In this document: positions 1 to 64,000 of the stretch, one piece after another | Layout of the letters: each line of letters begins with the position of its first letter | Numbering within the stretch: the stretch's first letter is position 1 | Source of the DNA: Eledone cirrhosa | Lineage: Eukaryota | NCBI GenBank assembly: GCA_964016885.1 | Contig: OZ024743.1 | Location: forward strand, 378,634,001 to 378,698,000 | Length of the DNA stretch: 64,000 nucleotides | Direction: 5' to 3' | Translations under genes and position numbers: made by a program | The notes under the pieces: generated by a model | What the model was told of the DNA's origin: nothing | The model's database searches: none | The model's input: the letters and a program-made list of their open reading frames with translations, nothing else

Positions 1-808
1 CACCCTCCCCCACTGCTGATTTTATCACCCAGGTAACGGAAGCTGTCCACTATTTCTATAGAACCCTCTGCACAATTGAAAGAGCTAGTATTTTGTGGGC
101 ACTTGCTGCTACTTATTGCACCAGAGCACCGGCCACATGTAAAATCTATGTTCTTAGTTAGCTTACTTGTGATGCCACTACATCTTTTATGCACCCATAC
201 TTTGCATTTGGGACATAAAATGGAGTTTCTACCTACGCCTTTCCTACACACTGAGCATGGCCATTTCCCGGAAAGGACCGGCGCCTTATTTTCTTTCCTA
301 CAAACTAGAACTTTTGTCTTAGCCAGGTTAATTTTAAGGCCTTTTGATTCTAGGCCGTGCTTCCATGTTTGGAATTTCTTCTCTAGCTCGGCCATTGATT
401 CAGTTATGAGCGTTAGATCATCTGCGTATAGGAGTTCCCATGGGCAGCCGGTCTTGAACTCCTCTGTTATAGCCTGAAGGGCAATAATAAATAGTAGGGG
501 GCTAAGAACAGAGCCCTGATGGACACCAACTTTTACGCTAAACTCTTCACTATATTCGTTGTTAATTCTAACCTTGCTGACTGTTTCTTTATACATGGCT
601 TGTATAGCTCTCACAAGCCATTCGTCAACACCTAGTTTTCTAAGAGCCCACCAGATAATGGAACGGGGGACTCTGTCGAAGGCTTTCTCCAAGTCGACAA
701 AAGCTAAGTATAGGGGTTTACTTTTAGCTAGGTACTTCTCCTGTAGTTGTCATACAATGAAAAGAGCGTCTGTGGTACTTTTGCCTGACACAAACCCGAA
801 CTGCATTA
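1..808 (-). mobile_element. RTE-clade LINE (subfamily B), 5'-truncated RT region with stops, running off the window start
   Basis: Minus strand reads MQFGFV..STTDALFIV, FVDLEKAFDRVP, GVHQGSVLSPLLF, ELLYADDL and WPCSVCRKGVGRNSILCPKCK. Clearly diverged in DNA from the copy at 1480-4141. Confidence 0.9.
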
Positions 809-843
809 TATATATATATGTAATATATATGTATATATATATG

Positions 844-876
<33 letters not shown>

Positions 877-920
877 GTATATATATATGTATATATATAT
901 ATATATTTATATATATATGT
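808..920. repeat. (TA)n microsatellite; similar runs at 1395-1478, 4141-4233, 4638-4676, 5040-5105, 9650-9700, 10604-10635, 20860-20890, 22762-22788
   Basis: Directly visible. These runs separate most of the retroelement insertions. Confidence 0.95.
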
Positions 921-1390
921 ATCATCATTATCATCGTTTAACATCCATATTCCACGCTTGCATGGGTTTGGATGGGAGTTTTCCCACTTGAGGCAAGAGT
1001 GGTTGTCATTGCTCGCATAGGACTGTCTGGCAGGTTTTCTACAGCTGGATGCCCTTCCTAACCCCAACCACATTTGCAGTGTGGAACTGGGAGATTTTTA
1101 CAGTGTTGCCTATACGGCCACATTACAGCATGGACTGTGTGTTTTTTTGTCGTGACACCTACACGATCTCATTTGTTTTGGGCTGGATGTTGTGGCACCA
1201 ACATAACTTTACATTGAAGGGGTGGTGTGGGTGGGGTGGGGGTAGTGGGACGAGGTGTATTTTGTTAGAGGTGCCTACAGACTGTAGTAGGTTTCACTTT
1301 GTACTTAGGCAAGGCGGGTCTTCTCTATTACTGTGTAGCGCCAAAGCTCTCGGTCCAGTGACATTGCCTTGGAGAGGTGTAAGTGTGTGA
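921..1390 (-). mobile_element. RTE LINE 3' end (end of ORF, 3' UTR, (GAT)n tail), second subfamily
   Basis: Minus strand LHLSKAMSLDRELWRYTVIEKTRLA-stop is homologous to the C-terminus of ORF 3449-3859. It is a near-identical inverted copy of 4235-4640. Flanked by (TA)n. Confidence 0.85.
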
Positions 1391-1394
1391 GGTG

Positions 1395-1431
<37 letters not shown>

Positions 1432-1443
1432 CCACGAACTACC

Positions 1444-1477
<34 letters not shown>

Positions 1478-1479
1478 CC

Positions 1480-4141
1480 ACAAGCTATCAAGCACCCATG
1501 TGAAGCCCCAATCCAGAGAGAGGAAGCCCACACACACCCCTGCAAAAATCGACCCTTCCCTATGAGTGTCGACAAATGCCCAAAACTCTGAGTTGGTACC
1601 ATCAATGTAAGCACAATGAAAGGAAGAGCAGGAGAAATTTTAGAAATGCTAGAGCGAAAGGAAATTGATGTATGCTGTGTGCAAGAGACTAGATGGAGAG
1701 GAGAGTCTGCTAGAGTCCTTGTAGGAAAAGTCAGTGCTATAACTTACTAGAGGTGACGGATGAGGTCTGTGGCTGGAGTAAGACCACAGGCAGGAGGAGA
1801 GTGACTTGGTGGTGGAACAATAAGGTAGATGAGGCAGTTAAGGCCAAGAGACAGGCATGGAAAGAATGGAAGAATGGGGGGAGCAGGGTACATTACATAG
1901 AGACCAAGAGGGAAGCTAGGCGACAAGTATACTTAGCTAGGAGCGAAGCAGAGGATAGAAAATTCAAGCATGTTTTGCAACATGAGGACTAGAACCAGGA
2001 GGTGTTCAAGATTGCGAGGCAGTGTGTCAGAGAGAGTTGTGATGTCATTGGAGAGAAGTGTATCCGGAATGATAAAGGTGAGCTTGCCCTCACAAGTGCT
2101 GAGAAGAAAGATGCATGGAAGAGTCATTATGATAGATTACTAAATGAGGAGAATGCATGGGAAGAAGAGACGCTACCCCAAGTAGACCCTATAAAGGGGC
2201 CAGCAGTACAAGTCAGCGGCAGCGTAGTAAGTAAGGCAATCAAAGATATGAAGATGGGGAAGGCAACCGGTCCATCGGGTATAGCTGCCGAGATGCTGAA
2301 GGCATCTGGGTCTGTAGGTCACGCTATAACCACACGTATTGTTAACCAGGTAATACTAAAAGGTGTCATACCAAAAGATTGGTGCAGTAGCATCATTGTG
2401 AACTGCTACAAAGGTGATGCACTAGATAGAAGAAACTATAGAGGTATAAAACTGATGGACCAGGTCATGAAAGTAACAGAAAGAGTTATAGCACAGTTGA
2501 TTAGGGACCAGGTGAAAATAGATGAGATGCAATTTGGGTTTGTACCAGGAAGAAGCACCACTGATGCCCTCTTCCTTGTGAGGCAGTTACAGGAAAAGTA
2601 CCTAGCTAAAAGTAAGCCATTCTACCTGGCATTCGTCGATCTTGAGAAAGCTTTTGACAGAGTTCCACGTGCTGTAATCTGGTGGGCTCTTAGAAAACTA
2701 GGAGTAGATGAATGGCTTGTGAAAGCTGTATTGGGGAGCAGTCAGCAAAGTTAGGATTAGCAATGAGTATAGCGAGGAATTTAGCATACAGGTCGGTGTC
2801 CACCAGGGCTCTGTTCTTAGCCCTCTCCTGTTCATCATAGTCCTGCAGGCAATAACGGAGGAGTTTAAGACCGGATGCCCATGGCAACTCCTGTATGCTG
2901 ATGACCTCGCACTTATAGCTGAATCTATGGTAGAACTAGAGAAGAAATTCCAAACTTGGAAGCAGTGACTAGAAAGAAAGGGTCTCAAAGTCAACATGAC
3001 AAAGACTAAGGTCCTTGTAAGTAGACGAGAAAACAGAACCCAGATCCCCTCAGGAAAATGGCCTTGCTCAGTATGTAGGAAAGGTGTAGGTAGGAACTCC
3101 ATTCTCTGCCCCAAATGCAAACAATGGGTACACAAGAGATGTAGCGGGATCTCAGGAAGCTTAATTAAGAATGTAAGCTTCACATGTAGCAGCTGTGCTG
3201 GGACAGCAAGCAGCAAACAGCCACAGGAAACAAGTACCACCAATCTCTGGAAGGGCTCTGTAGAAACAGTAAACAGTTTCTGCTACCTAGGTGACCAAAT
3301 TAGCAGCGGAGGTGGGTGTACAGAAAGTACAATAACTAGGGTAAGAACGGGATGGAAGAAGTTCAGGGAACTACTGCCACTGCTAGCTGCAAAAGGCTAT
3401 TCCCACAAAATGAAAGGCAGACTGTATGATGCATGTATCTGAACAGCAATGTTGCATGGTAGGGAGACCTGGGCGCTGAAGGTGGAAGACTTACGTAGAT
3501 TAGAGAGAAACGAAGCCTGCATGCTCCGATGGATGTGTAACAATAATATACGTGAACGACAAAGCATAAATGAATTGAGAGAGAGACTGAGCATAAGAGG
3601 AATCAAATGCTGTGTGCAGGAGAGGCGGTTGCGCTGGTATGGACATGTGATGCGTATGAAGGATGACAGCTGCATAAAAAGGTGCAGAACACTAGAAGTC
3701 AATGGAAACCGCGGAGTGGGGAGACCCAAGAAGACCTGGGATGAGGTGATAACAGCCGACCTTACCCAATTACACCTCTCAAAGGCAATGACACACGACC
3801 GTGACCTCTGGTGTCACGCAGTAATACAGAGTACCCGACCTCCCAGGGGTACAAGCTGAAGCCCCCACACCCTCCCACTGCAAGGTGGTCGTGGAGGTGC
3901 CATGGCAAAAAAGCACCCAGCCCACACTGTAAAGTGGACGTGTAGGCGCCACAGAAAAAGCACCCAGCACTCACTGTAAATGAGGTTGGTGTTAGGAAGG
4001 GCATCCAGCTGTAGAAATCAAGCCAAATCAGTTCCTGTATGAGCAAGACAAGGTCAGCCGACCAGACACTGCCCACAACAGGACAATCCGTCTAATCCAT
4101 GCTAGCATGGAAGAATGGACGTAAAACGGTGATGATGATGA
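1480..4141 (+). mobile_element. RTE-clade LINE (subfamily A), decayed: APE endonuclease N-terminus, internal deletion, RT, PHD-like finger, 3' UTR, (GAT)n tail
   Basis: VGTINVSTMKGR..DVCCVQETRW (APE start, ~1590-1730) jumps to TWWWNNKV. RT motifs NYRGIKL, QFGFVPGRST, FVDLEKAFDRV, YADD. C-terminal RRLRWYGHVMR..RGVGRPKKTW. In-frame stops near 1990, 2967 and 3440; frameshift near 2730. Confidence 0.93.
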
Positions 4142-4234
4142 TATATGTATATGTAGTATATATATATGTATATATATATATATGTAATATATATGTATAT
4201 ATATATGTAGTATATATATATATATGTAATATAT

Positions 4235-4640
4235 GCCTAAATACAAAGTAAAACCTACTACAGTCAGTAGGCACCTCTAAAAAAATACACCTCCGCCCCA
4301 CCACATCCACACCACCCCTACCCCATCTACACCACCCCTTTCGATGTAAAGTTATGTTGGTACCACAACATCCAGTCCGAAATGAGGTCATGTAGGTGTC
4401 ACGAAAAAAAACCCACATACAGTCCACGCTGTAATGTGGCCGTGTAGGCAACACGGTAAAAACCTCCTAGCCCCACACTGTAAATGTGGTTGGTGTTAGG
4501 AAGGGCATCCAGCTGTAGAAAACCCGCCAGACAGTCCTATGCGAGCAATGACAACCACTCTTGCCTCAAGTGGGAAAACTCCCGTCCAAACCCATGCAAG
4601 CGTGGAAGATGGACGTTAAACGATGATAATAATGATGATA
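4235..4640 (+). mobile_element. RTE LINE 3' UTR fragment (same subfamily as 921-1390) with (GAT)n tail
   Basis: Reverse complement of ~921-1312; ends ggacgttaaacgatgataataatgatga. A further copy of the tail is at 4775-4822. Confidence 0.85.
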
Positions 4641-4642
4641 TA

Positions 4643-4675
<33 letters not shown>

Positions 4676-4679
<4 letters not shown>

Positions 4680-4775
4680 CCCCTCCATCAACACCACCAC
4701 CAACAGCTCTACCATCAACACCCCCTCCACCACCACCAACAGCCCTACCACCACCCCCTCCACCAACAACAGCTC
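4676..4775. repeat. (CCA)n-rich short tandem repeat
   Basis: Repeated caccccctcca(t/c)ca.caccaccaacagc units. Source of the spurious Pro-rich and Gly-rich ORFs. Confidence 0.75.
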
Positions 4776-4879
4776 CAAACCCATGCAAGCGTGGAACATG
4801 GACGTTAAACGATGATGATGATATATATATATAAATACAGATTCCATTTGTTAATATATTCTGTGTGTGTATGTATATA

Positions 4880-4921
<42 letters not shown>

Positions 4922-5106
4922 CACATGGCTTAATGGTTAGAGCATTGGCCTTGCAATTGAAAGGCTGTGAGTTCAATTCTCAGACTTTCTCCAGTGCCTC
5001 GTTACAGAACTCCAGGATGATATCACATATATACATTGTATGTATATACATATATACGCACATATATATATATATATATATATACGGGTAAATGTATATA
5101 TATATG

Positions 5107-5412
5107 GAGGCACATGGCTTAGTGGTTAGAGCATTGGCCTTGCAATTGAAAGGTTGTGAGTTCAATTCTCAGACCGAGTGATGTGTGTGTTTCCTTGTTT
5201 ATTTCACATTGCTCCAGTTCACTCAGCTGTAGAAATGAGATGATAGGAACTGGGGTCCCTATCATTCCACTGCAAAAAAAGCACCCAGCACTCACTGTAG
5301 ATGAGGTTGGTGTTAGGAAGGGCATCCAGCTGTAGAAATCAAGCCAGAATCAGTTCCCGTCCCACCCTTGCAAGCAGGGAAAAGCGGACATAAAATGATA
5401 ATGATGATGATG
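5107..5412 (+). mobile_element. tRNA-derived SINE with RTE-derived 3' half
   Basis: Head GGCACATGGCTTAGTGGTTAGAGC (box A) ... GAGTTCAATTCTC (box B). 5272-5357 matches the RTE-A 3' UTR at ~3953-4035. (GAT)n tail. A truncated duplicate head lies at 4920-4985. Confidence 0.82.
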
Positions 5413-5429
5413 TATATGTGTGTGTGTGT

Positions 5430-6562
5430 ACGAGTATACATATTCATGTAAAAGTCAAATATTTAGACCATTTTTAAGGTGAAATTTACGGGGTCGACTA
5501 TTTGATGGATACTACTTTTGAGAGGCTTGAATTTCAAGCTAGAATCCAAAGTACCATATAAGTAGCAGAAGCCTAACTAATTTCTAAATGAATAAAAACT
5601 AAATCATATATTACCAATTCTATGTATCAAAACACACATCCTAGTAAATAAGAAAATCCATAAAGGCAGCCTCATAGCTCTTACAAATATTTACATATGG
5701 TCTTTTACTTGTATCCATCAAAATTAACAGACTATCTTAGTGCAATCAACTTAAATCTCATAATTACTTTATATGACCAATATTAGCGAGCCAGGACAAT
5801 CTAATTCAACCATTAACATAGTTTCTTGTGTTGTAATGTAAGCCAAACAAGTTTTTGTGGACAATACTGTGTACATGACCAATACCTGCTTGGCCTGTTT
5901 TACATCACAACTCACCAATAATATTATCTTCATATTCATGGTTAAAGTCACATGCATCATAGATGTGTTAAAGTCACACTCATTACAGCAGGTGTGTTAA
6001 AGTCACACTCATCATGGGAGTGTTAAAAGTCACACCCATCACAGGTGTAGTCACACTCATTGCAGATGTGTTAAAAATCACTCATCACAGGTGTGTTATG
6101 GTACAGTATATTAGTGCTGTATTTTTATTTATAATTAATTCAGTGCAACTTAAAGTTTTAACTCTAGCATTTACTATATTTTCATAGTAAAGGCTTTATC
6201 TCACATAATATGGAATCTACAAGATTCTGATGAAGTTATTTATTTTGAGAACAATACCTTAATGTCAGTATGAGTGGGTGGTTAAGGCCGGTTTGAACAG
6301 AAAGGTGAGAGAATTCTGGCTGTATATGGCCGGTTTAAATACCAAGATTGATAAAAGAAGTAGAATCACGACACCATTCTCTACCACTAACAACCATGAC
6401 AATTTTGTAACAGTTAATTCTACATACAAGATGATAGCTTGACCCACAAATGTTGACCTGTTATCCATGAAATACTAGGGTCAACTTTTATACGAAGTCT
6501 TAGCAAATTTCTAGATTTCTGCCCCAAAATAGGTGATTGACTATTACTTGAGTCTATACGGT
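5430..6562. mobile_element. Probable decayed non-autonomous pogo/Tigger-type DNA transposon
   Basis: Right end ..gactattacttgagtctatacggta resembles TACCGTATA-type TIRs followed by TA. Subterminal ggggtcgact / gggtcaactt motifs occur near both ends. The left TIR is degenerate. Confidence 0.45.
5938..6097. repeat. ~26-30 bp minisatellite (gtgttaaagtcacactcatcacagg), ~6 copies
   Basis: Directly visible imperfect tandem units. Confidence 0.8.
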
Positions 6563-6586
6563 ATATATATATACACACACACATAT

Positions 6587-6743
6587 AAAATTAGGTAGTA
6601 ACATGTGCTTATGCCGTATTTGACTACATAGAATTAGTCTGTTAGTTGGGATTTTAAAAAGCCCTCTGAATGGAAAAAAGGATGAGTATTGACTAATCCT
6701 ATTTAGTCAAATACGGCATAAGCCCATGTTACTACCTAATTTT
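6587..6743. mobile_element. MITE-like foldback element with ~53-bp inverted arms
   Basis: aaaattaggtagtaacatgtgcttatgccgtatttgactacatagaattagtc (6587-6639) pairs with gactaatcctatttagtcaaatacggcataagcccatgttactacctaatttt (6691-6743) with 3 mismatches. Confidence 0.75.
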
Positions 6744-6809
6744 CACATACGCTAGCCGTTTGTAAACAAAGCCTGCTTTGTGTCTCCCTATATATATATA
6801 CATACATTA

Positions 6810-7155
6810 TCATTATTATTGGCACCCTTCGGTCTTGAAAGACCATGAATCTGCACAAATTTTGTGTCAGCTGTGGCCGTACAGGCCCACACAGGAGTGC
6901 CAGTCCTGTATACAGCAACTGCATTTGTAGATGCTCTCCTCCGGTGCTACCGTGTTCTTTTTTCAACCACGCTTTTCCCCGGAGGCAACTTTCAGTTTCT
7001 TCTCCCCTTGCACAGTACTCGTCTCTATTGTGAGTGATCATTGGTGACCTACTCCCACCTCTGGATATCCAGATCAATTGAATTCATATTCCTCCTGCAG
7101 ACATCTTTGAAACAAAGATAAGGTCATCCTCATGTTCTTCTGCCCAGTTCCCCAC
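6810..7155 (-). mobile_element. Decayed RTE-clade LINE 3' end with C-terminal zinc-finger remnant and (AAT)n tail
   Basis: Minus strand gives GELGRRT..LCFKDVCRRNM..WE and CSCCTRDWHSCVGLYGH-like text, typical of RTE C-termini. Frameshifted. Confidence 0.6.
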
Positions 7156-7442
7156 ATAATATATATAGGCACACACAAAGCTGATTATTCCATAGACACA
7201 CGTACCTTTAAAATAATAGTCATAATCAGGGCACAGTATGTGACAAAGCTACAGTCCAACCTTGTATTATAATGCAAGTGGCTGAGCATTCCAGACACAT
7301 GTAACCTTAATGTAATTCAAGTAGAATCAGTATGATACAATATTAGACAAGGTTGGACCATTGATCTACTGGTAGCCAGTTGAATACAGATTGTCAATAA
7401 TATGACCCCTGAAGGCATGGAGAAGTGGATGTGATGATGATG

Positions 7443-7910
7443 GAATTTATTGTGTACAGTGCTCAGGTGCACTACAACTCATCAAAGATGCATGTATAGT
7501 ACATATAATAATGTACAAATGTCAGGAAAGTGATCAGTGTATGAGTCATGATATACACACAGATACATAAGTGCATGTGTATGGAGGGGAATATCAGATG
7601 TAGTGTTGGCGAATTTCAGGAAGCATGGAAGTTTTGAAGGATGCAGTGTCCCGACAGCTATCAACTGATGCTGATAGAGTTGCTGAAGTATGGAACAAAC
7701 TGAGTGTGAAAAAATGTTTCCAAAAGTCATGGGAGCTGTACTGTTTTCTGATTTTGTAAGCATGTCCACTGGTGTTAGACATATGGAATTCAAAAAGGTG
7801 CCCAGGGTTGTTGTTGAAAAGATGGTTAATAATCTTGTGGGCATCTACCAAGTCAGTTGGCAGACGTCGGAGCTTTAATGTATCATGTCCAGGGATGGAA
7901 GGTATTCATT
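7443..7910 (-). mobile_element. CR1-type LINE 3' fragment, same family as 17345-20490
   Basis: Aligns colinearly with 17350-17830 (tagtgctcaggtgcactacaactcatcaaa..; NTSGHAYKIRK..KHFFT). Flanked on both sides by (GAT)n. Confidence 0.88.
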
Positions 7911-8889
7911 TGATGATAATGATGATGATAATGATGATATTTGAAAAAAAGAAAAATCATGCGAAATAAAAAAAGATAAAGACAAAAGAGGTGAGAAAAT
8001 AGAAACCTCTGTTTATTGAAATCAACAGAATAGCAAACTATATTGGTTGGACTGCATTCATGCATCATTGGTCAACATTTATTGAGAGGGAGAATATCAT
8101 TTAAGCAATAAATCTACAAAATATATTTTGAAAATTAAACAACTTCAGCAGATTTCACTAATCTTGATTCACTGTATCAAGTGAGCAGTTTCGTGGGCTT
8201 TTTTGTTATCAATTTATCAATTTCTAAATATTGCAACATTCACAAAATATTAACATACAAATAGTATATATAAAAATAGACATTAAAAAGCTTTATTTTT
8301 TAGAAAAATCCTATTCTCGATTAAAAAACCCAAAACTATTCAGTGAAAAAGAATAGCCCACACCCGAGTGGAGGCAGAAAAGTTCTTGACTTAACCCACT
8401 TCCTAAAATTTTTCAGCAATCCTTTGTATATACAAATGTGATGCTGAAAATGAAACTGGGAGATAGATTATTCCCGTGTTCAGACACACAAAAAAATAGC
8501 TTTCTCAGAAAATAGTCAGACTTCTGTTGTTCTTCAATGCAGATATTAAAATATTAACTTAAATGAAAATTATTCTTTTATGTAACTTGTATGAATGATG
8601 AAATATCTTGTTGGATATTTCAAATACTTCCATGTTTAGAAATTACTCTATAGAATTATCAACAGGCTGGTCCTATGATTAATATAGAACTAAACATAAC
8701 TGATATACAGTGAGACCATTCCAAACTGGTTCAAGTGAATATATGAACAGATATGAACCAAAGTAAATATAACTGCCTCACACCATAAAATATTTCTTTT
8801 TAAAAAATGTTTTTATATAATACCAGGCTTTTTCCATATTCAGTTATTGAAAATTCTTTGGACTGAAAATGTGAGTAACTCTCAAGTAT

Positions 8890-9165
8890 TGGACAAGATG
8901 TGACTGGATGGCCTGATACTACAAGACATTAGAAGATAACAATTGTAATTTCTTGAACATATATTACGCTGTTCTGCTGGGATGGATTTAAAGTAACTTA
9001 TCACTAGTGCAGTGACTGAGGAGAAGACTGGACCAAGCAACAAACGAATCACTTGGTTTGATTGTGTGAAAATGGTCAGTAACAAATTTGAGCTGGAAGA
9101 TATGGATAAAGAAGGATGAAGAGGAGTTATTCATCACAAATTTGCCAACCATCAGGATGATTAAA
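8890..9165 (+). mobile_element. Old RTE/BovB-like LINE C-terminal relic
   Basis: Reads ILQDIRR*QL*FLEHILR..DG..LITSAVTEEKTGPSNKRITWFDCV, resembling the RTE motif YFGHxxR...GKRxRGRxRxxW. Confidence 0.5.
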
Positions 9166-9699
9166 CTGATTACTGCTTTATATAATGAGAAAATAAAATC
9201 ATTATTAAGTCCTCAAATATCTTAAAATAGGTTTGTTGATTTAAATATTTATAGTATCTTACTAGTGGACAGATTGTTGTGAAAATGTTCAGTAAACTAA
9301 AGTAAATACTTTAATTAGATGTGATGCAGTGCTATACAGTGGTGCATGATACTTTTTAAGAATGTCTTGCTAATGTGGTACAGGATGTTAAGTGTTAACA
9401 CCTTGTGAAACTAAATTTTGTCCAACACGTGGAAGAATGGAGATATAAAATGATTCTGCTCAGCTGTTCTTTAGTTAAGTTTATCCCTGCAAAAGAGGAT
9501 ATTTCTTCTGAACCATATTCTTGGATATGAATCTGCACATGAAGCAGGTTCTCTTATCTGTTATACATAAAGAATACTGGAATATTAGCAAAACAAAGGC
9601 ACTAATAGGATTTCTTTTCTTTTACCATAATAGAAATCTGTACACACATTATATATATGTATGTATATGTTTGTATATATATATATATATATATATATT

Positions 9700-10312
9700 A
9701 TGTCAGGTCACCAGTTGGTGCTACTGGTAACATGTATCCCAGTACAACCTGTCTCATGGTCGGGTCGTTGGCGACTAAACTGGCAACCCCACCAAGGTTT
9801 CTTGGTGAGGAGGGTGACTTTGGACATCCTGCAGGACTAAAAACAAAACCTGTCAAAGGGCAAAGGAGCTCTTAAGAGTCAATAGCCATCCAAAATCACC
9901 GGGAGAGATGACCCCTTAGCCTTTGTCAAGGCAGAATTCTAGGAGAAGGAAAACTCTGATATAACACCTGCAACCCTGATGGTATCCAATGATGTTGACT
10001 TGTTCTTCTTTTTGGTAAATATCATCTTGGTTAAGAGAGTGGGACTGGCTTTGTGCAGTGCCTTTGCTCACTATAAAAGCTTCACGGCACAGGCATTGCT
10101 TTATATCTGGAGATCTCTCTGCACTTGTCGTTATATGGTACCATGGGCCCAGCACTATGTGTCAATAATTGTCACAAGTGTAGTGTTTGTACCAGAGTTT
10201 TCAAGTCGCTGGCTGGACTAAAAAGTCACACTCGTTCAGCGCTTCGGTAGGGGTTCTCCTACATGGATATAAAGTAGTGGCCATACTCGAAAACGAGTTG
10301 GCAGCCACCATG
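9700..10312. mobile_element. Unclassified GC-richer insertion between TA runs, probably a retroelement UTR fragment
   Basis: Abrupt composition change, bounded by (TA)n at ~9670-9700 and ~10312-10328. No credible ORF. Confidence 0.35.
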
Positions 10313-10329
10313 TATATATATATATATTT

Positions 10330-10603
10330 AAAGGTTAAACAAGGTTCAATGAATAAATCAAAGAATGCGTTTTACAATAGATTGGAAGCACTCAAGAGAA
10401 ATGGTTTTCCGGAGTTATTAATATTAATTCAAAATATTACCAATGACTGGATCTTAACCATCTACTATGTCAAGGTATGTCATGCATTATCTTATTTTAT
10501 CTGATGAGGACGTACTATTGAAGTTAGCTCAGTACCTCTGAAATATGTATAATAAAATATACTTGATCACAAGAAGTTCTATTTTTGTTAATATTTTGAA
10601 TTA

Positions 10604-10604
<1 letters not shown>
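10330..10604 (+). mobile_element. Short non-coding hammerhead-bearing element (Penelope pLTR / retrozyme-like) inserted in (TA)n
   Basis: ~275 bp bounded by TA runs. Shares AAGCACTCAA, TATGTCA, the hammerhead and terminal TTTGTTAATAT with 20898-21158. Confidence 0.55.
10493..10559 (+). ncRNA. Minimal type I hammerhead ribozyme motif
   Basis: Stem I UAUUUUAU/AUAAAAUA; core CUGAUGA (10501-10507); stem II GGA-C-GUACU/AGUAC-C-UCU; GAAA (10540-10543); short near-palindromic stem III AUAUGUAU; AUA triplet with predicted cleavage after 10551. Confidence 0.75.
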
Positions 10605-10634
<30 letters not shown>

Positions 10635-11059
10635 AAAAATTATAACAAATCTAGATTTTATTTCTTATACAACCATTCTGAGTCTTGGAATACTAAAATA
10701 AGATATTTATATGGAAAAATAATGATTGGTGTCAAATAAATAAATAAATAAAAAACAAAAGATATTTTCAATTGACTAGGCATAAAAGGTAGTTATTAGT
10801 GTTAACCAAAATATTCTGGTACTCACAGTAACATTTTGTATATGTTGTAGAAAGCAAAAGGGTTGATGCCAAGAAGGGCATTTAGCTGTATGAAGCTTGT
10901 CATGGGACATGCAAAGCTGACTATGCTTTAGCAAGGGATATCGCTTTAATATGTTTGTTGTAATTGTGGTATAAATAGCAGATTTTCTTATTCTCTCTCA
11001 GATAATATTGTTGAACAAAGAGGTAAAATACTAAATGAAACTAATAACTCCTAAATTAT

Positions 11060-11500
11060 TAATTTCTAATTTAGGAACAAGGCCAGCAAATTTAGAGGAA
11101 GAGCAAAGTTGATAAAATCAAGTCCCAGTTCTTAGTTTATTTTATAGACCCTGGAAAGCTGAGAGGTAAAGTTGACCTTGGTAAGATGAGAACTCAAAAT
11201 GTAAAGAGCCAAAATGAATACTATAATGGTATTTTACCTGACACTCTACCAATTCTGCTAATCCACCACTGTGATAAATAATGATTTTTAATTTAAGCAC
11301 AAGGCCAACGATTTATGGGGAGGGAAAAATCTATTACTCTGGGCCCAGGACATGACTGGTTACTTTATTTTATCAACCTCAGAAAGATGAAAAGCAAAGT
11401 TGACTGTGGCAGGATTTGAACTCAATGTAAAGAGCCAGAACAGATATTGCAAAGGTATTTTATCTGGCACCCTAACAATTCTGCCAATCTATTGCCCTGC
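11060..11500 (-). mobile_element. Two adjacent degenerate tRNA-derived SINE copies (family of 17132-17318)
   Basis: Each copy has ..cacaaggcca..tttattttat..gaaag.tga.ag..aaagttgac..gg.aggatttgaactca..tctgc.aat. Copies at ~11060-11270 and ~11290-11500. Confidence 0.7.
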
Positions 11501-11619
11501 TAACTTATTAAAATGGTTATACAATCATATTTCCAATGTAAGTATCATAGTAAACCAAAAACAGGGAAGGGGATCCTCTTTTTGTTTTTGATGATGACCA
11601 TTCAGTTGTTTGATCAATT

Positions 11620-11990
11620 AAATGTCCAACTTATTAAAATTAACATTTGAGTATTCTACAGATATGCATACCCCTAACGCAATTCTCAGGCAGACTGAGA
11701 CACTGTGTAACAAAGCTGGACATTTGAATTAAAGCTACAGTCCATATTGTACTATGTGCAAGTGGCTGAGGTTTTCCACAAACATCCTCTTTTAACATAA
11801 TTCTCAGGGAGATTCACCATGAAATAATTTGCGTAACAAGGCTGGACTTTTGAATTATAACTAGAGTCCATATTGTACTATGTGGAAGTTGCAGAGTATT
11901 CCACAGACATGTGTACCCTTAACATAATTCTCAGGGAGAATCAGTTCAACATGTGACAAGGCTGAACTTTTGAATTACAGATAAAGTTCA
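11620..11990. repeat. ~120-bp tandem repeat (~3 copies), with a related degenerate copy at ~7180-7390
   Basis: Recurring acaaggctggacttttgaatta..agtccatattgtactatgtg.aagt.gc.gag..ttccaca.acat..taacataattctcagggaga. Confidence 0.72.
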
Positions 11991-11992
11991 TC

Positions 11993-12140
11993 TAATGGGC
12001 TTCTGCACAGTTTCAGTCTACCAAATTTCCAGCACAAGGCTTGGGTTGACTCAAAGCTATGGTAAAAGACACTTGTCTGAGATACAACACAATGGGATTG
12101 AAGCTGGAACCTTATGATAGCAACACTTCTAAATCACTCA
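11993..12140 (-). mobile_element. Degenerate SINE of a further family (related to + copy at 16708-16835)
   Basis: Minus strand ..ggttccagcttcaatcccattgtgttg..ccatagctttgagtcaacccaagccttgtg..gaaatttggtagactgaaactgtgcagaagcccatt shares body and end with 16708-16835. Confidence 0.55.
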
Positions 12141-12469
12141 GAGATTATGTAAACAATAATATGATAGTGGTGGCCTCATGATCATACGGTTGAGGTTTGA
12201 TTCTCAGACCAAGCAGTGCATTGTGACCTTGAGCAAGACCATTTCACATTGCCCCTGTCCACACAACAAAAAAAGAATCAGTAACAACAGCTAGGGATTA
12301 ACCTCACACAGGACTAGCATCTTGTCCAGAAGAGTCTTATACTCTTAGTCACTTAACACCAATGGAACAGACCTTAACATTTGAAATAACCAAAATATTT
12401 AACTAGTAACTATAACCAAAATATTAAATTAAACTACTAAAATAAGATTTTCAAACAGCACTTAGTCAT

Positions 12470-12905
12470 CAGGAGGGAAGTAGGTAAAAGCGCCAAACTT
12501 GCTATCTTCAATTCGATGTTTGTGCCTACTCTTACCTATGGTCAGAAATTTTGGGTAATGACCAAAAGAACATGATTGTGAATATGAGTAGCCAAAACAG
12601 AGTCCTTTCGAAGATCATCCTTGAAGTAATGTTTCTCAATAGGGTGTGTAGCTCAGAGATCACAACTCCAGTACTACAGACATGTGGTTAATATATCTAA
12701 GGAAAGAATTGTTGGACAGAATTTTCAGGCAAAGCCAACCAGCAGTTGACCCTGAGGTAGACCACAAGCAGGATGGTGGGATAACATTCCTAAGCTCAGT
12801 TGATCTCATTTGGAGATGGCTGCTTCTGATAGGACCCCCTGGAAGGCATGTTTGAGGACTCTGCCCCCATGATCCTCTCAGGAATAAGCGGGTGAAGAGC
12901 AAGTT
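12470..12905 (+). mobile_element. Decayed RTE (Expander/Rex3-like) LINE 3' end
   Basis: Reads AKLAIFNSMFVPTLTYGQKFWVMTKR..SFRR and later RPQAGWWDNI. Its 3' end recurs inverted at 62745-62850. Confidence 0.65.
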
Positions 12906-13779
12906 AATGAAAAGATTTCAGATATAAATTTGTGAAAGATTCAGAGAAGCTAGATGGGCAATTAAGGAAATTAGGGTAGATTTCTTTGGTTAATTTTAAA
13001 ATATAATAAATATTCACCATAAAATTTCTTCAATAATTTAATATATTTTGATTTAGATTAATTATTTAGTTTGTTAAACCACAAACTAATGGAAGACAAA
13101 AAAAAAGTATATATCTGAAATTCTTTCAGTAAGCTGTTTGAAAATGTCATTTTAAGAATATATTCAATATTTTGATAATATTTTTGCTGTGTGCATCTGT
13201 TTTAGAATAGGTTTACCATATCCCTGTGTAAGAAACGAATAACAGGATCAAAACTATAAAGAGCACCTAGCCACAAAACAGTCTTAAAAAGACCCCATGA
13301 TGAATACAAAGCCCTATATTATGCTCACAAAGCTAACCTCAGCTTTAACAGGGAACATGGCATTAAAGACATTTGTAGTTCGATAATAGTAAATATTTCA
13401 ATAGTTATTACTGAATACACTCAATTGAAAGTCACACCATTTTTTTCTACGAAGATACAACATAAAAGTAATTTTATCTCCTGGACTTCCAAAACCTGAA
13501 TTCAAATTACATACTGAGCAAAAAATATTGTATGTAAAATGAAGGTGCATCTTATCTGCTGGCACTATTTATACGCAAGTATATAATGTCTTTAATTTTA
13601 ATAAGAGGATTTTAACATTACAAATAAGAATACCATTTTATATATAGAAGTATGTATGGATTCACAACTTTTGATGGTGTCGCAGGAGTGCCATCATGAC
13701 TTGGACTCTTTAAACTTGGCAGAGCCCATATCACCTCTCCAGGTTTGAACACATCTGATTTCTTCCAGAGAAGGAGAGA

Positions 13780-13955
13780 AAGTGCTAGAGAGGAAGTGGG
13801 AAAGAAATATAAAGGAAGAATCAACCCCAGTAGTGGGCTAGTACTTTTCTTATCAGCCTCAAAAGGCGAAGTTGATCTCCGAGTATAGAGAGCCTGAACA
13901 AATACCACAAAGCATTCTATCTGACATTCTAACAACTCTGCCAATTTGCTGCCTT
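13780..13955 (-). mobile_element. Degenerate tRNA-derived SINE
   Basis: Minus strand head ggcagcaaattggcagagttgttagaatgtcaga.., then tcaacttcgccttttgaggctgataagaaaagtactag, similar to the 23036 SINE. Confidence 0.55.
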
Positions 13956-14330
13956 CCTATATATATATCTATATATCTATCTAAGAGACTGTGTTAAAGA
14001 ATGGCAAAAAATAGGGAGAAGGAATTGGTAGATGTTTATAACAATATTACATCTGTATTAAGCAAATGGTGCCAATAAAAACCTGTGGTACCATTTTTAT
14101 AGTTAGGGAGATATTTAAAAAAAAATAAAAAAAATTTATATCCATTTGCTTTTTGGGTGGGTTGGATTTTTTTTTTTTTATAAATTCTCATTGTTCTGAA
14201 ACAAAATATATCAAGATTAATTATTTGTATATTCTCACAAGAATTTCTACAAATTCATTTTCTTGGTAGATCATCAATTTTTAAAAATTAAACAATTTAA
14301 AAATTTCTTGGAAAACATTTGGTTTTTATG

Positions 14331-14502
14331 TGTGTGTGTGTGTTATACATCTAGGATTGATTAACGAAACTCAATTTGTCAACTGAAGATGTATATATGT
14401 ACATGTATGTGAATATATATGTGTATATGTTAGTGTGTGTGTATGTGTGTTATGCATCTAGGATTGATTAAAGAAACTCAGTTTGTCAACTCAAGATGTA
14501 TA
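14331..14502. repeat. ~60-bp direct duplication separated by TG/TA microsatellite
   Basis: gtgtgttat(a/g)catctaggattgattaa(c/a)gaaactca(a/g)tttgtcaact(g/c)aagatgtata at ~14338 and ~14445. Confidence 0.8.
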
Positions 14503-14553
14503 ACAAAAGACTTCCAATATTGAGTTGTGCTCCCACCTCACCATCAGTAAATG

Positions 14554-14559
14554 TTTATT
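14554..14559 (-). promoter_or_regulatory. Candidate polyadenylation signal (AATAAA) for the elongase 3' UTR
   Basis: tttatt on + equals AATAAA on the gene strand, ~540 bp past the stop codon in AT-rich sequence. Chance matches are common here. Confidence 0.3.
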
Positions 14560-15095
14560 GTTATTTATAATTCTATAAATTAACAACTGTAACATTAACT
14601 ATATATATATTTTATAATAGTAGAAAATTAATTTGTTCACAACAGTTGACTTGGTGAATCTGAATATGAAACTTTATAAAAACATTTCATCTTTTAAATT
14701 TATCAAATATAGTTTGGATCTTAAAATGGATCATAGATGAGAAGATTTTGGAATATTGATTTGTAAAAAAATATTTTTTTGTTTTGTTTTGATTACATTT
14801 TTCATGTGAAAGAGTTAACAAATTCCTACAATATTATGTTTGTCAATAAAAATATTTTCATCCATTTATGTCATAATCAGCAGTAAAAATAATTTTAAAT
14901 AGAAATTCCAAAACAATATTTTGTAAATGATTTCTACAGAATTATTTCTGTAAAGATATAAGGAGCCAAATTATTGTAATCATTTCTTGATTTCTTCAAA
15001 TTAGAAAAAAAATTTTCTTTAAATAAATTTTAACTAAGAAGACATACAGCTTCTTTTGAGCCATACACAGTGAAGCTTTCATGAAAAATAAAGTC

Positions 15096-15368
15096 CTACT
15101 TTGATTTTTTATCAATATTATTTCCCATGACACCATTGAGAGTAGTAGTAATAGTAGTAGTCGTCGTCGTCTTTGAGGAGAATCCAGTTATGACATGTTG
15201 ACATGTTGCATCCTTTGGTTTCGATCGGTAGGTCTTGTGGAAATAGTCAGAGAAGAGAATGAGGAAAATAACTGCATAAAGAGCTATCCAGTAAGCAAAC
15301 ACTTTAGGGTAGTTGCAAGGAATAAACAGAAGTTGTGATGAATGGATAAAGACAAATATAAACTGTGT
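15096..15368 (-). CDS. ELOVL7: ELOVL1/7-type elongase, terminal coding exon
   Basis: TQFIFVFIHSSQLLFIPCNYPKVFAYWIALYAVIFLILFSDYFHKTY...NNIDKKSK-stop. Acceptor ttctctttccag; 273 bp in frame to TAG. ELO C-terminal CxYP and LFxxF motifs, and a dilysine ER-retrieval-like end. Confidence 0.9.
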   Translation of the reverse strand, partial: TQFIFVFIHSSQLLFIPCNYPKVFAYWIALYAVIFLILFSDYFHKTYRSKPKDATCQHVITGFSSKTTTTTTITTTLNGVMGNNIDKKSK

Positions 15369-15559
15369 CTGGAAAGAGAACAAATAAGAAAATATCAGCA
15401 ACAGAACAATTTATCCCTTCCATTTCTTTATTTCTAATAAGACACACTATGGCTTAATTTTGAAAATAACCAAGAAATTGGTAACATTGAGTAAAATACC
15501 TAACAGTGCTGCTATCAACTTCAAAGGCCCAGCCCTTTTATCAATATCAATATAATCCT

Positions 15560-16090
15560 CATCACCATTCAACATCTATTTTCCATGCTTGCATGAGTTA
15601 GACAGGTCAGATGTCCATGTCTTGCTCTCACATTCTATTCTGGCATAATTTCTATGACTGGAGGCCTGTCCTAATACTAACCACATCACAGCATGTACCA
15701 GAAAGGTTTTTTTCATGGTATCAACACTACTACCTGAGGAGGTGGACTGAGTGCCTTTTATCATTGCACCAGTACTGTGAATAGTTAGTCTTAATATGGT
15801 AGAAATTAAATCATTATCATCATTGTCGTTTTAACATCCACTTTCCCTGCTAGCAAGGGTTAGATGGGTCTACATCGACCAAGTCAGTACTGAAGTGGAA
15901 CTGTTGATCTCCCAGATAGGCCAGGGATCTGTTCTTGCTTATGTATGGTCTCACATTCCACCGAGTGCACAGGAGAGGTTGTCATGTCTTTGACACAACT
16001 GAAGCTCCTCCCAACTCTTTGTTTGGCAAGATTGCTATGGCTGGATGCTTTTCCTATCACCAACCACTTTACAGGGTGTGTTTGTCATGT
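15560..16090 (-). mobile_element. Two decayed RTE-tail-bearing elements in the last elongase intron
   Basis: Both show the reversed tail (catc..aacatc.a.tttcc.tgct.gca) and the ctgga.gc.t.tccta..ac.aaccac motif. Copies at ~15560-15770 and ~15810-16090. Confidence 0.6.
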
Positions 16091-16184
16091 AAATCACCAA
16101 CACGATGGAAATTATCATGTCTTTCCACTTGGCTAAAGATAATTCCAAACAACATCATTGCAAACATCTGATGTCAATACTTAC

Positions 16185-16321
16185 TATTTGCATTGAAGTC
16201 ATATACCGTTTCCACCAAAGATATTTTTTGAAACTGGGCCCAGCTGCTGATAGTCCATAATATGTATACATAACAAGATGGATAAATGAATTCAACATTG
16301 CATGGAAAGTTCCAAAACCAC
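16185..16321 (-). CDS. ELOVL7: ELOVL1/7-type elongase, penultimate coding exon (137 bp)
   Basis: Absent from the ORF track; read manually as (G)[45 protein letters not shown], with the ELO motifs NxxxHxxMYxYY and WWKxYxTxxQ. Acceptor tttctatttccag, donor gtaagt. Phase 1 start and phase 0 end fit both neighbouring exons. Confidence 0.93.
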
Positions 16322-17131
16322 CTGGAAATAGAAAATCATTAAATAGCTTTTTATCTTAATGTAATTTTCAGATTTTGCAATAATGATGTTTTCTTTAAAA
16401 GGGCAGATCTGACTGTATAGGAAAGTAGAGGAAAGGACTATGAAAGCTATAAATGAATGGAAGAGGGGGGGGGGGGGAGGGCTCTAGGGCCAAAGAGTAA
16501 AGGGAGTGAGAAGGAGGGAGAGTGATAGGCTCTGGGCCTAGGGCGCGGTGGTGTTGGGGTTGTGCCATGCAGACAACGGCCAGCAACACCCACTGCAACA
16601 GCCACTCCACCTCTCGGGGTTCCTTCCTCAGATGGGCTGCTGACATTCCGATCTTGCAGAGGAGCTCGGCAGTAAGGATGTAAAATGTGTCTAATTATTA
16701 TAAGTTCAGGTATGGCTATGTGGTTAAAAAGTTCACTTCGTAACCACATGGTATTCGGTTCTATTCCACTGCATGACACCATAGGTTGACCAATGTCTTG
16801 TAAATGAATTTGTAAAGAAGCCCATCGTGTGTTTGTGTTTATTCTTTCTACATTTTACATCACAGTATTCCAATACTCAGTTGTTAGACGTGCAAGGATT
16901 CATATATTACTTAATAATAGAAAAAAATGTGAGGTTTGGTGTCAGGAAGTGCGTCCTACAATGCCTCAAGAAAGTCTCGCCCAACCAATGCCAGCATGGG
17001 AAAACTGACATAAAACAGACGCTGAACTATAAGAAAATTTAAAGATCATCCAAGGGAGTTAACTATGCCGCCTAGTAGCAAATACGGCAAGTAATTTGCA
17101 AGGGGAGTAACTACTAGGGGTTTATAATAAT

Positions 17132-17318
17132 TGTTTCTACTTTTTGGCACAAGGCCAGCAATTACTCAGTGTATTACTGGTACTTTATTTTATCGACCCC
17201 GTAAGGATGAAAGGCAAAGTTAACCTCGGCGGGATTTGAACTCAGATCATAAAGTGACCTAACTCTATGCTTCAAAGCATGGTCTCCGACTCTCTACCGA
17301 TACTGCCAATTCACTGCC
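17132..17318 (-). mobile_element. tRNA-derived SINE with 18-bp target-site duplication
   Basis: Minus strand head ggcagtgaattggcagtatcggtagag..gagttcaaatcccgcc (boxes A/B). TSD ctaggggtttataataat at 17114-17131 and 17319-17336. Confidence 0.88.
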
Positions 17319-17344
17319 CTAGGGGTTTATAATAATAATAATAA

Positions 17345-20300
17345 TAATGAAATTATTGTGTAGTGCTCAGGTGCACTACAACTCATCAAAGGTGCATGTA
17401 TAGTACATAGAATAATGTACAAATGTCAGGAAAGTGAATAGTGTATGAGTCATGATATACATGTGTGCGTGTGAATGGAGGGGGAGTATTAGGTGTAGTG
17501 TTGGTGAATCTCAGGAAGCATGGAGGTTTTAAAGGGTGCAGTGTCTTGACAGCTAACAACTTATGCCGGGAGTTTTTTCCATGCTTCAGCAACTCTGAGC
17601 ATGAAAAAATGTTTCCGAAAGTCATGGGAGATGTGCTGTTTTCTCACTTTGTTGGCATGCCCACGTGTGTTAGACACAAGGAAATCAAAAAGGTACTCAG
17701 GGTTGTTGTTGGCAAGATGGTTAATAATTTTGTGGGTGTTTACCAAGTCAGTTGCCAGACGTCGGGGCTTCAATGTATCCATGCCCAGGGAAGTAAGGCG
17801 TTCAGAGTATGGTAGGTTCAGAGGATGGAGGGTATTCGCTTGGTTGCATATATCTGACCAGTTTCCAGGCAGTCAATGTTCTGAGCAAGATAGGGGTTCC
17901 AGACTGGTGATGCAAATTCTAAGTGTGGCCGCACCATAGCCATGTACAGCCTTAAATAGATAGCTGGAGAGCGGCTAACAAAAGTCTTGCTGAGTGATGC
18001 TAAGACATCCTCAGCCCTTTTGACAATTTTAGAGACGTGCTTCGGCCAACGCAAATCACTGCTGACCGTAATGCCCAGGTCACGTTCACAAGAAGACTTC
18101 TTGATATTAGTGTTGTGGAGGGAGTATGTGGACGCTGGGTTTTTACTCCCAAAATGCATGGTGATACACTTGTCCACAGCTAGCTTGAGTTGCCAGTCTG
18201 AGATCCATTGTTGCATTGTGTCCAGGTCAGACTGCAAGCAAGATCTATAGTGTTCAGGATCTGTCCTTTTTATCTCAAGGTACAGCTTGATGTCATCTGC
18301 GTACTTTAGTACTGTGGCATTCTTTAAGTTGGCATCTATGTCATTAATATATGCCACAAACAAAAGGGGCCAAGAACAGATCCCTGTGGTACACCAGATG
18401 ACATCTCATATGGTGAGGAATGCTGTCCCAGAACCGTGACTACCTCTCTTCGACTGAGAATGAAGGACTTCAACCAGTTAAAAAGATCATCCTTCACACC
18501 CATTGCAGAGAGTTTTGCCATAAGTCTTTTGTGTGGCACAGAATTGAAAGCTTTCGCAAAGTCAAGGTAAACAACATCCACCCATGAGCCGCCATCAGTG
18601 ATCCGGGTGATGTCTTCAAGAAACTTGATAATTTGATCTCAGCAGATGGAGTTGGGGATAAATCCAAATTGCGAGGGCCGGATAAGACTGTGAGAGTTCC
18701 AGAAGTTCCAAAGTGTTTCTCTGACACAGGATTCCATCAGTTTGGCAATGCAACTAGTAAGACTGACTGGACGATAGTTCACAGGTGATGTATGGTCACC
18801 CTTTTTGAACAGAGGAATGACACTGGCAGTTTTCCACTGTTCTGGAGTAGCACCGTTGTTCAGACAGAATTGGAAGAAGCGTGATAGCTGGTGCAGAAGG
18901 AAGTACCCACCACATTTGAGAAGCAGGTACATAACACCATCAAGACCAGGAGAGGCATGGTTGCGTTTATTTTTAAGGCGATGTTGCAGCATTGCAGGTG
19001 TAAATTCCATAGTTGTAATAGAATCCGATGTCATAGGTCGTGGAGACGGTACACTCTGGTCTTCAATAGTGAAAATGCCTGCATAGCATTCAGCAATGAG
19101 TTCTGCGCATTCCTTGGGGTCGTCAGTAACCTGGCTTGTGTGGGAATTGCGAAGAGGACCAACTGGAGAGTGAGGCCTCTGCTTTGAGTGAACATACTTC
19201 CAGAACACCTTACTGTCAGGGCTGGTTGCTATGCGCTGCTCAAATTGAAGCACTGCCTTTTTTGTCACCTGCTTGAGATGGTTGGATGATTTATTTCGTT
19301 TTTTCCTATTGATATCTGACTTATGCAGTTTGTACTCACGTTCAGCATTACAACGTTCTTTTCTGGCAAGACGGACTGCTGCAGTCTCCCAAATTGCACT
19401 TTACGGATGTTTTTTCTGCTTACATGGTACCGATGCTGCACATGTTGTCCATATTTAGTTCAGCATGTTCTGGAGTACAGTGTTGACATCTCCAGAGTCG
19501 TAAAACTCAAGCCAGTTTGGATGTTGCAGCTCGGTGCAGTAACAGTTCCAGTCTGCTTTATTCCAGTCAAAGTGAGCAGCTTGGAGATGGTTGTGGTTCT
19601 TGTTACTGCCCATGAGGGATAGATTGGCAATGATCATAGCATGATCAGTGTCACCTAAAGGTTCCTCAGTAGTAACACTAATAACTGTTTCAGGAGTAGT
19701 GGTGAAGAGCAGATCCAAAGTGTTGCCACCTCTTGTTGGGGAGGTGACTACTTGGGACCAGTTCGAGTCCAGCACTAGCTCAAGGAAATCATTTGCACTT
19801 TGCGCCAATGAAAGGTTTCCCAGTCACTCTCAGGGTGATTGAAGTCCCCTGCAATAAAAACCTAAGTGGCTGTTTTCCTGGCAGCAGATCTGAGGATATC
19901 ACAAAGTTGAGTGTCCTGATGGTAATTAGGGGGACGGTAAACGACTCCAAGTAGCAGTGTTGACAGAGTCATACGCAGAAAAATACCTCTTGCTGCGATT
20001 GGTTCAAATCAACACAAGGAATTGCTGAAAAATTTGACCGAACGTAGACCATTACACCACCACGACAACGATTAATGTGGTCTTTACAAAACAAGTTGTA
20101 GCCAGTTATGCTGAAAACCCCATCACAGAGTAAGGAATGTGCCCATGTTTCTGTGACTGTAATGAAGTCAGAGTCGATACTTTTGACGTAGGAGTCAAAA
20201 AGATGTATCTTATTGAATAGACTACGTGCATTCAAGGACAACAATTTGTACCTTGATTCCAGTCTATGATTATGTGCAGGGGATGGCAGATTGTTCTGAT

Positions 20301-20490
20301 TTAGTTTCCCAGAGTGTTTTCAATTTTTTTTTATTGTCAGTTGTTGTGGCTACAGTGTTTTCAGACCAGCTGGTATCTCTTTTCCATGATTCGCCAGCCT
20401 TAATAAACTTCCATATCTGCCCATCATCTCGTAGGCTGAAGCTTTCATGTTCTGCCAAGTTGCACGTCGAAGAATGTTCGACCACATTGT
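17345..20490 (-). mobile_element. CR1/L2-type LINE with nearly complete but disrupted ORF2 (APE + RT), end of a probable ORF1, 3' UTR and (ATT)n tail
   Basis: LSLNARSL..ITVTETW, GVYRPP, AGDFN, PTRGGNTLDL..DH (APE). NYRPVSLTS, QFGF, DVVYLDFAKAF, SGVPQGSVLGP, YADDIKLY, ERDLGI, RPHLEFASPVWNPY, NTRGH (RT and C-terminus). Several frameshifts. Confidence 0.93.
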
Positions 20491-20861
20491 CCAGGATTAT
20501 AATATTGTAGTAACGATAGTGATGGTCTGTGTATTATGAGAGAACGTTGACCCACATACAATGATATGTCTAGATAATGTGGGTCAACGTTCTCTCATAA
20601 TACACAGACCACCACAAACACTACAATGATATGTCTAGATAATGTGGGTCAACGTTCTCTCATAATACACAGACCACCACAAACACTACAATGATATGTC
20701 TAGATAATGTGGGTCAACATTCTCTCATAATACACAGACCACCACAAACAATACAATGATATGTCTAGATAATGTGGGTCAACGTTCTCTCATAATACAC
20801 AGACCACCACAAAAACTACAATGATATGTCTAGATAATGTGGGTCAACGTTCTCTCATAAT
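20486..20861. repeat. Short array of a 65-bp monomer related to the 67-bp satellite: one forward copy plus ~4.7 inverted copies
   Basis: Unit CTACAATGATATGTCTAGATAATGTGGGTCAACGTTCTCTCATAATACACAGACCACCACAAACA starts at 20621, 20686, 20751 and 20816. Its reverse complement aligns with the satellite monomer (catatcattgtag...gtggtggtctgt.tatt...cacatt). Confidence 0.88.
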
Positions 20862-20897
20862 ATATATATATATATATATATATAAATATATGTGTGT

Positions 20898-21158
20898 AGA
20901 AGTTCAATTTAAATTGTTGGGATACAACAAGCAAATATTTTTATAACTGATATAAAGCACTCAACAAATAATTGGAGTAGGGAGCTTCCAACAGTAATGG
21001 TTGCATTCTTTAAGAGTATGTCAATATTTATTTATAAAACTGCTCTATATTATATTTTATCTGATGAAAGCACACCATAATTTAACTTGGTGTCCTTGAA
21101 ATATGTATAATGAAATAAATATGGTTTTATAAATATAGTTTCCATTTGTTAATATCGT
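20898..21158 (+). mobile_element. Short non-coding hammerhead-bearing element (Penelope pLTR / retrozyme-like) inserted in (TA)n
   Basis: ~260 bp bounded by TA runs, with the same order of conserved words as 10330-10604. Its 3' end also resembles the fragment at 4831-4860. Confidence 0.55.
21053..21117 (+). ncRNA. Minimal type I hammerhead ribozyme motif (second, diverged copy)
   Basis: Stem I UAUUUUAU/AUGAAAUA; CUGAUGA (21061-21067); stem II AAG-C-ACACCA/UGGUGU-C-CUU; GAAA (21098-21101); same stem III; predicted cleavage after 21109. Stem II covaries with the copy at 10493. Confidence 0.77.
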
Positions 21159-21167
21159 ATATATATA

Positions 21168-22760
21168 TCATCATCACCGTTTTACGTCCGTTCTTCCACG
21201 CTAGCATGGGTTAGACGGGTTGTCCTGTTGTGGGCAGTGTCTGGTCGGCTGACCATGCCTTGCTCATACAGGAACTGATTTGGCTTGATTTCTACAGCTG
21301 GATGCCCTTCCTAACACCAACCTCATTTACAGTGAGTGCTGGGTGCTTTTTCGTGGCGCCTACACGTCCACTTTACAGTGTGGGCTGGGTGCTTTTTTTC
21401 CGTGGCACCTCCACGACCACCTTGCGGTGGAGGGTGTGGGGGCATATTGTCTATATGCTTCAGCTTGTACCCATGGGAGGTCGGGTACTCTGTATTACTG
21501 CGTGACGCCAGAGGTCACGGTCGTGTGTCATTGTCTTTGAGAGGTGTAATTGGGTAAGGTCGGCTTTTATCACCTCATCCCAGGTCATCTTGGGTCTCCC
21601 CACTCCGCGGTTTCCATCAACTTCTAGTGCTCTGCACCTTTTTATGCAGCTATCATCCTTCATACGCATCACATGTCCATACCAGCGCAACCGCCTCTCC
21701 TGCACACAGCATTTGATTCCTCTTATGCTCAGTCTCTCTCTCAATTCATTTATGCTTTGTCGTTCACGTATATTATTGTTACACATCCATCGGAGCATGC
21801 AGGCTTCGTTTCTCTCCAATCTACGTAAGTCTTCCACCTTCAGCGCCCAGGTCTCGCTACCATGCAACATCGCTGTTCGGATACACGCATCATACAGTCT
21901 GCCTTTCATTCTGAGGGAGAAGCCTTTCGCAGCTAGCAGTGGTAGTAGTTCCCTAAACTTCTTCCATCCCGTTCTTACCCTAGTTATTGCACTTTCTGAA
22001 CACCCACCTCCGTTGCTAATTCGGTCACCTAGGTAGCAGAAGCTGTCAACTGTTTCTACAGGGCTCTCCCAGAGATTGGTGGTACTTGTTTCCTGTGGCT
22101 GTTTGCTGTCTCAGCACAGCTGCTGCATGTGAATCCTACATTCTTAATTAAGCTTCCTGAGATCCCGCTACATCTCTTGTGTACCCATTGTTTGCATTTG
22201 GGGCAGAGAATGGAGTTCCTACCTACACCTTTCCTACATACTGAGCAAGGCCATTTCTCTGAGGGGATCTGGGTTCTGTTTTCTCGTCTACTTACAAGGA
22301 CCTTAGTCTTTGTCATGTTGACTTTGAGACCCTTTCTTTCTAGTCCCTGCTTCCAGGTTTGGAATTTCTTCTCTAGTTCTACCATAGATTCAGCTATGAG
22401 TGCGAGGTCATCAGCATACAGGAGTTCCCATGGGCATCCGGTCTTAAACTCCTCCGTTATTGCCTGCAGGACTATGATGAACAGGAGAGGGCTAAGAACA
22501 GAGCCCTGGTGGACCCCAACCTGTACGCTAAATTCCTCGCTATACTCATTGCTAATCCTAACTTTGCTGACTGCTCCCCTATACATGGCTTGTACCGCTT
22601 TCACAAGCCATTCATCTACTCCTAGTTTTCTAAGAGCCCACCAGATTACAGCACGTGGAACTCTGTCAAAGGCTTTCTCAAGGTCGACAAATGCCAAGTA
22701 GAGTGGCTTACTTTTAGCTAGGTACTTTTCCTGTAATTGCCTCACAAGGAAGAGGGCATC
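21168..22760 (-). mobile_element. RTE LINE subfamily A, 5'-truncated copy inserted in (TA)n
   Basis: ORFs 22056-22745 and 21460-21909 are nearly identical to those in 2560-3859. Has YADD, the C4HC3 finger, 3' UTR and (GAT)n tail. Confidence 0.94.
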
Positions 22761-22820
22761 TTATATATATATCTTATATATATATATTGGAAAATGTGGG
22801 AGATCCTTGGTACAGTTAGG

Positions 22821-22970
22821 TATATTTGAAAAAAAGGAAAAGAATGACTTCACTTGTAGTGTTAAATAATTTGATTTAATTTTATAATATTATGAGTTGG
22901 TAGAGATAGTAAGTTCTTTAAAATTCTTCCCACCAAAGTTAAGTCATTCTTTGCTCTTTTTTCAAATATA
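22821..22970. mobile_element. MITE-like element with ~30-bp imperfect terminal inverted repeats
   Basis: tatatttgaaaaaaaggaaaagaatgactt versus aagtcattctttgctcttttttcaaatata. TA at both ends. Confidence 0.55.
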
Positions 22971-22976
22971 TATATA

Positions 22977-23025
22977 TTGTAGTGCACCTGAGAATTGTAC
23001 ACAATAATTTTCTTTTTTCATTATT
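22977..23025 (+). mobile_element. Extreme 3' tip of the CR1-type LINE family
   Basis: ttgtagtgcacctgagaattgtacacaataattt matches the reverse complement of ~7446-7476 and ~17350-17381. Confidence 0.7.
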
Positions 23026-23035
23026 TCATATCATT

Positions 23036-23223
23036 AAGGCGGTGGATTGGCAGTAACGGTAGAGAGTTGGAAGCCATGCTTTGAAGCATAGAGTTACCTC
23101 CCTTTATGATCTGAGATCAAATCCCGCCAAGGATAACTTTGCCTTTCATCCTTACGGGGTCGATAAAATAAGGTACCAGTAATGCACTGGGTATTTGCTG
23201 GCCTTGTGCAAAAAGTAGAAACA
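23036..23223 (+). mobile_element. tRNA-derived SINE with 16-bp TSD, abutting the first satellite monomer
   Basis: ggcggtggattggcagtaacggtagag..gagatcaaatcccgcc; same family as 17132-17318. TSD attatttcatatcatt at 23020-23035 and 23224-23239. Confidence 0.88.
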
Positions 23224-23230
23224 ATTATTT

Positions 23231-26200
23231 CATATCATTGTGGTGGTAGTGGTTGTGTATTATGAGAGCATTGACTCACATTGTCCAGGTATATATCATT
23301 GTAGAAGTGGTGGTGGTCTGTTTATTAGGAGACAGGGTTCTCCCATATTGTCCAGGAATATATCATTGTAGTAGTGGTGGTGGTCTGTCTATTAGGAGAC
23401 AGGGTTCTCCTACATTGTCCAGGTATATATCATTGTAGTAGTGGTGGTGGTCTGTCTATTAGGAGACAGGGTTCTCCTACATTGTCCAGGTATATAACAT
23501 TGTAGAAGTGGTGGTGGTCTGTCTATTAGGAGACAGGGTTCTCCTACATTGTCCAGGTATATATCATTGTAGTAGTGGTGGTCTGTCTATTAAGAGACAG
23601 GGTTCTCCCATATTGTCCAGGTATATATCATTGTAGAAGTGGTGGTGGTCTGTTTATTAGGAGACAGGGTTCTCCCATATTGTCCAGGTATATATCATTG
23701 TAGTAGTGGTGGTGGTCTGTCTATTAGGAGACAGGGTTCTCCTACATTGTCCAGGTATATATCATTGTAGTAGTGATGGTGGTCTGTTTATTAGGAGACA
23801 GGGTTTTTCTACATTGTCCAGGTATATATCATTGTAGTAGTGGTGGTGGTCTGTTTATTAGGAGACAGGGTTCTCCTACATTGTCCAGGTATATATCATT
23901 GTAGAAGCGGTGGTGGTCTGTTTATTAGGAGACAGGGTTCTCCTACATTGTCCAGGTATATATCATGGTAGTAGTGGTGGTGGTCTGTCTATTAGGAGAC
24001 AGGGTTCTACCATATTGTCCAGGTATATATCATTGTAGTAGTGATGGTGGTCTGTTTATTAGGAGACAGGGTCTCCCATATTGTCCAGGTATATATCATG
24101 GTAGTAGTGATGGTGGTCTGTTTATTAGGAGACAGGGTCTCCCATATTGTCCAGGTATATATCATGGTAGTAGTGGTGGTGGTCTGTCTATTAGGAGACA
24201 GGGTTCTACCATATTGTCCAGGTATATATCATTGTAGTAGTGGTGGTGGTCTGTCTATTAGGAGACAGGGTTCTCCTACATTGTCCAGGTATATAACATT
24301 GTAGTAGTGATGGTGGTCTGTCTATTAGGAGACAGGGTTCTCCTACATTGTCCAGGTATATATCATTGTAGTAGTGGTGGTGGTCTGTCTATTAGGAGAC
24401 AGGGTTCTCCCATATTGTCCAGGTATATATCATTGTAGTAGTGGTGGTGGTCTGTTTATTAGGAGACAGGGTTCTCCTACATTGTCCAGGTATATATCAT
24501 TGTAGTAGTGGTGGTGGTCTGTCTATTAGGAGACAGGGTTCTCCTACATTGTCCAGGTATATATCATTGTAGTAGTGGTGGTGGTCTGTCTATTAGGAGA
24601 CAGGGTTCTCCTACATTGTCCAGGTATATATCATTGTAGTAGTGGTGGTGGTCTGTTTATTAGGAGACAGGGTTCTCCTACATTGTCCAGGTATATATCA
24701 TTGTAGAAGTGGTGGTGGTCTGTTTATTAGGAGACAGGGTTCTCCCATATTGTCCAGGTATATATCATTGTAGAAGTGGTGGTGGTCTGTTTATTAGGAG
24801 ACAGGGTTCTCCTACATTGTCCAGGTATATATCATTGTAGTAGTGATGGTGGTCTGTTTATTAGGAGACAGGGTTTTTCTACATTGTCCAGGTATATATC
24901 ATTGTAGTAGTGGTGGTGGTCTGTTTATTAGGAGACAGGGTTCTCCTACATTGTCCAGGTATATATCATTGTAGAAGCGGTGGTGGTCTGTTTATTAGGA
25001 GACAGGGTTCTCCTACATTGTCCAGGTATATATCATGGTAGTAGTGGTGGTGGTCTGTCTATTAGGAGACAGGGTTCTACCATATTGTCCAGGTATATAT
25101 CATTGTAGTAGTGATGGTGGTCTGTTTATTAGGAGACAGGGTTCTACCATATTGTCCAGGTATATATCATTGTAGTAGTGATGGTGGTCTGTTTATTAGG
25201 AGACAGGGTCTCCCATATTGTCCAGGTATATATCATGGTAGTAGTGATGGTGGTCTGTTTATTAGGAGACAGGGTCTCCCATATTGTCCAGGTATATATC
25301 ATGGTAGTAGTGGTGGTGGTCTGTCTATTAGGAGACAGGGTTCTACCATATTGTCCAGGTATATATCATTGTAGTAGTGGTGGTGGTCTGTCTATTAGGA
25401 GACAGGGTTCTCCTACATTGTCCAGGTATATAACATTGTAGTAGTGATGGTGGTCTGTCTATTAGGAGACAGGGTTCTCCTACATTGTCCAGGTATATAT
25501 CATTGTAGTAGTGGTGGTGGTCTGTCTATTAGGAGACAGGGTTCTCCCATATTGTCCAGGTATATATCATTGTAGTAGTGGTGGTGGTCTGTTTATTAGG
25601 AGACAGGGTTCTCCTACATTGTCCAGGTATATATCATTGTAGTAGTGGTGGTGGTCTGTCTATTAGGAGACAGGGTTCTCCTACATTGTCCAGGTATATA
25701 TCATTGTAGTAGTGGTGGTGGTCTGTCTATTAGGAGACAGGGTTCTCCTACATTGTCCAGGTATATATCATTGTAGTAGTGGTGGTGGTCTGTTTATTAG
25801 GAGACAGGGTTCTCCTACATTGTCCAGGTATATATCATTGTAGAAGTGGTGGTGGTCTGTTTATTAGGAGACAGGGTTCTCCTACATTGTCCAGGTATAT
25901 ATCATTGTAGTAGTGGTGGTGGTCTGTCTATTAGGAGACAGGGTTCGCCTACATTGTCCAGGTATATATCATTGTAGAAGTGGTGGTGGTCTGTTTATTA
26001 GGAGACAGGGTTCTCCTACATTGTCCAGGTATATATCATTGTAGTAGTGGTGGTGGTCTGTCTATTAGGAGACAGGGTTCTCCTACATTGTCCAGGTATA
26101 TATCATTGTAGTAGTGGTGGTGGTCTGTTTATTAGGAGACAGGGTTCTCCTACATTGTCCAGGTATATATCATTGTAGTAGTGGTGGTGGTCTGTTTATT

Positions 26201-29200
26201 AGGAGACAGGGTTCTCCTACATTGTCCAGGTATATATCATTGTAGAAGTGGTGGTGGTCTGTTTATTAGGAGACAGGGTTCTCCTACATTGTCCAGGTAT
26301 ATATCATTGTAGAAGTGGTGGTGGTCTGTTTATTAGGAGACAGGGTTCTCCTACATTGTCCAGGTATATAACATTGTAGAAGTGGTGGTGGTCTGTTTAT
26401 TAGGAGACAGGGTTCTCCCATATTGTCCAGGTATATAACATTGTAGAAGTGGTGGTGGTCTGTTTATTAGGAGACAGGGTTCTCCTACATTGTCCAGGTA
26501 TATATCATTGTAGAAGTGGTGGTGGTCTGTTTATTAGGAGACAGGGTTCTCCCATATTGTCCAGGTATATAACATTGTAGAAGTGGTGGTGGTCTGTTTA
26601 TTAGGAGACAGGGTTCTCCCATATTGTCCAGGTATATAACATTGTAGTAGTGATGGTGGTCTGTCTATCAGGAGACAGGGTTCTCCTACATTGTCCAGGT
26701 ATATATCATTGTAGAAGTGGTGGTGGTCTGTTTATTAGGAGACAGGGTTCTCCCATATTGTCCAGGTATATATCATTGTAGTAGTGGTGGTGGTCTGTCT
26801 ATTAGGAGACAGGGTTCTCCTACATTGTCCAGGTATATATCATTGTAGTAGTGATGGTGGTCTGTTTATTAGGAGACAGGGTTTTTCTACATTGTCCAGG
26901 TATATATCATTGTAGTAGTGGTGGTGGTCTGTTTATTAGGAGACAGGGTTCTCCTACATTGTCCAGGTATATATCATTGTAGAAGTGGTGGTGGTCTGTT
27001 TATTAGGAGACAGGGTTCTCCTACATTGTCCAGGTATATATCATGGTAGTAGTGGTGGTGGTCTGTCTATTAGGAGACAGGGTTATACCATATTGTCCAG
27101 GTATATATCATTGTAGTAGTGATGGTGGTCTGTTTATTAGGAGACAGGGTCTCCCATATTGTCCAGGTATATATCATGGTAGTAGTGATGGTGGTCTGTT
27201 TATTAGGAGACAGGGTTCTCCCATATTGTCCAGGTATATAACATTGTAGTAGTGATGGTGGTCTGTCTATCAGGAGACAGGGTTCTCCTACATTGTCCAG
27301 GTATATATCATTGTAGAAGTGGTGGTGGTCTGTTTATTAGGAGACAGGGTTCTCCTACATTGTCCAGGTATATATCATTGTAGTAGTGGTGGTGGTCTGT
27401 TTATTAGGAGACAGGGTTCTCCTACATTGTCCAGGTATATATCATTGTAGTAGTGGTGGTGGTCTGTTTATTAGGAGACAGGGTTCTCCTACATTGTCCA
27501 GGTATATATCATGGTAGTAGTGGTGGTGGTCTGTTTATTAGGAGACAGGGTTCTCCTACATTGTCCAGGTATATAACATTGTAGTAGTGGTGGTGGTCTG
27601 TCTATTAGGAGACAGGGTTCTCCTACATTGACCAGGTATATATCATTGTAGTAGTGGTGGTGGTCTGTCTATTAGGAGACAGGGTTCTCCTACATTGTCC
27701 AGGTATATATCATTGTAGTAGTGGTGGTGGTCTGTCTATTAGGAGACAGGGTTCTCCTATATTGTCCAGGTATATAACATTGTAGTAGTGGTGGTGGTCT
27801 GTCTATTAGGAGACAGGGTTCTCCTACATTGACCAGGTATATATCATTGTAGTAGTGGTGGTGGTGGTCTGTCTATTAGGAGACAGGGTTCTCCCATATT
27901 GTCCAGGTATATATCATTGTAGAAGTGGTGGTGGTCTGTCTATTAGGAGACAGGGTTCTCCTACATTGACCAGGTATATATCATTGTAGTAGTGGTGGTG
28001 GTCTGTCTATTAGGAGACAGGGTTCTCCCATATTGTCCAGGTATATATCATTGTAGAAGTGGTGGTGGTCTGTCTATTAGGAGACAGGGTTCTCCTACAT
28101 TGTCCAGGTATATATCATTGTAGAAGTGGTGGTGGTCTGTTTATTAGGAGACAGGGTTCTCCCATATTGTCCAGGTATATATCATTGTAGAAGTGGTGGT
28201 GGTCTGTCTATTAGGAGACAGGGTACTCCTACATTGTCCAGGTATATATCATTGTAGTAGTGGTGGTGGTCTGTCTATTAGGAGACAGGGTCTCCCATAT
28301 TGTCCAGGTATATATCATGGTAGTAGTGATGGTGGTCTGTCTATTAGGAGACAGGGTTCTCCCATATTGTCCAGGTATATAACATCGTAGTAGTGGTGGT
28401 GGTCTGTTTATTAGGAGACAGGGTTCTCCCATATTGTCCAGGTATATAACATCGTAGTAGTGGTGGTGGTCTGTTTATTAGGAGACAGGGTTCTCCCATA
28501 TTGTCCAGGTATATATCATTGTAGTAGTGGTGGTGGTCTGTTTATTAGGAGACAGGGTTCTCCTACATTGTCCAGGTATATATCATTGTAGTAGTGGTGG
28601 TGGTCTGTTTATTAGGAGACAGGGTTCTCCTACATTGTCCAGGTATATATCATTGTAGAAGTGGTGGTGGTCTGTCTATTAGGAGACAGGGTTCTCCTAC
28701 ATTGTGCAGGTATATATCATTGTAGAAGTGGTGGTGGTCTGTCTATTAGGAGACAGGGTTCTCCTACATTGTCCAGGTATATATCATTGTAGAAGTGGTG
28801 GTGGTCTGTCTATTAGGAGACAGTGTACTCCTACATTGTCCAGGTATATATCATTGTAGTAGTGGTGGTGGTCTGTCTATTAAGAGACAGGGTTCTCCCA
28901 TATTGTCCAGGTATATATCATTGTAGAAGTGGTGGTGGTCTGTTTATTAGGAGACAGGGTTCTCCCATATTGTCCAGGTATATATCATAGTAGAAGTGGT
29001 GGTGGTCTGTCTATTAGGAGACAGGGTACTCCTACATTGTCCAGGTATATATCATTGTAGTAGTGGTGGTGGTCTGTCTATTAGGAGACAGGGTTCTCCC
29101 ATATTGTCCAGGTATATATCATTGTAGTAGTGGTGGTGGTCTGTCTATTAAGAGACAGGGTTCTCCCATATTGTCCAGGTATATATCATTGTAGAAGTGG

Positions 29201-32200
29201 TGGTGGTCTGTTTATTAGGAGACAGGGTTCTCCCATATTGTCCAGGTATATATCATAGTAGAAGTGGTGGTGGTCTGTCTATTAGGAGACAGGGTTCTCC
29301 CATATTGTCCAGGTATATATCATTGTAGTAGTGGTGGTGGTCTGTTTATTAGGAGACAGGGTTCTCCTACATTGTCCACGTATATATCATTGTAGTAGTG
29401 GTGGTGGTCTGTCTATTAGGAGACAGGGTTCTCCCATATTGTCCAGGTATATATCATTGTAGTAGTGGTGGTGGTCTGTTTATTAGGAGACAGGGTTCTC
29501 CTACATTGTCCAGGTATATATCATTGTAGAAGTGGTGGTGGTCTGTTTATTAGGAGACAGGGTTCTCCCATATTGTCCAGGTATATAACATTGTAGAAGT
29601 GGTGGTGGTCTGTTTATTAGGAGACAGGGTTCTCCCATATTGTCCAGGTATATAACATTGTAGTAGTGATGGTGGTCTGTCTATCAGTAGACAGGGTTCT
29701 CCTACATTGTCCAGGTATATATCATTGTAGAAGTGGTGGTGGTCTGTTTATTAGGAGACAGGGTTCTCCCATATTGTCCAGGTATATATCATTGTAGTAG
29801 TGGTCGTGGTCTGTCTATTAGGAGACAGGGTTCTCCTACATTGTCCAGGTATATATCATTGTAGTAGTGGTGGTGGTCTGTCTATTAGGAGACAGGGTTC
29901 TCCTACATTGTCCAGGTATATATCATTGTAGTAGTGATGGTGGTCTGTTTATTAGGAGACAGGGTTTTTCTACATTGTCCAGGTATATATCATTGTAGTA
30001 GTGGTGGTGGTCTGTTTATTAGGAGACAGGGTTCTCCTACATTGTCCAGGTATATATCATTGTAGAAGTGGTGGTGGTCTGTTTATTAGGAGACATGGTT
30101 CTCCTACATTGTCCAGGTATATATCATGGTAGTAGTGGTGGTGGTCTGTCTATTAGGAGACAGGGTTCTACCATATTGTCCAGGTATATATCATTGTAGT
30201 AGTGATGGTGGTCTGTTTATTAGGAGACAGGGTCTCCCATATTGTCCAGGTATATATCATGGTAGTAGTGATGGTGCTCTGTTTATTAGGAGACAGGGTT
30301 CTCCCATATTGTCCAGGTATATAACATTGTAGTAGTGATGGTGGTCTGTCTATCAGGAGACAGGGTTCTCCTACATTGTCCAGGTATATATCATTGTAGA
30401 AGTGGTGGTGGTCTGTTTATTAGGAGACAGGGTTCTCCTACATTGTCCAGGTATATATCATTGTAGTAGTGGTGGTGGTCTGTTTATTAGGAGACAGGGT
30501 TCTCCTACATTGTCCAGGTATATATCATTGTAGTAGTGGTGGTGGTCTGTCTATTAGGAGACAGGGTTCTCCTACATTGTCCAGGTATATAACATTGTAG
30601 TAGTGGTGGTGGTCTGTCTATTAGGAGACAGGGTTCTCCTACATTGTCCAGGTATATATCATTGTAGAAGTGGTGGTGGTCTGTTTATTAGGAGACAGGG
30701 TTCTCCCATATTGTCCAGGTATATATCATTGTAGAAGTGGTGGTGGTCTGTCTATTAGGAGACAGGGTACTCCTACATTGTCCAGGTATATATCATTGTA
30801 GTAGTGGTGGTGGTCTGTCTATTAGGAGACAGGGTTCTCCTACATTGTCCAGGTATATATCATTGTAGAAGTGGTGGTGGTCTGTCTATTAGGAGACTAG
30901 GAGACAGGGTCTCCCATATTGTCCAGGTATATATCATTGTAGTAGTGGTGGTGGTCTGTCTATTAGGAGACAGGGTTCTCCTACATTGTCCAGGTATATA
31001 TCATTGTAGAAGTGGTGGTGGTCTGTCTATTAGGAGACTAGGAGACAGGGTCTCCCATATTGTCCAGGTATATATCATTGTAGTAGTGGTGGTGGTCTGT
31101 CTATTAGGAGACAGGGTTCTCCTACATTGTCCAGGTATATAACATTGTAGTAGTGGTGGTGGTCTGTCTATTAGGAGACAGGGTTCTCCCATATTGTCCA
31201 GGTATATATCATTGTAGTAGTGGTGGTGGTCTGTTTATTAGGAGACAGGGTTCTCCTACATTGTCCAGGTATATATCATTGTAGAAGTGGTGGTGGTCTG
31301 TCTATTAGGAGACAGGGTTCTCCTACATTGTGCAGGTATATATCATTGTAGAAGTGGTGGTGGTCTGTCTATTAGGAGACAGGGTTCTCCTACATTGTCC
31401 AGGTATATATCATTGTAGAAGTGGTGGTGGTCTGTCTATTAGGAGACAGGGTACTCCTACATTGTCCAGGTATATATCATTGTAGTAGTGGTGGTGGTCT
31501 GTCTATTAAGAGACAGGGTTCTCCAATATTGTCCAGGTATATATCATTGTAGTAGTGGTGGTGGTCTGTCTATTAAGAGACAGGGTTCTCCCATATTGTC
31601 CAGGTATATATCATTGTAGAAGTGGTGGTGGTCTGTTTATTAGGAGACAGGGTTCTCCCATATTGTCCAGGTATATATCATAGTAGAAGTGGTGGTGGTC
31701 TGTCTATTAGGAGACAGGGTTCTCCAATATTGTCCAGGTATATATCATTGTAGTAGTGGTGGTGGTCTGTTTATTAGGAGACAGGGTTCTCCTACATTGT
31801 CCACGTATATATCATTGTAGTAGTGGTGGTGGTCTGTCTATTAGGAGACAGGGTTCTCCCATATTGTCCAGGTATATATCATTGTAGAAGTGGTGGTGGT
31901 CTGTTTATTAGGAGACAGGGTTCTCCTACATTGTCCAGGTATATATCATTGTAGTAGTGGTGGTGGTCTGTCTATTAGGAGACAGGGTTCTCCTACATTG
32001 TCCAGGTATATAACATTGTAGTAGTGGTGGTGGTCTGTCTATTAGGAGACAGGGTTCTCCTACATTGACCAGGTATATATCATTGTAGTAGTGGTGGTGG
32101 TCTGTCTATTAGGAGACAGGGTTCTCCCATATTGTCCAGGTATATATCATTGTAGAAGTGGTGGTGGTCTGTCTATTAGGAGACAGGGTTCTCCTACATT

Positions 32201-35200
32201 GACCAGGTATATATCATTGTAGTAGTGGTGGTGGTCTGTCTATTAGGAGACAGGGTTCTCCCATATTGTCCAGGTATATATCATTGTAGAAGTGGTGGTG
32301 GTCTGTCTATTAGGAGACAGGGTTCTCCTACATTGTCCAGGTATATATCATTGTAGAAGTGGTGGTGGTCTGTTTATTAGGAGACAGGGTTCTCCCATAT
32401 TGTCCAGGTATATATCATTGTAGAAGTGGTGGTGGTCTGTCTATTAGGAGACAGGGTACTCCTACATTGTCCAGGTATATATCATTGTAGTAGTGGTGGT
32501 GGTCTGTCTATTAGGAGACAGGGTTCTCCCATATTGTCCAGGTATATATCATTGTAGTAGTGGTGGTGGTCTGTTTATTAGGAGACAGGGTTCTCCTACA
32601 TTGTCCAGGTATATATCATTGTAGTAGTGGTGGTGGTCTGTTTATTAGGAGACAGGGTTCTCCTACATTGTCCAGGTATATATCATTGTAGAAGTGGTGG
32701 TGGTCTGTCTATTAGGAGACAGGGTTCTCCTACATTGTGCAGGTATATATCATTGTAGAAGTGGTGGTGGTCTGTCTATTAGGAGACAGGGTTCTCCTAC
32801 ATTGTCCAGGTATATATCATTGTAGAAGTGGTGGTGGTCTGTCTATTAGGAGACAGGGTACTCCTACATTGTCCAGGTATATATCATTGTAGTAGTGGTG
32901 GTGGTCTGTCTATTAAGAGACAGGGTTCTCCAATATTGTCCAGGTATATATCATTGTAGTAGTGGTGGTGGTCTGTCTATTAAGAGACAGGGTTCTCCCA
33001 TATTGTCCAGGTATATATCATTGTAGAAGTGGTGGTGGTCTGTTTATTAGGAGACAGGGTTCTCCCATATTGTCCAGGTATATATCATAGTAGAAGTGGT
33101 GGTGGTCTGTCTATTAGGAGACAGGGTTCTCCAATATTGTCCAGGTATATATCATTGTAGTAGTGGTGGTGGTCTGTTTATTAGGAGACAGGGTTCTCCT
33201 ACATTGTCCACGTATATATCATTGTAGTAGTGGTGGTGGTCTGTCTATTAGGAGACAGGGTTCTCCCATATTGTCCAGGTATATATCATTGTAGTAGTGG
33301 TGGTGGTCTGTTTATTAGGAGACAGGGTTCTCCTACATTGTCCAGGTATATATCATTGTAGTAGTAGTGGTGGTGGTCTGTTTATTAGGAGACAGGGTTC
33401 TCCTACATTGTCCAGGTATATATCATTGTAGTAGTGGTGGTGGTCTGTCTATTAGGAGACAGGGTTCTCCTACATTGTCCAGGTATATAACATTGTAGAA
33501 GTGGTGGTGGTCTGTTTATTAGGAGACAGGGTTCTCCCATATTGTCCAGGTATATATCATTGTAGAAGTGGTGATGGTCTGTTTATTAGGAGACAGGGTT
33601 CTCCTACATTGTCCAGGTATATAACATTGTAGAAGTGGTGGTGGTCTGTTTATTAGGAGACAGGGTTCTCCCATATTGTCCAGGTATATATCATTGTAGA
33701 AGTGGTGGTGGTCTGTTTATTAGGAGACAGGGTTCTCCTACATTGTCCAGGTATATGACATTGTAGAAGTGGTGGTGGTCTGTTTAATAGGAGACAGGGT
33801 TCTCCTACATTGTCCAGGTATATATCATTGTAGTAGTGGTGGTGGTCTGTTTATTAGGAGACAGGGTTCTCCTACATTGTCCAGGTATATATCATTGTAG
33901 TAGTGGTGGTGGTCTGTTTATTAGGAGACAGGGTTCTCCCATATTGTCCAGGTATATATCATTGTAGTAGTGGTGGTGGTGGTCTGTCTATTAGGAGACA
34001 GGGTTCTCCTACATTGTCCAGGTATATATCATTGTAGTAGTGGTGGTGGTCTGTCTATTAGGAGACAGGGTTTTCCTACATTGTCCAGGTATATATCATT
34101 GTAGAAGTGGTGGTGGTCTGTCTATTAGGAGACAGGGTTCTCCTACATTGTCCAGGTATATATCATTGTAGTAGTGGTGGTGGTCTGTCTATTAGGAGAC
34201 AGGGTTCTCCCATATTGTCCAGGTATATATCATTGTAATAGTGGTGGTGGTCTGTCTATTAGGAGACAGGGTACTCCTACATTGTCCAGGTATATATCAT
34301 TGTAGAAGTGGTGGTGGTCTGTTTATTAGGAGACAGGTTTCTCCTACATTGTCCAGGTATATATCATTGTAGAAGTGGTGGTGGTCTGTTTATTAGGAGA
34401 CAGGGTTCTCCTACATTGTCCAGGTATATATCATTGTAGAAGTGGTGGTGGTGTGTCTATTAGGAGACAGGGTTCTCCTACATTGTCCAGGTATATATCA
34501 TTGTAGTAGTGGTGGTGGTCTGTCTATTAGGAGACAGGGTTCTCCTACATTGACCAGGTATATATCATTGTAGTAGTGGTGGTGGTCTGTCTATTAGGAG
34601 ACAGGGTTCTCCCATATTGTCCAGGTATATATCATTGTAGAAGTGGTGGTGGTCTGTCTATTAGGAGACAGGGTTCTCCTACATTGTCCAGGTATATATC
34701 ATTGTAGAAGTGGTGGTGGTCTGTTTATTAGGAGACAGGGTTCTCCCATATTGTCCAGGTATATATCATTGTAGAAGTGGTGGTGGTCTGTTTATTAGGA
34801 GACAGGGTTCTCCCATATTGTCCAGGTATATATCATTGTAGAAGTGGTGGTGGTCTGTTTATTAGGAGACAGGGTTCTCCCATATTGTCCAGGTATATAT
34901 CATTGTAGAAGTGGTGGTGGTCTGTTTATTAGGAGACAGGGTTCTCCCATATTGTCCAGGTATATATCATTGTAGAAGTGGTGGTGGTCTGTCTATTAGG
35001 AGACAGGGTACTCCTACATTGTCCAGGTATATATCATTGTAGTAGTGGTGGTGGTCTGTCTATTAGGAGACAGGGTCTCCCATATTGTCCAGGTATATAT
35101 CATGGTAGTAGTGATGGTGGTCTGTCTATTAGGAGACAGGGTTCTCCCATATTGTCCAGGTATATATCATTGTAGAAGTGGTGGTGGTCTGTCTATTAGG

Positions 35201-38200
35201 AGACAGGGTTCTCCCATATTGTCCAGGTATATATCATTGTAGAAGTGGTGGTGGTCAGTCTATTAGGAGACAGGGTTCTCCCATATTGTCCAGGTATATA
35301 TCATTGTAGTAGTGGCGGTGGTCTGTCTATCAGGAGACAGGGTTTTCCTACATTGTCCAGGTATATATCATTGTAGAAGTGGTGGTGGTCTGTTTATTAG
35401 GAGACAGGGTTCTCCTACATTGTCCAGGTATATATCATTGTAGTAGTGGTGGTGGTCTGTTTATTAGGAGACAGGGTTCTCCTACATTGACCAGGTATAT
35501 ATCATTGTAGAAGTGGTGGTGGTCTGTTTATTAGGAGACAGGGTTCTCCCATATTGTCCAGGTATATATCATAGTAGAAGTGGTGGTGGTCTGTCTATTA
35601 GGAGACAGGGTTCTCCCATATTGTCCAGGTATATATCATTGTAGTAGTGGTGGTGGTCTGTCTATTAGGAGACAGGGTTCTCCCATATTGTCCAGGTATA
35701 TATCATTGTAGTAGTGGTGGTGGTCTGTTTATTAGGAGACAGGGTTCTCCTACATTGTCCAGGTATATATCATTGTAGTAGTGGTGGTGGTCTGTCTATT
35801 AGGAGACAGGGTTCTCCCATATTGTCCAGGTATATATCATTGTAGTAGTGGTGGTGGTCTGTCTATTAGGAGACAGGGTTCTCCTACATTGTCCAGGTAT
35901 ATATCATTGTAGTAGTGGTGGTGGTCTGTTTATTAGGAGACAGGGTTCTCCTACATTGTCCAGGTATATATCATTGTAGAAGTGGTGGTGGTCTGTTTAT
36001 TAGGAGACAGGGTTCTCCTACATTGTCCAGGTATATAACATTGTAGAAGTGGTGGTGGTCTGTTTATTAGGAGACAGGGTTCTCCCATATTGTCCAGGTA
36101 TATATCATTGTAGAAGTGGTGATGGTCTGTTTATTAGGAGACAGGGTTCTCCTACATTGTCCAGGTATATAACATTGTAGAAGTGGTGGTGGTCTGTTTA
36201 TTAGGAGACAGGGTTCTCCCATATTGTCCAGGTATATATCATTGTAGAAGTGGTGGTGGTCTGTTTATTAGGAGACAGGGTTCTCCTACATTGTCCAGGT
36301 ATATAACATTGTAGAAGTGGTGGTGGTCTGTTTATTAGGAGACAGGGTTCTCCCATATTGTCCAGGTATATAACATTGTAGAAGTGGTGGTGGTCTGTTT
36401 ATTAGGAGACAGGGTTCTCCTACATTGTCCAGGTATATATCATTGTAGTAGTGGTGGTGGTCTGTTTATTAGGAGACAGGGTTCTCCTACATTGTCCAGG
36501 TATATATCATTGTAGTAGTGGTGGTGGTCTGTCTATTAGGAGACAGGGTTCTCCCATATTGTCCAGGTATATATCATTGTAATAGTGGTGGTGGTCTGTC
36601 TATTAGGAGACAGGGTACTCCTACATTGTCCAGGTATATATCATTGTAGAAGTGGTGGTGGTCTGTTTATTAGGACACAGGGTTCTCCTACATTGTCCAG
36701 GTATATATCATTGTAGAAGTGGTGGTGGTCTGTTTATTAGGAGACAGGGTTCTCCTACATTGTCCAGGTATATATCATTGTAGAAGTGGTGGTGGTGTGT
36801 CTATTAGGAGACAGGGTCTCCCATATTGTCCAGGTATATATCATGGTAGTAGTGATGGTGGTCTGTCTATTAGGAGACAGGGTTCTCCCATATTGTCCAG
36901 GTATATATCATTGTAGAAGTGGTGGTGGTCTGTTTATTAGGAGACAGGGTTCTCCTACATTGTCCAGGTATATATCATTGTAGAAGTGGTGGTGGTCTGT
37001 CTATTAGGAGACAGGGTTCTCCCATATTGTCCAGGTATATATCATTGTAGTAGTGGTGGTGGTCTGTTTATTAGGAGACAGGGTTCTCCTACATTGTCCA
37101 GGTATATATTATTGTAGAAGTGGTGGTCGTCTGTCTATTAGGAGACAGGGTTCTCCCATATTGTCCAGGTATATATCATTGTAGTAGTGGTGGTGGTCTG
37201 TCTATTAAGAGACAGGGTTCTCCCATATTGTCCAGGTATATATCATTGTAGAAGTGGTGGTGGTCTGTTTATTAGGAGACAGGGTTCTCCCATATTGTCC
37301 AGGTATATATCATAGTAGAAGTGGTGGTGGTCTGTCTATTAGGAGACAGGGTCTCCCATATTGTCCAGGTATATATCATTGTAGTAGTGGTGGTGGTCTG
37401 TCTATTAGGAGACAGGGTTCTCCTACATTGTCCAGGTATATATCATTGTAGTAGTGGTGGTGGTCTGTCTATTAGGAGACAGGGTTCTCCTACATTGTCC
37501 AGGTATATAACATTGTAGTAGTGGTGGTGGTCTGTCTATTAGGAGACAGGGTTCTCCTACATTGTCCAGGTATATAACATTGTAGTAGTGATGGTGGTCT
37601 GTCTATTAGGAGACAGGGTTCTCCCATATTGTCCAGGTATATATCATTGTAGTAGTGGTGGTGGTCTGTCTATTAGGAGACAGGGTTCTCCCATATTGTC
37701 CAGGTATATATCATTGTAGTAGTGGCGGTGGTCTGTCTATCAGGAGACAGGGTTTTCCTACATTGTCCAGGTATATATCATTGTAGTAGTGGTGGTGGTC
37801 TGTCTATTAGGAGACAGGGTTCTCCCATATTGTCCAGGTATATAACATTGTAGAAGTGGTGGTGGTCTGTTTATTAGGAGACAGGGCTCTCCTACATTGT
37901 CCAGGTATATAAAATTGTAGAAGTGGTGGTGGTCTGTTTATTAGGAGACAGGGTTCTCCCATATTGTCCAGGTATATAACATTGTAGAAGTGGCGGTGGT
38001 CTGTTTATTAGGAGACAGGGTTCTCCTACATTGTCCAGGTATATATCATTGTAGAAGTGGTGGTGGTCTGTTTATTAGGAGACAGGGTTCTCCTACATTG
38101 TCCAGGTATATATCATTGTAGTAGTGGTGGTGATCTGTTTATTAGGAGACAGGGTTCTCCTACATTGTCCAGGTATATATCATTGTAGAAGTGGTGGTGG

Positions 38201-41200
38201 TCTGTCTATTAGGAGACAGGGTACTCCTACATTGTCCAGGTATATATCATTGTAGTAGTGGTGGTGGTGGTCTGTCTATTAGGAGACAGGGTTCTCCTAC
38301 ATTGTCCAGGTATATATCATTGTAGTAGTGGTGGTGGTCTGTTTATTAGGAGACATGGTTCTCCTACATTGTCCAGGTATATAACATTGTAGAAGTGGTG
38401 ATGGTCTGTCTATTAGGAGACAGGGTTCTCCTACATTGTCCAGGTATATAACATTGTAGAAGTGGTGGAGGTCTGTCTATTAGGAGACAGGGTTCTCCTA
38501 CATTGTCCAGGTATATAACATTGTAGTAGTGGTGGTGGTCTGTTTATTAGGAGACAGGGTTCTCCTACATTGTCCAGGTATATAACATTGTAGAAGTGGT
38601 GGTGGTCTGTTTATTAGGAGACAGGGTTCTCCTACATTGTCCAGGTATATATCATGGTAGTAGTGGTGGTGGTCTGTCTATTAGGAGACAGGGTTCTCCC
38701 ATATTGTCCAGGTATATATCATTGTAGAATGGTGGTGGTCTGTTTATTAGGAGACAGGGTTCTCCTACATTGTCCAGGTATATAACATTGTAGAAGTGGT
38801 GGTGGTCTGTTTATTAGGAGACAGGGTTCTCCCATATTGTCCAGGTATATAACATTGTAGAAGTGGTGGTGGTCTGTTTATTAAGAGACAGGGTTTCTCC
38901 TACATTGTCCAGGTATATATCATTGTAGTAGTGGTGGTGGTCTGTCTATTAGGAGACAGGGTTCTCCCATATTGTCCAGGTATATATCATTGTAGAATGG
39001 TGGTGGTCTGTTTATTAGGAGACAGGGTTCTCCTACATTGTCCAGGTATATATCATTGTAGTAGTGGTGGTGGTCTGTTTATTAGGAGACAGGGTCCTCC
39101 CATATTGTCCAGGTATATATCATTGTAGAAGTGGTGGTGGTCTGTCTATTAGGAGACAGGGTTCTCCTACATTGTCCAGGTATATATCATTGTAGTAGTG
39201 GTGGTGGTCTGTCTATTAGGAGACAGGGTTCTCCTACATTGTCCAGGTATATATCATTGTAGTAGTGGTGGTGGTCTGTCTATTAGGAGACAGGGTTCTC
39301 CTACATTGTCCAGGTATATATCATTGTAGAAGTGGTGGTGGTCTGTCTATTAGGAGACAGGGTTTTCATACATTGTCCAGGTATATATCATTGTAGTAGT
39401 GGTGGTGGTCTGTCTATTAGGAGACAGGGTTTTCCTACATTGTCCAGGTATATATCATTGTAGTAGTGGTGGTGGTCTGTCTATTAGGAGACAGGGTTTT
39501 CCTACATTGTCCAGGTATATATCATTGTAGTAGTGGTGGTGGTCTGTCTATTAGGAGACAGGGTTCTCCTACATTGTCCAGGTATATATCATTGTAGTAG
39601 TGGTGGTGGTCTGTCTATTAGGAGACAGGGTCTCCCATATTGTCCAGGTATATATCATGATAGTAGTGGTGGTGGTCTGTCTATTAGGAGACAGGGTTCT
39701 CCTACATTGTCCAGGTATATATCATTGTAGTAGTGGTGGTGGTCTGTCTATTAGGAGACAGGGTTCTCCCATATTGTCCAGGTATATATCATGATAGTAG
39801 TGGTGGTGGTCTGTCTATTAGGAGACAGGGTTCTCCTACATTGTCCAGGTATATATCATTGTAGTAGTGGTGGTGGTCTGTCTATTAGGAGACAGGGTCT
39901 CCCATATTGTCCAGGTATATATCATGATAGTAGTGGTGGTGGTCTGTCTATTAGGAGACAGGGTTCTCCCATATTGTCCAGGTATATATCATGATAGTAG
40001 TGGTGGTGGTCTGTCTATTAGGAGACAGGGTTCTCCTACATTGTCCAGGTATATATCATTGTAGTAGTGGTGGTGGTCTGTCTATTAGGAGACAGGGTCT
40101 CCCATATTGTCCAGGTATATATCATGATAGTAGTGGTGGTGGTCTGTCTATTAGGAGACAGGGTTCTCCTACATTGTCCAGGTATATATCATTGTAGTAG
40201 TGGTGGTGGTCTGTCTATTAGGAGACAGGGTTCTCCTACATTGTCCAGGTATATATCATTGTAGTAGTGGTGGTGGTCTGTCTATTAGGAGACAGGGTTC
40301 TCCTACATTGTCCAGGTATATATCATTGTAGTAGTGGTGGTGGTCTGTCTATTAGGAGACAGGGTTCTCCCATATTGTCCAGGTATATATCATGGTAGTA
40401 GTGGTGGTGGTCTGTCTATTAGGAGACAGGGTTCTCCTACATTGTCCAGGTATATATCATTGTAGAAGTGGTGGTGGTCTGTCTATTAGGAGACAGGGTT
40501 TTCCTACATTGTCCAGGTATATATCATTGTAGTAGTGGTGGTGGTCTGTCTATTAAGAGACAGGGTTCTCCCATATTGTCCAGGTATATAACATTGTAGT
40601 AGTGGTGGTGGTCTGTCTATTAGGAGACAGGGTTCTCCCATATTGTCCAGGTATATATCATTGTAGAAGTGGTGGTGGTCTGTTTATTAGGAGACAGGGT
40701 TCTCCTACATTGTCCAGGTATATATCATTGTAGTAGTGGTGGTGGTCTGTCTATTAGGAGACAGGGTTCTCCTACATTGTCCAGGTATATATCATTGTAG
40801 TAGTGGTGGTGGTCTGTTTATTAGGAGACAGGGTACTCCTACATTGTCCAGGTATATATCATTGTAGAAGTGGTAGTGGTCTGTCTATTAGGAGACAGGG
40901 TACTCCTACATTGTCCAGGTATATATCATTGTAGAAGTGGTGGTGGTCTGTTTATTAGGAGACAAGGTTCTCCTACATTGTCCAGGTATATATCATTGTA
41001 GAAGTGGTGGTGGTCTGTCTATTAGGAGACAGGGTTCTCCTACATTGTCCAGGTATATATCATTGTAGAAGTGGTGGTGGTCTGTTTATTAGGAGACAGG
41101 GTTCTCCTACATTGTCCAGGTATATATCATTGTAGTAGTGGTGGTGGTCTGTTTATTAGGAGACAGGGTTCTCCTACATTGTCCAGGTATATATCATTGT

Positions 41201-44200
41201 AGAAGTGGTGGTGGTCTGTCTATTAGGAGACAGGGTCTCCCATATTGTCCAGGTATATATCATTGTAATAGTGGTGGTGGTCTGTCTATTAGGAGACAGG
41301 GTCTCCCATATTGTCCAGGTATATATCATTGTAATAGTGGTGGTGGTCTGTCTATTAGGAGACTAGGAGACAGGGTCTCCCATATTGTCCAGGTATATAT
41401 CATTGTAGTAGTGGTGGTGGTCTGTCTATTAGGAGACAGGGTTCTCCTACATTGTCCAGGTATATATCATTGTAGAAGTGGTGGTGGTCTGTCTATTAGG
41501 AGACAGGGTTCTCCTACATTGTCCAGGTATATATCATTGTAGTAGTGGTGGTGGTCTGTCTATTAGGAGACAGGGTTCTCCTACATTGTCCAGGTATATA
41601 TCATTGTAGTAGTAGTGGTGGTCTGTCTATTAGGAGACAGGGTTCTCCTACATTGTCCAGGTATATATCATTGTAGAAGTGGTGGTGGTCTGTTTATTAG
41701 GAGACAGGGTTCTCCCATATTGTCCAGGTATATATCATTGTAGTAGTGGTGGTGGTCTGTCTATTAGGAGACAGGGTTCTCCTACATTGTCCAGGTATAT
41801 ATCATTGTAGAAGTGGTGGTGGTCTGTCTATTAGGAGACAGGGTCTCCCATATTGTCCAGGTATATATCATTGTAGTAATGGTGGTGGTCTGTCTATTAG
41901 GAGACAGGGTTCTCCTACATTGTCCAGGTATATATCATTGTAGTAGTGGTGGTGGTCTGTCTATTAGGAGACAGGGTTCTCCTACATTGTCCAGGTATAT
42001 AACATTGTAGTAGTGGTGGTGGTCTGTCTATTAGGAGACAGGGTTCTCCTACATTGTCCAGGTATATATCATTGTAGTAGTGATGGTGGTCTGTCTATTA
42101 GGAGACAGGGTTCTCCCATATTGTCCAGGTATATATCATTGTAGTAGTGGTGGTGGTCTGTCTATTAGGAGACAGGGTTCTCCCATATTGTCCAGGTATA
42201 TATCATTGTAGTAGTGGTGGTGGTCTGTCTATTAGGAGACAGGGTTTTCCTACATTGTCCAGGTATATATCATTGTAGAAGTGGTGGTGGTCTGTTTATT
42301 AGGAGACAGGGTTCTCCCATATTGTCCAGGTATATATCATTGTAGTAGTGGTGGTGGTCTGTTTATTAGGAGACAGGGCTCTCCTACATTGTCCAGGTAT
42401 ATAACATTGTAGAAGTGGAGGTGGTCTGTTTATTAGGAGACAGGGTTCTCCCATATTGTCCAGGTATATAACATTATAGAAGTGGCGGTGGTCTGTTTAT
42501 TAGGAGACAGGGTTCTCCTACATTGTCCAGGTATATATCATTGTAGAAGTGGTGGTGGTCTGTTTATTAGGAGACAGGGTTCTCCTACATTGTCCAGGTA
42601 TATATCATTGTAGTAGTGGTGGTGGTCTGTTTATTAGGAGACACGGTTCTCCTACATTGTCCAGGTATATATCATTGTAGAAGTGGTGGTGGTCTGTCTA
42701 TTAGGAGACAGGGTACTCCTACATTGTCCAGGTATATATCATTGTAGTAGTGGTGGTGGTGGTCTGTCTATTAGGAGACAGGGTTCTCCTACATTGTCCA
42801 GGTATATATCATGGTAGTAGTGGTGGTGGTCTGTCTATTAGGAGACAGGGTTCTCCCATATTGTCCAGGTATATATCATTGTAGAATGGTGGTGGTCTGT
42901 TTATTAGGAGACAGGGTTCTCCTACATTGTCCAGGTATATAACATTGTAGAAGTGGTGGTGGTCTGTTTATTAGGAGACAGGGTTCTCCCATATTGTCCA
43001 GGTATATAACATTGTAGAAGTGGTGGTGGTCTGTTTATTAAGAGACAGGGTTCTCCTACATTGTCCAGGTATATATCATTGTAGTAGTGGTGGTGGTCTG
43101 TCTATTAGGAGACAGGGTTCTCCCATATTGTCCAGGTATATATCATTGTAGAATGGTGGTGGTCTGTTTATTAGGAGACAGGGTTCTGCTACATTGTCCA
43201 GGTATATATCATTGTAGTAGTGGTGGTGGTCTGTTTATTAGGAGACAGGGTTCTCCCATATTGTCCAGGTATATATCATTGTAGTAGTGGTGGTGGTCTG
43301 TCTATTAGGAGACAGGGTTCTCCTACATTGTCCAGGTATATATCATTGTAGTAGTGGTGGTGGTCTGTGTATTAGGAGACAGGGTTCTCCTACATTGTCC
43401 AGGTATATATCATTGTAGTAGTGGTGGTGGTCTGTCTATTAGGAGACAGTGTTCTCCCATATTGTCCAGGTATATATCATAGTAGAAGTGGTGGTGGTCT
43501 GTCTATTAGGAGACAGGGTACCCCTACATTGTCCAGCTATATATCATTGTAGTAGTGGTGGTGGTCTGTCTATTAGGAGACAGGGTACCCCTACATTGTC
43601 CAGGTATATATCATTGTAGTAGTGGTGGTGGTCTGTCTATTAGGAGACAGGGTTCTCCTACATTGACCAGGTATATATCATTGTAGTAGTGGTGGTGGTC
43701 TGTCTATTAGGAGACAGGGTTCTCCTACATTGACCAGGTATATATCATTGTAGAAGTGGTGGTGGTCTGTCTATTAGGAGACAGGGTTCTCCCATATTGT
43801 CCAGGTATATATCATTGTAGAAGTGGTGGTGGTCTGTTTATTAGGAGACAGGGTTCTCCTACATTGTCCAGGTATATATCATTGTAGTAGTGGTGGTGGT
43901 CTGTTTATTAGGAGACAGGGTTCTCCTACGTTGTCCAGGTATATATCATTGTAGAAGTGGTGGTGGTCTGTCTATTAGGAGACAGGGTACTCCTACATTG
44001 TCCAGGTATATATCATTGTAGTAGTGGTGGTGGTGGTCTGTCTATTAGGAGACAGGGTTCTCCTACATTGTCCAGGTATATATCATTGTAGTAGTGGTGG
44101 TGGTCTGTTTATTAGGAGACAGGGTTCTCCTACATTGTCCAGGTATATAACATTGTAGTAGTGGTGGTGGTCTGTCTATTAAGAGACAGGGTTCTCCCAT

Positions 44201-47200
44201 ATTGTCCAGGTATATAACATTGTAGTAGTGGTGGTGGTCTGTCTATTAGGAGACAGGGTTCTCCCATATTGTCCAGGTATATATCATTGTAGAAGTGGTG
44301 GTGGTCTGTTTATTAGGAGACAGGGTTCTCCTACATTGTCCAGGTATATATCATTGTAGTAGTGGTGGTGGTCTGTCTATTAGGAGACAGGGTTCTCCTA
44401 CATTGTCCAGGTATATATCATTGTAGTAGTGGTGGTGGTCTGTTTATTAGGAGACAGGGTACTCCTACATTGTCCAGGTATATATCATTGTAGAAGTGGT
44501 AGTGGTCTGTCTATTAGGAGACAGGGTACTCCTACATTGTCCAGGTATATATCATTGTAGAAGTGGTGGTGGTCTGTTTATTAGGAGACAAGGTTCTCCT
44601 ACATTGTCCAGGTATATATCATTGTAGAAGTGGTGGTGGTCTGTCTATTAGGAGACAGGGTTCTCCTACATTGTCCAGGTATATATCATTGTAGAAGTGG
44701 TGGTGGTCTGTTTATTAGGAGACAGGGTTCTCCTACATTGTCCAGGTATATATCATTGTAGTAGTGGTGGTGGTCTGTTTATTAGGAGACAGGGTTCTCC
44801 TACATTGTCCAGGTATATATCATTGTAGAAGTGGTGGTGGTCTGTCTATTAGGAGACAGGGTCTCCCATATTGTCCAGGTATATATCATTGTAATAGTGG
44901 TGGTGGTCTGTCTATTAGGAGACAGGGTCTCCCATATTGTCCAGGTATATATCATTGTAATAGTGGTGGTGGTCTGTCTATTAGGAGACTAGGAGACAGG
45001 GTCTCCCATATTGTCCAGGTATATATCATTGTAGTAGTGGTGGTGGTCTGTCTATTAGGAGACAGGGTTCTCCTACATTGTCCAGGTATATATCATTGTA
45101 GAAGTGGTGGTGGTCTGTCTATTAGGAGACAGGGTTCTCCTACATTGTCCAGGTATATATCATTGTAGTAGTGGTGGTGGTCTGTCTATTAGGAGACAGG
45201 GTTCTCCTACATTGTCCAGGTATATATCATTGTAGTAGTGGTGGTGGTCTGTCTATTAGGAGACAGGGTTCTCCTACATTGTCCAGGTATATATCATTGT
45301 AGAAGTGGTGGTGGTCTGTCTATTAAGAGACAGGGTTCTCCCATATTGTCCAGGTACATATCATAGTAGAAGTGGTGGTGGTCTGTCTATTAAGAGACAG
45401 GGTTCTCACATATTGTCCAGGTATATATCATTGTAGAAGTGGTGGTGGTCTGTTTATTAGGAGACAGGGTTCTCCCATATTGTCCAGGTATATATCATTG
45501 TAGTAGTGGTGGTGGTCTGTCTATTAGGAGACAGGGTTCTCCTACATTGTCCAGGTATATATCATTGTAGAAGTGGTGGTGGTCTGTCTATTAGGAGACA
45601 GGGTCTCCCATATTGTCCAGGTATATATCATTGTAGTAATGGTGGTGGTCTGTCTATTAGGAGACAGGGTTCTCCTACATTGTCCAGGTATATATCATTG
45701 TAGTAGTGGTGGTGGTCTGTCTATTAGGAGACAGGGTTCTCCTACATTGTCCAGGTATATAACATTGTAGTAGTGGTGGTGGTCTGTCTATTAGGAGACA
45801 GGGTTCTCCTACATTGTCCAGGTATATATCATTGTAGTAGTGATGGTGGTCTGTCTATTAGGAGACAGGGTTCTCCCATATTGTCCAGGTATATATCATT
45901 GTAGTAGTGGTGGTGGTCTGTCTATTAGGAGACAGGGTTCTCCCATATTGTCCAGGTATATATCATTGTAGTAGTGGTGGTGGTCTGTCTATTAGGAGAC
46001 AGGGTTTTCCTACATTGTCCAGGTATATATCATTGTAGAAGTGGTGGTGGTCTGTTTATTAGGAGACAGGGTTCTCCCATATTGTCCAGGTATATATCAT
46101 TGTAGTAGTGGTGGTGGTCTGTTTATTAGGAGACAGGGCTCTCCTACATTGTCCAGGTATATAACATTGTAGAAGTGGAGGTGGTCTGTTTATTAGGAGA
46201 CAGGGTTCTCCCATATTGTCCAGGTATATAACATTATAGAAGTGGCGGTGGTCTGTTTATTAGGAGACAGGGTTCTCCTACATTGTCCAGGTATATATCA
46301 TTGTAGAAGTGGTGGTGGTCTGTTTATTAGGAGACAGGGTTCTCCTACATTGTCCAGGTATATATCATTGTAGTAGTGGTGGTGGTCTGTTTATTAGGAG
46401 ACACGGTTCTCCTACATTGTCCAGGTATATATCATTGTAGAAGTGGTGGTGGTCTGTCTATTAGGAGACAGGGTACTCCTACATTGTCCAGGTATATATC
46501 ATTGTAGTAGTGGTGGTGGTGGTCTGTCTATTAGGAGACAGGGTTCTCCTACATTGTCCAGGTATATATCATGGTAGTAGTGGTGGTGGTCTGTCTATTA
46601 GGAGACAGGGTTCTCCCATATTGTCCAGGTATATATCATTGTAGAATGGTGGTGGTCTGTTTATTAGGAGACAGGGTTCTCCTACATTGTCCAGGTATAT
46701 AACATTGTAGAAGTGGTGGTGGTCTGTTTATTAGGAGACAGGGTTCTCCCATATTGTCCAGGTATATAACATTGTAGAAGTGGTGGTGGTCTGTTTATTA
46801 AGAGACAGGGTTCTCCTACATTGTCCAGGTATATATCATTGTAGTAGTGGTGGTGGTCTGTCTATTAGGAGACAGGGTTCTCCCATATTGTCCAGGTATA
46901 TATCATTGTAGAATGGTGGTGGTCTGTTTATTAGGAGACAGGGTTCTGCTACATTGTCCAGGTATATATCATTGTAGTAGTGGTGGTGGTCTGTTTATTA
47001 GGAGACAGGGTTCTCCCATATTGTCCAGGTATATATCATTGTAGTAGTGGTGGTGGTCTGTCTATTAGGAGACAGGGTTCTCCTACATTGTCCAGGTATA
47101 TATCATTGTAGTAGTGGTGGTGGTCTGTGTATTAGGAGACAGGGTTCTCCTACATTGTCCAGGTATATATCATTGTAGTAGTGGTGGTGGTCTGTCTATT

Positions 47201-50200
47201 AGGAGACAGTGTTCTCCCATATTGTCCAGGTATATATCATAGTAGAAGTGGTGGTGGTCTGTCTATTAGGAGACAGGGTACCCCTACATTGTCCAGCTAT
47301 ATATCATTGTAGTAGTGGTGGTGGTCTGTCTATTAGGAGACAGGGTACCCCTACATTGTCCAGGTATATATCATTGTAGTAGTGGTGGTGGTCTGTCTAT
47401 TAGGAGACAGGGTTCTCCTACATTGACCAGGTATATATCATTGTAGTAGTGGTGGTGGTCTGTCTATTAGGAGACAGGGTTCTCCTACATTGACCAGGTA
47501 TATATCATTGTAGAAGTGGTGGTGGTCTGTCTATTAGGAGACAGGGTTCTCCCATATTGTCCAGGTATATATCATTGTAGAAGTGGTGGTGGTCTGTTTA
47601 TTAGGAGACAGGGTTCTCCTACATTGTCCAGGTATATATCATTGTAGTAGTGGTGGTGGTCTGTTTATTAGGAGACAGGGTTCTCCTACGTTGTCCAGGT
47701 ATATATCATTGTAGAAGTGGTGGTGGTCTGTCTATTAGGAGACAGGGTACTCCTACATTGTCCAGGTATATATCATTGTAGTAGTGGTGGTGGTGGTCTG
47801 TCTATTAGGAGACAGGGTTCTCCTACATTGTCCAGGTATATATCATTGTAGTAGTGGTGGTGGTCTGTTTATTAGGAGACAGGGTTCTCCTACATTGTCC
47901 AGGTATATAACATTGTAGAAGTGGTGGTGGTCTGTCTATTAGGAGACAGGGTTCTCCTACATTGTCCAGGTATATAACATTGTAGAAGTGGTGGTGGTCT
48001 GTCTATTAGGAGACAGGGTTCTCCTACATTGTCCAGGTATATAACATTGTAGTAGTGGTGGTGGTCTGTTTATTAGGAGACAGGGTTCTCCTACATTGTC
48101 CAGGTATATAACATTGTAGAAGTGGTGGTGGTCTGTTTATTAGGAGACAGGGTTCTCCTACATTGTCCAGGTATATATCATGGTAGTAGTGGTGGTGGTC
48201 TGTCTATTAGGAGACAGGGTTCTCCCATATTGTCCAGGTATATATCATTGTAGAATGGTGGTGCTCTGTTTATTAGGAGACAGGGTTCTCCTACATTGTC
48301 CAGGTATATAACATTGTAGAAGTGGTGGTGGTCTGTTTATTAGGAGACAGGGTTCTCCCACATTGTCCAGGTATATAACATTGTAGAAGTGGTGGTGGTC
48401 TGTTTATTAAGAGACAGGGTTCTCCTACATTGTCCAGGTATATATCATTGTAGTAGTGGTGGTGGTCTGTCTATTAGGAGACAGGGTTCTCCCATATTGT
48501 CCAGGTATATATCATTGTAGAATGGTGGTGGTCTGTTTATTAGGAGACATGGTCCTCCTACATTGTCCAGGTATATATCATTGTAGTAGTGGTGGTGGTC
48601 TGTTTATTAGGAGACAGGGTTCTCCCATATTGTCCAGGTATATATCATTGTAGTAGTGGTGGTGGTCTGTCTATTAGGAGACAGGGTTCTCCTACATTGT
48701 CCAGGTATATATCATTGTAGTAGTGGTGGTGGTCTGTTTATTAGGAGACAGGGTTCTCCTACATTGTCCAGGTATATATCATTGTAGTAGTGGTGGTGGT
48801 CTGTTTATTAGGAGACAGGGTTCTCCCATATTGTCCAGGTATATATCATTGTAGTAGTGGTGGTGGTCTGTCTATTAGGAGACAGGGTTTTCCTACATTG
48901 TCCAGGTATATATCATTGTAGTAGTGGTGGTGGTCTGTCTATTAGGAGACAGGGTTCTCCTACATTGTCCAGGTATATATCATTGTAGTAGTGGTGGTGG
49001 TCTGTCTATTAGGAGACAGGGTTCTCCTACATTGTCCAGGTATATATCATTGTAGTAGTGGTGGTGGTCTGTCTATTAGGAGACAGGGTTCTCCCATATT
49101 GTCCAGGTATATATCATTGTAGTAGTGGTGGTGGTCTGTCTATTAGGAGACAGGGTTTTCCTACATTGTCCAGGTATATATCATTGTAGTAGTGGTGGTG
49201 GTCTGTCTATTAGGAGACAGGGTTCTCCTACATTGTCCAGGTATATATCATTGTAGTAGTGGTGGTGGTATGTCTATTAGGAGACAGAGTTTTCCTACAT
49301 TGTCCAGGTATATATCATTGTAGAAGTGGTGGTGGTCTGTCTATTAGGAGACAGGGTTCTCCTACATTGTCCAGGTATATATCATTGTAGTAGTGGTGGT
49401 GGTCTGTCTATTAGGAGACAGGGTTCTCCCATATTGTCCAGGTATATATCATTGTAGTAGTGGTGGTGGTCTGTCTATTAGGAGACAGGGTTTTCCTACA
49501 TTGTCCAGGTATATATCATTGTAGTAGTGGTGGTGGTCTGTCTATTAGGAGACAGGGTTCTCCTACATTGTCCAGGTATATATCATTGTAGTAGTGGTGG
49601 TGGTCTGTCTATTAGGAGACAGGGTTCTCCCATATTGTCCAGGTATATATCATTGTAGTAGTGGTGGTGGTCTGTCTATTAGGAGACAGGGTTTTCCTAT
49701 ATTGTCCAGGTATATATCATTGTAGTAGTGGTGGTGGTCTGTCTATTAGGAGACAGGGTTCTCCTACATTGTCCAGGTATATATCATTGTAGTAGTGGTG
49801 GTGGTCTGTCTATTAGGAGACAGGGTTCTCCTACATTGTCCAGGTATATATCATTGTAGTAGTGGTGGTGGTCTGTCTATTAGGAGACAGGGTTCTCCCA
49901 TATTGTCCAGGTATATATCATTGTAGTAGTGGTGGTGGTCTGTCTATTAGGAGACAGGGTTTTCCTACATTGTCCAGGTATATATCATTGTAGTAGTGGT
50001 GGTGGTCTGTCTATTAGGAGACAGGGTTCTCCTACATTGTCCAGGTATATATCATTGTAGTAGTGGTGGTGGTCTGTCTATTAGGAGACAGAGTTTTCCT
50101 ACATTGTCCAGGTATATATCATTGTAGAAGTGGTGGTGGTCTGTCTATTAGGAGACAGGGTTCTCCTACATTGTCCAGGTATATATCATTGTAGTAGTGG

Positions 50201-53200
50201 TGGTGGTCTGTCTATTAGGAGACAGGGTTCTCCCATATTGTCCAGGTATATATCATTGTAGTAGTGGTGGTGGTCTGTCTATTAGGAGACAGGGTTTTCC
50301 TACATTGTCCAGGTATATATCATTCTAGTAGTGGTGGTGGTCTGTCTATTAGGAGACAGGGTTCTCCTACATTGTCCAGGTATATATCATTGTAGTAGTG
50401 GTGGTGGTCTGTCTATTAGGAGACAGGGTTCTCCCATATTGTCCAGGTATATATCATTGTAGTAGTGGTGGTGGTCTGTCTATTAGGAGACAGGGTTTTC
50501 CTACATTGTCCAGGTATATATCATTGTAGTAGTGGTGGTGGTCTGTCTATTAGGAGACAGGGTTCTCCTACATTGTCCAGGTATATATCATTGTAGTAGT
50601 GGTGGTGGTCTGTCTATTAGGAGACAGAGTTTTCCTACATTGTCCAGGTATATATCATTGTAGAAGTGGTGGTGGTCTGTCTATTAGGAGACAGGGTTCT
50701 CCTACATTGTCCAGGTATATATCATTGTAGTAGTGGTGGTGGTCTGTCTATTAGGAGACAGGGTTTTCCTACATTGTCCAGGTATATATCATTGTAGTAG
50801 TGGTGGTGGTCTGTCTATTAGGAGACAGGGTTCTCCCATATTGTCCAGGTATATATCATTGTAGAAGTGGTGGTGGTCTGTTTATTAGGAGACATGGTCT
50901 CCCATATTGTCCAGGTATATATCATTGTAATAGTGGTGGTGGTCTGTCTATTAGGAGACAGGGTCTCCCATATTGTCCAGGTATATATCATTGTAGAAGT
51001 GGTGGTGGTCTGTCTATTAGGAGACAGGGTACTCCTACATTGTCCAGGTATATATCATTGTAGTAGTGGTGGTGGTGGTCTGTCTATTAGGAGACAGGGT
51101 TCTCCTACATTGTCCAGGTATATATCATTGTAGTAGTGGTGGTGGTCTGTTTATTAGGAGACAGGGTTTTCCTACATTGTCCAGGTATATAACATTGTAG
51201 AAGTGGTGGTGGTCTGTCTATTAGGAGACAGGGTTCTCCTACATTGTCCAGGTATATAACATTGTAGAAGTGGTGGTGGTCTGTCTATTAGGAGACAGGG
51301 TTCTCCTACATTGTCCAGGTATATAACATTGTAGTAGTGGTGGTGGTCTATTTATTAGGAGACAGGGTTCTCCTACATTGTCCAGGTATATAACATTGTA
51401 GAAGTGGTGGTGGTCTGTTTATTAGGAGACAGGGTTCTCCTACATTGTCCAGGTATATATCATGGTAGTAGTGGTGGTGGTCTGTCTATTAGGAGACAGG
51501 GTTCTCCCATATTGTCCAGGTATATATCATTGTAGAATGGTGGTGGTCTGTTTATTAGGAGACAGGGTTCTCCTACATTGTTCAGGTATATAACATTGTA
51601 GAAGTGGTGGTGGTCTGTTTATTAGGAGACAGGGTTCTCCCATATTGTCCAGGTATATAACATTGTAGAAGTGGTGGTGGTCTGTTTATTAAGAGACAGG
51701 GTTCTCCTACATTGTCCAGGTATATATCATTGTAGTAGTGGTGGTGGTCTGTCTATTAGGAGACAGGGTTCTCTCATATTGTCCAGGTATATATCATTGT
51801 AGAATGGTGGCGGTCTGTTTATTAGGAGACAGGGTTCTCCTACATTGTCCAGGTATATATCATTGTAGTAGTGGTGGTGGTCTGTTTATTAGGAGACAGG
51901 GTTCTCCTACATTGTCCAGGTATATATCATTGTAGTAGTGGTGGTGGTCTGTTTATTAGGAGACAGGGTTCTCCTACATTGTCCAGGTATATATCATTGT
52001 AGTAGTGGTGGTGGTCTGTTTATTAGGAGACAGGGTTCTCCTACATTGTCCAGGTATATATCATTGTAGTAGTGGTGGTGGTCTGTTTATTAGGAGACAG
52101 GGTTCTCCTACATTGTCCAGGTATATATCATTGTAGAATGGTGGTGGTCTGTTTATTAGGAGACAGGGTTCTCCTACATTGTCCAGGTATATATCATTAT
52201 AGTAGTGGTGGTGGTCTGTCTATTAGGAGACAGGGTTCTCCTACATTGTCCAGGTATATATCATTGTAGTAGTGGTGGTGGTCTGTCTATTAGGAGACAG
52301 GGTTCTCCTACATTGTCCAGGTATATATCATTGTAGTAGCGGTGGCGGTCTGTCTATTAGGAGACAGGGTTCTCCCATATTGTCCAGGTATATATCATAG
52401 TAGAAGTGGTGGTGGTCTGTCTATTAGGAGACAGGGTACTCCTACATTGTCCAGCTATATATCATTGTAGTAGTGGTGGTGGTCTGTCTATTAGGAGACA
52501 GGGTTCTCCCATATTGTCCAGGTATATATCATAGTAGAAGTGGTGGTGGTCTGTCTATTAGGAGACAGGGTACTCCTACATTGTCCAGGTATATATCATG
52601 GTAGTAGTGGTGGTGGTCTGTCTATTAGGAGACAGGGTTCTCCTACATTGTCCAGGTATATATCATTGTAGTAGTGGTGGTGGTCTGTTTATTAGGAGAC
52701 AGGGTTCTCCTACATTGTCCAGGTATATATCATTGTAGTAGTGGTGGTGGTCTGTCTATTAGGAGACAGGGTTCTCCTACATTGTCCAGGTATATATCAT
52801 TGTAGAAGTGGTGGTGGTCTGTCTATTAGGAGACAGGGTTTTCCTACATTGTCCAGGTATATATCATTGTAGTAGTGGTGGTGGTCTGTCTATTAGGAGA
52901 CAGGGTTCTCCTACATTGTCCAGGTATATATCATTGTAGTAGTGGTGGTGGTCTGTCTATTAGCAGACAGGGTTCTCCTACATTGTCCAGGTATATATCA
53001 TTGTAGTAGTGGTGGTGGTCTGTCTATTAGGAGACAGGGTTCTCCTACATTGTCCAGGTATATATCATTGTAGTAGTGGTGGTGGTCTGTCTATTAGGAG
53101 ACAGGGTTTTCCTACATTGTCCAGGTATATATCATTGTAGTAGTGGTGGTGGTCTGTCTATTAGGAGACAGGGTTTTCCTACATTGTCCAGGTATATATC

Positions 53201-56200
53201 ATTGTAGTAGTGGTGGTGGTCTGTCTATTAGGAGACAGGGTTCTCCTACATTGTCCAGGTATATAACATTGTAGAAGTGGTGGTGGTCTGTCTATTAGGA
53301 GACAGGGTTCTCCCATATTGTCCAGGTATATATCATTGTAGAATGGTGGTGGTCTGTTTATTAGGAGACAGGGTTCTCCTACATTGTTCAGGTATATAAC
53401 ATTGTAGAAGTGGTGGTGGTCTGTTTATTAGGAGACAGGGTTCTCCCATATTGTCCAGGTATATAACATTGTAGAAGTGGTGGTGGTCTGTTTATTAAGA
53501 GACAGGGTTCTCCTACATTGTCCAGGTATATATCATTGTAGTAGTGGTGGTGGTCTGTCTATTAGGAGACAGGGTTCTCCCATATTGTCCAGGTATATAT
53601 CATTGTAGAATGGTGGTGGTCTGTTTATTAGGAGACAGGGTTCTCCTACATTGTTCAGGTATATAACATTGTAGAAGTGGTGGTGGTCTGTTTATTAAGA
53701 GACAGGGTTCTCCTACATTGTCCAGGTATATATCATTGTAGTAGTGGTGGTGGTCTGTCTATTAGGAGACAGGGTTCTCCTACATTGTCCAGGTATATAT
53801 CATTGTAGTAGCGGTGGCGGTCTGTCTATTAGGAGACAGGGTTCTCCCATATTGTCCAGGTATATATCATAGTAGAAGTGGTGGTGGTCTGTCTATTAGG
53901 AGACAGGGTACTCCTACATTGTCCAGCTATATATCATTGTAGTAGTGGTGGTGGTCTGTCTATTAGGAGACAGGGTTCTCCCATATTGTCCAGGTATATA
54001 TCATTGTAGTAGTGGTGGTGGTCTGTTTATTAGGAGACAGGGTTCTCCTACATTGTCCAGGTATATATCATTGTAGTAGTGGTGGTGCTCTGTCTATTAG
54101 GAGACAGGGTTCTCCTACATTGTCCAGGTATATATCATTGTAGAAGTGGTGGTGGTCTGTCTATTAGGAGACAGGGTTTTCCTACATTGTCCAGGTATAT
54201 ATCATTGTAGTAGTGGTGGTGGTCTGTCTATTAGGAGACAGGGTTCTCCTACATTGTCCAGGTATATATCATTGTAGTAGTGGTGGTGGTCTGTCTATTA
54301 GGAGACAGGGTTCTCCTACATTGTCCAGGTATATATCATTGTAGTAGTGGTGGTGGTCTGTCTATTAGGAGACAGGGTTTTCCTACATTGTCCAGGTATA
54401 TATCATTGTAGTAGTGGTGGTGGTCTGTCTATTAGGAGACAGGGTTCTCCTACATTGTCCAGGTATATAACATTGTAGATGTGTTGGTGGTCTGTTTATT
54501 AGGAGACAGGGTTCTCCTACATTGTCCAGGTATATATCATTGTAGTAGTGGTGGTGGTCTGTCTATTAGGAGACAGGGTTCTCCTACATTGTCCAGGTAT
54601 ATATCATTGTAGTAGTGGTGGTGGTCTGTCTATTAGGAGACAGGGTTCTCCTACATTGTCCAGGTATATATCATTGTAGAATGGTGGTGGTCTGTTTATT
54701 AGGAGACAGGGTTCTCCTACATTGTTCAGGTATATATCATTGTAGTAGTGGTGGTGGTCTGTTTATTAGGAGACAGGGTTCTCCTACATTGTCCAGGTAT
54801 ATATCATTGTAGTAGTGGTGGTGGTCTGTCTATTAGGAGACAGGGTTCTCCCATATTGTCCAGGTATATATCATTGTAGTAGTGGTGGTGGTCTGTCTAT
54901 TAGGAGACAGGGTACTCCTACATTGTCCAGGTATATATCATTGTAGAAGTGGTGGTGGTCTGTTTATTAGGAGACAGGGTTCTCCCATATTGTCCAGGTA
55001 TATAACATTGTAGAAGTGGTGGTGGTCTGTTTATTAAGAGACAGGGTTCTCCTACATTGTCCAGGTATATATCATTGTAGTAGTGGTGGTGGTCTGTCTA
55101 TTAGGAGACAGGGTTCTCCCATATTGTCCAGGTATATATCATTGTAGAATGGTGGTGGTCTGTTTATTAGGAGACAGGGTTCTCCTACATTGTTCAGGTA
55201 TATAACATTGTAGAAGTGGTGGTGGTCTGTTTATTAAGAGACAGGGTTCTCCTACATTGTCCAGGTATATATCATTGTAGTAGTGGTGGTGGTCTGTCTA
55301 TTAGGAGACAGGGTTCTCCTACATTGTCCAGGTATATATCATTGTAGTAGCGGTGGCGGTCTGTCTATTAGAAGACAGGGTTCTCCCATATTGTCCAGGT
55401 ATATATCATAGTAGAAGTGGTGGTGGTCTGTCTATTAGGAGACAGGGTACTCCTACATTGTCCAGCTATATATCATTGTAGTAGTGGTGGTGGTCTGTCT
55501 ATTAGGAGACAGGGTTCTCCCATATTGTCCAGGTATATATCATTGTAGTAGTGGTGGTGGTCTGTTTATTAGGAGACAGGGTTCTCCTACATTGTCCAGG
55601 TATATATCATTGTAGAAGTGGTGGTGGTCTGTCTATTAGGAGACAGGGTTTTCCTACATTGTCCAGGTATATATCATTGTAGTAGTGGTGGTGGTCTGTC
55701 TATTAGGAGACAGGGTTTTCCTACATTGTCCAGGTATATATCATTGTAGTAGTGGTGGTGGTCTGTCTATTAGGAGACAGGGTTCTCCTACATTGTCCAG
55801 GTATATATCATTGTAGTAGTGGTGGTGGTCTGTCTATTAGCAGACAGGGTTCTCCTACATTGTCCAGGTATATATCATTGTAGTAGTGGTGGTGGTCTGT
55901 CTATTAGGAGACAGGGTTCTCCTACATTGTCCAGGTATATATCATTGTAGTAGTGGTGGTGGTCTGTCTATTAGGAGACAGGGTTTTCCTACATTGTCCA
56001 GGTATATATCATTGTAGTAGTGGTGGTGGTCTGTCTATTAGGAGACAGGGTTCTCCTACATTGTCCAGGTATATAACATTGTAGAAGTGGTGGTGGTCTG
56101 TTTATTAGGAGACAGGGTTCTCCTACATTGTCCAGGTATATATCATGGTAGTAGTGGTGGTGGTCTGTCTATTAGGAGACAGGGTTCTCCCATATTGTCC

Positions 56201-59200
56201 AGGTATATATCATTGTAGTAGTGGTGGTGGTCTGTCTATTAGGAGACAGGGTTCTCCTACATTGTTCAGGTATATAACATTGTAGAAGTGGTGGTGGTCT
56301 GTTTATTAAGAGACAGGGTTCTCCTACATTGTCCAGGTATATATCATTGTAGTAGTGGTGGTGGTCTGTCTATTAGGAGACAGGGTTCTCCTACATTGTC
56401 CAGGTATATATCATTGTAGTAGTGGTGGTGGTCTGTTTATTAGGAGACAGGGTTCTCCTACATTGTCCAGGTATATATCATTGTAGTAGTGGTGGTGGTC
56501 TGTCTATTAGGAGACAGGGTTCTCCTACATTGTCCAGGTATATAACATTGTAGAAGTGGTGGTGGTCTGTTTATTAGGAGACAGGGTTCTCCTACATTGT
56601 CCAGGTATATATCATGGTAGTAGTGGTGGTGGTCTGTCTATTAGGAGACAGGGTTCTCCCATATTGTCCAGGTATATATCATTGTAGTAGTGGTGGTGGT
56701 CTGTCTATTAGGAGACAGGGTACTCCTACATTGTCCAGGTATATATCATTGTAGAAGTGGTGGTGGTCTGTTTATTAGGAGACAGGGTTCTCCCATATTG
56801 TCCAGGTATATAACATTGTAGAAGTGGTGGTGGTCTGTTTATTAAGAGACAGGGTTCTCCTACATTGTCCAGGTATATATCATTGTAGTAGTGGTGGTGG
56901 TCTGTCTATTAGGAGACAGGGTTCTCCCATATTGTCCAGGTATATATCATTGTAGAATGGTGGTGGTCTGTTTATTAGGAGACAGGGTTCTCCTACATTG
57001 TTCAGGTATATAACATTGTAGAAGTGGTGGTGGTCTGTTTATTAAGAGACAGGGTTCTCCTACATTGTCCAGGTATATATCATTGTAGTAGTGGTGGTGG
57101 TCTGTCTATTAGGAGACAGGGTTCTCCTACATTGTCCAGGTATATATCATTGTAGTAGCGGTGGCGGTCTGTCTATTAGAAGACAGGGTTCTCCCATATT
57201 GTCCAGGTATATATCATAGTAGAAGTGGTGGTGGTCTGTCTATTAGGAGACAGGGTACTCCTACATTGTCCAGCTATATATCATTGTAGTAGTGGTGGTG
57301 GTCTGTCTATTAGGAGACAGGGTTCTCCCATATTGTCCAGGTATATATCATTGTAGTAGTGGTGGTGGTCTGTTTATTAGGAGACAGGGTTCTCCTACAT
57401 TGTCCAGGTATATATCATTGTAGAAGTGGTGGTGGTCTGTCTATTAGGAGACAGGGTTTTCCTACATTGTCCAGGTATATATCATTGTAGTAGTGGTGGT
57501 GGTCTGTCTATTAGGAGACAGGGTTTTCCTACATTGTCCAGGTATATATCATTGTAGTAGTGGTGGTGGTCTGTCTATTAGGAGACAGGGTTCTCCTACA
57601 TTGTCCAGGTATATATCATTGTAGTAGTGGTGGTGGTCTGTCTATTAGCATACAGGGTTCTCCTACATTGTCCAGGTATATATCATTGTAGTAGTGGTGG
57701 TGGTCTGTCTATTAGGAGACAGGGTTCTCCTACATTGTCCAGGTATATATCATTGTAGTAGTGGTGGTGGTCTGTCTATTAGGAGACAGGGTTTTCCTAC
57801 ATTGTCCAGGTATATATCATTGTAGTAGTGGTGGTGGTCTGTCTATTAGGAGACAGGGTTCTCCTACATTGTCCAGGTATATAACATTGTAGAAGTGGTG
57901 GTGGTCTGTTTATTAGGAGACAGGGTTCTCCTACATTGTCCAGGTATATATCATGGTAGTAGTGGTGGTGGTCTGTCTATTAGGAGACAGGGTTCTCCCA
58001 TATTGTCCAGGTATATATCATTGTAGTAGTGGTGGTGGTCTGTCTATTAGGAGACAGGGTTCTCCTACATTGTTCAGGTATATAACATTGTAGAAGTGGT
58101 GGTGGTCTGTTTATTAAGAGACAGGGTTCTCCTACATTGTCCAGGTATATATCATTGTAGTAGTGGTGGTGGTCTGTCTATTAGGAGACAGGGTTCTCCT
58201 ACATTGTCCAGGTATATATCATTGTAGTAGTGGTGGTGGTCTGTTTATTAGGAGACAGGGTTCTCCTACATTGTCCAGGTATATATCATTGTAGTAGTGG
58301 TGGTGGTCTGTCTATTAGGAGACAGGGTTCTCCTACATTGTCCAGGTATATAACATTGTAGAAGTGGTGGTGGTCTGTTTATTAGGAGACAGGGTTCTCC
58401 TACATTGTCCAGGTATATATCATGGTAGTAGTGGTGGTGGTCTGTCTATTAGGAGACAGGGTTCTCCCATATTGTCCAGGTATATATCATTGTAGAATGG
58501 TGGTGGTCTGTTTATTAGGAGACAGGGTTCTCCTACATTGTTCAGGTATATAACATTGTAGAAGTGGTGGTGGTCTGTTTATTAAGAGACAGGGTTCTCC
58601 TACATTGTCCAGGTATATATCATTGTAGTAGTGGTGGTCTGTCTATTAGGAGACAGGGTTCTCCTACATTGTCCAGGTATATATCATTGTAGTAGTGGTG
58701 GTGGTCTGTTTATTAGGAGACAGGGTTCTCCCATATTGTCCAGGTATATATCATTGTAGAAGTGGTGGTGGTCTGTTTATTAGGAGACAGGGTTCTCCTA
58801 CATTGTCCAGGTATATATCATTGTAGTAGTGGTGGTGGTCTGTCTATTAGGAGACAGGGTTCTCCTACATTGTCCAGGTATATATCATTGTAGTAGTGGT
58901 GGTGGTCTGTCTATTAGGAGACAGGGTTTTCCTACATTGTCCAGGTATATATCATTGTAGTAGTGGTGGTGGTCTGTCTATTAGGAGACAGGGTTCTCCT
59001 ACATTGTCCAGGCATATATCATTGTAGTAGTGGTGGTGGTCTGTTTATTAGGAGACAGGGTACTCCTACATTGTCCAGGTATATATCATTGTAGAAGTGG
59101 TAGTGGTCTGTCTATTAGGAGACAGGGTACTCCTACATTGTCCAGGTATATATCATTGTAGAAGTGGTGGTAGTCTGTTTATTAGGAGACAGGGTTCTCC

Positions 59201-62200
59201 TACATTGTCCAGGTATATATCATTGTAGAAGTGGTGGTGGTCTGTCTATTAGGAGACAGGGTTCTCTTACATTGTCCAGGTATATATCATTGTAGAAGTG
59301 GTGGTGGTCTGTTTATTAGGAGACAGGGTTCTCCTACATTGTCCAGGTATATATCATTGTAGTAGTGGTGGTGGTCTGTTTATTAGGAGACAGGGTTCTC
59401 CTACATTGTCCAGGTATATATCATTGTAGAAGTGGTGGTGGTCTGTCTATTAGGAGACAGGGTCTCCCATATTGTCCAGGTATATATCATTGTAATAGTG
59501 GTGGTGGTCTGTCTATTAGGAGACAGGGTCTCCCATATTGTCCAGGTATATATCATTGTAATAGTGGTGGTGGTCTGTCTATTAGGAGACAGGGTCTCCC
59601 ATATTGTCCAGGTATATATCATTGTAGTAGTGGTGGTGGTCTGTCTATTAGGAGAAAGGGTTCTCCTACATTGTCCAGGTATATTTCATTGTAGAAGTGG
59701 TGGTGGTCTGTCTATTAGCAGACAGGGTCTCCCATATTGTCCAGGTATATATCATGGTAGTAGTGATGGTGGTCTGTCTATTAGGAGACAGGGTTCTCCC
59801 ATATTGTCCAGGTATATATCATTGTAGTAGTGGTGGTGGTCTGTCTATTAGGAGACAGGGTTCTCCTACATTGTCCAGGTATATATCATTGTAGAAGTGG
59901 TGGTGGTCTGTCTATTAGGAGACAGGGTTCTCCCATATTGTCCAGGTATATATCATTGTAGTAGTGGTGGTGGTCTGTCTATTAGGAGACAGGGTCTCCC
60001 ATATTATCCAGGTATATATCATTGTAATAGTGGTGGTTGTCTGTCTATTAGGAGACAGGGTCTCCCATATTGTCCAGGTATATATCATTGTAATAGTGGT
60101 GGTGGTCTGTCTATTAGGAGACAGGGTCTCCCATATTGTCCAGGTATATATCATTGTAATAGTGGTGGTGGTCTGTCTATTAGGAGACAGGGTTCTCCTA
60201 CATTGTCCAGGTATATATCATTGTAGTAGTGGTGGTGGTCTGTCTATTAGGAGACAGGGTTCTCCTACATTGTCCAGGTATATATCATTGTAGTAGTGGT
60301 GGTGGTCTGTCTATTAGGAGACAGGGTTCTCCTACATTGTCCAGGTATATATCATTGTAGTAGTGGTGGTGGTCTGTCTATTAGGAGACAGGGTTCTCCT
60401 ACATTGTCCAGGTATATATCATTGTAGTAGTGGTGGTGGTCTGTCTATTAGGAGACAGGGTTCTCCTACATTGTCCAGGTATATATCATTGTAGTAGTGG
60501 TGGTGGTCTGTCTATTAGAAGACAGGGTCTCCCATATTGTCCAGGTATATATCATGGTAGTAGTGATGGTGGTCTGTCTATTAGGAGACAGGGTTCTCCC
60601 ATATTGTCCAGGTATATATCATTGTAGAAGTGGTGGTGGTCTGTTTATTAGGAGACAGGGTTCTCCTACATTGTCCAGGTATATATCATTGTAGTAGTGG
60701 TGGTGGTGGTCTGTCTATTAGGAGACAGGGTTCTCCCATATTGTCCAGGTATATATCATTGTAGAAGTGGTGGTGGTCTGTCTATTAGGAGACAGGGTTC
60801 TCCTACATTGTCCAGGTATATATCATGGTAGTAGTGGTGGTGGTCTGTCTATTAGGAGACAGGGTTCTCCCATATTGTCCAGGTATATATCATTGTAGAA
60901 TGGTGGTGGTCTGTTTATTAGGAGACAGGGTTCTCCTACATTGTCCAGGTATATAACATTGTAGAAGTGGTGGTGGTCTGTTTATTAGGAGACAGGGTTC
61001 TCCCATATTGTCCAGGTATATAACATTGTAGAAGTGGTGGTGGTCTGTTTATTAAGAGACAGGGTTCTCCTACATTGTCCAGGTATATATCATTGTAGTA
61101 GTGGTGGTGGTCTGTCTATTAGGAGACAGGGTTCTCCCATATTGTCCAGGTATATATCATTGTAGAATGGTGGTGGTCTGTTTATTAGGAGACAGGGTTC
61201 TGCTACATTGTCCAGGTATATATCATTGTAGTAGTGGTGGTGGTCTGTTTATTAGGAGACAGGGTTCTCCCATATTGTCCAGGTATATATCATTGTAGTA
61301 GTGGTGGTGGTCTGTCTATTAGGAGACAGGGTTCTCCTACATTGTCCAGGTATATATCATTGTAGTAGTGGTGGTGGTCTGTGTATTAGGAGACAGGGTT
61401 CTCCTACATTGTCCAGGTATATATCATTGTAGTAGTGGTGGTGGTCTGTCTATTAGGAGACAGTGTTCTCCCATATTGTCCAGGTATATATCATAGTAGA
61501 AGTGGTGGTGGTCTGTCTATTAGGAGACAGGGTACCCCTACATTGTCCAGCTATATATCATTGTAGTAGTGGTGGTGGTCTGTCTATTAGGAGACAGGGT
61601 ACCCCTACATTGTCCAGGTATATATCATGGTAGTAGTGGTGGTGGTCTGTCTATTAGGAGACAGGGTTCTCCTACATTGTCCAGGTATATATCATTGTAG
61701 TAGTGGTGGTGGTGGTCTGTCTATTAGGAGACAGGGTTCTCCCATATTGTCCAGGTATATATCATTGTAGAAGTGGTGGTGGTCTGTCTATTAGGAGACA
61801 GGGTTCTCCTACATTGTCCAGGTATATAACATCGTAGTAGTGATGGTGGTCTGTCTATTAGGAGACAGGGTTCTCCCATATTGTCCAGGTATATATCATT
61901 GTAGTAGTGATGGTGGTCTGTTTATTAGGAGACAGGGTTCTCCCATATTGTCCAGGTATATATCATTGTAGAAGTGGTGGTGGTCTGTTTATTAGGAGAC
62001 AGGGTTCTCCCATATTGTCCAGGTATATATCATTGTAGAAGTGGTGGTGGTCTGTTTATTAGGAGACAGGGTTCTCCCATATTGTCCAGGTATATAACAT
62101 TGTAGAAGTGGTGGTGGTCTGTTTGTTAGGAGACAGGGTTCTCCCATATTGTCCAGGTATATATCATTGTAGAAGTGGTGGTGGTCTGTTTATTAGGAGA

Positions 62201-62720
62201 CAAGGTTCTCCTACATTGTCCAGGTATATATCATTGTAGAAGTGGTGGTGGTCTGTGTATTAGGAGACAGGGTTCTCCCATATTGTCTAGGTATATAACA
62301 TTGTAGAAGTGGTGGTGGTCTGTTTGTTAGGAGACAGGGTTCTCCCATATTGTCCAGGTATATATCATTGTAGAAGTGGTGGTGGTCTGTCTATTAGGAG
62401 ACAGGGTTCTCCTACATTGTCCAGGTATATATCATTGTAGAAGTGGTGGTGGTCTGTGTATTAGGAGACAGGGTTCTCCCATATTGTCCAGGTATATATC
62501 ATTGTAGTAGTGGTGGTGGTCTGTGTATTAGGAGACAGGCTTCTCCCATAGTGTCCAGGTATATCTCATTGTAGTAGTGGTGGTGGTCTGTTTATTAGGA
62601 GACAGTGTCCTCCTACATTGTCCAGGTATATATCATTGTAGTGATCAGTGAATTAGGAGACAGAGTTACCCCACATTGTCCAGAAATATATCATTGTGGT
62701 AGTGATGGGGGTGGTCTGTA
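23231..62720. repeat. Giant 67-bp tandem repeat (satellite), ~39.5 kb, ~590 copies, inside the elongase intron
   Basis: Consensus ATTGTCCAGGTATATATCATTGTAG(T/A)AGTGGTGGTGGTCTGT(C/T)TATTAGGAGACAGGGTTCTCC(TAC/CAT), repeated head-to-tail with no foreign insertion seen. First and last monomers are degenerate. Confidence 0.98.
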
Positions 62721-62744
62721 TAATTCTTCCTGCTTTTATTTATT

Positions 62745-62850
62745 TCTTCTTTGCCCACTTCTTCCTGAGAGGGTCAAGGGGGCAGAGTCCTCAAACATTC
62801 CTTCCAGTGGGTCCTGTTAGAAGCAACTGTCTCCAAATGATCCAACTGGA
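62745..62850 (-). mobile_element. 3' fragment of the Expander-like RTE family seen at 12470-12905
   Basis: cttcctgagagggtcaagggggcagagtcctcaaacattccttccag..agaagca..tctccaaatga aligns to the reverse complement of 12795-12900. Confidence 0.7.
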
Positions 62851-63013
62851 TCCCCAAGCTAGACTAACCAAGATCATGGATGTTATAGAAGGAAAAGAGT
62901 CTTAACGTTTTGGATGTTGGACATTCATTAGGAGAAAGAATGAGAAACAGACAAGAGTAAGAAACGAAAGGAAGAAAATCCATGTGTCTGTGTGTTTAGC
63001 CAGCTATTATATA

Positions 63014-63095
63014 TACAGGGTGTCCCTAAAAATGTATACATACTTCAACATCATTCTAATAAAAGTGCGTATACATTTTTGGAGGACATCCAGAG
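63014..63095. mobile_element. Tiny Tc1/mariner-type MITE
   Basis: tacagggtgtccctaaaaatgtatac ... gtatacatttttggaggacatccag imperfect TIRs. CAGGGTGT terminus preceded by TA. Confidence 0.6.
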
Positions 63096-63127
63096 ATAAA
63101 GAAAAAGTTTAAAAATGAAGCGTTTAC

Positions 63128-63233
63128 CTGGAACAAATTTTACTCCAAACCACCAAGATACTGGCATTATACCATGATGGAAGACATGAAGGAAAGATAC
63201 TTGATTCAATTTCTTTCTCAAAATAAAGAATAT
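63128..63233 (-). CDS. ELOVL7: ELOVL1/7-type very-long-chain fatty acid elongase, internal coding exon (106 bp) with histidine box
   Basis: Translates [35 protein letters not shown](G): ELO-family QxxFLHxxHH motif. Acceptor ttctattacag before 63233, donor gtaaac after 63128. Ends in phase 1, matching the next exon. Upstream exons lie beyond the window end. The symbol means ELOVL1/7-like; exact orthology was not tested. Confidence 0.92.
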
Positions 63234-63837
63234 CTGTAATAGAAAATATTTTTTCCTGTTTAATATCTTCAGCAAAGCAATCTGGTTTGGTTTGGGTTTT
63301 TATTATATTTATTTATACAATAATCGAACATGCTGCCTGATATTTCCCATTATATCACAAAAATTGGATTATGAGTGATCTATTAATATGCCGTGTGTAA
63401 TCACTGAATTAAATGTTTAGTTACTATATATCTACCAAGAATATACTGCTTTTGTGTTTTCATTATCAAAATAATCAATGATTATGATAGGTTTAGTGAA
63501 ATATCTAACTTTTTAACTTTCAACAAAAGTCAAATATCTATCTACTGAAATTTAATACTACCTGTCATGTAATAATGAGATTTCAGCCCAAGGTTTAAAT
63601 TTAAAATTGAACACTTTAATAGACGTAGTTTTGGGTTGGTTGGTATTTGAAGGTTAAATAACAAATTGATATAAGAACTTAAGAAAGAAAAATGAATGCT
63701 TATAGCTAACAGACCATAGAATTCTAGCTTGAAAATGACGCATCCAATTGTTACCAGTGTGGAAAGAATGGATGTAAAACTGATGATGATAATAAATAAT
63801 AAACACTGGTAATTGAGTATCTAGTTTAGAATAGACA

Positions 63838-63952
63838 CACTGTTTCCCTACATCTTCTAAGAAGTGACTAAAAGTGCTGTGGTAACTGTGTATCCAATTT
63901 AGAATAGGACACTGTTTCCCTACGTGTTGTAAGAAGTGACTAAAAGTGTTGA
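63838..63952. repeat. ~45-bp direct repeat, two copies ~72 bp apart
   Basis: cactgtttccctac(a/g)t.tt.taagaagtgactaaaagtg.tg at ~63838 and ~63910. Confidence 0.75.
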
Positions 63953-64000
63953 TGTCACGACTTTGTGAAAAACTTAACTTGGCTGAGATTTTTACATTAA

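What the first reader, a model, noticed from the sequence alone, without database searches (positions are those of the whole stretch)
10493..10559. Hidden minimal type I hammerhead ribozyme in an AT-rich, microsatellite-embedded element
Seen: stem I (UAUUUUAU/AUAAAAUA), the exact core CUGAUGA...GAAA, a stem II of 8 pairs with one C-C mismatch at position 4, and an ultra-short near-palindromic stem III (AUAUGUAU) ending in an AUA cleavage triplet. Established: minimal type I hammerheads with short palindromic stem III mark Penelope-like element pLTRs and non-LTR retrozymes and are thought to cleave as dimers. Inference: this ~275-bp unit is a solo pLTR or non-autonomous retrozyme of a possibly uncharacterised family. 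The first stem II pair is G-U rather than the usual G-C, so activity may be reduced.
Basis: partly seen in the sequence, partly recalled or inferred. Interest (0 to 1): 0.75.

Follow-up and report, generated by a model that had tools for sequence, protein, structure and literature searches.

The report
Penelope retroelement hammerhead, unusual variant
The motif is a real hammerhead-ribozyme fold carried by a short, very abundant offshoot of a Penelope-like jumping gene that lands in TA repeats; it is a variant of a known kind that standard ribozyme models miss, and this lone copy is probably inert.

Summary
It is not chance. A pattern that fixes only the core and helix III finds 106,649 matches in the 3.0-Gb genome, against 148 for the reversed control. 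Across 77 distinct modules, helices I and II covary: 95.7% of cells pair and 15 of 21 pairs change on both sides. A second family in this window (21053-21117) keeps the core but has a different, still-pairing helix II.

The module lies in both flanking direct repeats of a young Penelope-like element (PLE) that encodes a reverse transcriptase and a GIY-YIG-type endonuclease. The 277-bp unit (10330-10606) is a (TA)n-embedded, non-autonomous insertion made of PLE terminal parts.

PLE minimal hammerheads have been in print since 2014. This class differs in four ways:
- no G10.1-C11.1 pair;
- no bulge after A9;
- a never-paired C at the fourth position of helix II (0 of 79);
- an 8-bp helix I.

No Rfam hammerhead model reports it. 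Cleavage is untested and no RNA data were found. I rate it a new variant of a known kind, of moderate interest.

The parts
10310..10329 (.). (TA)n microsatellite on the 5' side of the element
   Evidence: 28 of 29 other copies have (TA)>=4 upstream.
10330..10443 (+). 5' part 'A'. It corresponds to an inverted copy of the PLE terminal 'tail' plus 23 nt (10421-10443) that are the reverse complement of the element's own 3' end.
   Evidence: 10421-10443 matches 10607-10585 on the minus strand; fam-1 positions 1-114 lie in + orientation next to the minus-strand arm in L165 and L166. Searches show the analogous arrangement for the sister families.
10436..10452 (.). Junction zone between the two parts. 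It is hypervariable in length among copies.
   Evidence: The alignment of 30 copies has many different indel states here, while the flanks are conserved.
10453..10606 (+). 3' part 'B': the hammerhead-bearing arm, homologous in layout to the 3' end of the PLE repeat. The hammerhead core starts about 105 nt from the 3' end.
   Evidence: fam-1 positions 122-277 match both arms of L165 at 84% identity. Searches show the hammerhead about 100 nt from the arm end in L126.
10493..10500 (+). Helix I, 5' strand (UAUUUUAU)
   Evidence: The 8 helix I pairs are each kept in 60-71 of 77 distinct modules, with UA/CG, AU/GC and UA/AU exchanges. Pairing stops at position 9 (11 of 79).
10501..10507 (+). Core C3-A9 (CUGAUGA)
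   Evidence: N7 varies among modules: U 64, A 9, C 4, G 2 of 79. The other core positions are 0.6-1.1% non-consensus in copies collected by whole-element similarity.
10508..10539 (+). Helix II (GGACGUAC / GUACCUCU) with a 16-nt loop and a C.C mismatch at position 10.4/11.4 (10511 and 10536)
   Evidence: 8 of 9 helix II pairs change on both sides. Position 4 is never paired: 0 of 79 (C.C 59, C.U 13, U.C 4, C.A 3).
10540..10543 (+). Core G12 A13 A14 A15.1 (GAAA)
   Evidence: 0-0.9% non-consensus in the family copies.
10544..10551 (+). Helix III near-palindrome UAUGUA, then U16.1 and A17. The predicted cleavage is after 10551.
   Evidence: Other families have UAUAUA or UGCGCA here; the A-U to G-C exchange at columns 60/63 is seen in 10 of 77. 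Cleavage itself was not tested.
10552..10559 (+). Helix I, 3' strand (AUAAAAUA)
10585..10607 (+). 3' terminal 23 nt, the inverted repeat partner of 10421-10443
10607..10634 (.). (TA)n microsatellite on the 3' side
   Evidence: 29 of 29 other copies have (TA)>=4 downstream.
20896..21160 (+). Second (TA)n-flanked element, from a sister family, with the same layout
   Evidence: At least 1446 first-look candidates, 40 scored. Its 3' 176 bp are 84-89% identical to the arms of PLE copies L128-L131. Its 5' 81 bp are an inverted copy of the stretch that follows those arms.
21053..21117 (+). Hammerhead module of the sister family: UAUUUUAU CUGAUGA AAGCACACC..GGUGUCCUU GAAA UAUGUAUA AUGAAAUA
   Evidence: It keeps the same core and helix III, and has a different, still-pairing helix II with the C.C mismatch retained.

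Best explanation
The 67-nt stretch is a type I hammerhead motif of the kind carried in the terminal repeats of Penelope-like retroelements, and it is predicted, though not shown, to cut its own transcript after A10551, most likely when two copies pair through the palindromic helix III.

Shown here:
- The fold (helices I, II and III around the full hammerhead core) is kept by compensatory changes across many families, totalling about 10^5 modules in this genome.
- The same module class lies in both direct flanking repeats of a young PLE. That element encodes a reverse transcriptase, a Cys-rich linker and a GIY-YIG-type endonuclease, and is flanked by (TA)n where I looked (L126, L135).
- The 277-bp unit at 10330-10606 is a non-autonomous insertion in a (TA)n tract. 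It consists of an inverted piece of the repeat's tail joined to the hammerhead-bearing arm.

Inferred:
- In full-length or tandem copies, the two hammerheads would trim read-through transcripts to unit-length RNA, which serves as the template for target-primed reverse transcription at (TA)n sites.
- The always-unpaired C at the fourth position of helix II likely stands in for the usual loop-loop contact with helix I, or binds a factor.
- The solo window copy has one intact-looking motif and no partner in cis, so it is probably an inert relic unless it is read through and paired in trans.
For: Anatomy.

Not chance:
- The descriptor finds 2 hits in the window and 0 in 1000 shuffles.
- The genome pattern CTGANGA-N20-40-GAAATRYRYATA gives 53,878 + 52,771 matches against 67 + 81 for the reversed control.
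- The family-specific 17-mer gives 9,798 matches against 0.

Covariation on 77 distinct modules:
- 95.7% of cells pair, against 83.1% in shuffles (0 of 500 reach it) and 35-52% when partners are slid.
- 15 of 21 pairs change on both sides.
- The covariation score is 0.489 against 0.240.

Core behaviour:
- N7 is the only variable core position.
- In copies collected by whole-element BLAST, core and helix III are 0-1.1% non-consensus against 4.3-6.4% for the rest of the element.

PLE link:
- The ORF family (P0001) matches a Pfam-confirmed RVT_1 + GIY-YIG ORF by hhalign (96.6%, E 6e-10, 417 columns).
- 55 scored copies are 98-100% identical in protein and 51 of 55 have no stop.
- A hammerhead lies on the ORF strand both upstream and downstream in 20 of 30 loci.
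- The direct repeats in L135 are 380 bp long and 98.4% identical.
- The family-1 type hammerhead flanks a PLE ORF remnant in L165.
- The sister family is 84-89% identical to PLE arms.
- (TA)n lies on both sides in 28 of 29 and 27 of 29 copies.

Literature:
- PLE repeats carry minimal hammerheads with a long helix II and a palindromic helix III. They often occur solo or as opposite-strand pairs 100-700 bp apart, and show low activity in vitro (PMC4209133; parts 1-2 of 4 read).
- (TA)n is a preferred PLE target (PMC8557442, passages).
Against: - No Rfam hammerhead model reports the motif, even at E<=10 on 82 nt. In the same search that found two canonical-type hammerheads of this genome (31.7 and 26.6 bits), none of the variant modules appeared.
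- The G10.1-C11.1 pair, called highly conserved in canonical and PLE minimal hammerheads (PMC4209133), is present in only 5 of 77 modules.
- Nearest-neighbour energy of the hammerhead fold for the window copy is +0.1 kcal/mol, against -7.3 for another fold. The whole stretch is no more stable than shuffles (z 0.47).
- Helix III as a monomer is two A-U pairs; its self-duplex is only -2.2 kcal/mol.
- The modules in the covariation set were chosen by a pattern that fixes the core and constrains helix III to R/Y alternation. Core invariance and part of the helix III pairing are therefore imposed.
- Related copies share ancestry, so shuffle controls overstate significance.
- No cleavage or expression data exist here.
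Confidence: 0.8

Rival explanations
1. The fold is selected but is no longer, or only weakly, a ribozyme. It would serve as a structured 3'-end signal that the PLE reverse transcriptase/endonuclease recognises, with the hammerhead core kept for binding rather than cutting.
For: The canonical G10.1-C11.1 pair is missing in 72 of 77 modules. The predicted monomer fold is unstable. [quoted passage not shown] Thousands of solo short copies spread although each has only one motif.
Against: All invariant hammerhead core nucleotides, the A15.1-U16.1 pair and a non-G at position 17 are kept in copies gathered without reference to the motif. Only N7, the position that hammerhead catalysis tolerates, varies. 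The palindromic helix III covaries as expected for dimer formation (UAUAUA, UGCGCA).
Confidence: 0.15
2. The unit is a non-LTR retrozyme. Tandem copies would be transcribed, cut at successive hammerheads and ligated into small circular RNAs that are the template for spread.
For: Direct head-to-tail units exist (L167, two arms 205 bp apart). Same-strand neighbours of different families lie 287-581 bp apart in several loci. The unit size (205-277 bp) is in the 170-400 nt range of animal retrozymes (PMC7229834, passages). A 2026 preprint argues that animal retrozymes derive from PLE repeats (10.64898/2026.07.22.740005; abstract only).
Against: The window copy and most copies are solo. By my reading of the list, the first 100 genome matches of the family 17-mer include only one or two direct close pairs and about five divergent pairs. 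The common pair type is divergent, on opposite strands, which cannot give two cuts on one transcript. No RNA run was found.
Confidence: 0.1
3. The unit is a MITE of a TA-targeting DNA transposon, and the hammerhead-like string is incidental.
For: It has TA-rich flanks and a 23-nt inverted repeat (10421-10443 with 10585-10607).
Against: The inverted repeat is internal, not terminal: the 5' end 10330-10420 has no partner. The arms are shared with RT/GIY-YIG elements. No transposase was found inside the long versions. Helices covary at the RNA level.
Confidence: 0.02
4. It is a chance co-occurrence of CUGAUGA and GAAA with AT-rich pairings, amplified because it sits in a repeat.
For: Rfam is silent. 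Helix I is all A-U, and the fold is not more stable than shuffles.
Against: A different helix II sequence with the same pairing occurs in at least ten stem types. Helix I is fully replaced by ACUGC/GCAGU in another family. The pattern is about 720-fold enriched over the reversed control.
Confidence: 0.01

Closest known systems
Minimal hammerheads (min-HHRs) in the terminal repeats of metazoan Penelope-like elements (Cervera and de la Pena 2014, PMC4209133)
   Same: Type I topology with the full catalytic core. Location in both flanking repeats of an RT + GIY-YIG element. A long helix II. A short palindromic helix III, implying action as a dimer. Many sequence families per genome, full of compensatory changes. 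Most copies are solo or lie in opposite-strand pairs a few hundred bp apart.
   Different: There is no unpaired nucleotide between A9 and 10.1. The 10.1-11.1 pair is A-U or G.U instead of the 'highly conserved' G-C (5 of 77 are G-C). A conserved 1x1 mismatch with a 5' C sits at the fourth helix II position. Helix I is 8 bp rather than 4-5 bp. Helix III carries a 6-nt palindrome, giving an AUA cut site rather than GUC. The copy number (about 1.07 x 10^5 pattern matches) is about ten times the 9,000 reported for Xenopus tropicalis in that paper. I did not see its supplementary alignments, which may hold similar variants.
Drosophila virilis Penelope hammerhead variant and the related shrimp, rotifer and mosquito variants (same paper)
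   Same: An irregularity in the middle of helix II (there a bulged nucleotide) and a small palindromic helix III. These motifs also escaped the standard descriptor.
   Different: The D. virilis motif has a 2-bp helix I, a 2-nt palindromic insertion and the bulge after A9. Here helix I is 8 bp, the insertion is 6 nt and there is no bulge after A9.
Neptune/Nematis-type and Naiad PLEs that target (TA)n (Craig et al. 2021, PMC8557442)
   Same: Insertion in (TA)n microsatellites, a Cys-rich linker before the GIY-YIG domain, tandem and inverted insertion structures, and a short 'tail' at one end.
   Different: Naiads have the endonuclease at the N-terminus and are reported to lack canonical hammerheads. 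Here the endonuclease-like part is C-terminal and a non-canonical hammerhead is present. I did not test clade membership of the ORF by phylogeny.
Animal non-LTR retrozymes (Cervera and de la Pena 2020, PMC7229834)
   Same: Non-autonomous units of a few hundred bp, low in GC, each with a type I hammerhead and thought to be mobilised by PLE-like machinery.
   Different: Retrozymes are defined as tandem repeats expressed as circular RNAs, with canonical loop-loop contacts in invertebrates. Here copies are mostly solo, flanked by (TA)n, and have an inverted tail piece. No RNA evidence was found.
Rfam Hammerhead_1 (RF00163)
   Same: The same core and the same type I order of helices.
   Different: The variant is not reported by the model at any threshold tried. 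Canonical-type copies in the same genome score 26.6-31.7 bits.

Membership tests
Hammerhead ribozyme, type I | Conserved core C3 U4 G5 A6 N7 G8 A9 / G12 A13 A14, the A15.1-U16.1 pair, and H17 not G | tested here: met
   for the window copy. The core is kept in family copies gathered by whole-element similarity (0-1.1% non-consensus). N7 varies.
Hammerhead ribozyme, type I | Three helices around the core, with helix I open-ended, supported by covariation | tested here: met
   6 of 8 helix I pairs and 8 of 9 helix II pairs change on both sides; 95.7% of cells pair, against 35-52% for slid controls.
Hammerhead ribozyme, type I | G10.1-C11.1 base pair | tested here: not met
   The window copy has G.U. 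Across 77 modules the pair is A-U 46, G.U 22, G-C 5 and other 3.
Hammerhead ribozyme, type I | Match to a curated covariance model (Rfam RF00163 or other hammerhead families) | tested here: not met
   No hit. The positive control finds canonical-type copies only.
Hammerhead ribozyme, type I | Site-specific self-cleavage | not testable with these tools
   No RNA run is on record, and the runs laid were contigs that cannot show ends.
PLE minimal hammerhead (min-HHR) | Located in the flanking repeats of an RT + GIY-YIG Penelope-like element | tested here: met
   (20 of 30 loci with both), and 77 for the family of the finding.
PLE minimal hammerhead (min-HHR) | Palindromic positions 15.2-16.2 or loop 3 (dimer-capable helix III) | tested here: met
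   UAUGUA, UAUAUA and UGCGCA. This is partly imposed by the search pattern, but helix III is also 0% non-consensus in BLAST-gathered copies.
PLE minimal hammerhead (min-HHR) | [quoted passage not shown] | tested here: not met
   The best register pairs the base right after A9 in 74 of 77 modules. Slid registers pair far less.
PLE minimal hammerhead (min-HHR) | Long helix II (7-8 bp) and short helix I (4-5 bp) | tested here: inconclusive
   Helix II is long (8-16 bp with one mismatch), so that part is met. Helix I is 8 bp, so that part is not met.
Animal non-LTR retrozyme | Head-to-tail tandem repeats, each unit with a hammerhead | tested here: not met
   The window copy is solo. Tandems are rare: L167, and one or two of the first 100 matches by my reading.
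Animal non-LTR retrozyme | Expression as unit-length linear and circular RNA | not testable with these tools
Penelope-like element (the autonomous partner) | Single ORF with a reverse transcriptase followed by a GIY-YIG endonuclease | tested here: met
   hhalign to a Pfam-confirmed RVT_1 + GIY-YIG ORF gives 96.6%, E 6e-10. BLASTP aligns the C-terminal GIY-YIG region collinearly. Pfam itself hits only 1 of 20 homologues for each domain and is silent on P0001.

The most novel reading that the evidence does not exclude
These roughly 10^5 modules are a distinct structural subclass of hammerhead. A strictly conserved unpaired C three pairs above the core (position 10.4/11.4), together with the end of an 8-bp helix I, replaces the classical loop-loop tertiary contact. 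The G10.1-C11.1 pair is dispensable. The ribozyme is switched on only when two RNAs pair through the (UA)3 or UGCGCA palindrome. It processes the transcripts of a currently active, (TA)n-targeting Penelope-like element. Current covariance models and descriptors are blind to it, so hammerhead counts in such genomes are underestimated by orders of magnitude.
Probability: 0.3. Interest if true: 0.7.

Novelty: new variant of a known kind. Interest (0 to 1): 0.45.

Why it matters
Hammerheads in Penelope-like elements are known, so the biology is not new. Three things are still useful.

1. A whole class of about 10^5 hammerhead-type motifs in one animal genome goes unreported by Rfam's hammerhead models. 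Annotation pipelines that count 'Hammerhead_1' hits therefore miss it. For comparison, a giant squid genome paper reports 235 such hits (PMC6962438, passage).

2. Two features of the class go against what is held to be conserved in natural hammerheads: the absence of G10.1-C11.1 and a mismatch at helix II position 4 that is never paired in any of the 79 modules sampled. They give a natural test set for how much of the fold catalysis needs.

3. The carrier element looks recently active: 51 of 55 scored ORF copies are open at 98-100% identity. It is tied to (TA)n microsatellites, which may help explain the microsatellite load of this genome.

Tried and rejected
- **Rfam searches.** No hammerhead hit. 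The only hits were weak chance matches to snoRNA and CRISPR models.
- **Single-sequence folding.** Not informative (z 0.47).
- **Cofolding two modules.** It gave an extended duplex of the helix II hairpins, not a hammerhead dimer, so it is not informative.
- **GIY-YIG Pfam search of the genome, then 30 loci and five long ORF regions.** These top-scoring PLEs belong to other families. My descriptor found no convincing hammerhead in them: the few relaxed-threshold hits were weak, apart from one ACUGC-type module 3.8 kb from the ORF in L094. This route did not lead to the partner element. The partner came from divergent pairs in the pattern list.
- **Pfam on the partner ORFs.** Silent.
- **PDB sequence search with the profile.** Only chance hits.
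- **Precomputed Pfam labels PF26215 and PF28514 on homologues.** They could not be named with the local library.
- **RNA evidence.** No RNA holder is listed. The four runs laid are contigs of unknown kind, behave like genomic DNA and cannot show ends. One 'go-back' joint (10554 to 10476 with TA between) was seen in three of the four runs and not pursued.
- **Earlier findings of this scan.** None for this genome or this sequence.
- **Idea that cleavage exposes a (UA)n 3' end to anneal to (TA)n targets.** Rejected as unlikely. The UGCGCA families also sit in (TA)n (L126), and all copies keep the roughly 55 nt downstream of the cut site.

Full report
**1. Observation**

The stretch 10493-10559 (+) reads UAUUUUAU CUGAUGA GGACGUAC (16-nt loop) GUACCUCU GAAA UAUGUAUA AUAAAAUA. 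This gives:
- helix I of 8 A-U pairs;
- the complete hammerhead core;
- helix II of 7 pairs plus a C.C mismatch at its fourth position, with G.U as its first pair;
- A15.1 and U16.1 enclosing the near-palindrome UAUGUA;
- A17 at 10551.

A descriptor at this stringency finds two hits in the window (core starts 10501 and 21061). It finds none in 1000 block shuffles of the 26 kb of the window that is not satellite.

Rfam does not see the motif. There is no hammerhead hit at the gathering score, nor at E<=10 on 401 nt or on 82 nt. Folding alone is not supportive either. The stretch is no more stable than shuffles (z 0.47). The hammerhead secondary structure scores +0.1 kcal/mol, against -7.3 for another fold.

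**2. The carrier is a high-copy repeat in TA microsatellites**

The unit 10330-10606 has at least 2822 first-look candidates in the 3.0-Gb genome. The 40 scored are 87-95% identical. The alignment with flanks shows sharp ends and (TA)n on both sides: 28 of 29 other copies have (TA)>=4 on both sides.

A BLAST of the unit against the fetched loci and the window gave an unexpected result. Exactly the 67-nt module, and nothing else, matched at 74-77% identity in other places, including 21053-21117 in this window.

**3. Comparative evidence for the fold**

The second element (20896-21160; at least 1446 candidates) has the same helix I, core and helix III. Its helix II is different: AAGCACACC/GGUGUCCUU. 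It still pairs, and it keeps a C.C mismatch at position 4.

Scanning the flanks of the fetched copies turned up further families:
- AGGCAUACC/GGUAUCCCU;
- AAGCGCACC.../...GGUUGCACUU;
- AAACACAAAU.../...AUUUGUUUUU, with helix III UGCGCA;
- GGUCACAGCC/GGCUGUCACC, with helix I replaced by ACUGC/GCAGU;
- GGACGUAC/GUACAUCC, with a UGUU loop.

A genome-wide pattern that fixes only CUGANGA, a 20-40 nt gap and GAAAURYRYAUA gives 53,878 forward and 52,771 reverse matches. The reversed control gives 67 and 81.

I then collected modules from all fetched loci by that sequence-only pattern, which sets no pairing requirement in helices I and II. This gave 126 instances and 79 unique sequences. One (L100) looks like a chance match and two are truncated.
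- Helix II positions 1-3, 5-7, 9 and 10 pair in 70-78 of 79, each with two to four Watson-Crick pair types.
- Position 4 pairs in 0 of 79 (C.C 59, C.U 13, U.C 4, C.A 3).
- Helix I pairs in 68-78 of 79 over 8 positions, then drops to 11 of 79 at position 9.
- N7 is U 64, A 9, C 4, G 2.

On the MAFFT alignment A1, the named structure gave these results:
- 95.7% of cells are paired, against 83.1% in shuffles (0 of 500 reach the observed value) and 35-52% with slid partners;
- 15 of 21 pairs change on both sides;
- the covariation score is 0.489 against 0.240.

Caveats:
- The pattern fixes the core and forces R/Y alternation in helix III, so those parts are not independent.
- Copies share ancestry.

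As a check free of the pattern, I took 29 + 29 copies gathered by whole-element BLAST. In these, core and helix III positions are 0-1.1% non-consensus, against 6.4% and 4.3% for the rest of the two elements.

**4. What carries it: a Penelope-like element**

The list showed many divergent (-)(+) pairs of identical modules, 140-400 bp or 1-5 kb apart. Eight of the long pairs were fetched. They are bounded by inverted arms of 276-1917 bp at 96-99.8% identity, each with an outward-facing module about 100 nt from its tip. They enclose ORFs of up to 821 aa.

Pfam is silent on these ORFs. The sequence, however, shows RT-like motifs (FDIxxYYSSI, YRDD), a Cys-rich linker and an IYEC...YFGST...R..NH stretch. 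Further support:
- BLASTP aligns the RT part (E 2e-4) and the C-terminal part (E 0.033) collinearly with a Pfam-confirmed RVT_1 + GIY-YIG ORF of this genome.
- A 20-member profile aligns with that ORF by hhalign at 96.6% probability, E 6e-10, over 417 columns.
- Of the 20 members, one hits RVT_1 (3e-4) and one hits GIY-YIG (1.2e-3). These are the two best Pfam families.

The two ORFs from different hammerhead families are 55% identical.

In the genome, 55 scored matches to P0001 are 98-100% identical and 51 of 55 have no stop. In the 30 loci oriented by the ORF:

| Hammerhead position | Loci (of 30) |
|---|---|
| On the ORF strand, about 200 nt upstream | 22 |
| On the ORF strand, about 1.0-1.2 kb downstream | 25 |
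| Both of the above | 20 |
| Extra inverted module further upstream | 8 |

In L135 the two direct repeats are 380 bp long and 98.4% identical, and the element ends in (TA)n. This is the published PLE layout, with hammerheads in both flanking repeats (PMC4209133).

**5. The short elements are PLE offshoots**

- The 3' 176 bp of the sister family match the arms of PLE copies L128-L131 at 84-89% identity.
- Its 5' 81 bp match, in inverted orientation, the stretch that follows those arms at one end. In L135 that stretch is simply the last roughly 90 nt of the direct repeat.
- For the family of the finding, L165 has GGACGUAC-type modules in divergent arms around a PLE ORF remnant (tblastn, 44-63% identity to P0001/P0002). 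Positions 1-114 of the unit lie in + orientation beside the minus-strand arm.
- The 23 nt at 10421-10443 are the reverse complement of the unit's own 3' end.
- The zone just after it (10436-10452) differs in length among otherwise similar copies.

The unit therefore reads as a short inverted piece (tail plus a little of the arm) joined head-to-head to a hammerhead-bearing arm. That is the inverted-plus-tail structure described for PLE insertions (PMC8557442, figure 2 legend, seen as a passage). Whether the inverted piece is made anew at each insertion or is copied as part of the unit is not settled here.

The family-specific 17-mer occurs 9,798 times, against 0 for the control. L167 holds a direct tandem of two arms 205 bp apart. 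Of the 58 repeat-copy loci, 16 hold two or more modules within 3.3 kb.

**6. Mechanism**

Shown:
- a conserved three-helix fold with a hammerhead core;
- its location in PLE repeats;
- (TA)n context.

Inferred from the literature on PLE hammerheads (PMC4209133, parts 1-2 read):
- The motif would cut transcripts after position 17, here after 10551. This would most likely occur as a dimer through the palindromic helix III. Self-duplex energies are -2.2, -3.2 and -10.5 kcal/mol for the three palindromes.
- This would yield unit-length templates from repeats or tandems.

The solo window copy has no partner in cis. The other motif in the window is 10.5 kb away and belongs to another family. The copy is probably inert.

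The conserved unpaired C sits where loop 2 begins in canonical 4-bp helix II hammerheads. I propose it as the docking point for helix I. This is inference only.

**7. Comparison and novelty**

Compared with the published PLE minimal hammerheads, this class lacks the bulge after A9 and the G10.1-C11.1 pair (5 of 77). It has an 8-bp helix I, a 6-nt palindrome in helix III and the position-4 mismatch.

In a control search, Rfam Hammerhead_1 found the two canonical-type hammerheads in L056 and L058 (31.7 and 26.6 bits) but none of the variant modules in the same loci or in L126.

Full-text searches found no description of this variant or of hammerheads in the group of the closest named homologue:
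- 'hammerhead ribozyme' + 'Penelope-like' + 'microsatellite';
- 'Penelope-like' + 'hammerhead' + 'helix III' + 'minimal';
- 'hammerhead' + 'Penelope' + 'octopus';
- 'hammerhead ribozyme' + 'cephalopod'.

I did not see the supplementary alignments of PMC4209133 or supplementary file S1 of PMC8557442, which lists 'HHR_core' and 'HHR_half_core' cases.

Earlier notes of this scan on other genomes reached the same general verdict for PLE hammerhead solos. They are leads, not support.

**8. Verdict**

The motif is a known kind of element with a structurally distinct, very abundant hammerhead variant that escapes standard models. Catalysis and expression remain untested.

Noticed in passing
window 23278-62642: A 39-kb satellite array: 67-bp unit, 587 copies, 94% matches, with strongly skewed composition (GC skew about +0.33). 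It looks unrelated to the hammerhead module.
   Followed up: partly
window 3-749 (-), 1993-2751 (+), 17821-19400 (-), 21463-22760 (-): Fragments of retrotransposon ORFs with RVT_1 followed by a PHD finger. One lies right beside the second hammerhead element. They look like a different, non-PLE retroelement family.
   Followed up: no
window 4919-4993 (+): tRNA-like match just at the Rfam gathering score (29.4 against 29 bits). It may be a tRNA-derived SINE head.
   Followed up: no
L056:1097-1141 and L058:631-677: Canonical-type PLE hammerheads (GUCC..GGAC helix II, GAAAC..GUC) occur in the same genome, within 300-1000 bp of variant modules on the same strand. Two hammerhead classes therefore coexist.
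   Followed up: partly
G000 genome-wide; e.g. L134-L163: The carrier PLE family looks very young: 55 scored ORF copies at 98-100% protein identity, 51 without stops, and 106,082 first-look candidates. The closest named database homologue (37% identity) is annotated as 'GATA zinc finger domain-containing protein 14-like' in an octopod record, which looks like a mis-annotated PLE ORF.
   Followed up: partly
window 10476-10554, in runs X1, X2 and X4: Contigs show a 'go-back' joint from 10554 to 10476 with TA between. Somewhere the hammerhead module is repeated head-to-tail with a period of about 81 nt. The kind of the runs is unknown.
   Followed up: no
L091:1775-5062, L092:4809-7622 (-): Other PLE families with long open ORFs (1096 and 938 aa; RVT_1 and GIY-YIG by Pfam) end in CA/TA microsatellites. 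My descriptor found no hammerhead in them. The genome has at least 10,595 GIY-YIG candidates.
   Followed up: partly
loci L002-L060, flanks: The genome is extremely rich in (TA)n, (CA)n, (GA)n and other microsatellites around these elements. New copies often sit next to older ones of other families, 287-581 bp apart on the same strand. This suggests that each insertion's TA flanks act as targets for the next.
   Followed up: no

What the first reader, a model, noticed from the sequence alone, without database searches (positions are those of the whole stretch)
16322..63127. 46.8-kb elongase intron of which ~84% is one homogeneous 67-bp satellite
Seen: phase-compatible exons at 63128-63233 and 16185-16321 bracket ~590 tandem monomers. 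The flanking 23 kb is saturated with insertions, yet no TE interrupts the array. Inference: the expansion is recent or actively homogenised. If the gene is expressed, ~39 kb of satellite RNA is made with every transcript. This resembles satellite-filled gigantic introns such as those of the Drosophila Y fertility genes, and could act as a transcription-delay or expression-tuning VNTR in a lipid-metabolism gene.
Basis: partly seen in the sequence, partly recalled or inferred. Interest (0 to 1): 0.72.

Follow-up and report, generated by a model that had tools for sequence, protein, structure and literature searches.

The report
Satellite-filled intron in octopus-like elongase gene
A 39-kb run of 589 copies of a 67-base repeat fills one intron of an expressed fatty-acid elongase gene that lies in a chromosome region made mostly of such repeats, so it is likely a tolerated local repeat expansion, not a regulatory device.

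Summary
A 67-bp tandem array (23278-62642, 587-589 monomers, no gap over 74 bp) makes up 84.1% of a 46,806-bp intron. The intron lies between two minus-strand exons (63233-63128 and 16321-16185) of a 7-exon, 298-aa ELOVL7-like gene.

The gene is expressed.

The array variant is private to this locus: 192 of 192 genome-wide hits of a 37-mer fall inside the array. It belongs to a dispersed 61-71-bp satellite family. The array grew by recent block duplications (up to 37 monomers at 99.96% identity). Its core has none of a SINE-like repeat that has 6 copies in the flanks (9.6 expected).

Context makes it ordinary here. 74% of the surrounding 414 kb is tandem repeat, and the same intron is about 1.8-2.0 kb in three paralogs. 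Earlier scan notes report other satellite-filled introns in this octopus-like genome.

Nothing tested here supports a delay or tuning role. It is a new member of a known kind, of moderate to low interest.

The parts
15096..15368 (-). Exon VII: last coding exon (15368-15099, 90 aa) plus stop TAG 15098-15096. The 3'UTR runs on to at least 14000.
   Evidence: Pfam ELO positions 184-240. The sequence and acceptor are seen. The spliced X1 contig covers 14000-15368.
16185..16321 (-). Exon VI (137 nt), downstream of the giant intron
   Evidence: AG|exon|GT borders. ELO positions 141-182. The exact joint 16185|15368 is seen in X1 record 1.
16322..63127 (-). Intron V, 46,806 bp, GT...AG
   Evidence: Donor GTAAAC and acceptor TTTCCAG. 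The homologous intron is about 1.8-2.0 kb in three paralogs.
17132..17318 (-). tRNA-like SINE copy of very high genomic copy number, flanked by a direct repeat that I read by eye as its target-site duplication
   Evidence: Depth about 3 million in bins 16996-17423. It is 91% identical to the copy at 23038-23223. Sequence seen.
17456..20319 (-). Decayed LINE (endonuclease and reverse transcriptase frames)
   Evidence: Pfam RVT_1 at 17821-18405 (E 9e-10) and 18642-19400 (E 1e-3, weak). Exo_endo_phos at 19972-20319 is weak (E 8e-3, below the curated cut-off).
20471..20862 (-). Diverged mini-array of the same satellite family: 65-bp unit x 4.7 copies, inverted relative to the big array, plus about 1.3 monomers in the other orientation with a head-to-head junction near 20556
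   Evidence: TRF. 74% identity to the main array on the opposite strand. Sequence seen.
22059..22760 (-). Retroelement fragment (RT + PHD finger)
   Evidence: Pfam RVT_1 E 2e-23 and PHD E 3e-7
23038..23223 (+). tRNA-like SINE inserted in the outermost partial monomer, flanked by a perfect 16-bp duplication (23020-23035 and 23224-23239)
   Evidence: duplication identical; sequence
23278..62642 (+). 67-bp satellite array of 587-589 monomers, uninterrupted. Degenerate edge monomers reach about 23230 and about 62722.
   Evidence: The variant is private to this locus.
63128..63233 (-). Exon V (106 nt), carrying the HxxHH box, upstream of the giant intron
   Evidence: AG|exon|GT borders. ELO positions 105-137. 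87% identical to P0001 residues 125-163.

Best explanation
A locus-private 67-bp satellite array of 39.4 kb fills intron V of an expressed ELOVL7-like gene, and it is likely a selectively tolerated local expansion, not a functional element.

Inferred history: an ancient intron of about 2 kb first took up retroelements and a short seed of a dispersed 61-71-bp satellite family. The seed then likely grew by repeated unequal exchange or replication slippage of multi-monomer blocks. This would have homogenised the core, kept it free of transposon insertions, and left older, diverged monomers at the edges.

The array is predicted to be harmless to splicing. In the transcribed orientation it has no donor-like and no acceptor-like sites. 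It would therefore be transcribed as part of the pre-mRNA and removed with the intron.

The gene lies in a distal chromosome domain that is mostly satellite, where such arrays fill much of the non-coding space.
For: Shown:
- Array anatomy.
- Private variant: 192 of 192 genome-wide exact hits of a 37-mer lie in the array.
- Dispersed family: related arrays at 72-81% identity on C1, C2, C9, C21 and C23, plus solo monomers and micro-arrays.
- Divergence: mean pairwise monomer difference 3.99 of 67. There is no regular higher-order repeat.
- Block duplications: 37 monomers at 99.96%, 28 at 99.89%, 17 at 99.82%. In all, 313 of 588 monomers lie in near-identical duplicated blocks of 8 or more monomers.
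- Edges: the last bin averages 5.9 differences from consensus, against about 2.6 overall.
- A SINE-like repeat has 6 merged copies in 24.6 kb of non-array sequence and 0 in the array. 9.6 are expected, P about 7e-5.
- A SINE with a target duplication sits in the outermost monomer.
- The homologous intron is about 1.8-2.0 kb in three paralogs.
- Expression: X1 record 1 (2,254 nt) has the exact VII|VI joint. Its alignment leaves exon VI after 6 letters (TTCCAG) that are shared by the intron end and the end of exon V. A further 668 letters lie off the stretch, so 674 letters precede exon VI. That equals 487 nt of upstream CDS plus a 5'UTR of about 187 nt.
- Relatives P0001 and P0002 read through the V|VI join.
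- Sense strand: 0 sites within 2 mismatches of CAGGTAAGT, against 575 in antisense. There are 0 polypyrimidine-CAG acceptor-like sites on either strand.
- Region: 74% tandem repeat over 414 kb. 8 of 18 samples in the distal 10 Mb are wholly satellite, against 2 of 22 elsewhere on C4 (Fisher P 0.025).
Against: - The exon V to exon VI joint was not read directly.
- No run is on record as RNA. X1 is judged to be transcript data only because its contig is spliced.
- Array length rests on the assembly alone. The gene-bearing piece of about 310 kb is joined to C4 across a 200-N gap and starts and ends inside satellites.
- 222 monomers carry AATAAA in the sense orientation. They could cause premature polyadenylation, so 'harmless' is not shown.
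- The argument from orientation rests on a single array.
- No population or cross-species data were available, so neutrality is inferred, not tested.
Confidence: 0.72

Rival explanations
1. The array is a functional VNTR. Its length would set a transcription delay (about 39 kb of extra elongation) or tune expression or isoform choice of the elongase, for example through intronic polyadenylation at the AATAAA-bearing monomers or through local heterochromatin.
For: The array must be transcribed with the gene if exons V and VI are joined. 222 of 588 monomers carry AATAAA in the sense orientation. The block duplications predict length polymorphism. A second, 99%-homogeneous 66-bp array lies about 750 bp upstream of the start-codon exon.
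Against: No test here shows any effect. A full-length spliced mRNA contig exists. Arrays of this size fill much of the non-coding space of the region whatever the gene. Three paralogs manage with an intron of about 2 kb. No hexamer-independent polyadenylation context was examined.
Confidence: 0.1
2. It is an instance of regional 'sequence stuttering', as described for introns of chicken dot-chromosome genes. On this view a domain-wide instability expands local sequences inside introns, and the elongase intron is one victim.
For: The domain is 74% tandem repeat, with many different private units of 22-96 bp. Arrays stay out of the exons. Earlier scan notes report the same pattern in other genes of this genome (not checked here). 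[quoted passage not shown]
Against: The paper defines stuttering by local origin from formerly unique intron or exon sequence. This monomer belongs to a dispersed family with arrays on at least five other contigs, plus solo monomers. No exon-derived copies were looked for in the array, and its monomer bears no evident likeness to the exons. Individual-to-individual variation was not testable.
Confidence: 0.13
3. The array's size or place is partly an assembly artefact: mis-expansion, collapse or mis-join in a hard-to-assemble satellite region.
For: The gene-bearing piece is scaffolded across a 200-N gap lying exactly at a satellite end. Both of its ends lie in satellites. The two flanking 49-bp arrays are in opposite orientation, as they would be if the piece had been flipped. 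Near-identical 2.5-kb internal blocks exist.
Against: The intron's two ends lie in one gap-free stretch. The window contains no N. Monomers differ by about 6% on average, and the longest near-identical block is 2.5 kb, shorter than usual long reads (inference; the sequencing technology is not known to me). Exons on both sides belong to one gene by Pfam order, by relatives and by the transcript contig. Flipping the piece would not change the intron.
Confidence: 0.05

Closest known systems
Satellite-containing gigantic introns of Drosophila Y-linked fertility genes kl-3 and kl-5 (Fingerhut et al. 2019, PMC6508621; abstract and passages read)
   Same: Tandem satellite DNA fills an intron of an expressed protein-coding gene. 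It must be transcribed and spliced out.
   Different: The Drosophila introns hold megabases of simple 5-bp repeats that make up over 99% of the locus. The genes are Y-linked and testis-specific, with dedicated RNA-binding proteins. Here there is one 47-kb intron with a complex 67-bp unit, in a 7-exon gene whose other introns are about 0.6-1.4 kb. No tissue data are available.
'Sequence stuttering' in introns of chicken dot-chromosome genes (Hron et al. 2026, PMC12954441; abstract and section 7, part 1, read)
   Same: Blocks of tens to hundreds of bases are expanded inside introns and stop at the exons. The genes lie in a repeat-dense chromosomal domain. The events appear recent.
   Different: Stuttering is defined by local origin from unique intron or exon sequence, and its tandems are imperfect. 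Here the unit is a regular satellite belonging to a dispersed genome-wide family. The animal group is also different.
Dispersed euchromatic or TE-linked satellite DNAs, such as Tribolium euchromatic tandem repeats (PMC4675708) and oyster satellites carried by Helentron elements (PMC7492417, PMC8268682). Search listings and abstract starts only.
   Same: One family occurs as solo monomers, short arrays and longer arrays scattered over chromosomes, some next to mobile elements.
   Different: No carrier element was shown here. Only 2 of 10 isolated loci have a SINE tail running directly into a monomer. The long arrays share no non-satellite flank.

Membership tests
ELO / ELOVL fatty-acid elongase (Pfam PF01151), ELOVL7-like | Match to the ELO profile above the curated cut-off, in the right order along the gene | tested here: met
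   Exons V, VI and VII score 39.5, 51.8 and 27.5 bits (cut-off 27) at profile positions 105-137, 141-182 and 184-240. Upstream exons were found with full-length relatives.
ELO / ELOVL fatty-acid elongase (Pfam PF01151), ELOVL7-like | Histidine box HxxHH (motif recalled from general knowledge) | tested here: met
   LHVFHH in exon V
ELO / ELOVL fatty-acid elongase (Pfam PF01151), ELOVL7-like | Closest solved relative is ELOVL7 | tested here: met
   Relative P0001 matches only human ELOVL7 (6Y7F) in the PDB, E 2.2e-94. This was tested on the relative, not on the window's own joined protein. True orthology among the ELOVL1/4/7 group was not resolved by a tree.
Satellite DNA (long homogeneous tandem array of a family) | Head-to-tail monomers in a long, uninterrupted array with high identity | tested here: met
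   587-589 monomers over 39.4 kb. 94% matches by TRF. Mean 2.58 differences from consensus.
Satellite DNA (long homogeneous tandem array of a family) | Family present at several genomic loci, with locus-specific variants | tested here: met
   Arrays at 72-81% identity on C1, C2, C9, C21 and C23. The 37-mer variant is private to this locus, 192 of 192 hits.
Sequence stuttering (Hron et al. 2026) | The repeat originates from formerly unique local intron or exon sequence | tested here: not met
   The monomer family is dispersed over many contigs. The definition was read.
Sequence stuttering (Hron et al. 2026) | Expansion confined to the intron, exons intact, in a repeat-dense chromosome domain | tested here: met
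Sequence stuttering (Hron et al. 2026) | Intron length varies between individuals | not testable with these tools
Drosophila-type intron gigantism | Megabase-scale introns of simple satellites making up over 99% of the locus, with a dedicated expression programme | tested here: not met
   The intron is 46.8 kb and the unit 67 bp. The criteria are from PMC6508621. No expression programme could be tested.
Hammerhead retrozyme or other structured-RNA repeat | Rfam-detectable ribozyme or RNA motif in the unit | tested here: not met
   0 matches at E up to 1 in 2 kb of the array
LINE 5'-monomer array | The array is continuous with the 5' end of a LINE, and the same pairing recurs at other copies | tested here: inconclusive
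   The mini-array at 20471-20862 lies just 5' of the decayed LINE. No other family array in the loci fetched shares LINE or any other non-satellite flank.

The most novel reading that the evidence does not exclude
Distal chromosome domains of this octopus-like genome behave like avian dot chromosomes. Genes survive there inside a sea of fast-turning private satellites, and intronic arrays persist only in the orientation that gives the pre-mRNA no splice-donor-like sites and a C/A-rich, G-poor sense strand. In this array the count is 0 donor-like sites in sense against 575 in antisense. If so, array orientation and length are under selection, and array length polymorphism could modulate output of a lipid-elongase gene.
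Probability: 0.12. Interest if true: 0.6.

Novelty: new member of a known kind. Interest (0 to 1): 0.36.

Why it matters
The locus is a clean, well-delimited example of an expressed animal gene that carries a 39-kb homogeneous satellite in one intron. The history is readable:
- an ancient intron of about 2 kb, as in the paralogs;
- old, diverged array edges with a SINE insertion;
- a young core built from block duplications;
- a variant private to this locus.

It adds a cephalopod-like case to the intron-confined repeat expansions described in flies and birds. It also offers a tractable locus for three questions: whether intronic array length varies between individuals, whether orientation is selected, and whether such arrays cost the gene anything. 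By itself it does not reveal a new mechanism.

Tried and rejected
- RNA runs: no RNA holder is listed.
- Retrozyme or structured RNA: no Rfam match in the array.
- Common carrier element: blastn of the window against 11 array loci gave no shared non-satellite flank next to the arrays. The only hits were dispersed SINE-like repeats and simple repeats.
- SINE-tail origin: a SINE (GAT)n tail runs directly into a monomer in only 2 of 10 isolated loci (L032, L038). L034 has about 118 bp in between. This is suggestive but not shown, because the SINE is very abundant.
- LINE 5'-monomer origin: unsupported beyond the single adjacency in the window.
- Regular higher-order repeat: none. The lag profile is flat apart from slight dips at lags 1-2, 27 and 54-56.
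- Conserved dyad symmetry in the monomer: weak and inconsistent across 9 family consensus units. Dropped.
- Paralog L001 as an exon probe: too distant.
- Telomere: no TTAGGG repeat in the last 3 kb of the contig or in the first 5 kb after the scaffold gap. 'Subtelomeric' is therefore not shown.
- Own-species protein in the large protein collection: not found. Only relatives at 59% and 56% identity were returned.
- Earlier scan notes matching this satellite by sequence, or lying near this place: none.
- Literature on cephalopod satellite DNA: searches 'octopus / satellite DNA / tandem repeats / intron' and 'cephalopod / satDNA' listed no paper on it. Only listings were seen.
Full report
**1. 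Observation**

Tandem Repeats Finder reports one array at 23278-62642 with period 67, 587.4 copies, 94% matches and 0% indels. Cutting at a 16-letter anchor gives 589 spacings within the array:
- 521 of 67 bp
- 48 of 66 bp
- 11 of 70 bp
- 4 of 74 bp
- 2 of 64 bp
- 1 of 68 bp and 1 of 58 bp

No spacing exceeds 74 bp, so no foreign sequence interrupts the core.

The two proposed exons are real. On the minus strand, 63233-63128 (106 nt) and 16321-16185 (137 nt) have AG|exon|GT borders. Joined, they give a single open frame with the elongase histidine box LHVFHH. The intron is 46,806 bp and the array 39,365 bp, which is 84.1%.

**2. The gene**

A Pfam scan of the whole genome places ELO matches on both exons and on an exon beyond the window end. 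Exon by exon, the matches are consecutive in the profile:
- exon V: positions 105-137
- exon VI: positions 141-182
- exon VII (15368-15099): positions 184-240

Two full-length relatives from other assemblies were used as probes: P0001 (294 aa) and P0002 (290 aa), 59% and 56% identical to exon VII. They define seven coding exons. Coordinates above 64000 lie beyond the window:

| Exon | Coordinates (minus strand) |
|---|---|
| I | 66994-66940 |
| II | 65990-65803 |
| III | 65184-65104 |
| IV | 64697-64641 |
| V | 63233-63128 |
| VI | 16321-16185 |
| VII | 15368-15099, then TAG |

The CDS is 894 nt, or 298 aa. Both relatives read straight through the V|VI join (...[14 protein letters not shown]...), so no coding exon is hidden in the intron. 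P0001 matches only human ELOVL7 among solved structures (6Y7F, E 2.2e-94).

The other introns are about 0.6-1.4 kb. In three paralogs of the same genome, an intron at the same position (after ...PGG or ...AGG) measures about 1.8-2.0 kb. The intron is therefore ancient and is about 25-fold inflated in this gene.

**3. Expression**

No run is labelled RNA. Run X1, however, holds a 2,254-nt contig that aligns as follows, all with no mismatches:
- window 14000-14316
- window 14453-15368
- window 16185-16327

The first two blocks are continuous in the record across a skipped repeat. The second and third blocks meet at the exact splice joint 15368|16185.

Beyond exon VI the alignment continues for only six letters (16322-16327, TTCCAG). 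The intron end shares these six letters with the end of exon V, and the seventh letter differs. This is what a V-VI junction predicts. An unspliced molecule would have kept aligning into the intron.

In all, 674 letters of the record precede exon VI. That equals the 487 nt of upstream CDS plus a 5'UTR of about 187 nt.

The V-VI join is therefore strongly supported but was not read. Runs X2-X4 give contigs that cross exon/intron borders, as genomic DNA does.

**4. The array itself**

- *Private variant.* A 37-mer of the consensus occurs 192 times in the 3.0-Gb genome, and all 192 are in this array.
- *Dispersed family.* Arrays with 61-71-bp units at 72-81% identity lie at these places:
  - C1, hits spread over about 95 kb near 40.2-40.3 Mb
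  - C1, near 206.5 Mb
  - C2, C9, C21 and C23

  Solo monomers and micro-arrays also occur. The DNA search skips very common words, so these counts are lower bounds.
- *Divergence.* The 588 aligned monomers differ from their consensus by 2.58 positions on average, and from each other by 3.99 of 67. 64 are identical to the consensus.
- *Block structure.* There is no regular higher-order repeat. The array is a patchwork of duplicated blocks: 37 monomers at 99.96% identity 3.76 kb apart, 28 at 99.89%, and 17 at 99.82%. In all, 313 of 588 monomers lie in near-identical duplicated blocks of at least 8 monomers.
- *Edges.* Edge monomers are more diverged (5.9 differences in the last bin). By eye they look like the family's older consensus.
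- *RNA motifs.* No Rfam motif is present.
- *CpG.* CpG is nearly absent: 29 observed against about 1,586 expected. The consensus unit itself has none.

**5. Flanks and transposons**

The 7.4 kb of non-array intron holds:
- a decayed LINE, with RT and weak endonuclease matches (17.5-20.3 kb, minus strand);
- an RT+PHD retroelement piece (22.06-22.76 kb);
- a tRNA-like SINE of extreme copy number (17132-17318; depth about 3 million);
- a second copy of that SINE (23038-23223), flanked by a perfect 16-bp duplication that includes the first letters of the outermost partial monomer.

A 65-bp x 4.7 mini-array of the same family lies inverted at 20557-20862. About 1.3 further monomers in the other orientation join it head to head.

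Another SINE-like repeat has 6 merged copies in the 24.6 kb of non-array window and none in the 39.4-kb array. 9.6 copies are expected, Poisson P about 7e-5. Those copies are only 75-87% alike over stretches of 55 bases or more. The result therefore shows only that the present core is younger than that old burst, or that turnover purges insertions.

**6. As transcribed**

The sense strand (minus) is A/C-rich: A 35%, C 28%, T 22%, G 14%.

| Feature | Sense | Antisense |
|---|---|---|
| Sites within 2 mismatches of CAGGTAAGT | 0 | 575 (one per monomer, CCAGGTATAT) |
| Polypyrimidine-CAG acceptor-like sites | 0 | 0 |
| AATAAA | 222 | 0 |

I infer that the array is tolerated because, in this orientation, it offers the spliceosome no competing splice donor. 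Whether the 222 AATAAA hexamers cause premature ends is open.

**7. Regional context**

The window is C4:378,634,001-378,698,000 of a 378,849,418-bp contig.

| Stretch | Tandem-repeat share (TRF score at least 300) | Main arrays |
|---|---|---|
| 200 kb proximal | 68.5% | 49-bp array of at least 103 kb; 27-bp array of 29.6 kb |
| Window | 62% | the 67-bp array |
| 150 kb distal | 87% | 66-bp array of 4.1 kb; 49-bp array of 124 kb |

- The 66-bp array is 99% homogeneous and lies about 750 bp upstream of exon I.
- The distal 49-bp array is the same satellite as the proximal one, in the opposite orientation. It runs toward the contig end.
- Over the whole 414 kb the tandem-repeat share is 74%.
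- The last 3 kb of the contig are the same satellite, with no TTAGGG repeat.

A 200-N gap lies exactly at the end of the proximal 49-bp array, at -94.6 kb. After the gap the sequence starts inside the 27-bp satellite. The gene-bearing piece of about 310 kb was thus placed by scaffolding. Flipping it would join the two 49-bp arrays. This affects the piece's placement, not the intron.

Of the 2-kb samples, 8 of 18 across the distal 10 Mb are wholly satellite, each with a different unit. Elsewhere on C4 the count is 2 of 22 (Fisher P 0.025).

Earlier notes of this scan describe other satellite-filled introns in this octopus-like genome. They are unchecked AI notes, and I did not test those loci.

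**8. Interpretation**

The best reading is passive. In a satellite-rich distal domain, a seed of a dispersed family inside an old intron expanded by unequal exchange of blocks. The array remains because it does not disturb splicing.

The delay or tuning idea is not excluded but has no support. The Drosophila Y comparison holds in kind only. Chicken 'sequence stuttering' shares the confinement to introns and the repeat-dense domain, but it is defined by local origin, which this dispersed family does not meet.

I found no paper on cephalopod satellite DNA in two searches (listings only).

**9. Verdict**

This is a new member of a known kind. Interest 0.36.

Noticed in passing
G000:C4, window coordinates -197.7 to -94.6 kb and +89.8 kb to the contig end (L042-L076, L041): Two arrays of one 49-bp satellite (at least 103 kb and at least 124 kb) flank the gene island in opposite orientations. 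A 200-N scaffold gap sits exactly at the end of the proximal array. Flipping the terminal piece of about 310 kb would make them one array, so the scaffold orientation may be wrong.
   Followed up: partly
Window coordinates 67746-71869 (beyond the window; L042): A 4.1-kb array of a 66-bp unit (62.5 copies, 99% matches) lies about 750 bp upstream of the start-codon exon of the same elongase gene. By eye it is unrelated to the 67-bp family.
   Followed up: no
Window coordinates -94.4 to -45.7 kb (L067-L072): A 27-bp satellite (TRF row of 29.6 kb, 1,096 copies, 96% matches at -75.3 to -45.7 kb) lies downstream of the gene. The assembled piece also begins in the same 27-bp unit, right after the gap.
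   Followed up: no
window 20471-20862: The mini-array of the family has a head-to-head inversion junction near 20556: about 1.3 monomers in one orientation, then 4.7 in the other. It lies directly 5' of a decayed LINE. The origin is unexplained.
   Followed up: partly
L032:415-650, L038:353-712: The (GAT)n tail of a very abundant SINE-like repeat of about 240 bp runs directly into a satellite monomer at two isolated loci. The monomer itself starts with a CAC/CAT-rich stretch. This is a possible SINE-tail origin of the family.
   Followed up: partly
window 17132-17318 and 23038-23223: Two copies (91% alike) of a tRNA-like SINE of extreme copy number. By eye, both are flanked by direct duplications that begin with ATTATT and are preceded by a similar sequence (...TGTAGTGCACCTGAG...CACAATAATTT). 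This suggests a preferred target or a composite element.
   Followed up: no
one search hit table (whole genome): All longer matches of the + strand query to other arrays of the family (C1, C2, C9, C21, C23) were on the minus strand. This may be an effect of the search skipping very common words rather than biology.
   Followed up: no
window 62940-63110: By eye, an inverted-repeat, MITE-like element (GGGTGTCCCTAAAAATGTATAC ... GTATACATTTTTGGAGGACATCC) lies between the array and exon V, within about 100 bp of the splice donor.
   Followed up: no
window 1993-3439 (+) and 4919-4993 (+): There is a second RT+PHD retroelement downstream of the gene. A tRNA match sits just at Rfam's gathering score (29.4 bits) and is probably SINE-derived.
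   Followed up: no
L001 (G000:C3:38227077-38230778): An intronless 283-aa ELO-family open frame of ELOVL3/6-like appearance, the best ELO match in the genome (235 bits).
   Followed up: no

What the first reader, a model, noticed from the sequence alone, without database searches (positions are those of the whole stretch)
21053..21117. Second hammerhead with fully covarying stem II, inside the elongase intron
Seen: same core, stem I and stem III as the 10493 motif, but stem II is rewritten (AAG-C-ACACCA/UGGUGU-C-CUU versus GGA-C-GUACU/AGUAC-C-UCU). Pairing is preserved and so is the C-C mismatch at position 4. Stem I has one A-to-G change that still pairs as G-U. The carrier bodies share only short words (AAGCACTCAA at 10386 and 20955; TTTGTTAATAT at the ends). 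Inference: structure was selected across two diverged subfamilies, and the C-C mismatch may be a family-specific feature or tertiary contact. Both motifs are on +, antisense to the elongase, so this copy would not cut the host pre-mRNA.
Basis: partly seen in the sequence, partly recalled or inferred. Interest (0 to 1): 0.78.

Follow-up and report, generated by a model that had tools for sequence, protein, structure and literature searches.

The report
Retrotransposon hammerhead with conserved C·C mismatch
This is a hammerhead-shaped RNA motif at the end of a truncated Penelope-like jumping gene, one of about 92,000 such motifs in this genome, and nearly all of them keep an unusual unpaired C·C (or C·U) spot that is likely functional.

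Summary
The motif is real. It is a type I hammerhead with core, AUA cleavage triplet and a 2-bp palindromic stem III. It is not a 250-300 nt carrier RNA. Window 20895-21160 is a broken insertion of a Hydra-clade Penelope-like retrotransposon (PLE) in (TA)n: an inverted 85-nt tail plus a 5'-truncated 3' end. Full copies elsewhere are 3.4-4.2 kb, with hammerhead, RT + GIY-YIG ORF, long 3' UTR and a second hammerhead. The 10493 motif belongs to a sister family (54% protein identity). A core-plus-stem-III pattern has 92,261 matches genome-wide (control 234), and 93.8% have C·Y at stem II position 4. Across 12 subfamily representatives all 8 stem II pairs covary, while position 4 never pairs. The mismatch persists across families whose endonucleases share only 36-72% identity. 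Inserted copies decay neutrally, so selection acted on the transposon lineages, not on this intronic copy. PLE hammerheads, and a Hydra family in octopus, are published; I found no report of the C·Y variant or this copy number. Cleavage, expression and antisense bias are untested.

The parts
21053..21117 (+). Type I hammerhead of PLE family A; predicted cut after A21109 (AUA triplet)
   Evidence: Sequence; covariation
21068..21097 (+). Stem II: 3 bp, C21071·C21094 mismatch, 6 bp, 10-nt loop
21101..21108 (+). Stem III, 2 bp plus self-complementary loop (AUAUGUAU); likely dimer-forming
   Evidence: the dimer role is inferred from PMC4209133
20980..21160 (+). 5'-truncated 3' end (pLTR part) of the family A PLE, ending at the short terminus
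   Evidence: 99.4% identical to the upstream pLTR of full-length copy L197; 97% to L204
20895..20979 (-). Inverted tail: an opposite-orientation copy starting at the long terminus and cut after ~85 nt; it has no hammerhead; AAGCACTCAA is the reverse complement of a tail motif
   Evidence: 95-98% to the tails of full copies
20860..20891 (.). (TA)n target tract, left flank; the right flank is TA repeats at about 21159-21168
10493..10559 (+). Hammerhead of sister family B; predicted cut after A10551
10451..10607 (+). 5'-truncated 3' end of a family B PLE
   Evidence: 87% to unit L162
10319..10443 (-). Inverted tail of the family B insertion
   Evidence: 87% to L162
16322..63127 (-). Elongase (ELO family) intron, 46.8 kb, GT-AG, phase matches; holds the 21053 insertion antisense

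Best explanation
The motif is the hammerhead in the terminal repeat of a Hydra-clade Penelope-like retrotransposon, left here as a truncated, partly inverted insertion in a (TA)n tract; in the parent element it likely cuts the tandem transcript only as a dimer or with help from the element's protein, and its C·Y mismatch is likely a selected structural feature. Shown: full copies run hammerhead, 87-nt tail, ATG 188 nt after the cut site, RT + GIY-YIG ORF, 3' UTR of up to ~1.7 kb, second hammerhead. Insertions end at two fixed sites about 50 and 140 nt past the cut site. The window copy is one arm from each site, joined head to head. Inferred from the anole PLE work (PMC11167929): the protein nicks AT-rich DNA on both strands and starts reverse transcription at two internal RNA sites, which gives the tail and the inverted pair. 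Inferred: the 2-bp stem III is too weak alone, and its palindrome pairs two hammerheads. The C·Y mismatch would either dock stem II on stem I in place of loop-loop contacts or be read by the protein. This intronic copy is antisense, young and likely a passenger.
For: Walking upstream links family A and family B to RT + GIY-YIG ORFs on the hammerhead strand. 6 of 11 family A stretches picked for long frames have hammerheads at both ends, units 3.4-4.2 kb; family B L162/163 is a 4,001-bp tandem with an inverted copy upstream. Hydra-clade motifs RWR, DKT, CxCx5C and CxxC..E..N..CxH are present. ESM Atlas neighbours carry HTH_animal, GIY-YIG and RVT_1 at 0.95-0.98. Two fixed ends; variable junctions. 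Covariation: 16 of 21 pairs change on both sides, 0 of 500 shuffles as high; stem II 8 of 8; position 4 paired in 0 of 12; the palindrome pairs in 100% of cells with A-U to G-C and U-G to U-A to C-G swaps. C·Y in 86,574 of 92,261. Families with 36-72% endonuclease identity share it. Among 49 family A copies from loci fetched by UTR or ORF queries, the core varies 1.7%, loop 2.0%, flanks 1.2-3.0%: neutral after insertion.
Against: No cleavage or expression data. No intact full-length ORF was seen (longest open frames 662 and 612 aa), so current activity is not shown. Pfam gave no significant hit and the PDB search gave only unrelated weak hits. Clade assignment rests on motifs compared by eye, not on a tree with published proteins. 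Units are longer than the '<3 kb' typical of Hydra. G10.1-C11.1 is absent (A-U here). The 10493 copy does not fold better than shuffles. The shuffle control ignores relatedness, and C·Y may have arisen once and been inherited. In the anole PLE, hammerhead cleavage was not needed for insertion in vitro.
Confidence: 0.85

Rival explanations
1. The ~270-nt unit is a non-autonomous retrozyme or SINE that spreads through its own small circular RNA.
For: Many dispersed ~270-290 bp look-alikes at 89-95% identity. Retrozymes derive from PLE terminal repeats (bioRxiv 10.64898/2026.07.22.740005).
Against: The first third of the unit is the inverted tail. 19 junction forms in 25 parsed copies; truncation lengths run from 7 to over 1,500 nt. 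No head-to-tail ~270-bp array was seen in the window or in the BLAST of 90 loci.
Confidence: 0.05
2. The C·Y mismatch is not catalytic architecture but a protein-recognition or attenuating feature that keeps the ribozyme off until the RT-EN protein binds.
For: The anole PLE hammerhead cut only with protein present (PMC11167929). Stem I here is a plain duplex with no obvious loop partner. C·C and C·U are both tolerated.
Against: No binding data. The fixed distance of 3 bp from the core also fits a stem I-stem II docking site. This is a variant of the best explanation, not exclusive of it.
Confidence: 0.35
3. The mismatch is a frozen accident inherited from one ancestor and has no function.
For: All carriers belong to one related group of families in one genome; the Hydra hammerheads in the published table lack it.
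Against: The 5' C is invariant in 12 of 12 representatives while every neighbouring pair was rewritten, over 36-72% endonuclease identity.
Confidence: 0.12
4. This intronic copy has been co-opted to regulate the elongase gene.
For: Intact core inside a host intron.
Against: It is antisense; it is 99.4% identical to another copy, so intactness reflects youth; copies decay neutrally. At ~31 motifs per Mb, two in a 64-kb window is expected.
Confidence: 0.03

Closest known systems
Hydra-clade PLEs, incl. Hydra-1_Obim (Craig et al. 2021, PMC8557442; section 11, passages, supplement parts 1-2 and a term search seen)
   Same: RT with C-terminal GIY-YIG; DKT, CxCx5C, CxxC/CxH motifs; (TA)n targets; sense hammerhead near the 3' end; tandem and inverted copies.
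   Different: Different protein and hammerhead from Hydra-1_Obim (by eye). Units 3.4-4.2 kb with a 1-1.9 kb 3' UTR. Stem III is 2 bp plus palindrome rather than 3-4 bp. None of the 26 Hydra rows in File S2 shows a mismatch inside stem II (by eye; their descriptor may exclude such motifs). The paper found only a small number of extra families.
PLE minimal hammerheads (Cervera and de la Pena 2014, PMC4209133; parts 1-2 of 4 read)
   Same: Type I, in pLTRs, long helix II, palindromic helix III, mostly single truncated copies, opposite-strand pairs 100-700 bp apart, families rich in covariation.
   Different: Here stem I is 8 bp, there is no extra nucleotide between 9 and 10.1, G10.1-C11.1 is not conserved, and a 1x1 C·Y mismatch sits at position 4 (D. 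virilis has a one-sided bulge). About 92,000 motifs against 2,000-9,000 reported there.
PAc Poseidon element of Anolis (Frangieh et al. 2024, PMC11167929; parts 1-2 of 4 read)
   Same: Two internal reverse-transcription start sites that define a tail; both-strand nicking of AT-rich DNA; hammerhead at the pLTR-ORF junction.
   Different: Other clade. The tail here is ~87 nt (30-40 nt typical) and lies upstream of the ATG, not inside the ORF.
Non-LTR retrozymes (PMC7229834, passages; bioRxiv 2026.07.22.740005, part 1 and passages)
   Same: Type I hammerhead, weak palindromic helix III as in amphibians, very high copy number (axolotl 126,247).
   Different: Those are non-coding 150-450 bp tandem monomers; this is the end of an autonomous ~4-kb element.

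Membership tests
Type I hammerhead ribozyme | Core CUGAnGA and GAAA, A15.1-U16.1, NUH triplet | tested here: met
   invariant in 12 representatives, partly by search design
Type I hammerhead ribozyme | Stems I and II supported by covariation | tested here: met
   stem I 6 of 8 and stem II 8 of 8 pairs with two-sided change; R-scape not available
Type I hammerhead ribozyme | Conserved G10.1-C11.1 pair | tested here: not met
   A-U 6, G-U 4, G-C 2 of 12; the pair is known to vary in natural hammerheads (PMC3088659 passage)
Type I hammerhead ribozyme | Loop 1-loop 2 tertiary nucleotides of canonical motifs | tested here: inconclusive
   Loop 2 varies freely in length and sequence; only C·Y is fixed
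Type I hammerhead ribozyme | Match to an Rfam hammerhead model | tested here: not met
   No hammerhead among 28 matches at E<=1
Type I hammerhead ribozyme | Self-cleavage | not testable with these tools
   No assay; no RNA run listed
Penelope-like element | Single RT + GIY-YIG ORF flanked by direct or inverted pLTRs, with optional tail | tested here: met
   all copies seen have frame breaks
Hydra clade of PLEs | DKT, CxCx5C linker, CxxC and CxH around conserved E and N | tested here: met
Hydra clade of PLEs | RWK motif | tested here: inconclusive
   RWR at the same place in families A and B
Hydra clade of PLEs | (TA)n insertion and sense hammerhead | tested here: met
Hydra clade of PLEs | Generally under 3 kb (typical, not strict) | tested here: not met
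   3.4-4.2 kb because of the long 3' UTR
Hydra clade of PLEs | Groups with Hydra RTs in a tree | not tested
   Published sequences were compared by eye only
Non-LTR retrozyme | Non-coding tandem monomers of 150-450 bp, one hammerhead each | tested here: not met
Non-LTR retrozyme | Circular RNA | not testable with these tools

The most novel reading that the evidence does not exclude
A new hammerhead subtype, defined by a C·Y mismatch three pairs from the core plus a palindromic stem III, replaces loop-loop docking with a mismatch-mediated contact or a protein switch. At ~87,000 copies (29 per Mb) it is among the densest ribozyme populations known, and sense intronic copies could cut host pre-mRNAs whenever the transposon protein is expressed.
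Probability: 0.3. Interest if true: 0.62.

Novelty: new variant of a known kind. Interest (0 to 1): 0.42.

Why it matters
The role of PLE hammerheads is still open. This genome offers a natural mutational scan: stem II was rewritten many times around one fixed mismatch, which points to a single testable position. The group also shows both reverse-transcription start sites and a tail motif shared across families, so the anole mechanism can be tested in a second clade. About 92,000 motifs that Rfam misses give enough copies to test whether ribozyme-bearing insertions are purged from the sense strand of introns. The copy in the elongase intron is itself ordinary.

Tried and rejected
Rfam scan: no hammerhead hit. 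Pfam: nothing significant for 3 proteins. PDB sequence search: only ZER1 at E 0.03, rejected. Sequencing runs: no RNA holder listed; laying the three listed contig runs says nothing on expression or cleavage. Earlier-findings look-ups were empty. Lunse et al. 2017 is not held; I saw only a review's summary, and its variants may include this one. Naiad clade was considered and rejected: the endonuclease is C-terminal and the motif is DKT. Retrozyme/SINE was rejected. One search required C..C and is circular alone, so it was paired; covariation used only loci fetched without that constraint. A first upstream-sharing script timed out. Genome-wide antisense bias could not be tested without gene annotation; balanced contig strands (46,712 / 45,549) say nothing about it. 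Cofolding two copies did not give the active dimer as the minimum-energy form, and the 8-nt palindrome duplex is only -2.2 kcal/mol.

Full report
OBSERVATION. The motif is present as described. Stem I is 21053-60 with 21110-17. The core is CUGAUGA at 21061. Stem II has 3 bp, C21071·C21094, 6 bp and a 10-nt loop. GAAA is at 21098, stem III is AUAUGUAU, and the predicted cut follows A21109. A hammerhead-core scan of the first 24 kb found only this motif and the one at 10493. The elongase is on the minus strand, with exons near 63.1 kb, 16.3 kb and 15.1-15.4 kb. The intron 16322-63127 holds the 21053 motif antisense; the 10493 motif lies about 4.5 kb past the stop codon. Folding energy alone is unremarkable and Rfam has no hammerhead match.

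IT IS A HIGH-COPY REPEAT. Both carriers are dispersed in the 3.0-Gb genome G000, with 1,840 and 2,821 first-look candidates. The exact flanking pattern has 15,189 matches, control 0. A looser core-plus-stem-III pattern has 92,261, control 234, about 31 per Mb. The pattern does not test stems I and II, but nearly all of the 100 listed rows show the family stem II by eye. The host is probably an octopod; this is my inference from recalled repeat sequences, and no call names it.

THE CARRIER IS A BROKEN PLE. The first 100 nt of the 291-nt query are inverted relative to the rest in several loci. Walking upstream reached a GIY-YIG domain and then an RT on the hammerhead strand for both families. 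Of 11 family A stretches chosen for long frames, 6 have a hammerhead at each end, with units of 3,438-4,240 bp. Family B locus L162/163 is a 4,001-bp tandem with an inverted copy upstream. The ATG lies 188 nt after the cut site. Window 20980-21160 is 99.4% identical to the upstream repeat of L197, and 20895-20979 is the reverse complement of the tail that follows the hammerhead. The 10493 insertion has the same build. All 96 family A rows end at about +3 or at about +90 relative to the short terminus. The reference stops near +92, and at least 6 rows are upstream repeats that run on into the ORF. Among 28 look-alike rows printed, 25 junctions parsed into 19 forms. So each ~270-bp unit is a separate inversion and truncation event, not a copy of a small RNA.

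CLADE. Natural frames show RWR, DKT, YRDD, CxCx5C and CxxC..E..N..CxH, matching the Hydra-clade definition in Craig et al. 2021 (PMC8557442). By eye they follow that paper's Hydra alignment but differ from Hydra-1_Obim in protein and hammerhead. ESM Atlas neighbours carry PLE-type families at 0.95-0.98. Pfam and the PDB gave nothing useful. Families A and B share 54% over 409 aa and 65% DNA in the ORF; outside it only the hammerhead aligns. No intact full ORF was seen, and I built no tree.

COVARIATION AND THE MISMATCH. 208 copies from loci fetched without a C..C constraint (mostly families A and B) pair at 86-98% at stem II positions 1-3 and 5-9, and at 0.5% at position 4: C·C 187, C·U 9, other 12. 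I aligned 12 of the 16 clusters, dropping four bulged, close or decayed variants. 16 of 21 pairs change on both sides; 0 of 500 shuffles reach the covariation score of 0.64, and slid controls give 0.10-0.20; position 4 pairs in 0 of 12. The shuffle ignores relatedness. The stem III palindrome pairs in every cell with compensatory swaps; the search pattern fixed its purine-pyrimidine alternation but not its complementarity. Genome-wide, C..C holds in 13,961 of 15,189, in 13,207 of 14,085 for families with G after the cut site, and C..Y in 86,574 of 92,261. Two further C·C families lie 1.2-1.3 kb downstream of their own Hydra-type endonucleases (three loci and one locus); the C·U family is linked by one interrupted locus. 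Endonuclease identities among the five families are 36-72%. Other hammerheads in the loci, with 3-4 bp stem III, lack the mismatch, as do the 26 Hydra rows in the published table, read by eye.

WHERE SELECTION ACTED. In 49 family A copies from loci fetched by UTR or ORF queries, variation is 1.7% in the core, 1.7% in paired stem II, 1.0% at C·C, 2.0% in the loop and 1.2-3.0% in the flanks. Inserted copies thus decay about evenly, and the conservation belongs to the transposing lineages. Family B (31 copies) is less even (core 0.9%, loop 6.0%, C·C 6.5%), which mixes subfamily differences with decay.

MECHANISM. Shown: the architecture, two termini, (TA)n targets, covariation and the fixed mismatch. 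Inferred from PMC11167929: both-strand nicking and two internal start sites give the tail and the inverted arms, and the hammerhead may be protein-assisted and not needed for insertion. Inferred from PMC4209133 and a review (PMC6765202): short palindromic stem III hammerheads act as slow dimers that process tandem transcripts. My own calculation gives only -2.2 kcal/mol for the palindrome duplex and did not favour the active dimer. The function of C·Y is unknown; I favour a stem I-stem II docking role slightly over protein recognition.

NOVELTY. PLE hammerheads, covarying families and a Hydra family in Octopus bimaculoides are published. Searches found no report of the C·Y variant or of this copy number. 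An O. vulgaris repeat annotation has no mention of 'hammerhead' or 'Hydra' in its main text (PMC13282606). Lunse et al. 2017 was not available, and I did not see the supplements of PMC4209133 or PMC7229834; any of these may hold similar motifs. Verdict: new variant of a known kind, interest 0.42.

Noticed in passing
window 20955-20964 and 10386-10395 (minus strand); L198:1620-1740; L162 downstream of 2953; family H tails: A GTYGAGYGCT motif lies in the tail of families A, B and H, and a second copy follows the long terminus in A and B. It is a candidate binding site for the RT-EN protein.
   Followed up: partly
L198:1700-1715; L162 about 3165: The long terminus is followed by ATATAT in the element itself, which could pair with a nicked (TA)n target to prime reverse transcription.
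   Followed up: no
window 23278-62642: A 67-bp satellite of 587 copies (39 kb, 94% match) fills most of the elongase intron.
   Followed up: no
window 20526-20862: A 65-bp tandem repeat (4.7 copies) preceded by an inverted copy that forms a long hairpin.
   Followed up: no
window 1-3860, 21460-22760 and 17820-20320: Broken LINE fragments (RTE-like and CR1-like, labels recalled) with long RT frames.
   Followed up: no
L018, L053, L087, L152, L155, L160, L179: Further type I hammerhead families with 3-4 bp or longer stem III and no C·Y mismatch; parents not traced.
   Followed up: partly
L193, L201, L358, L174: Hydra families often insert inside one another's 3' UTRs, giving nested hammerheads.
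   Followed up: partly
L209, L211, L233: A subfamily with U·U at the base of stem II plus the C·C mismatch.
   Followed up: no
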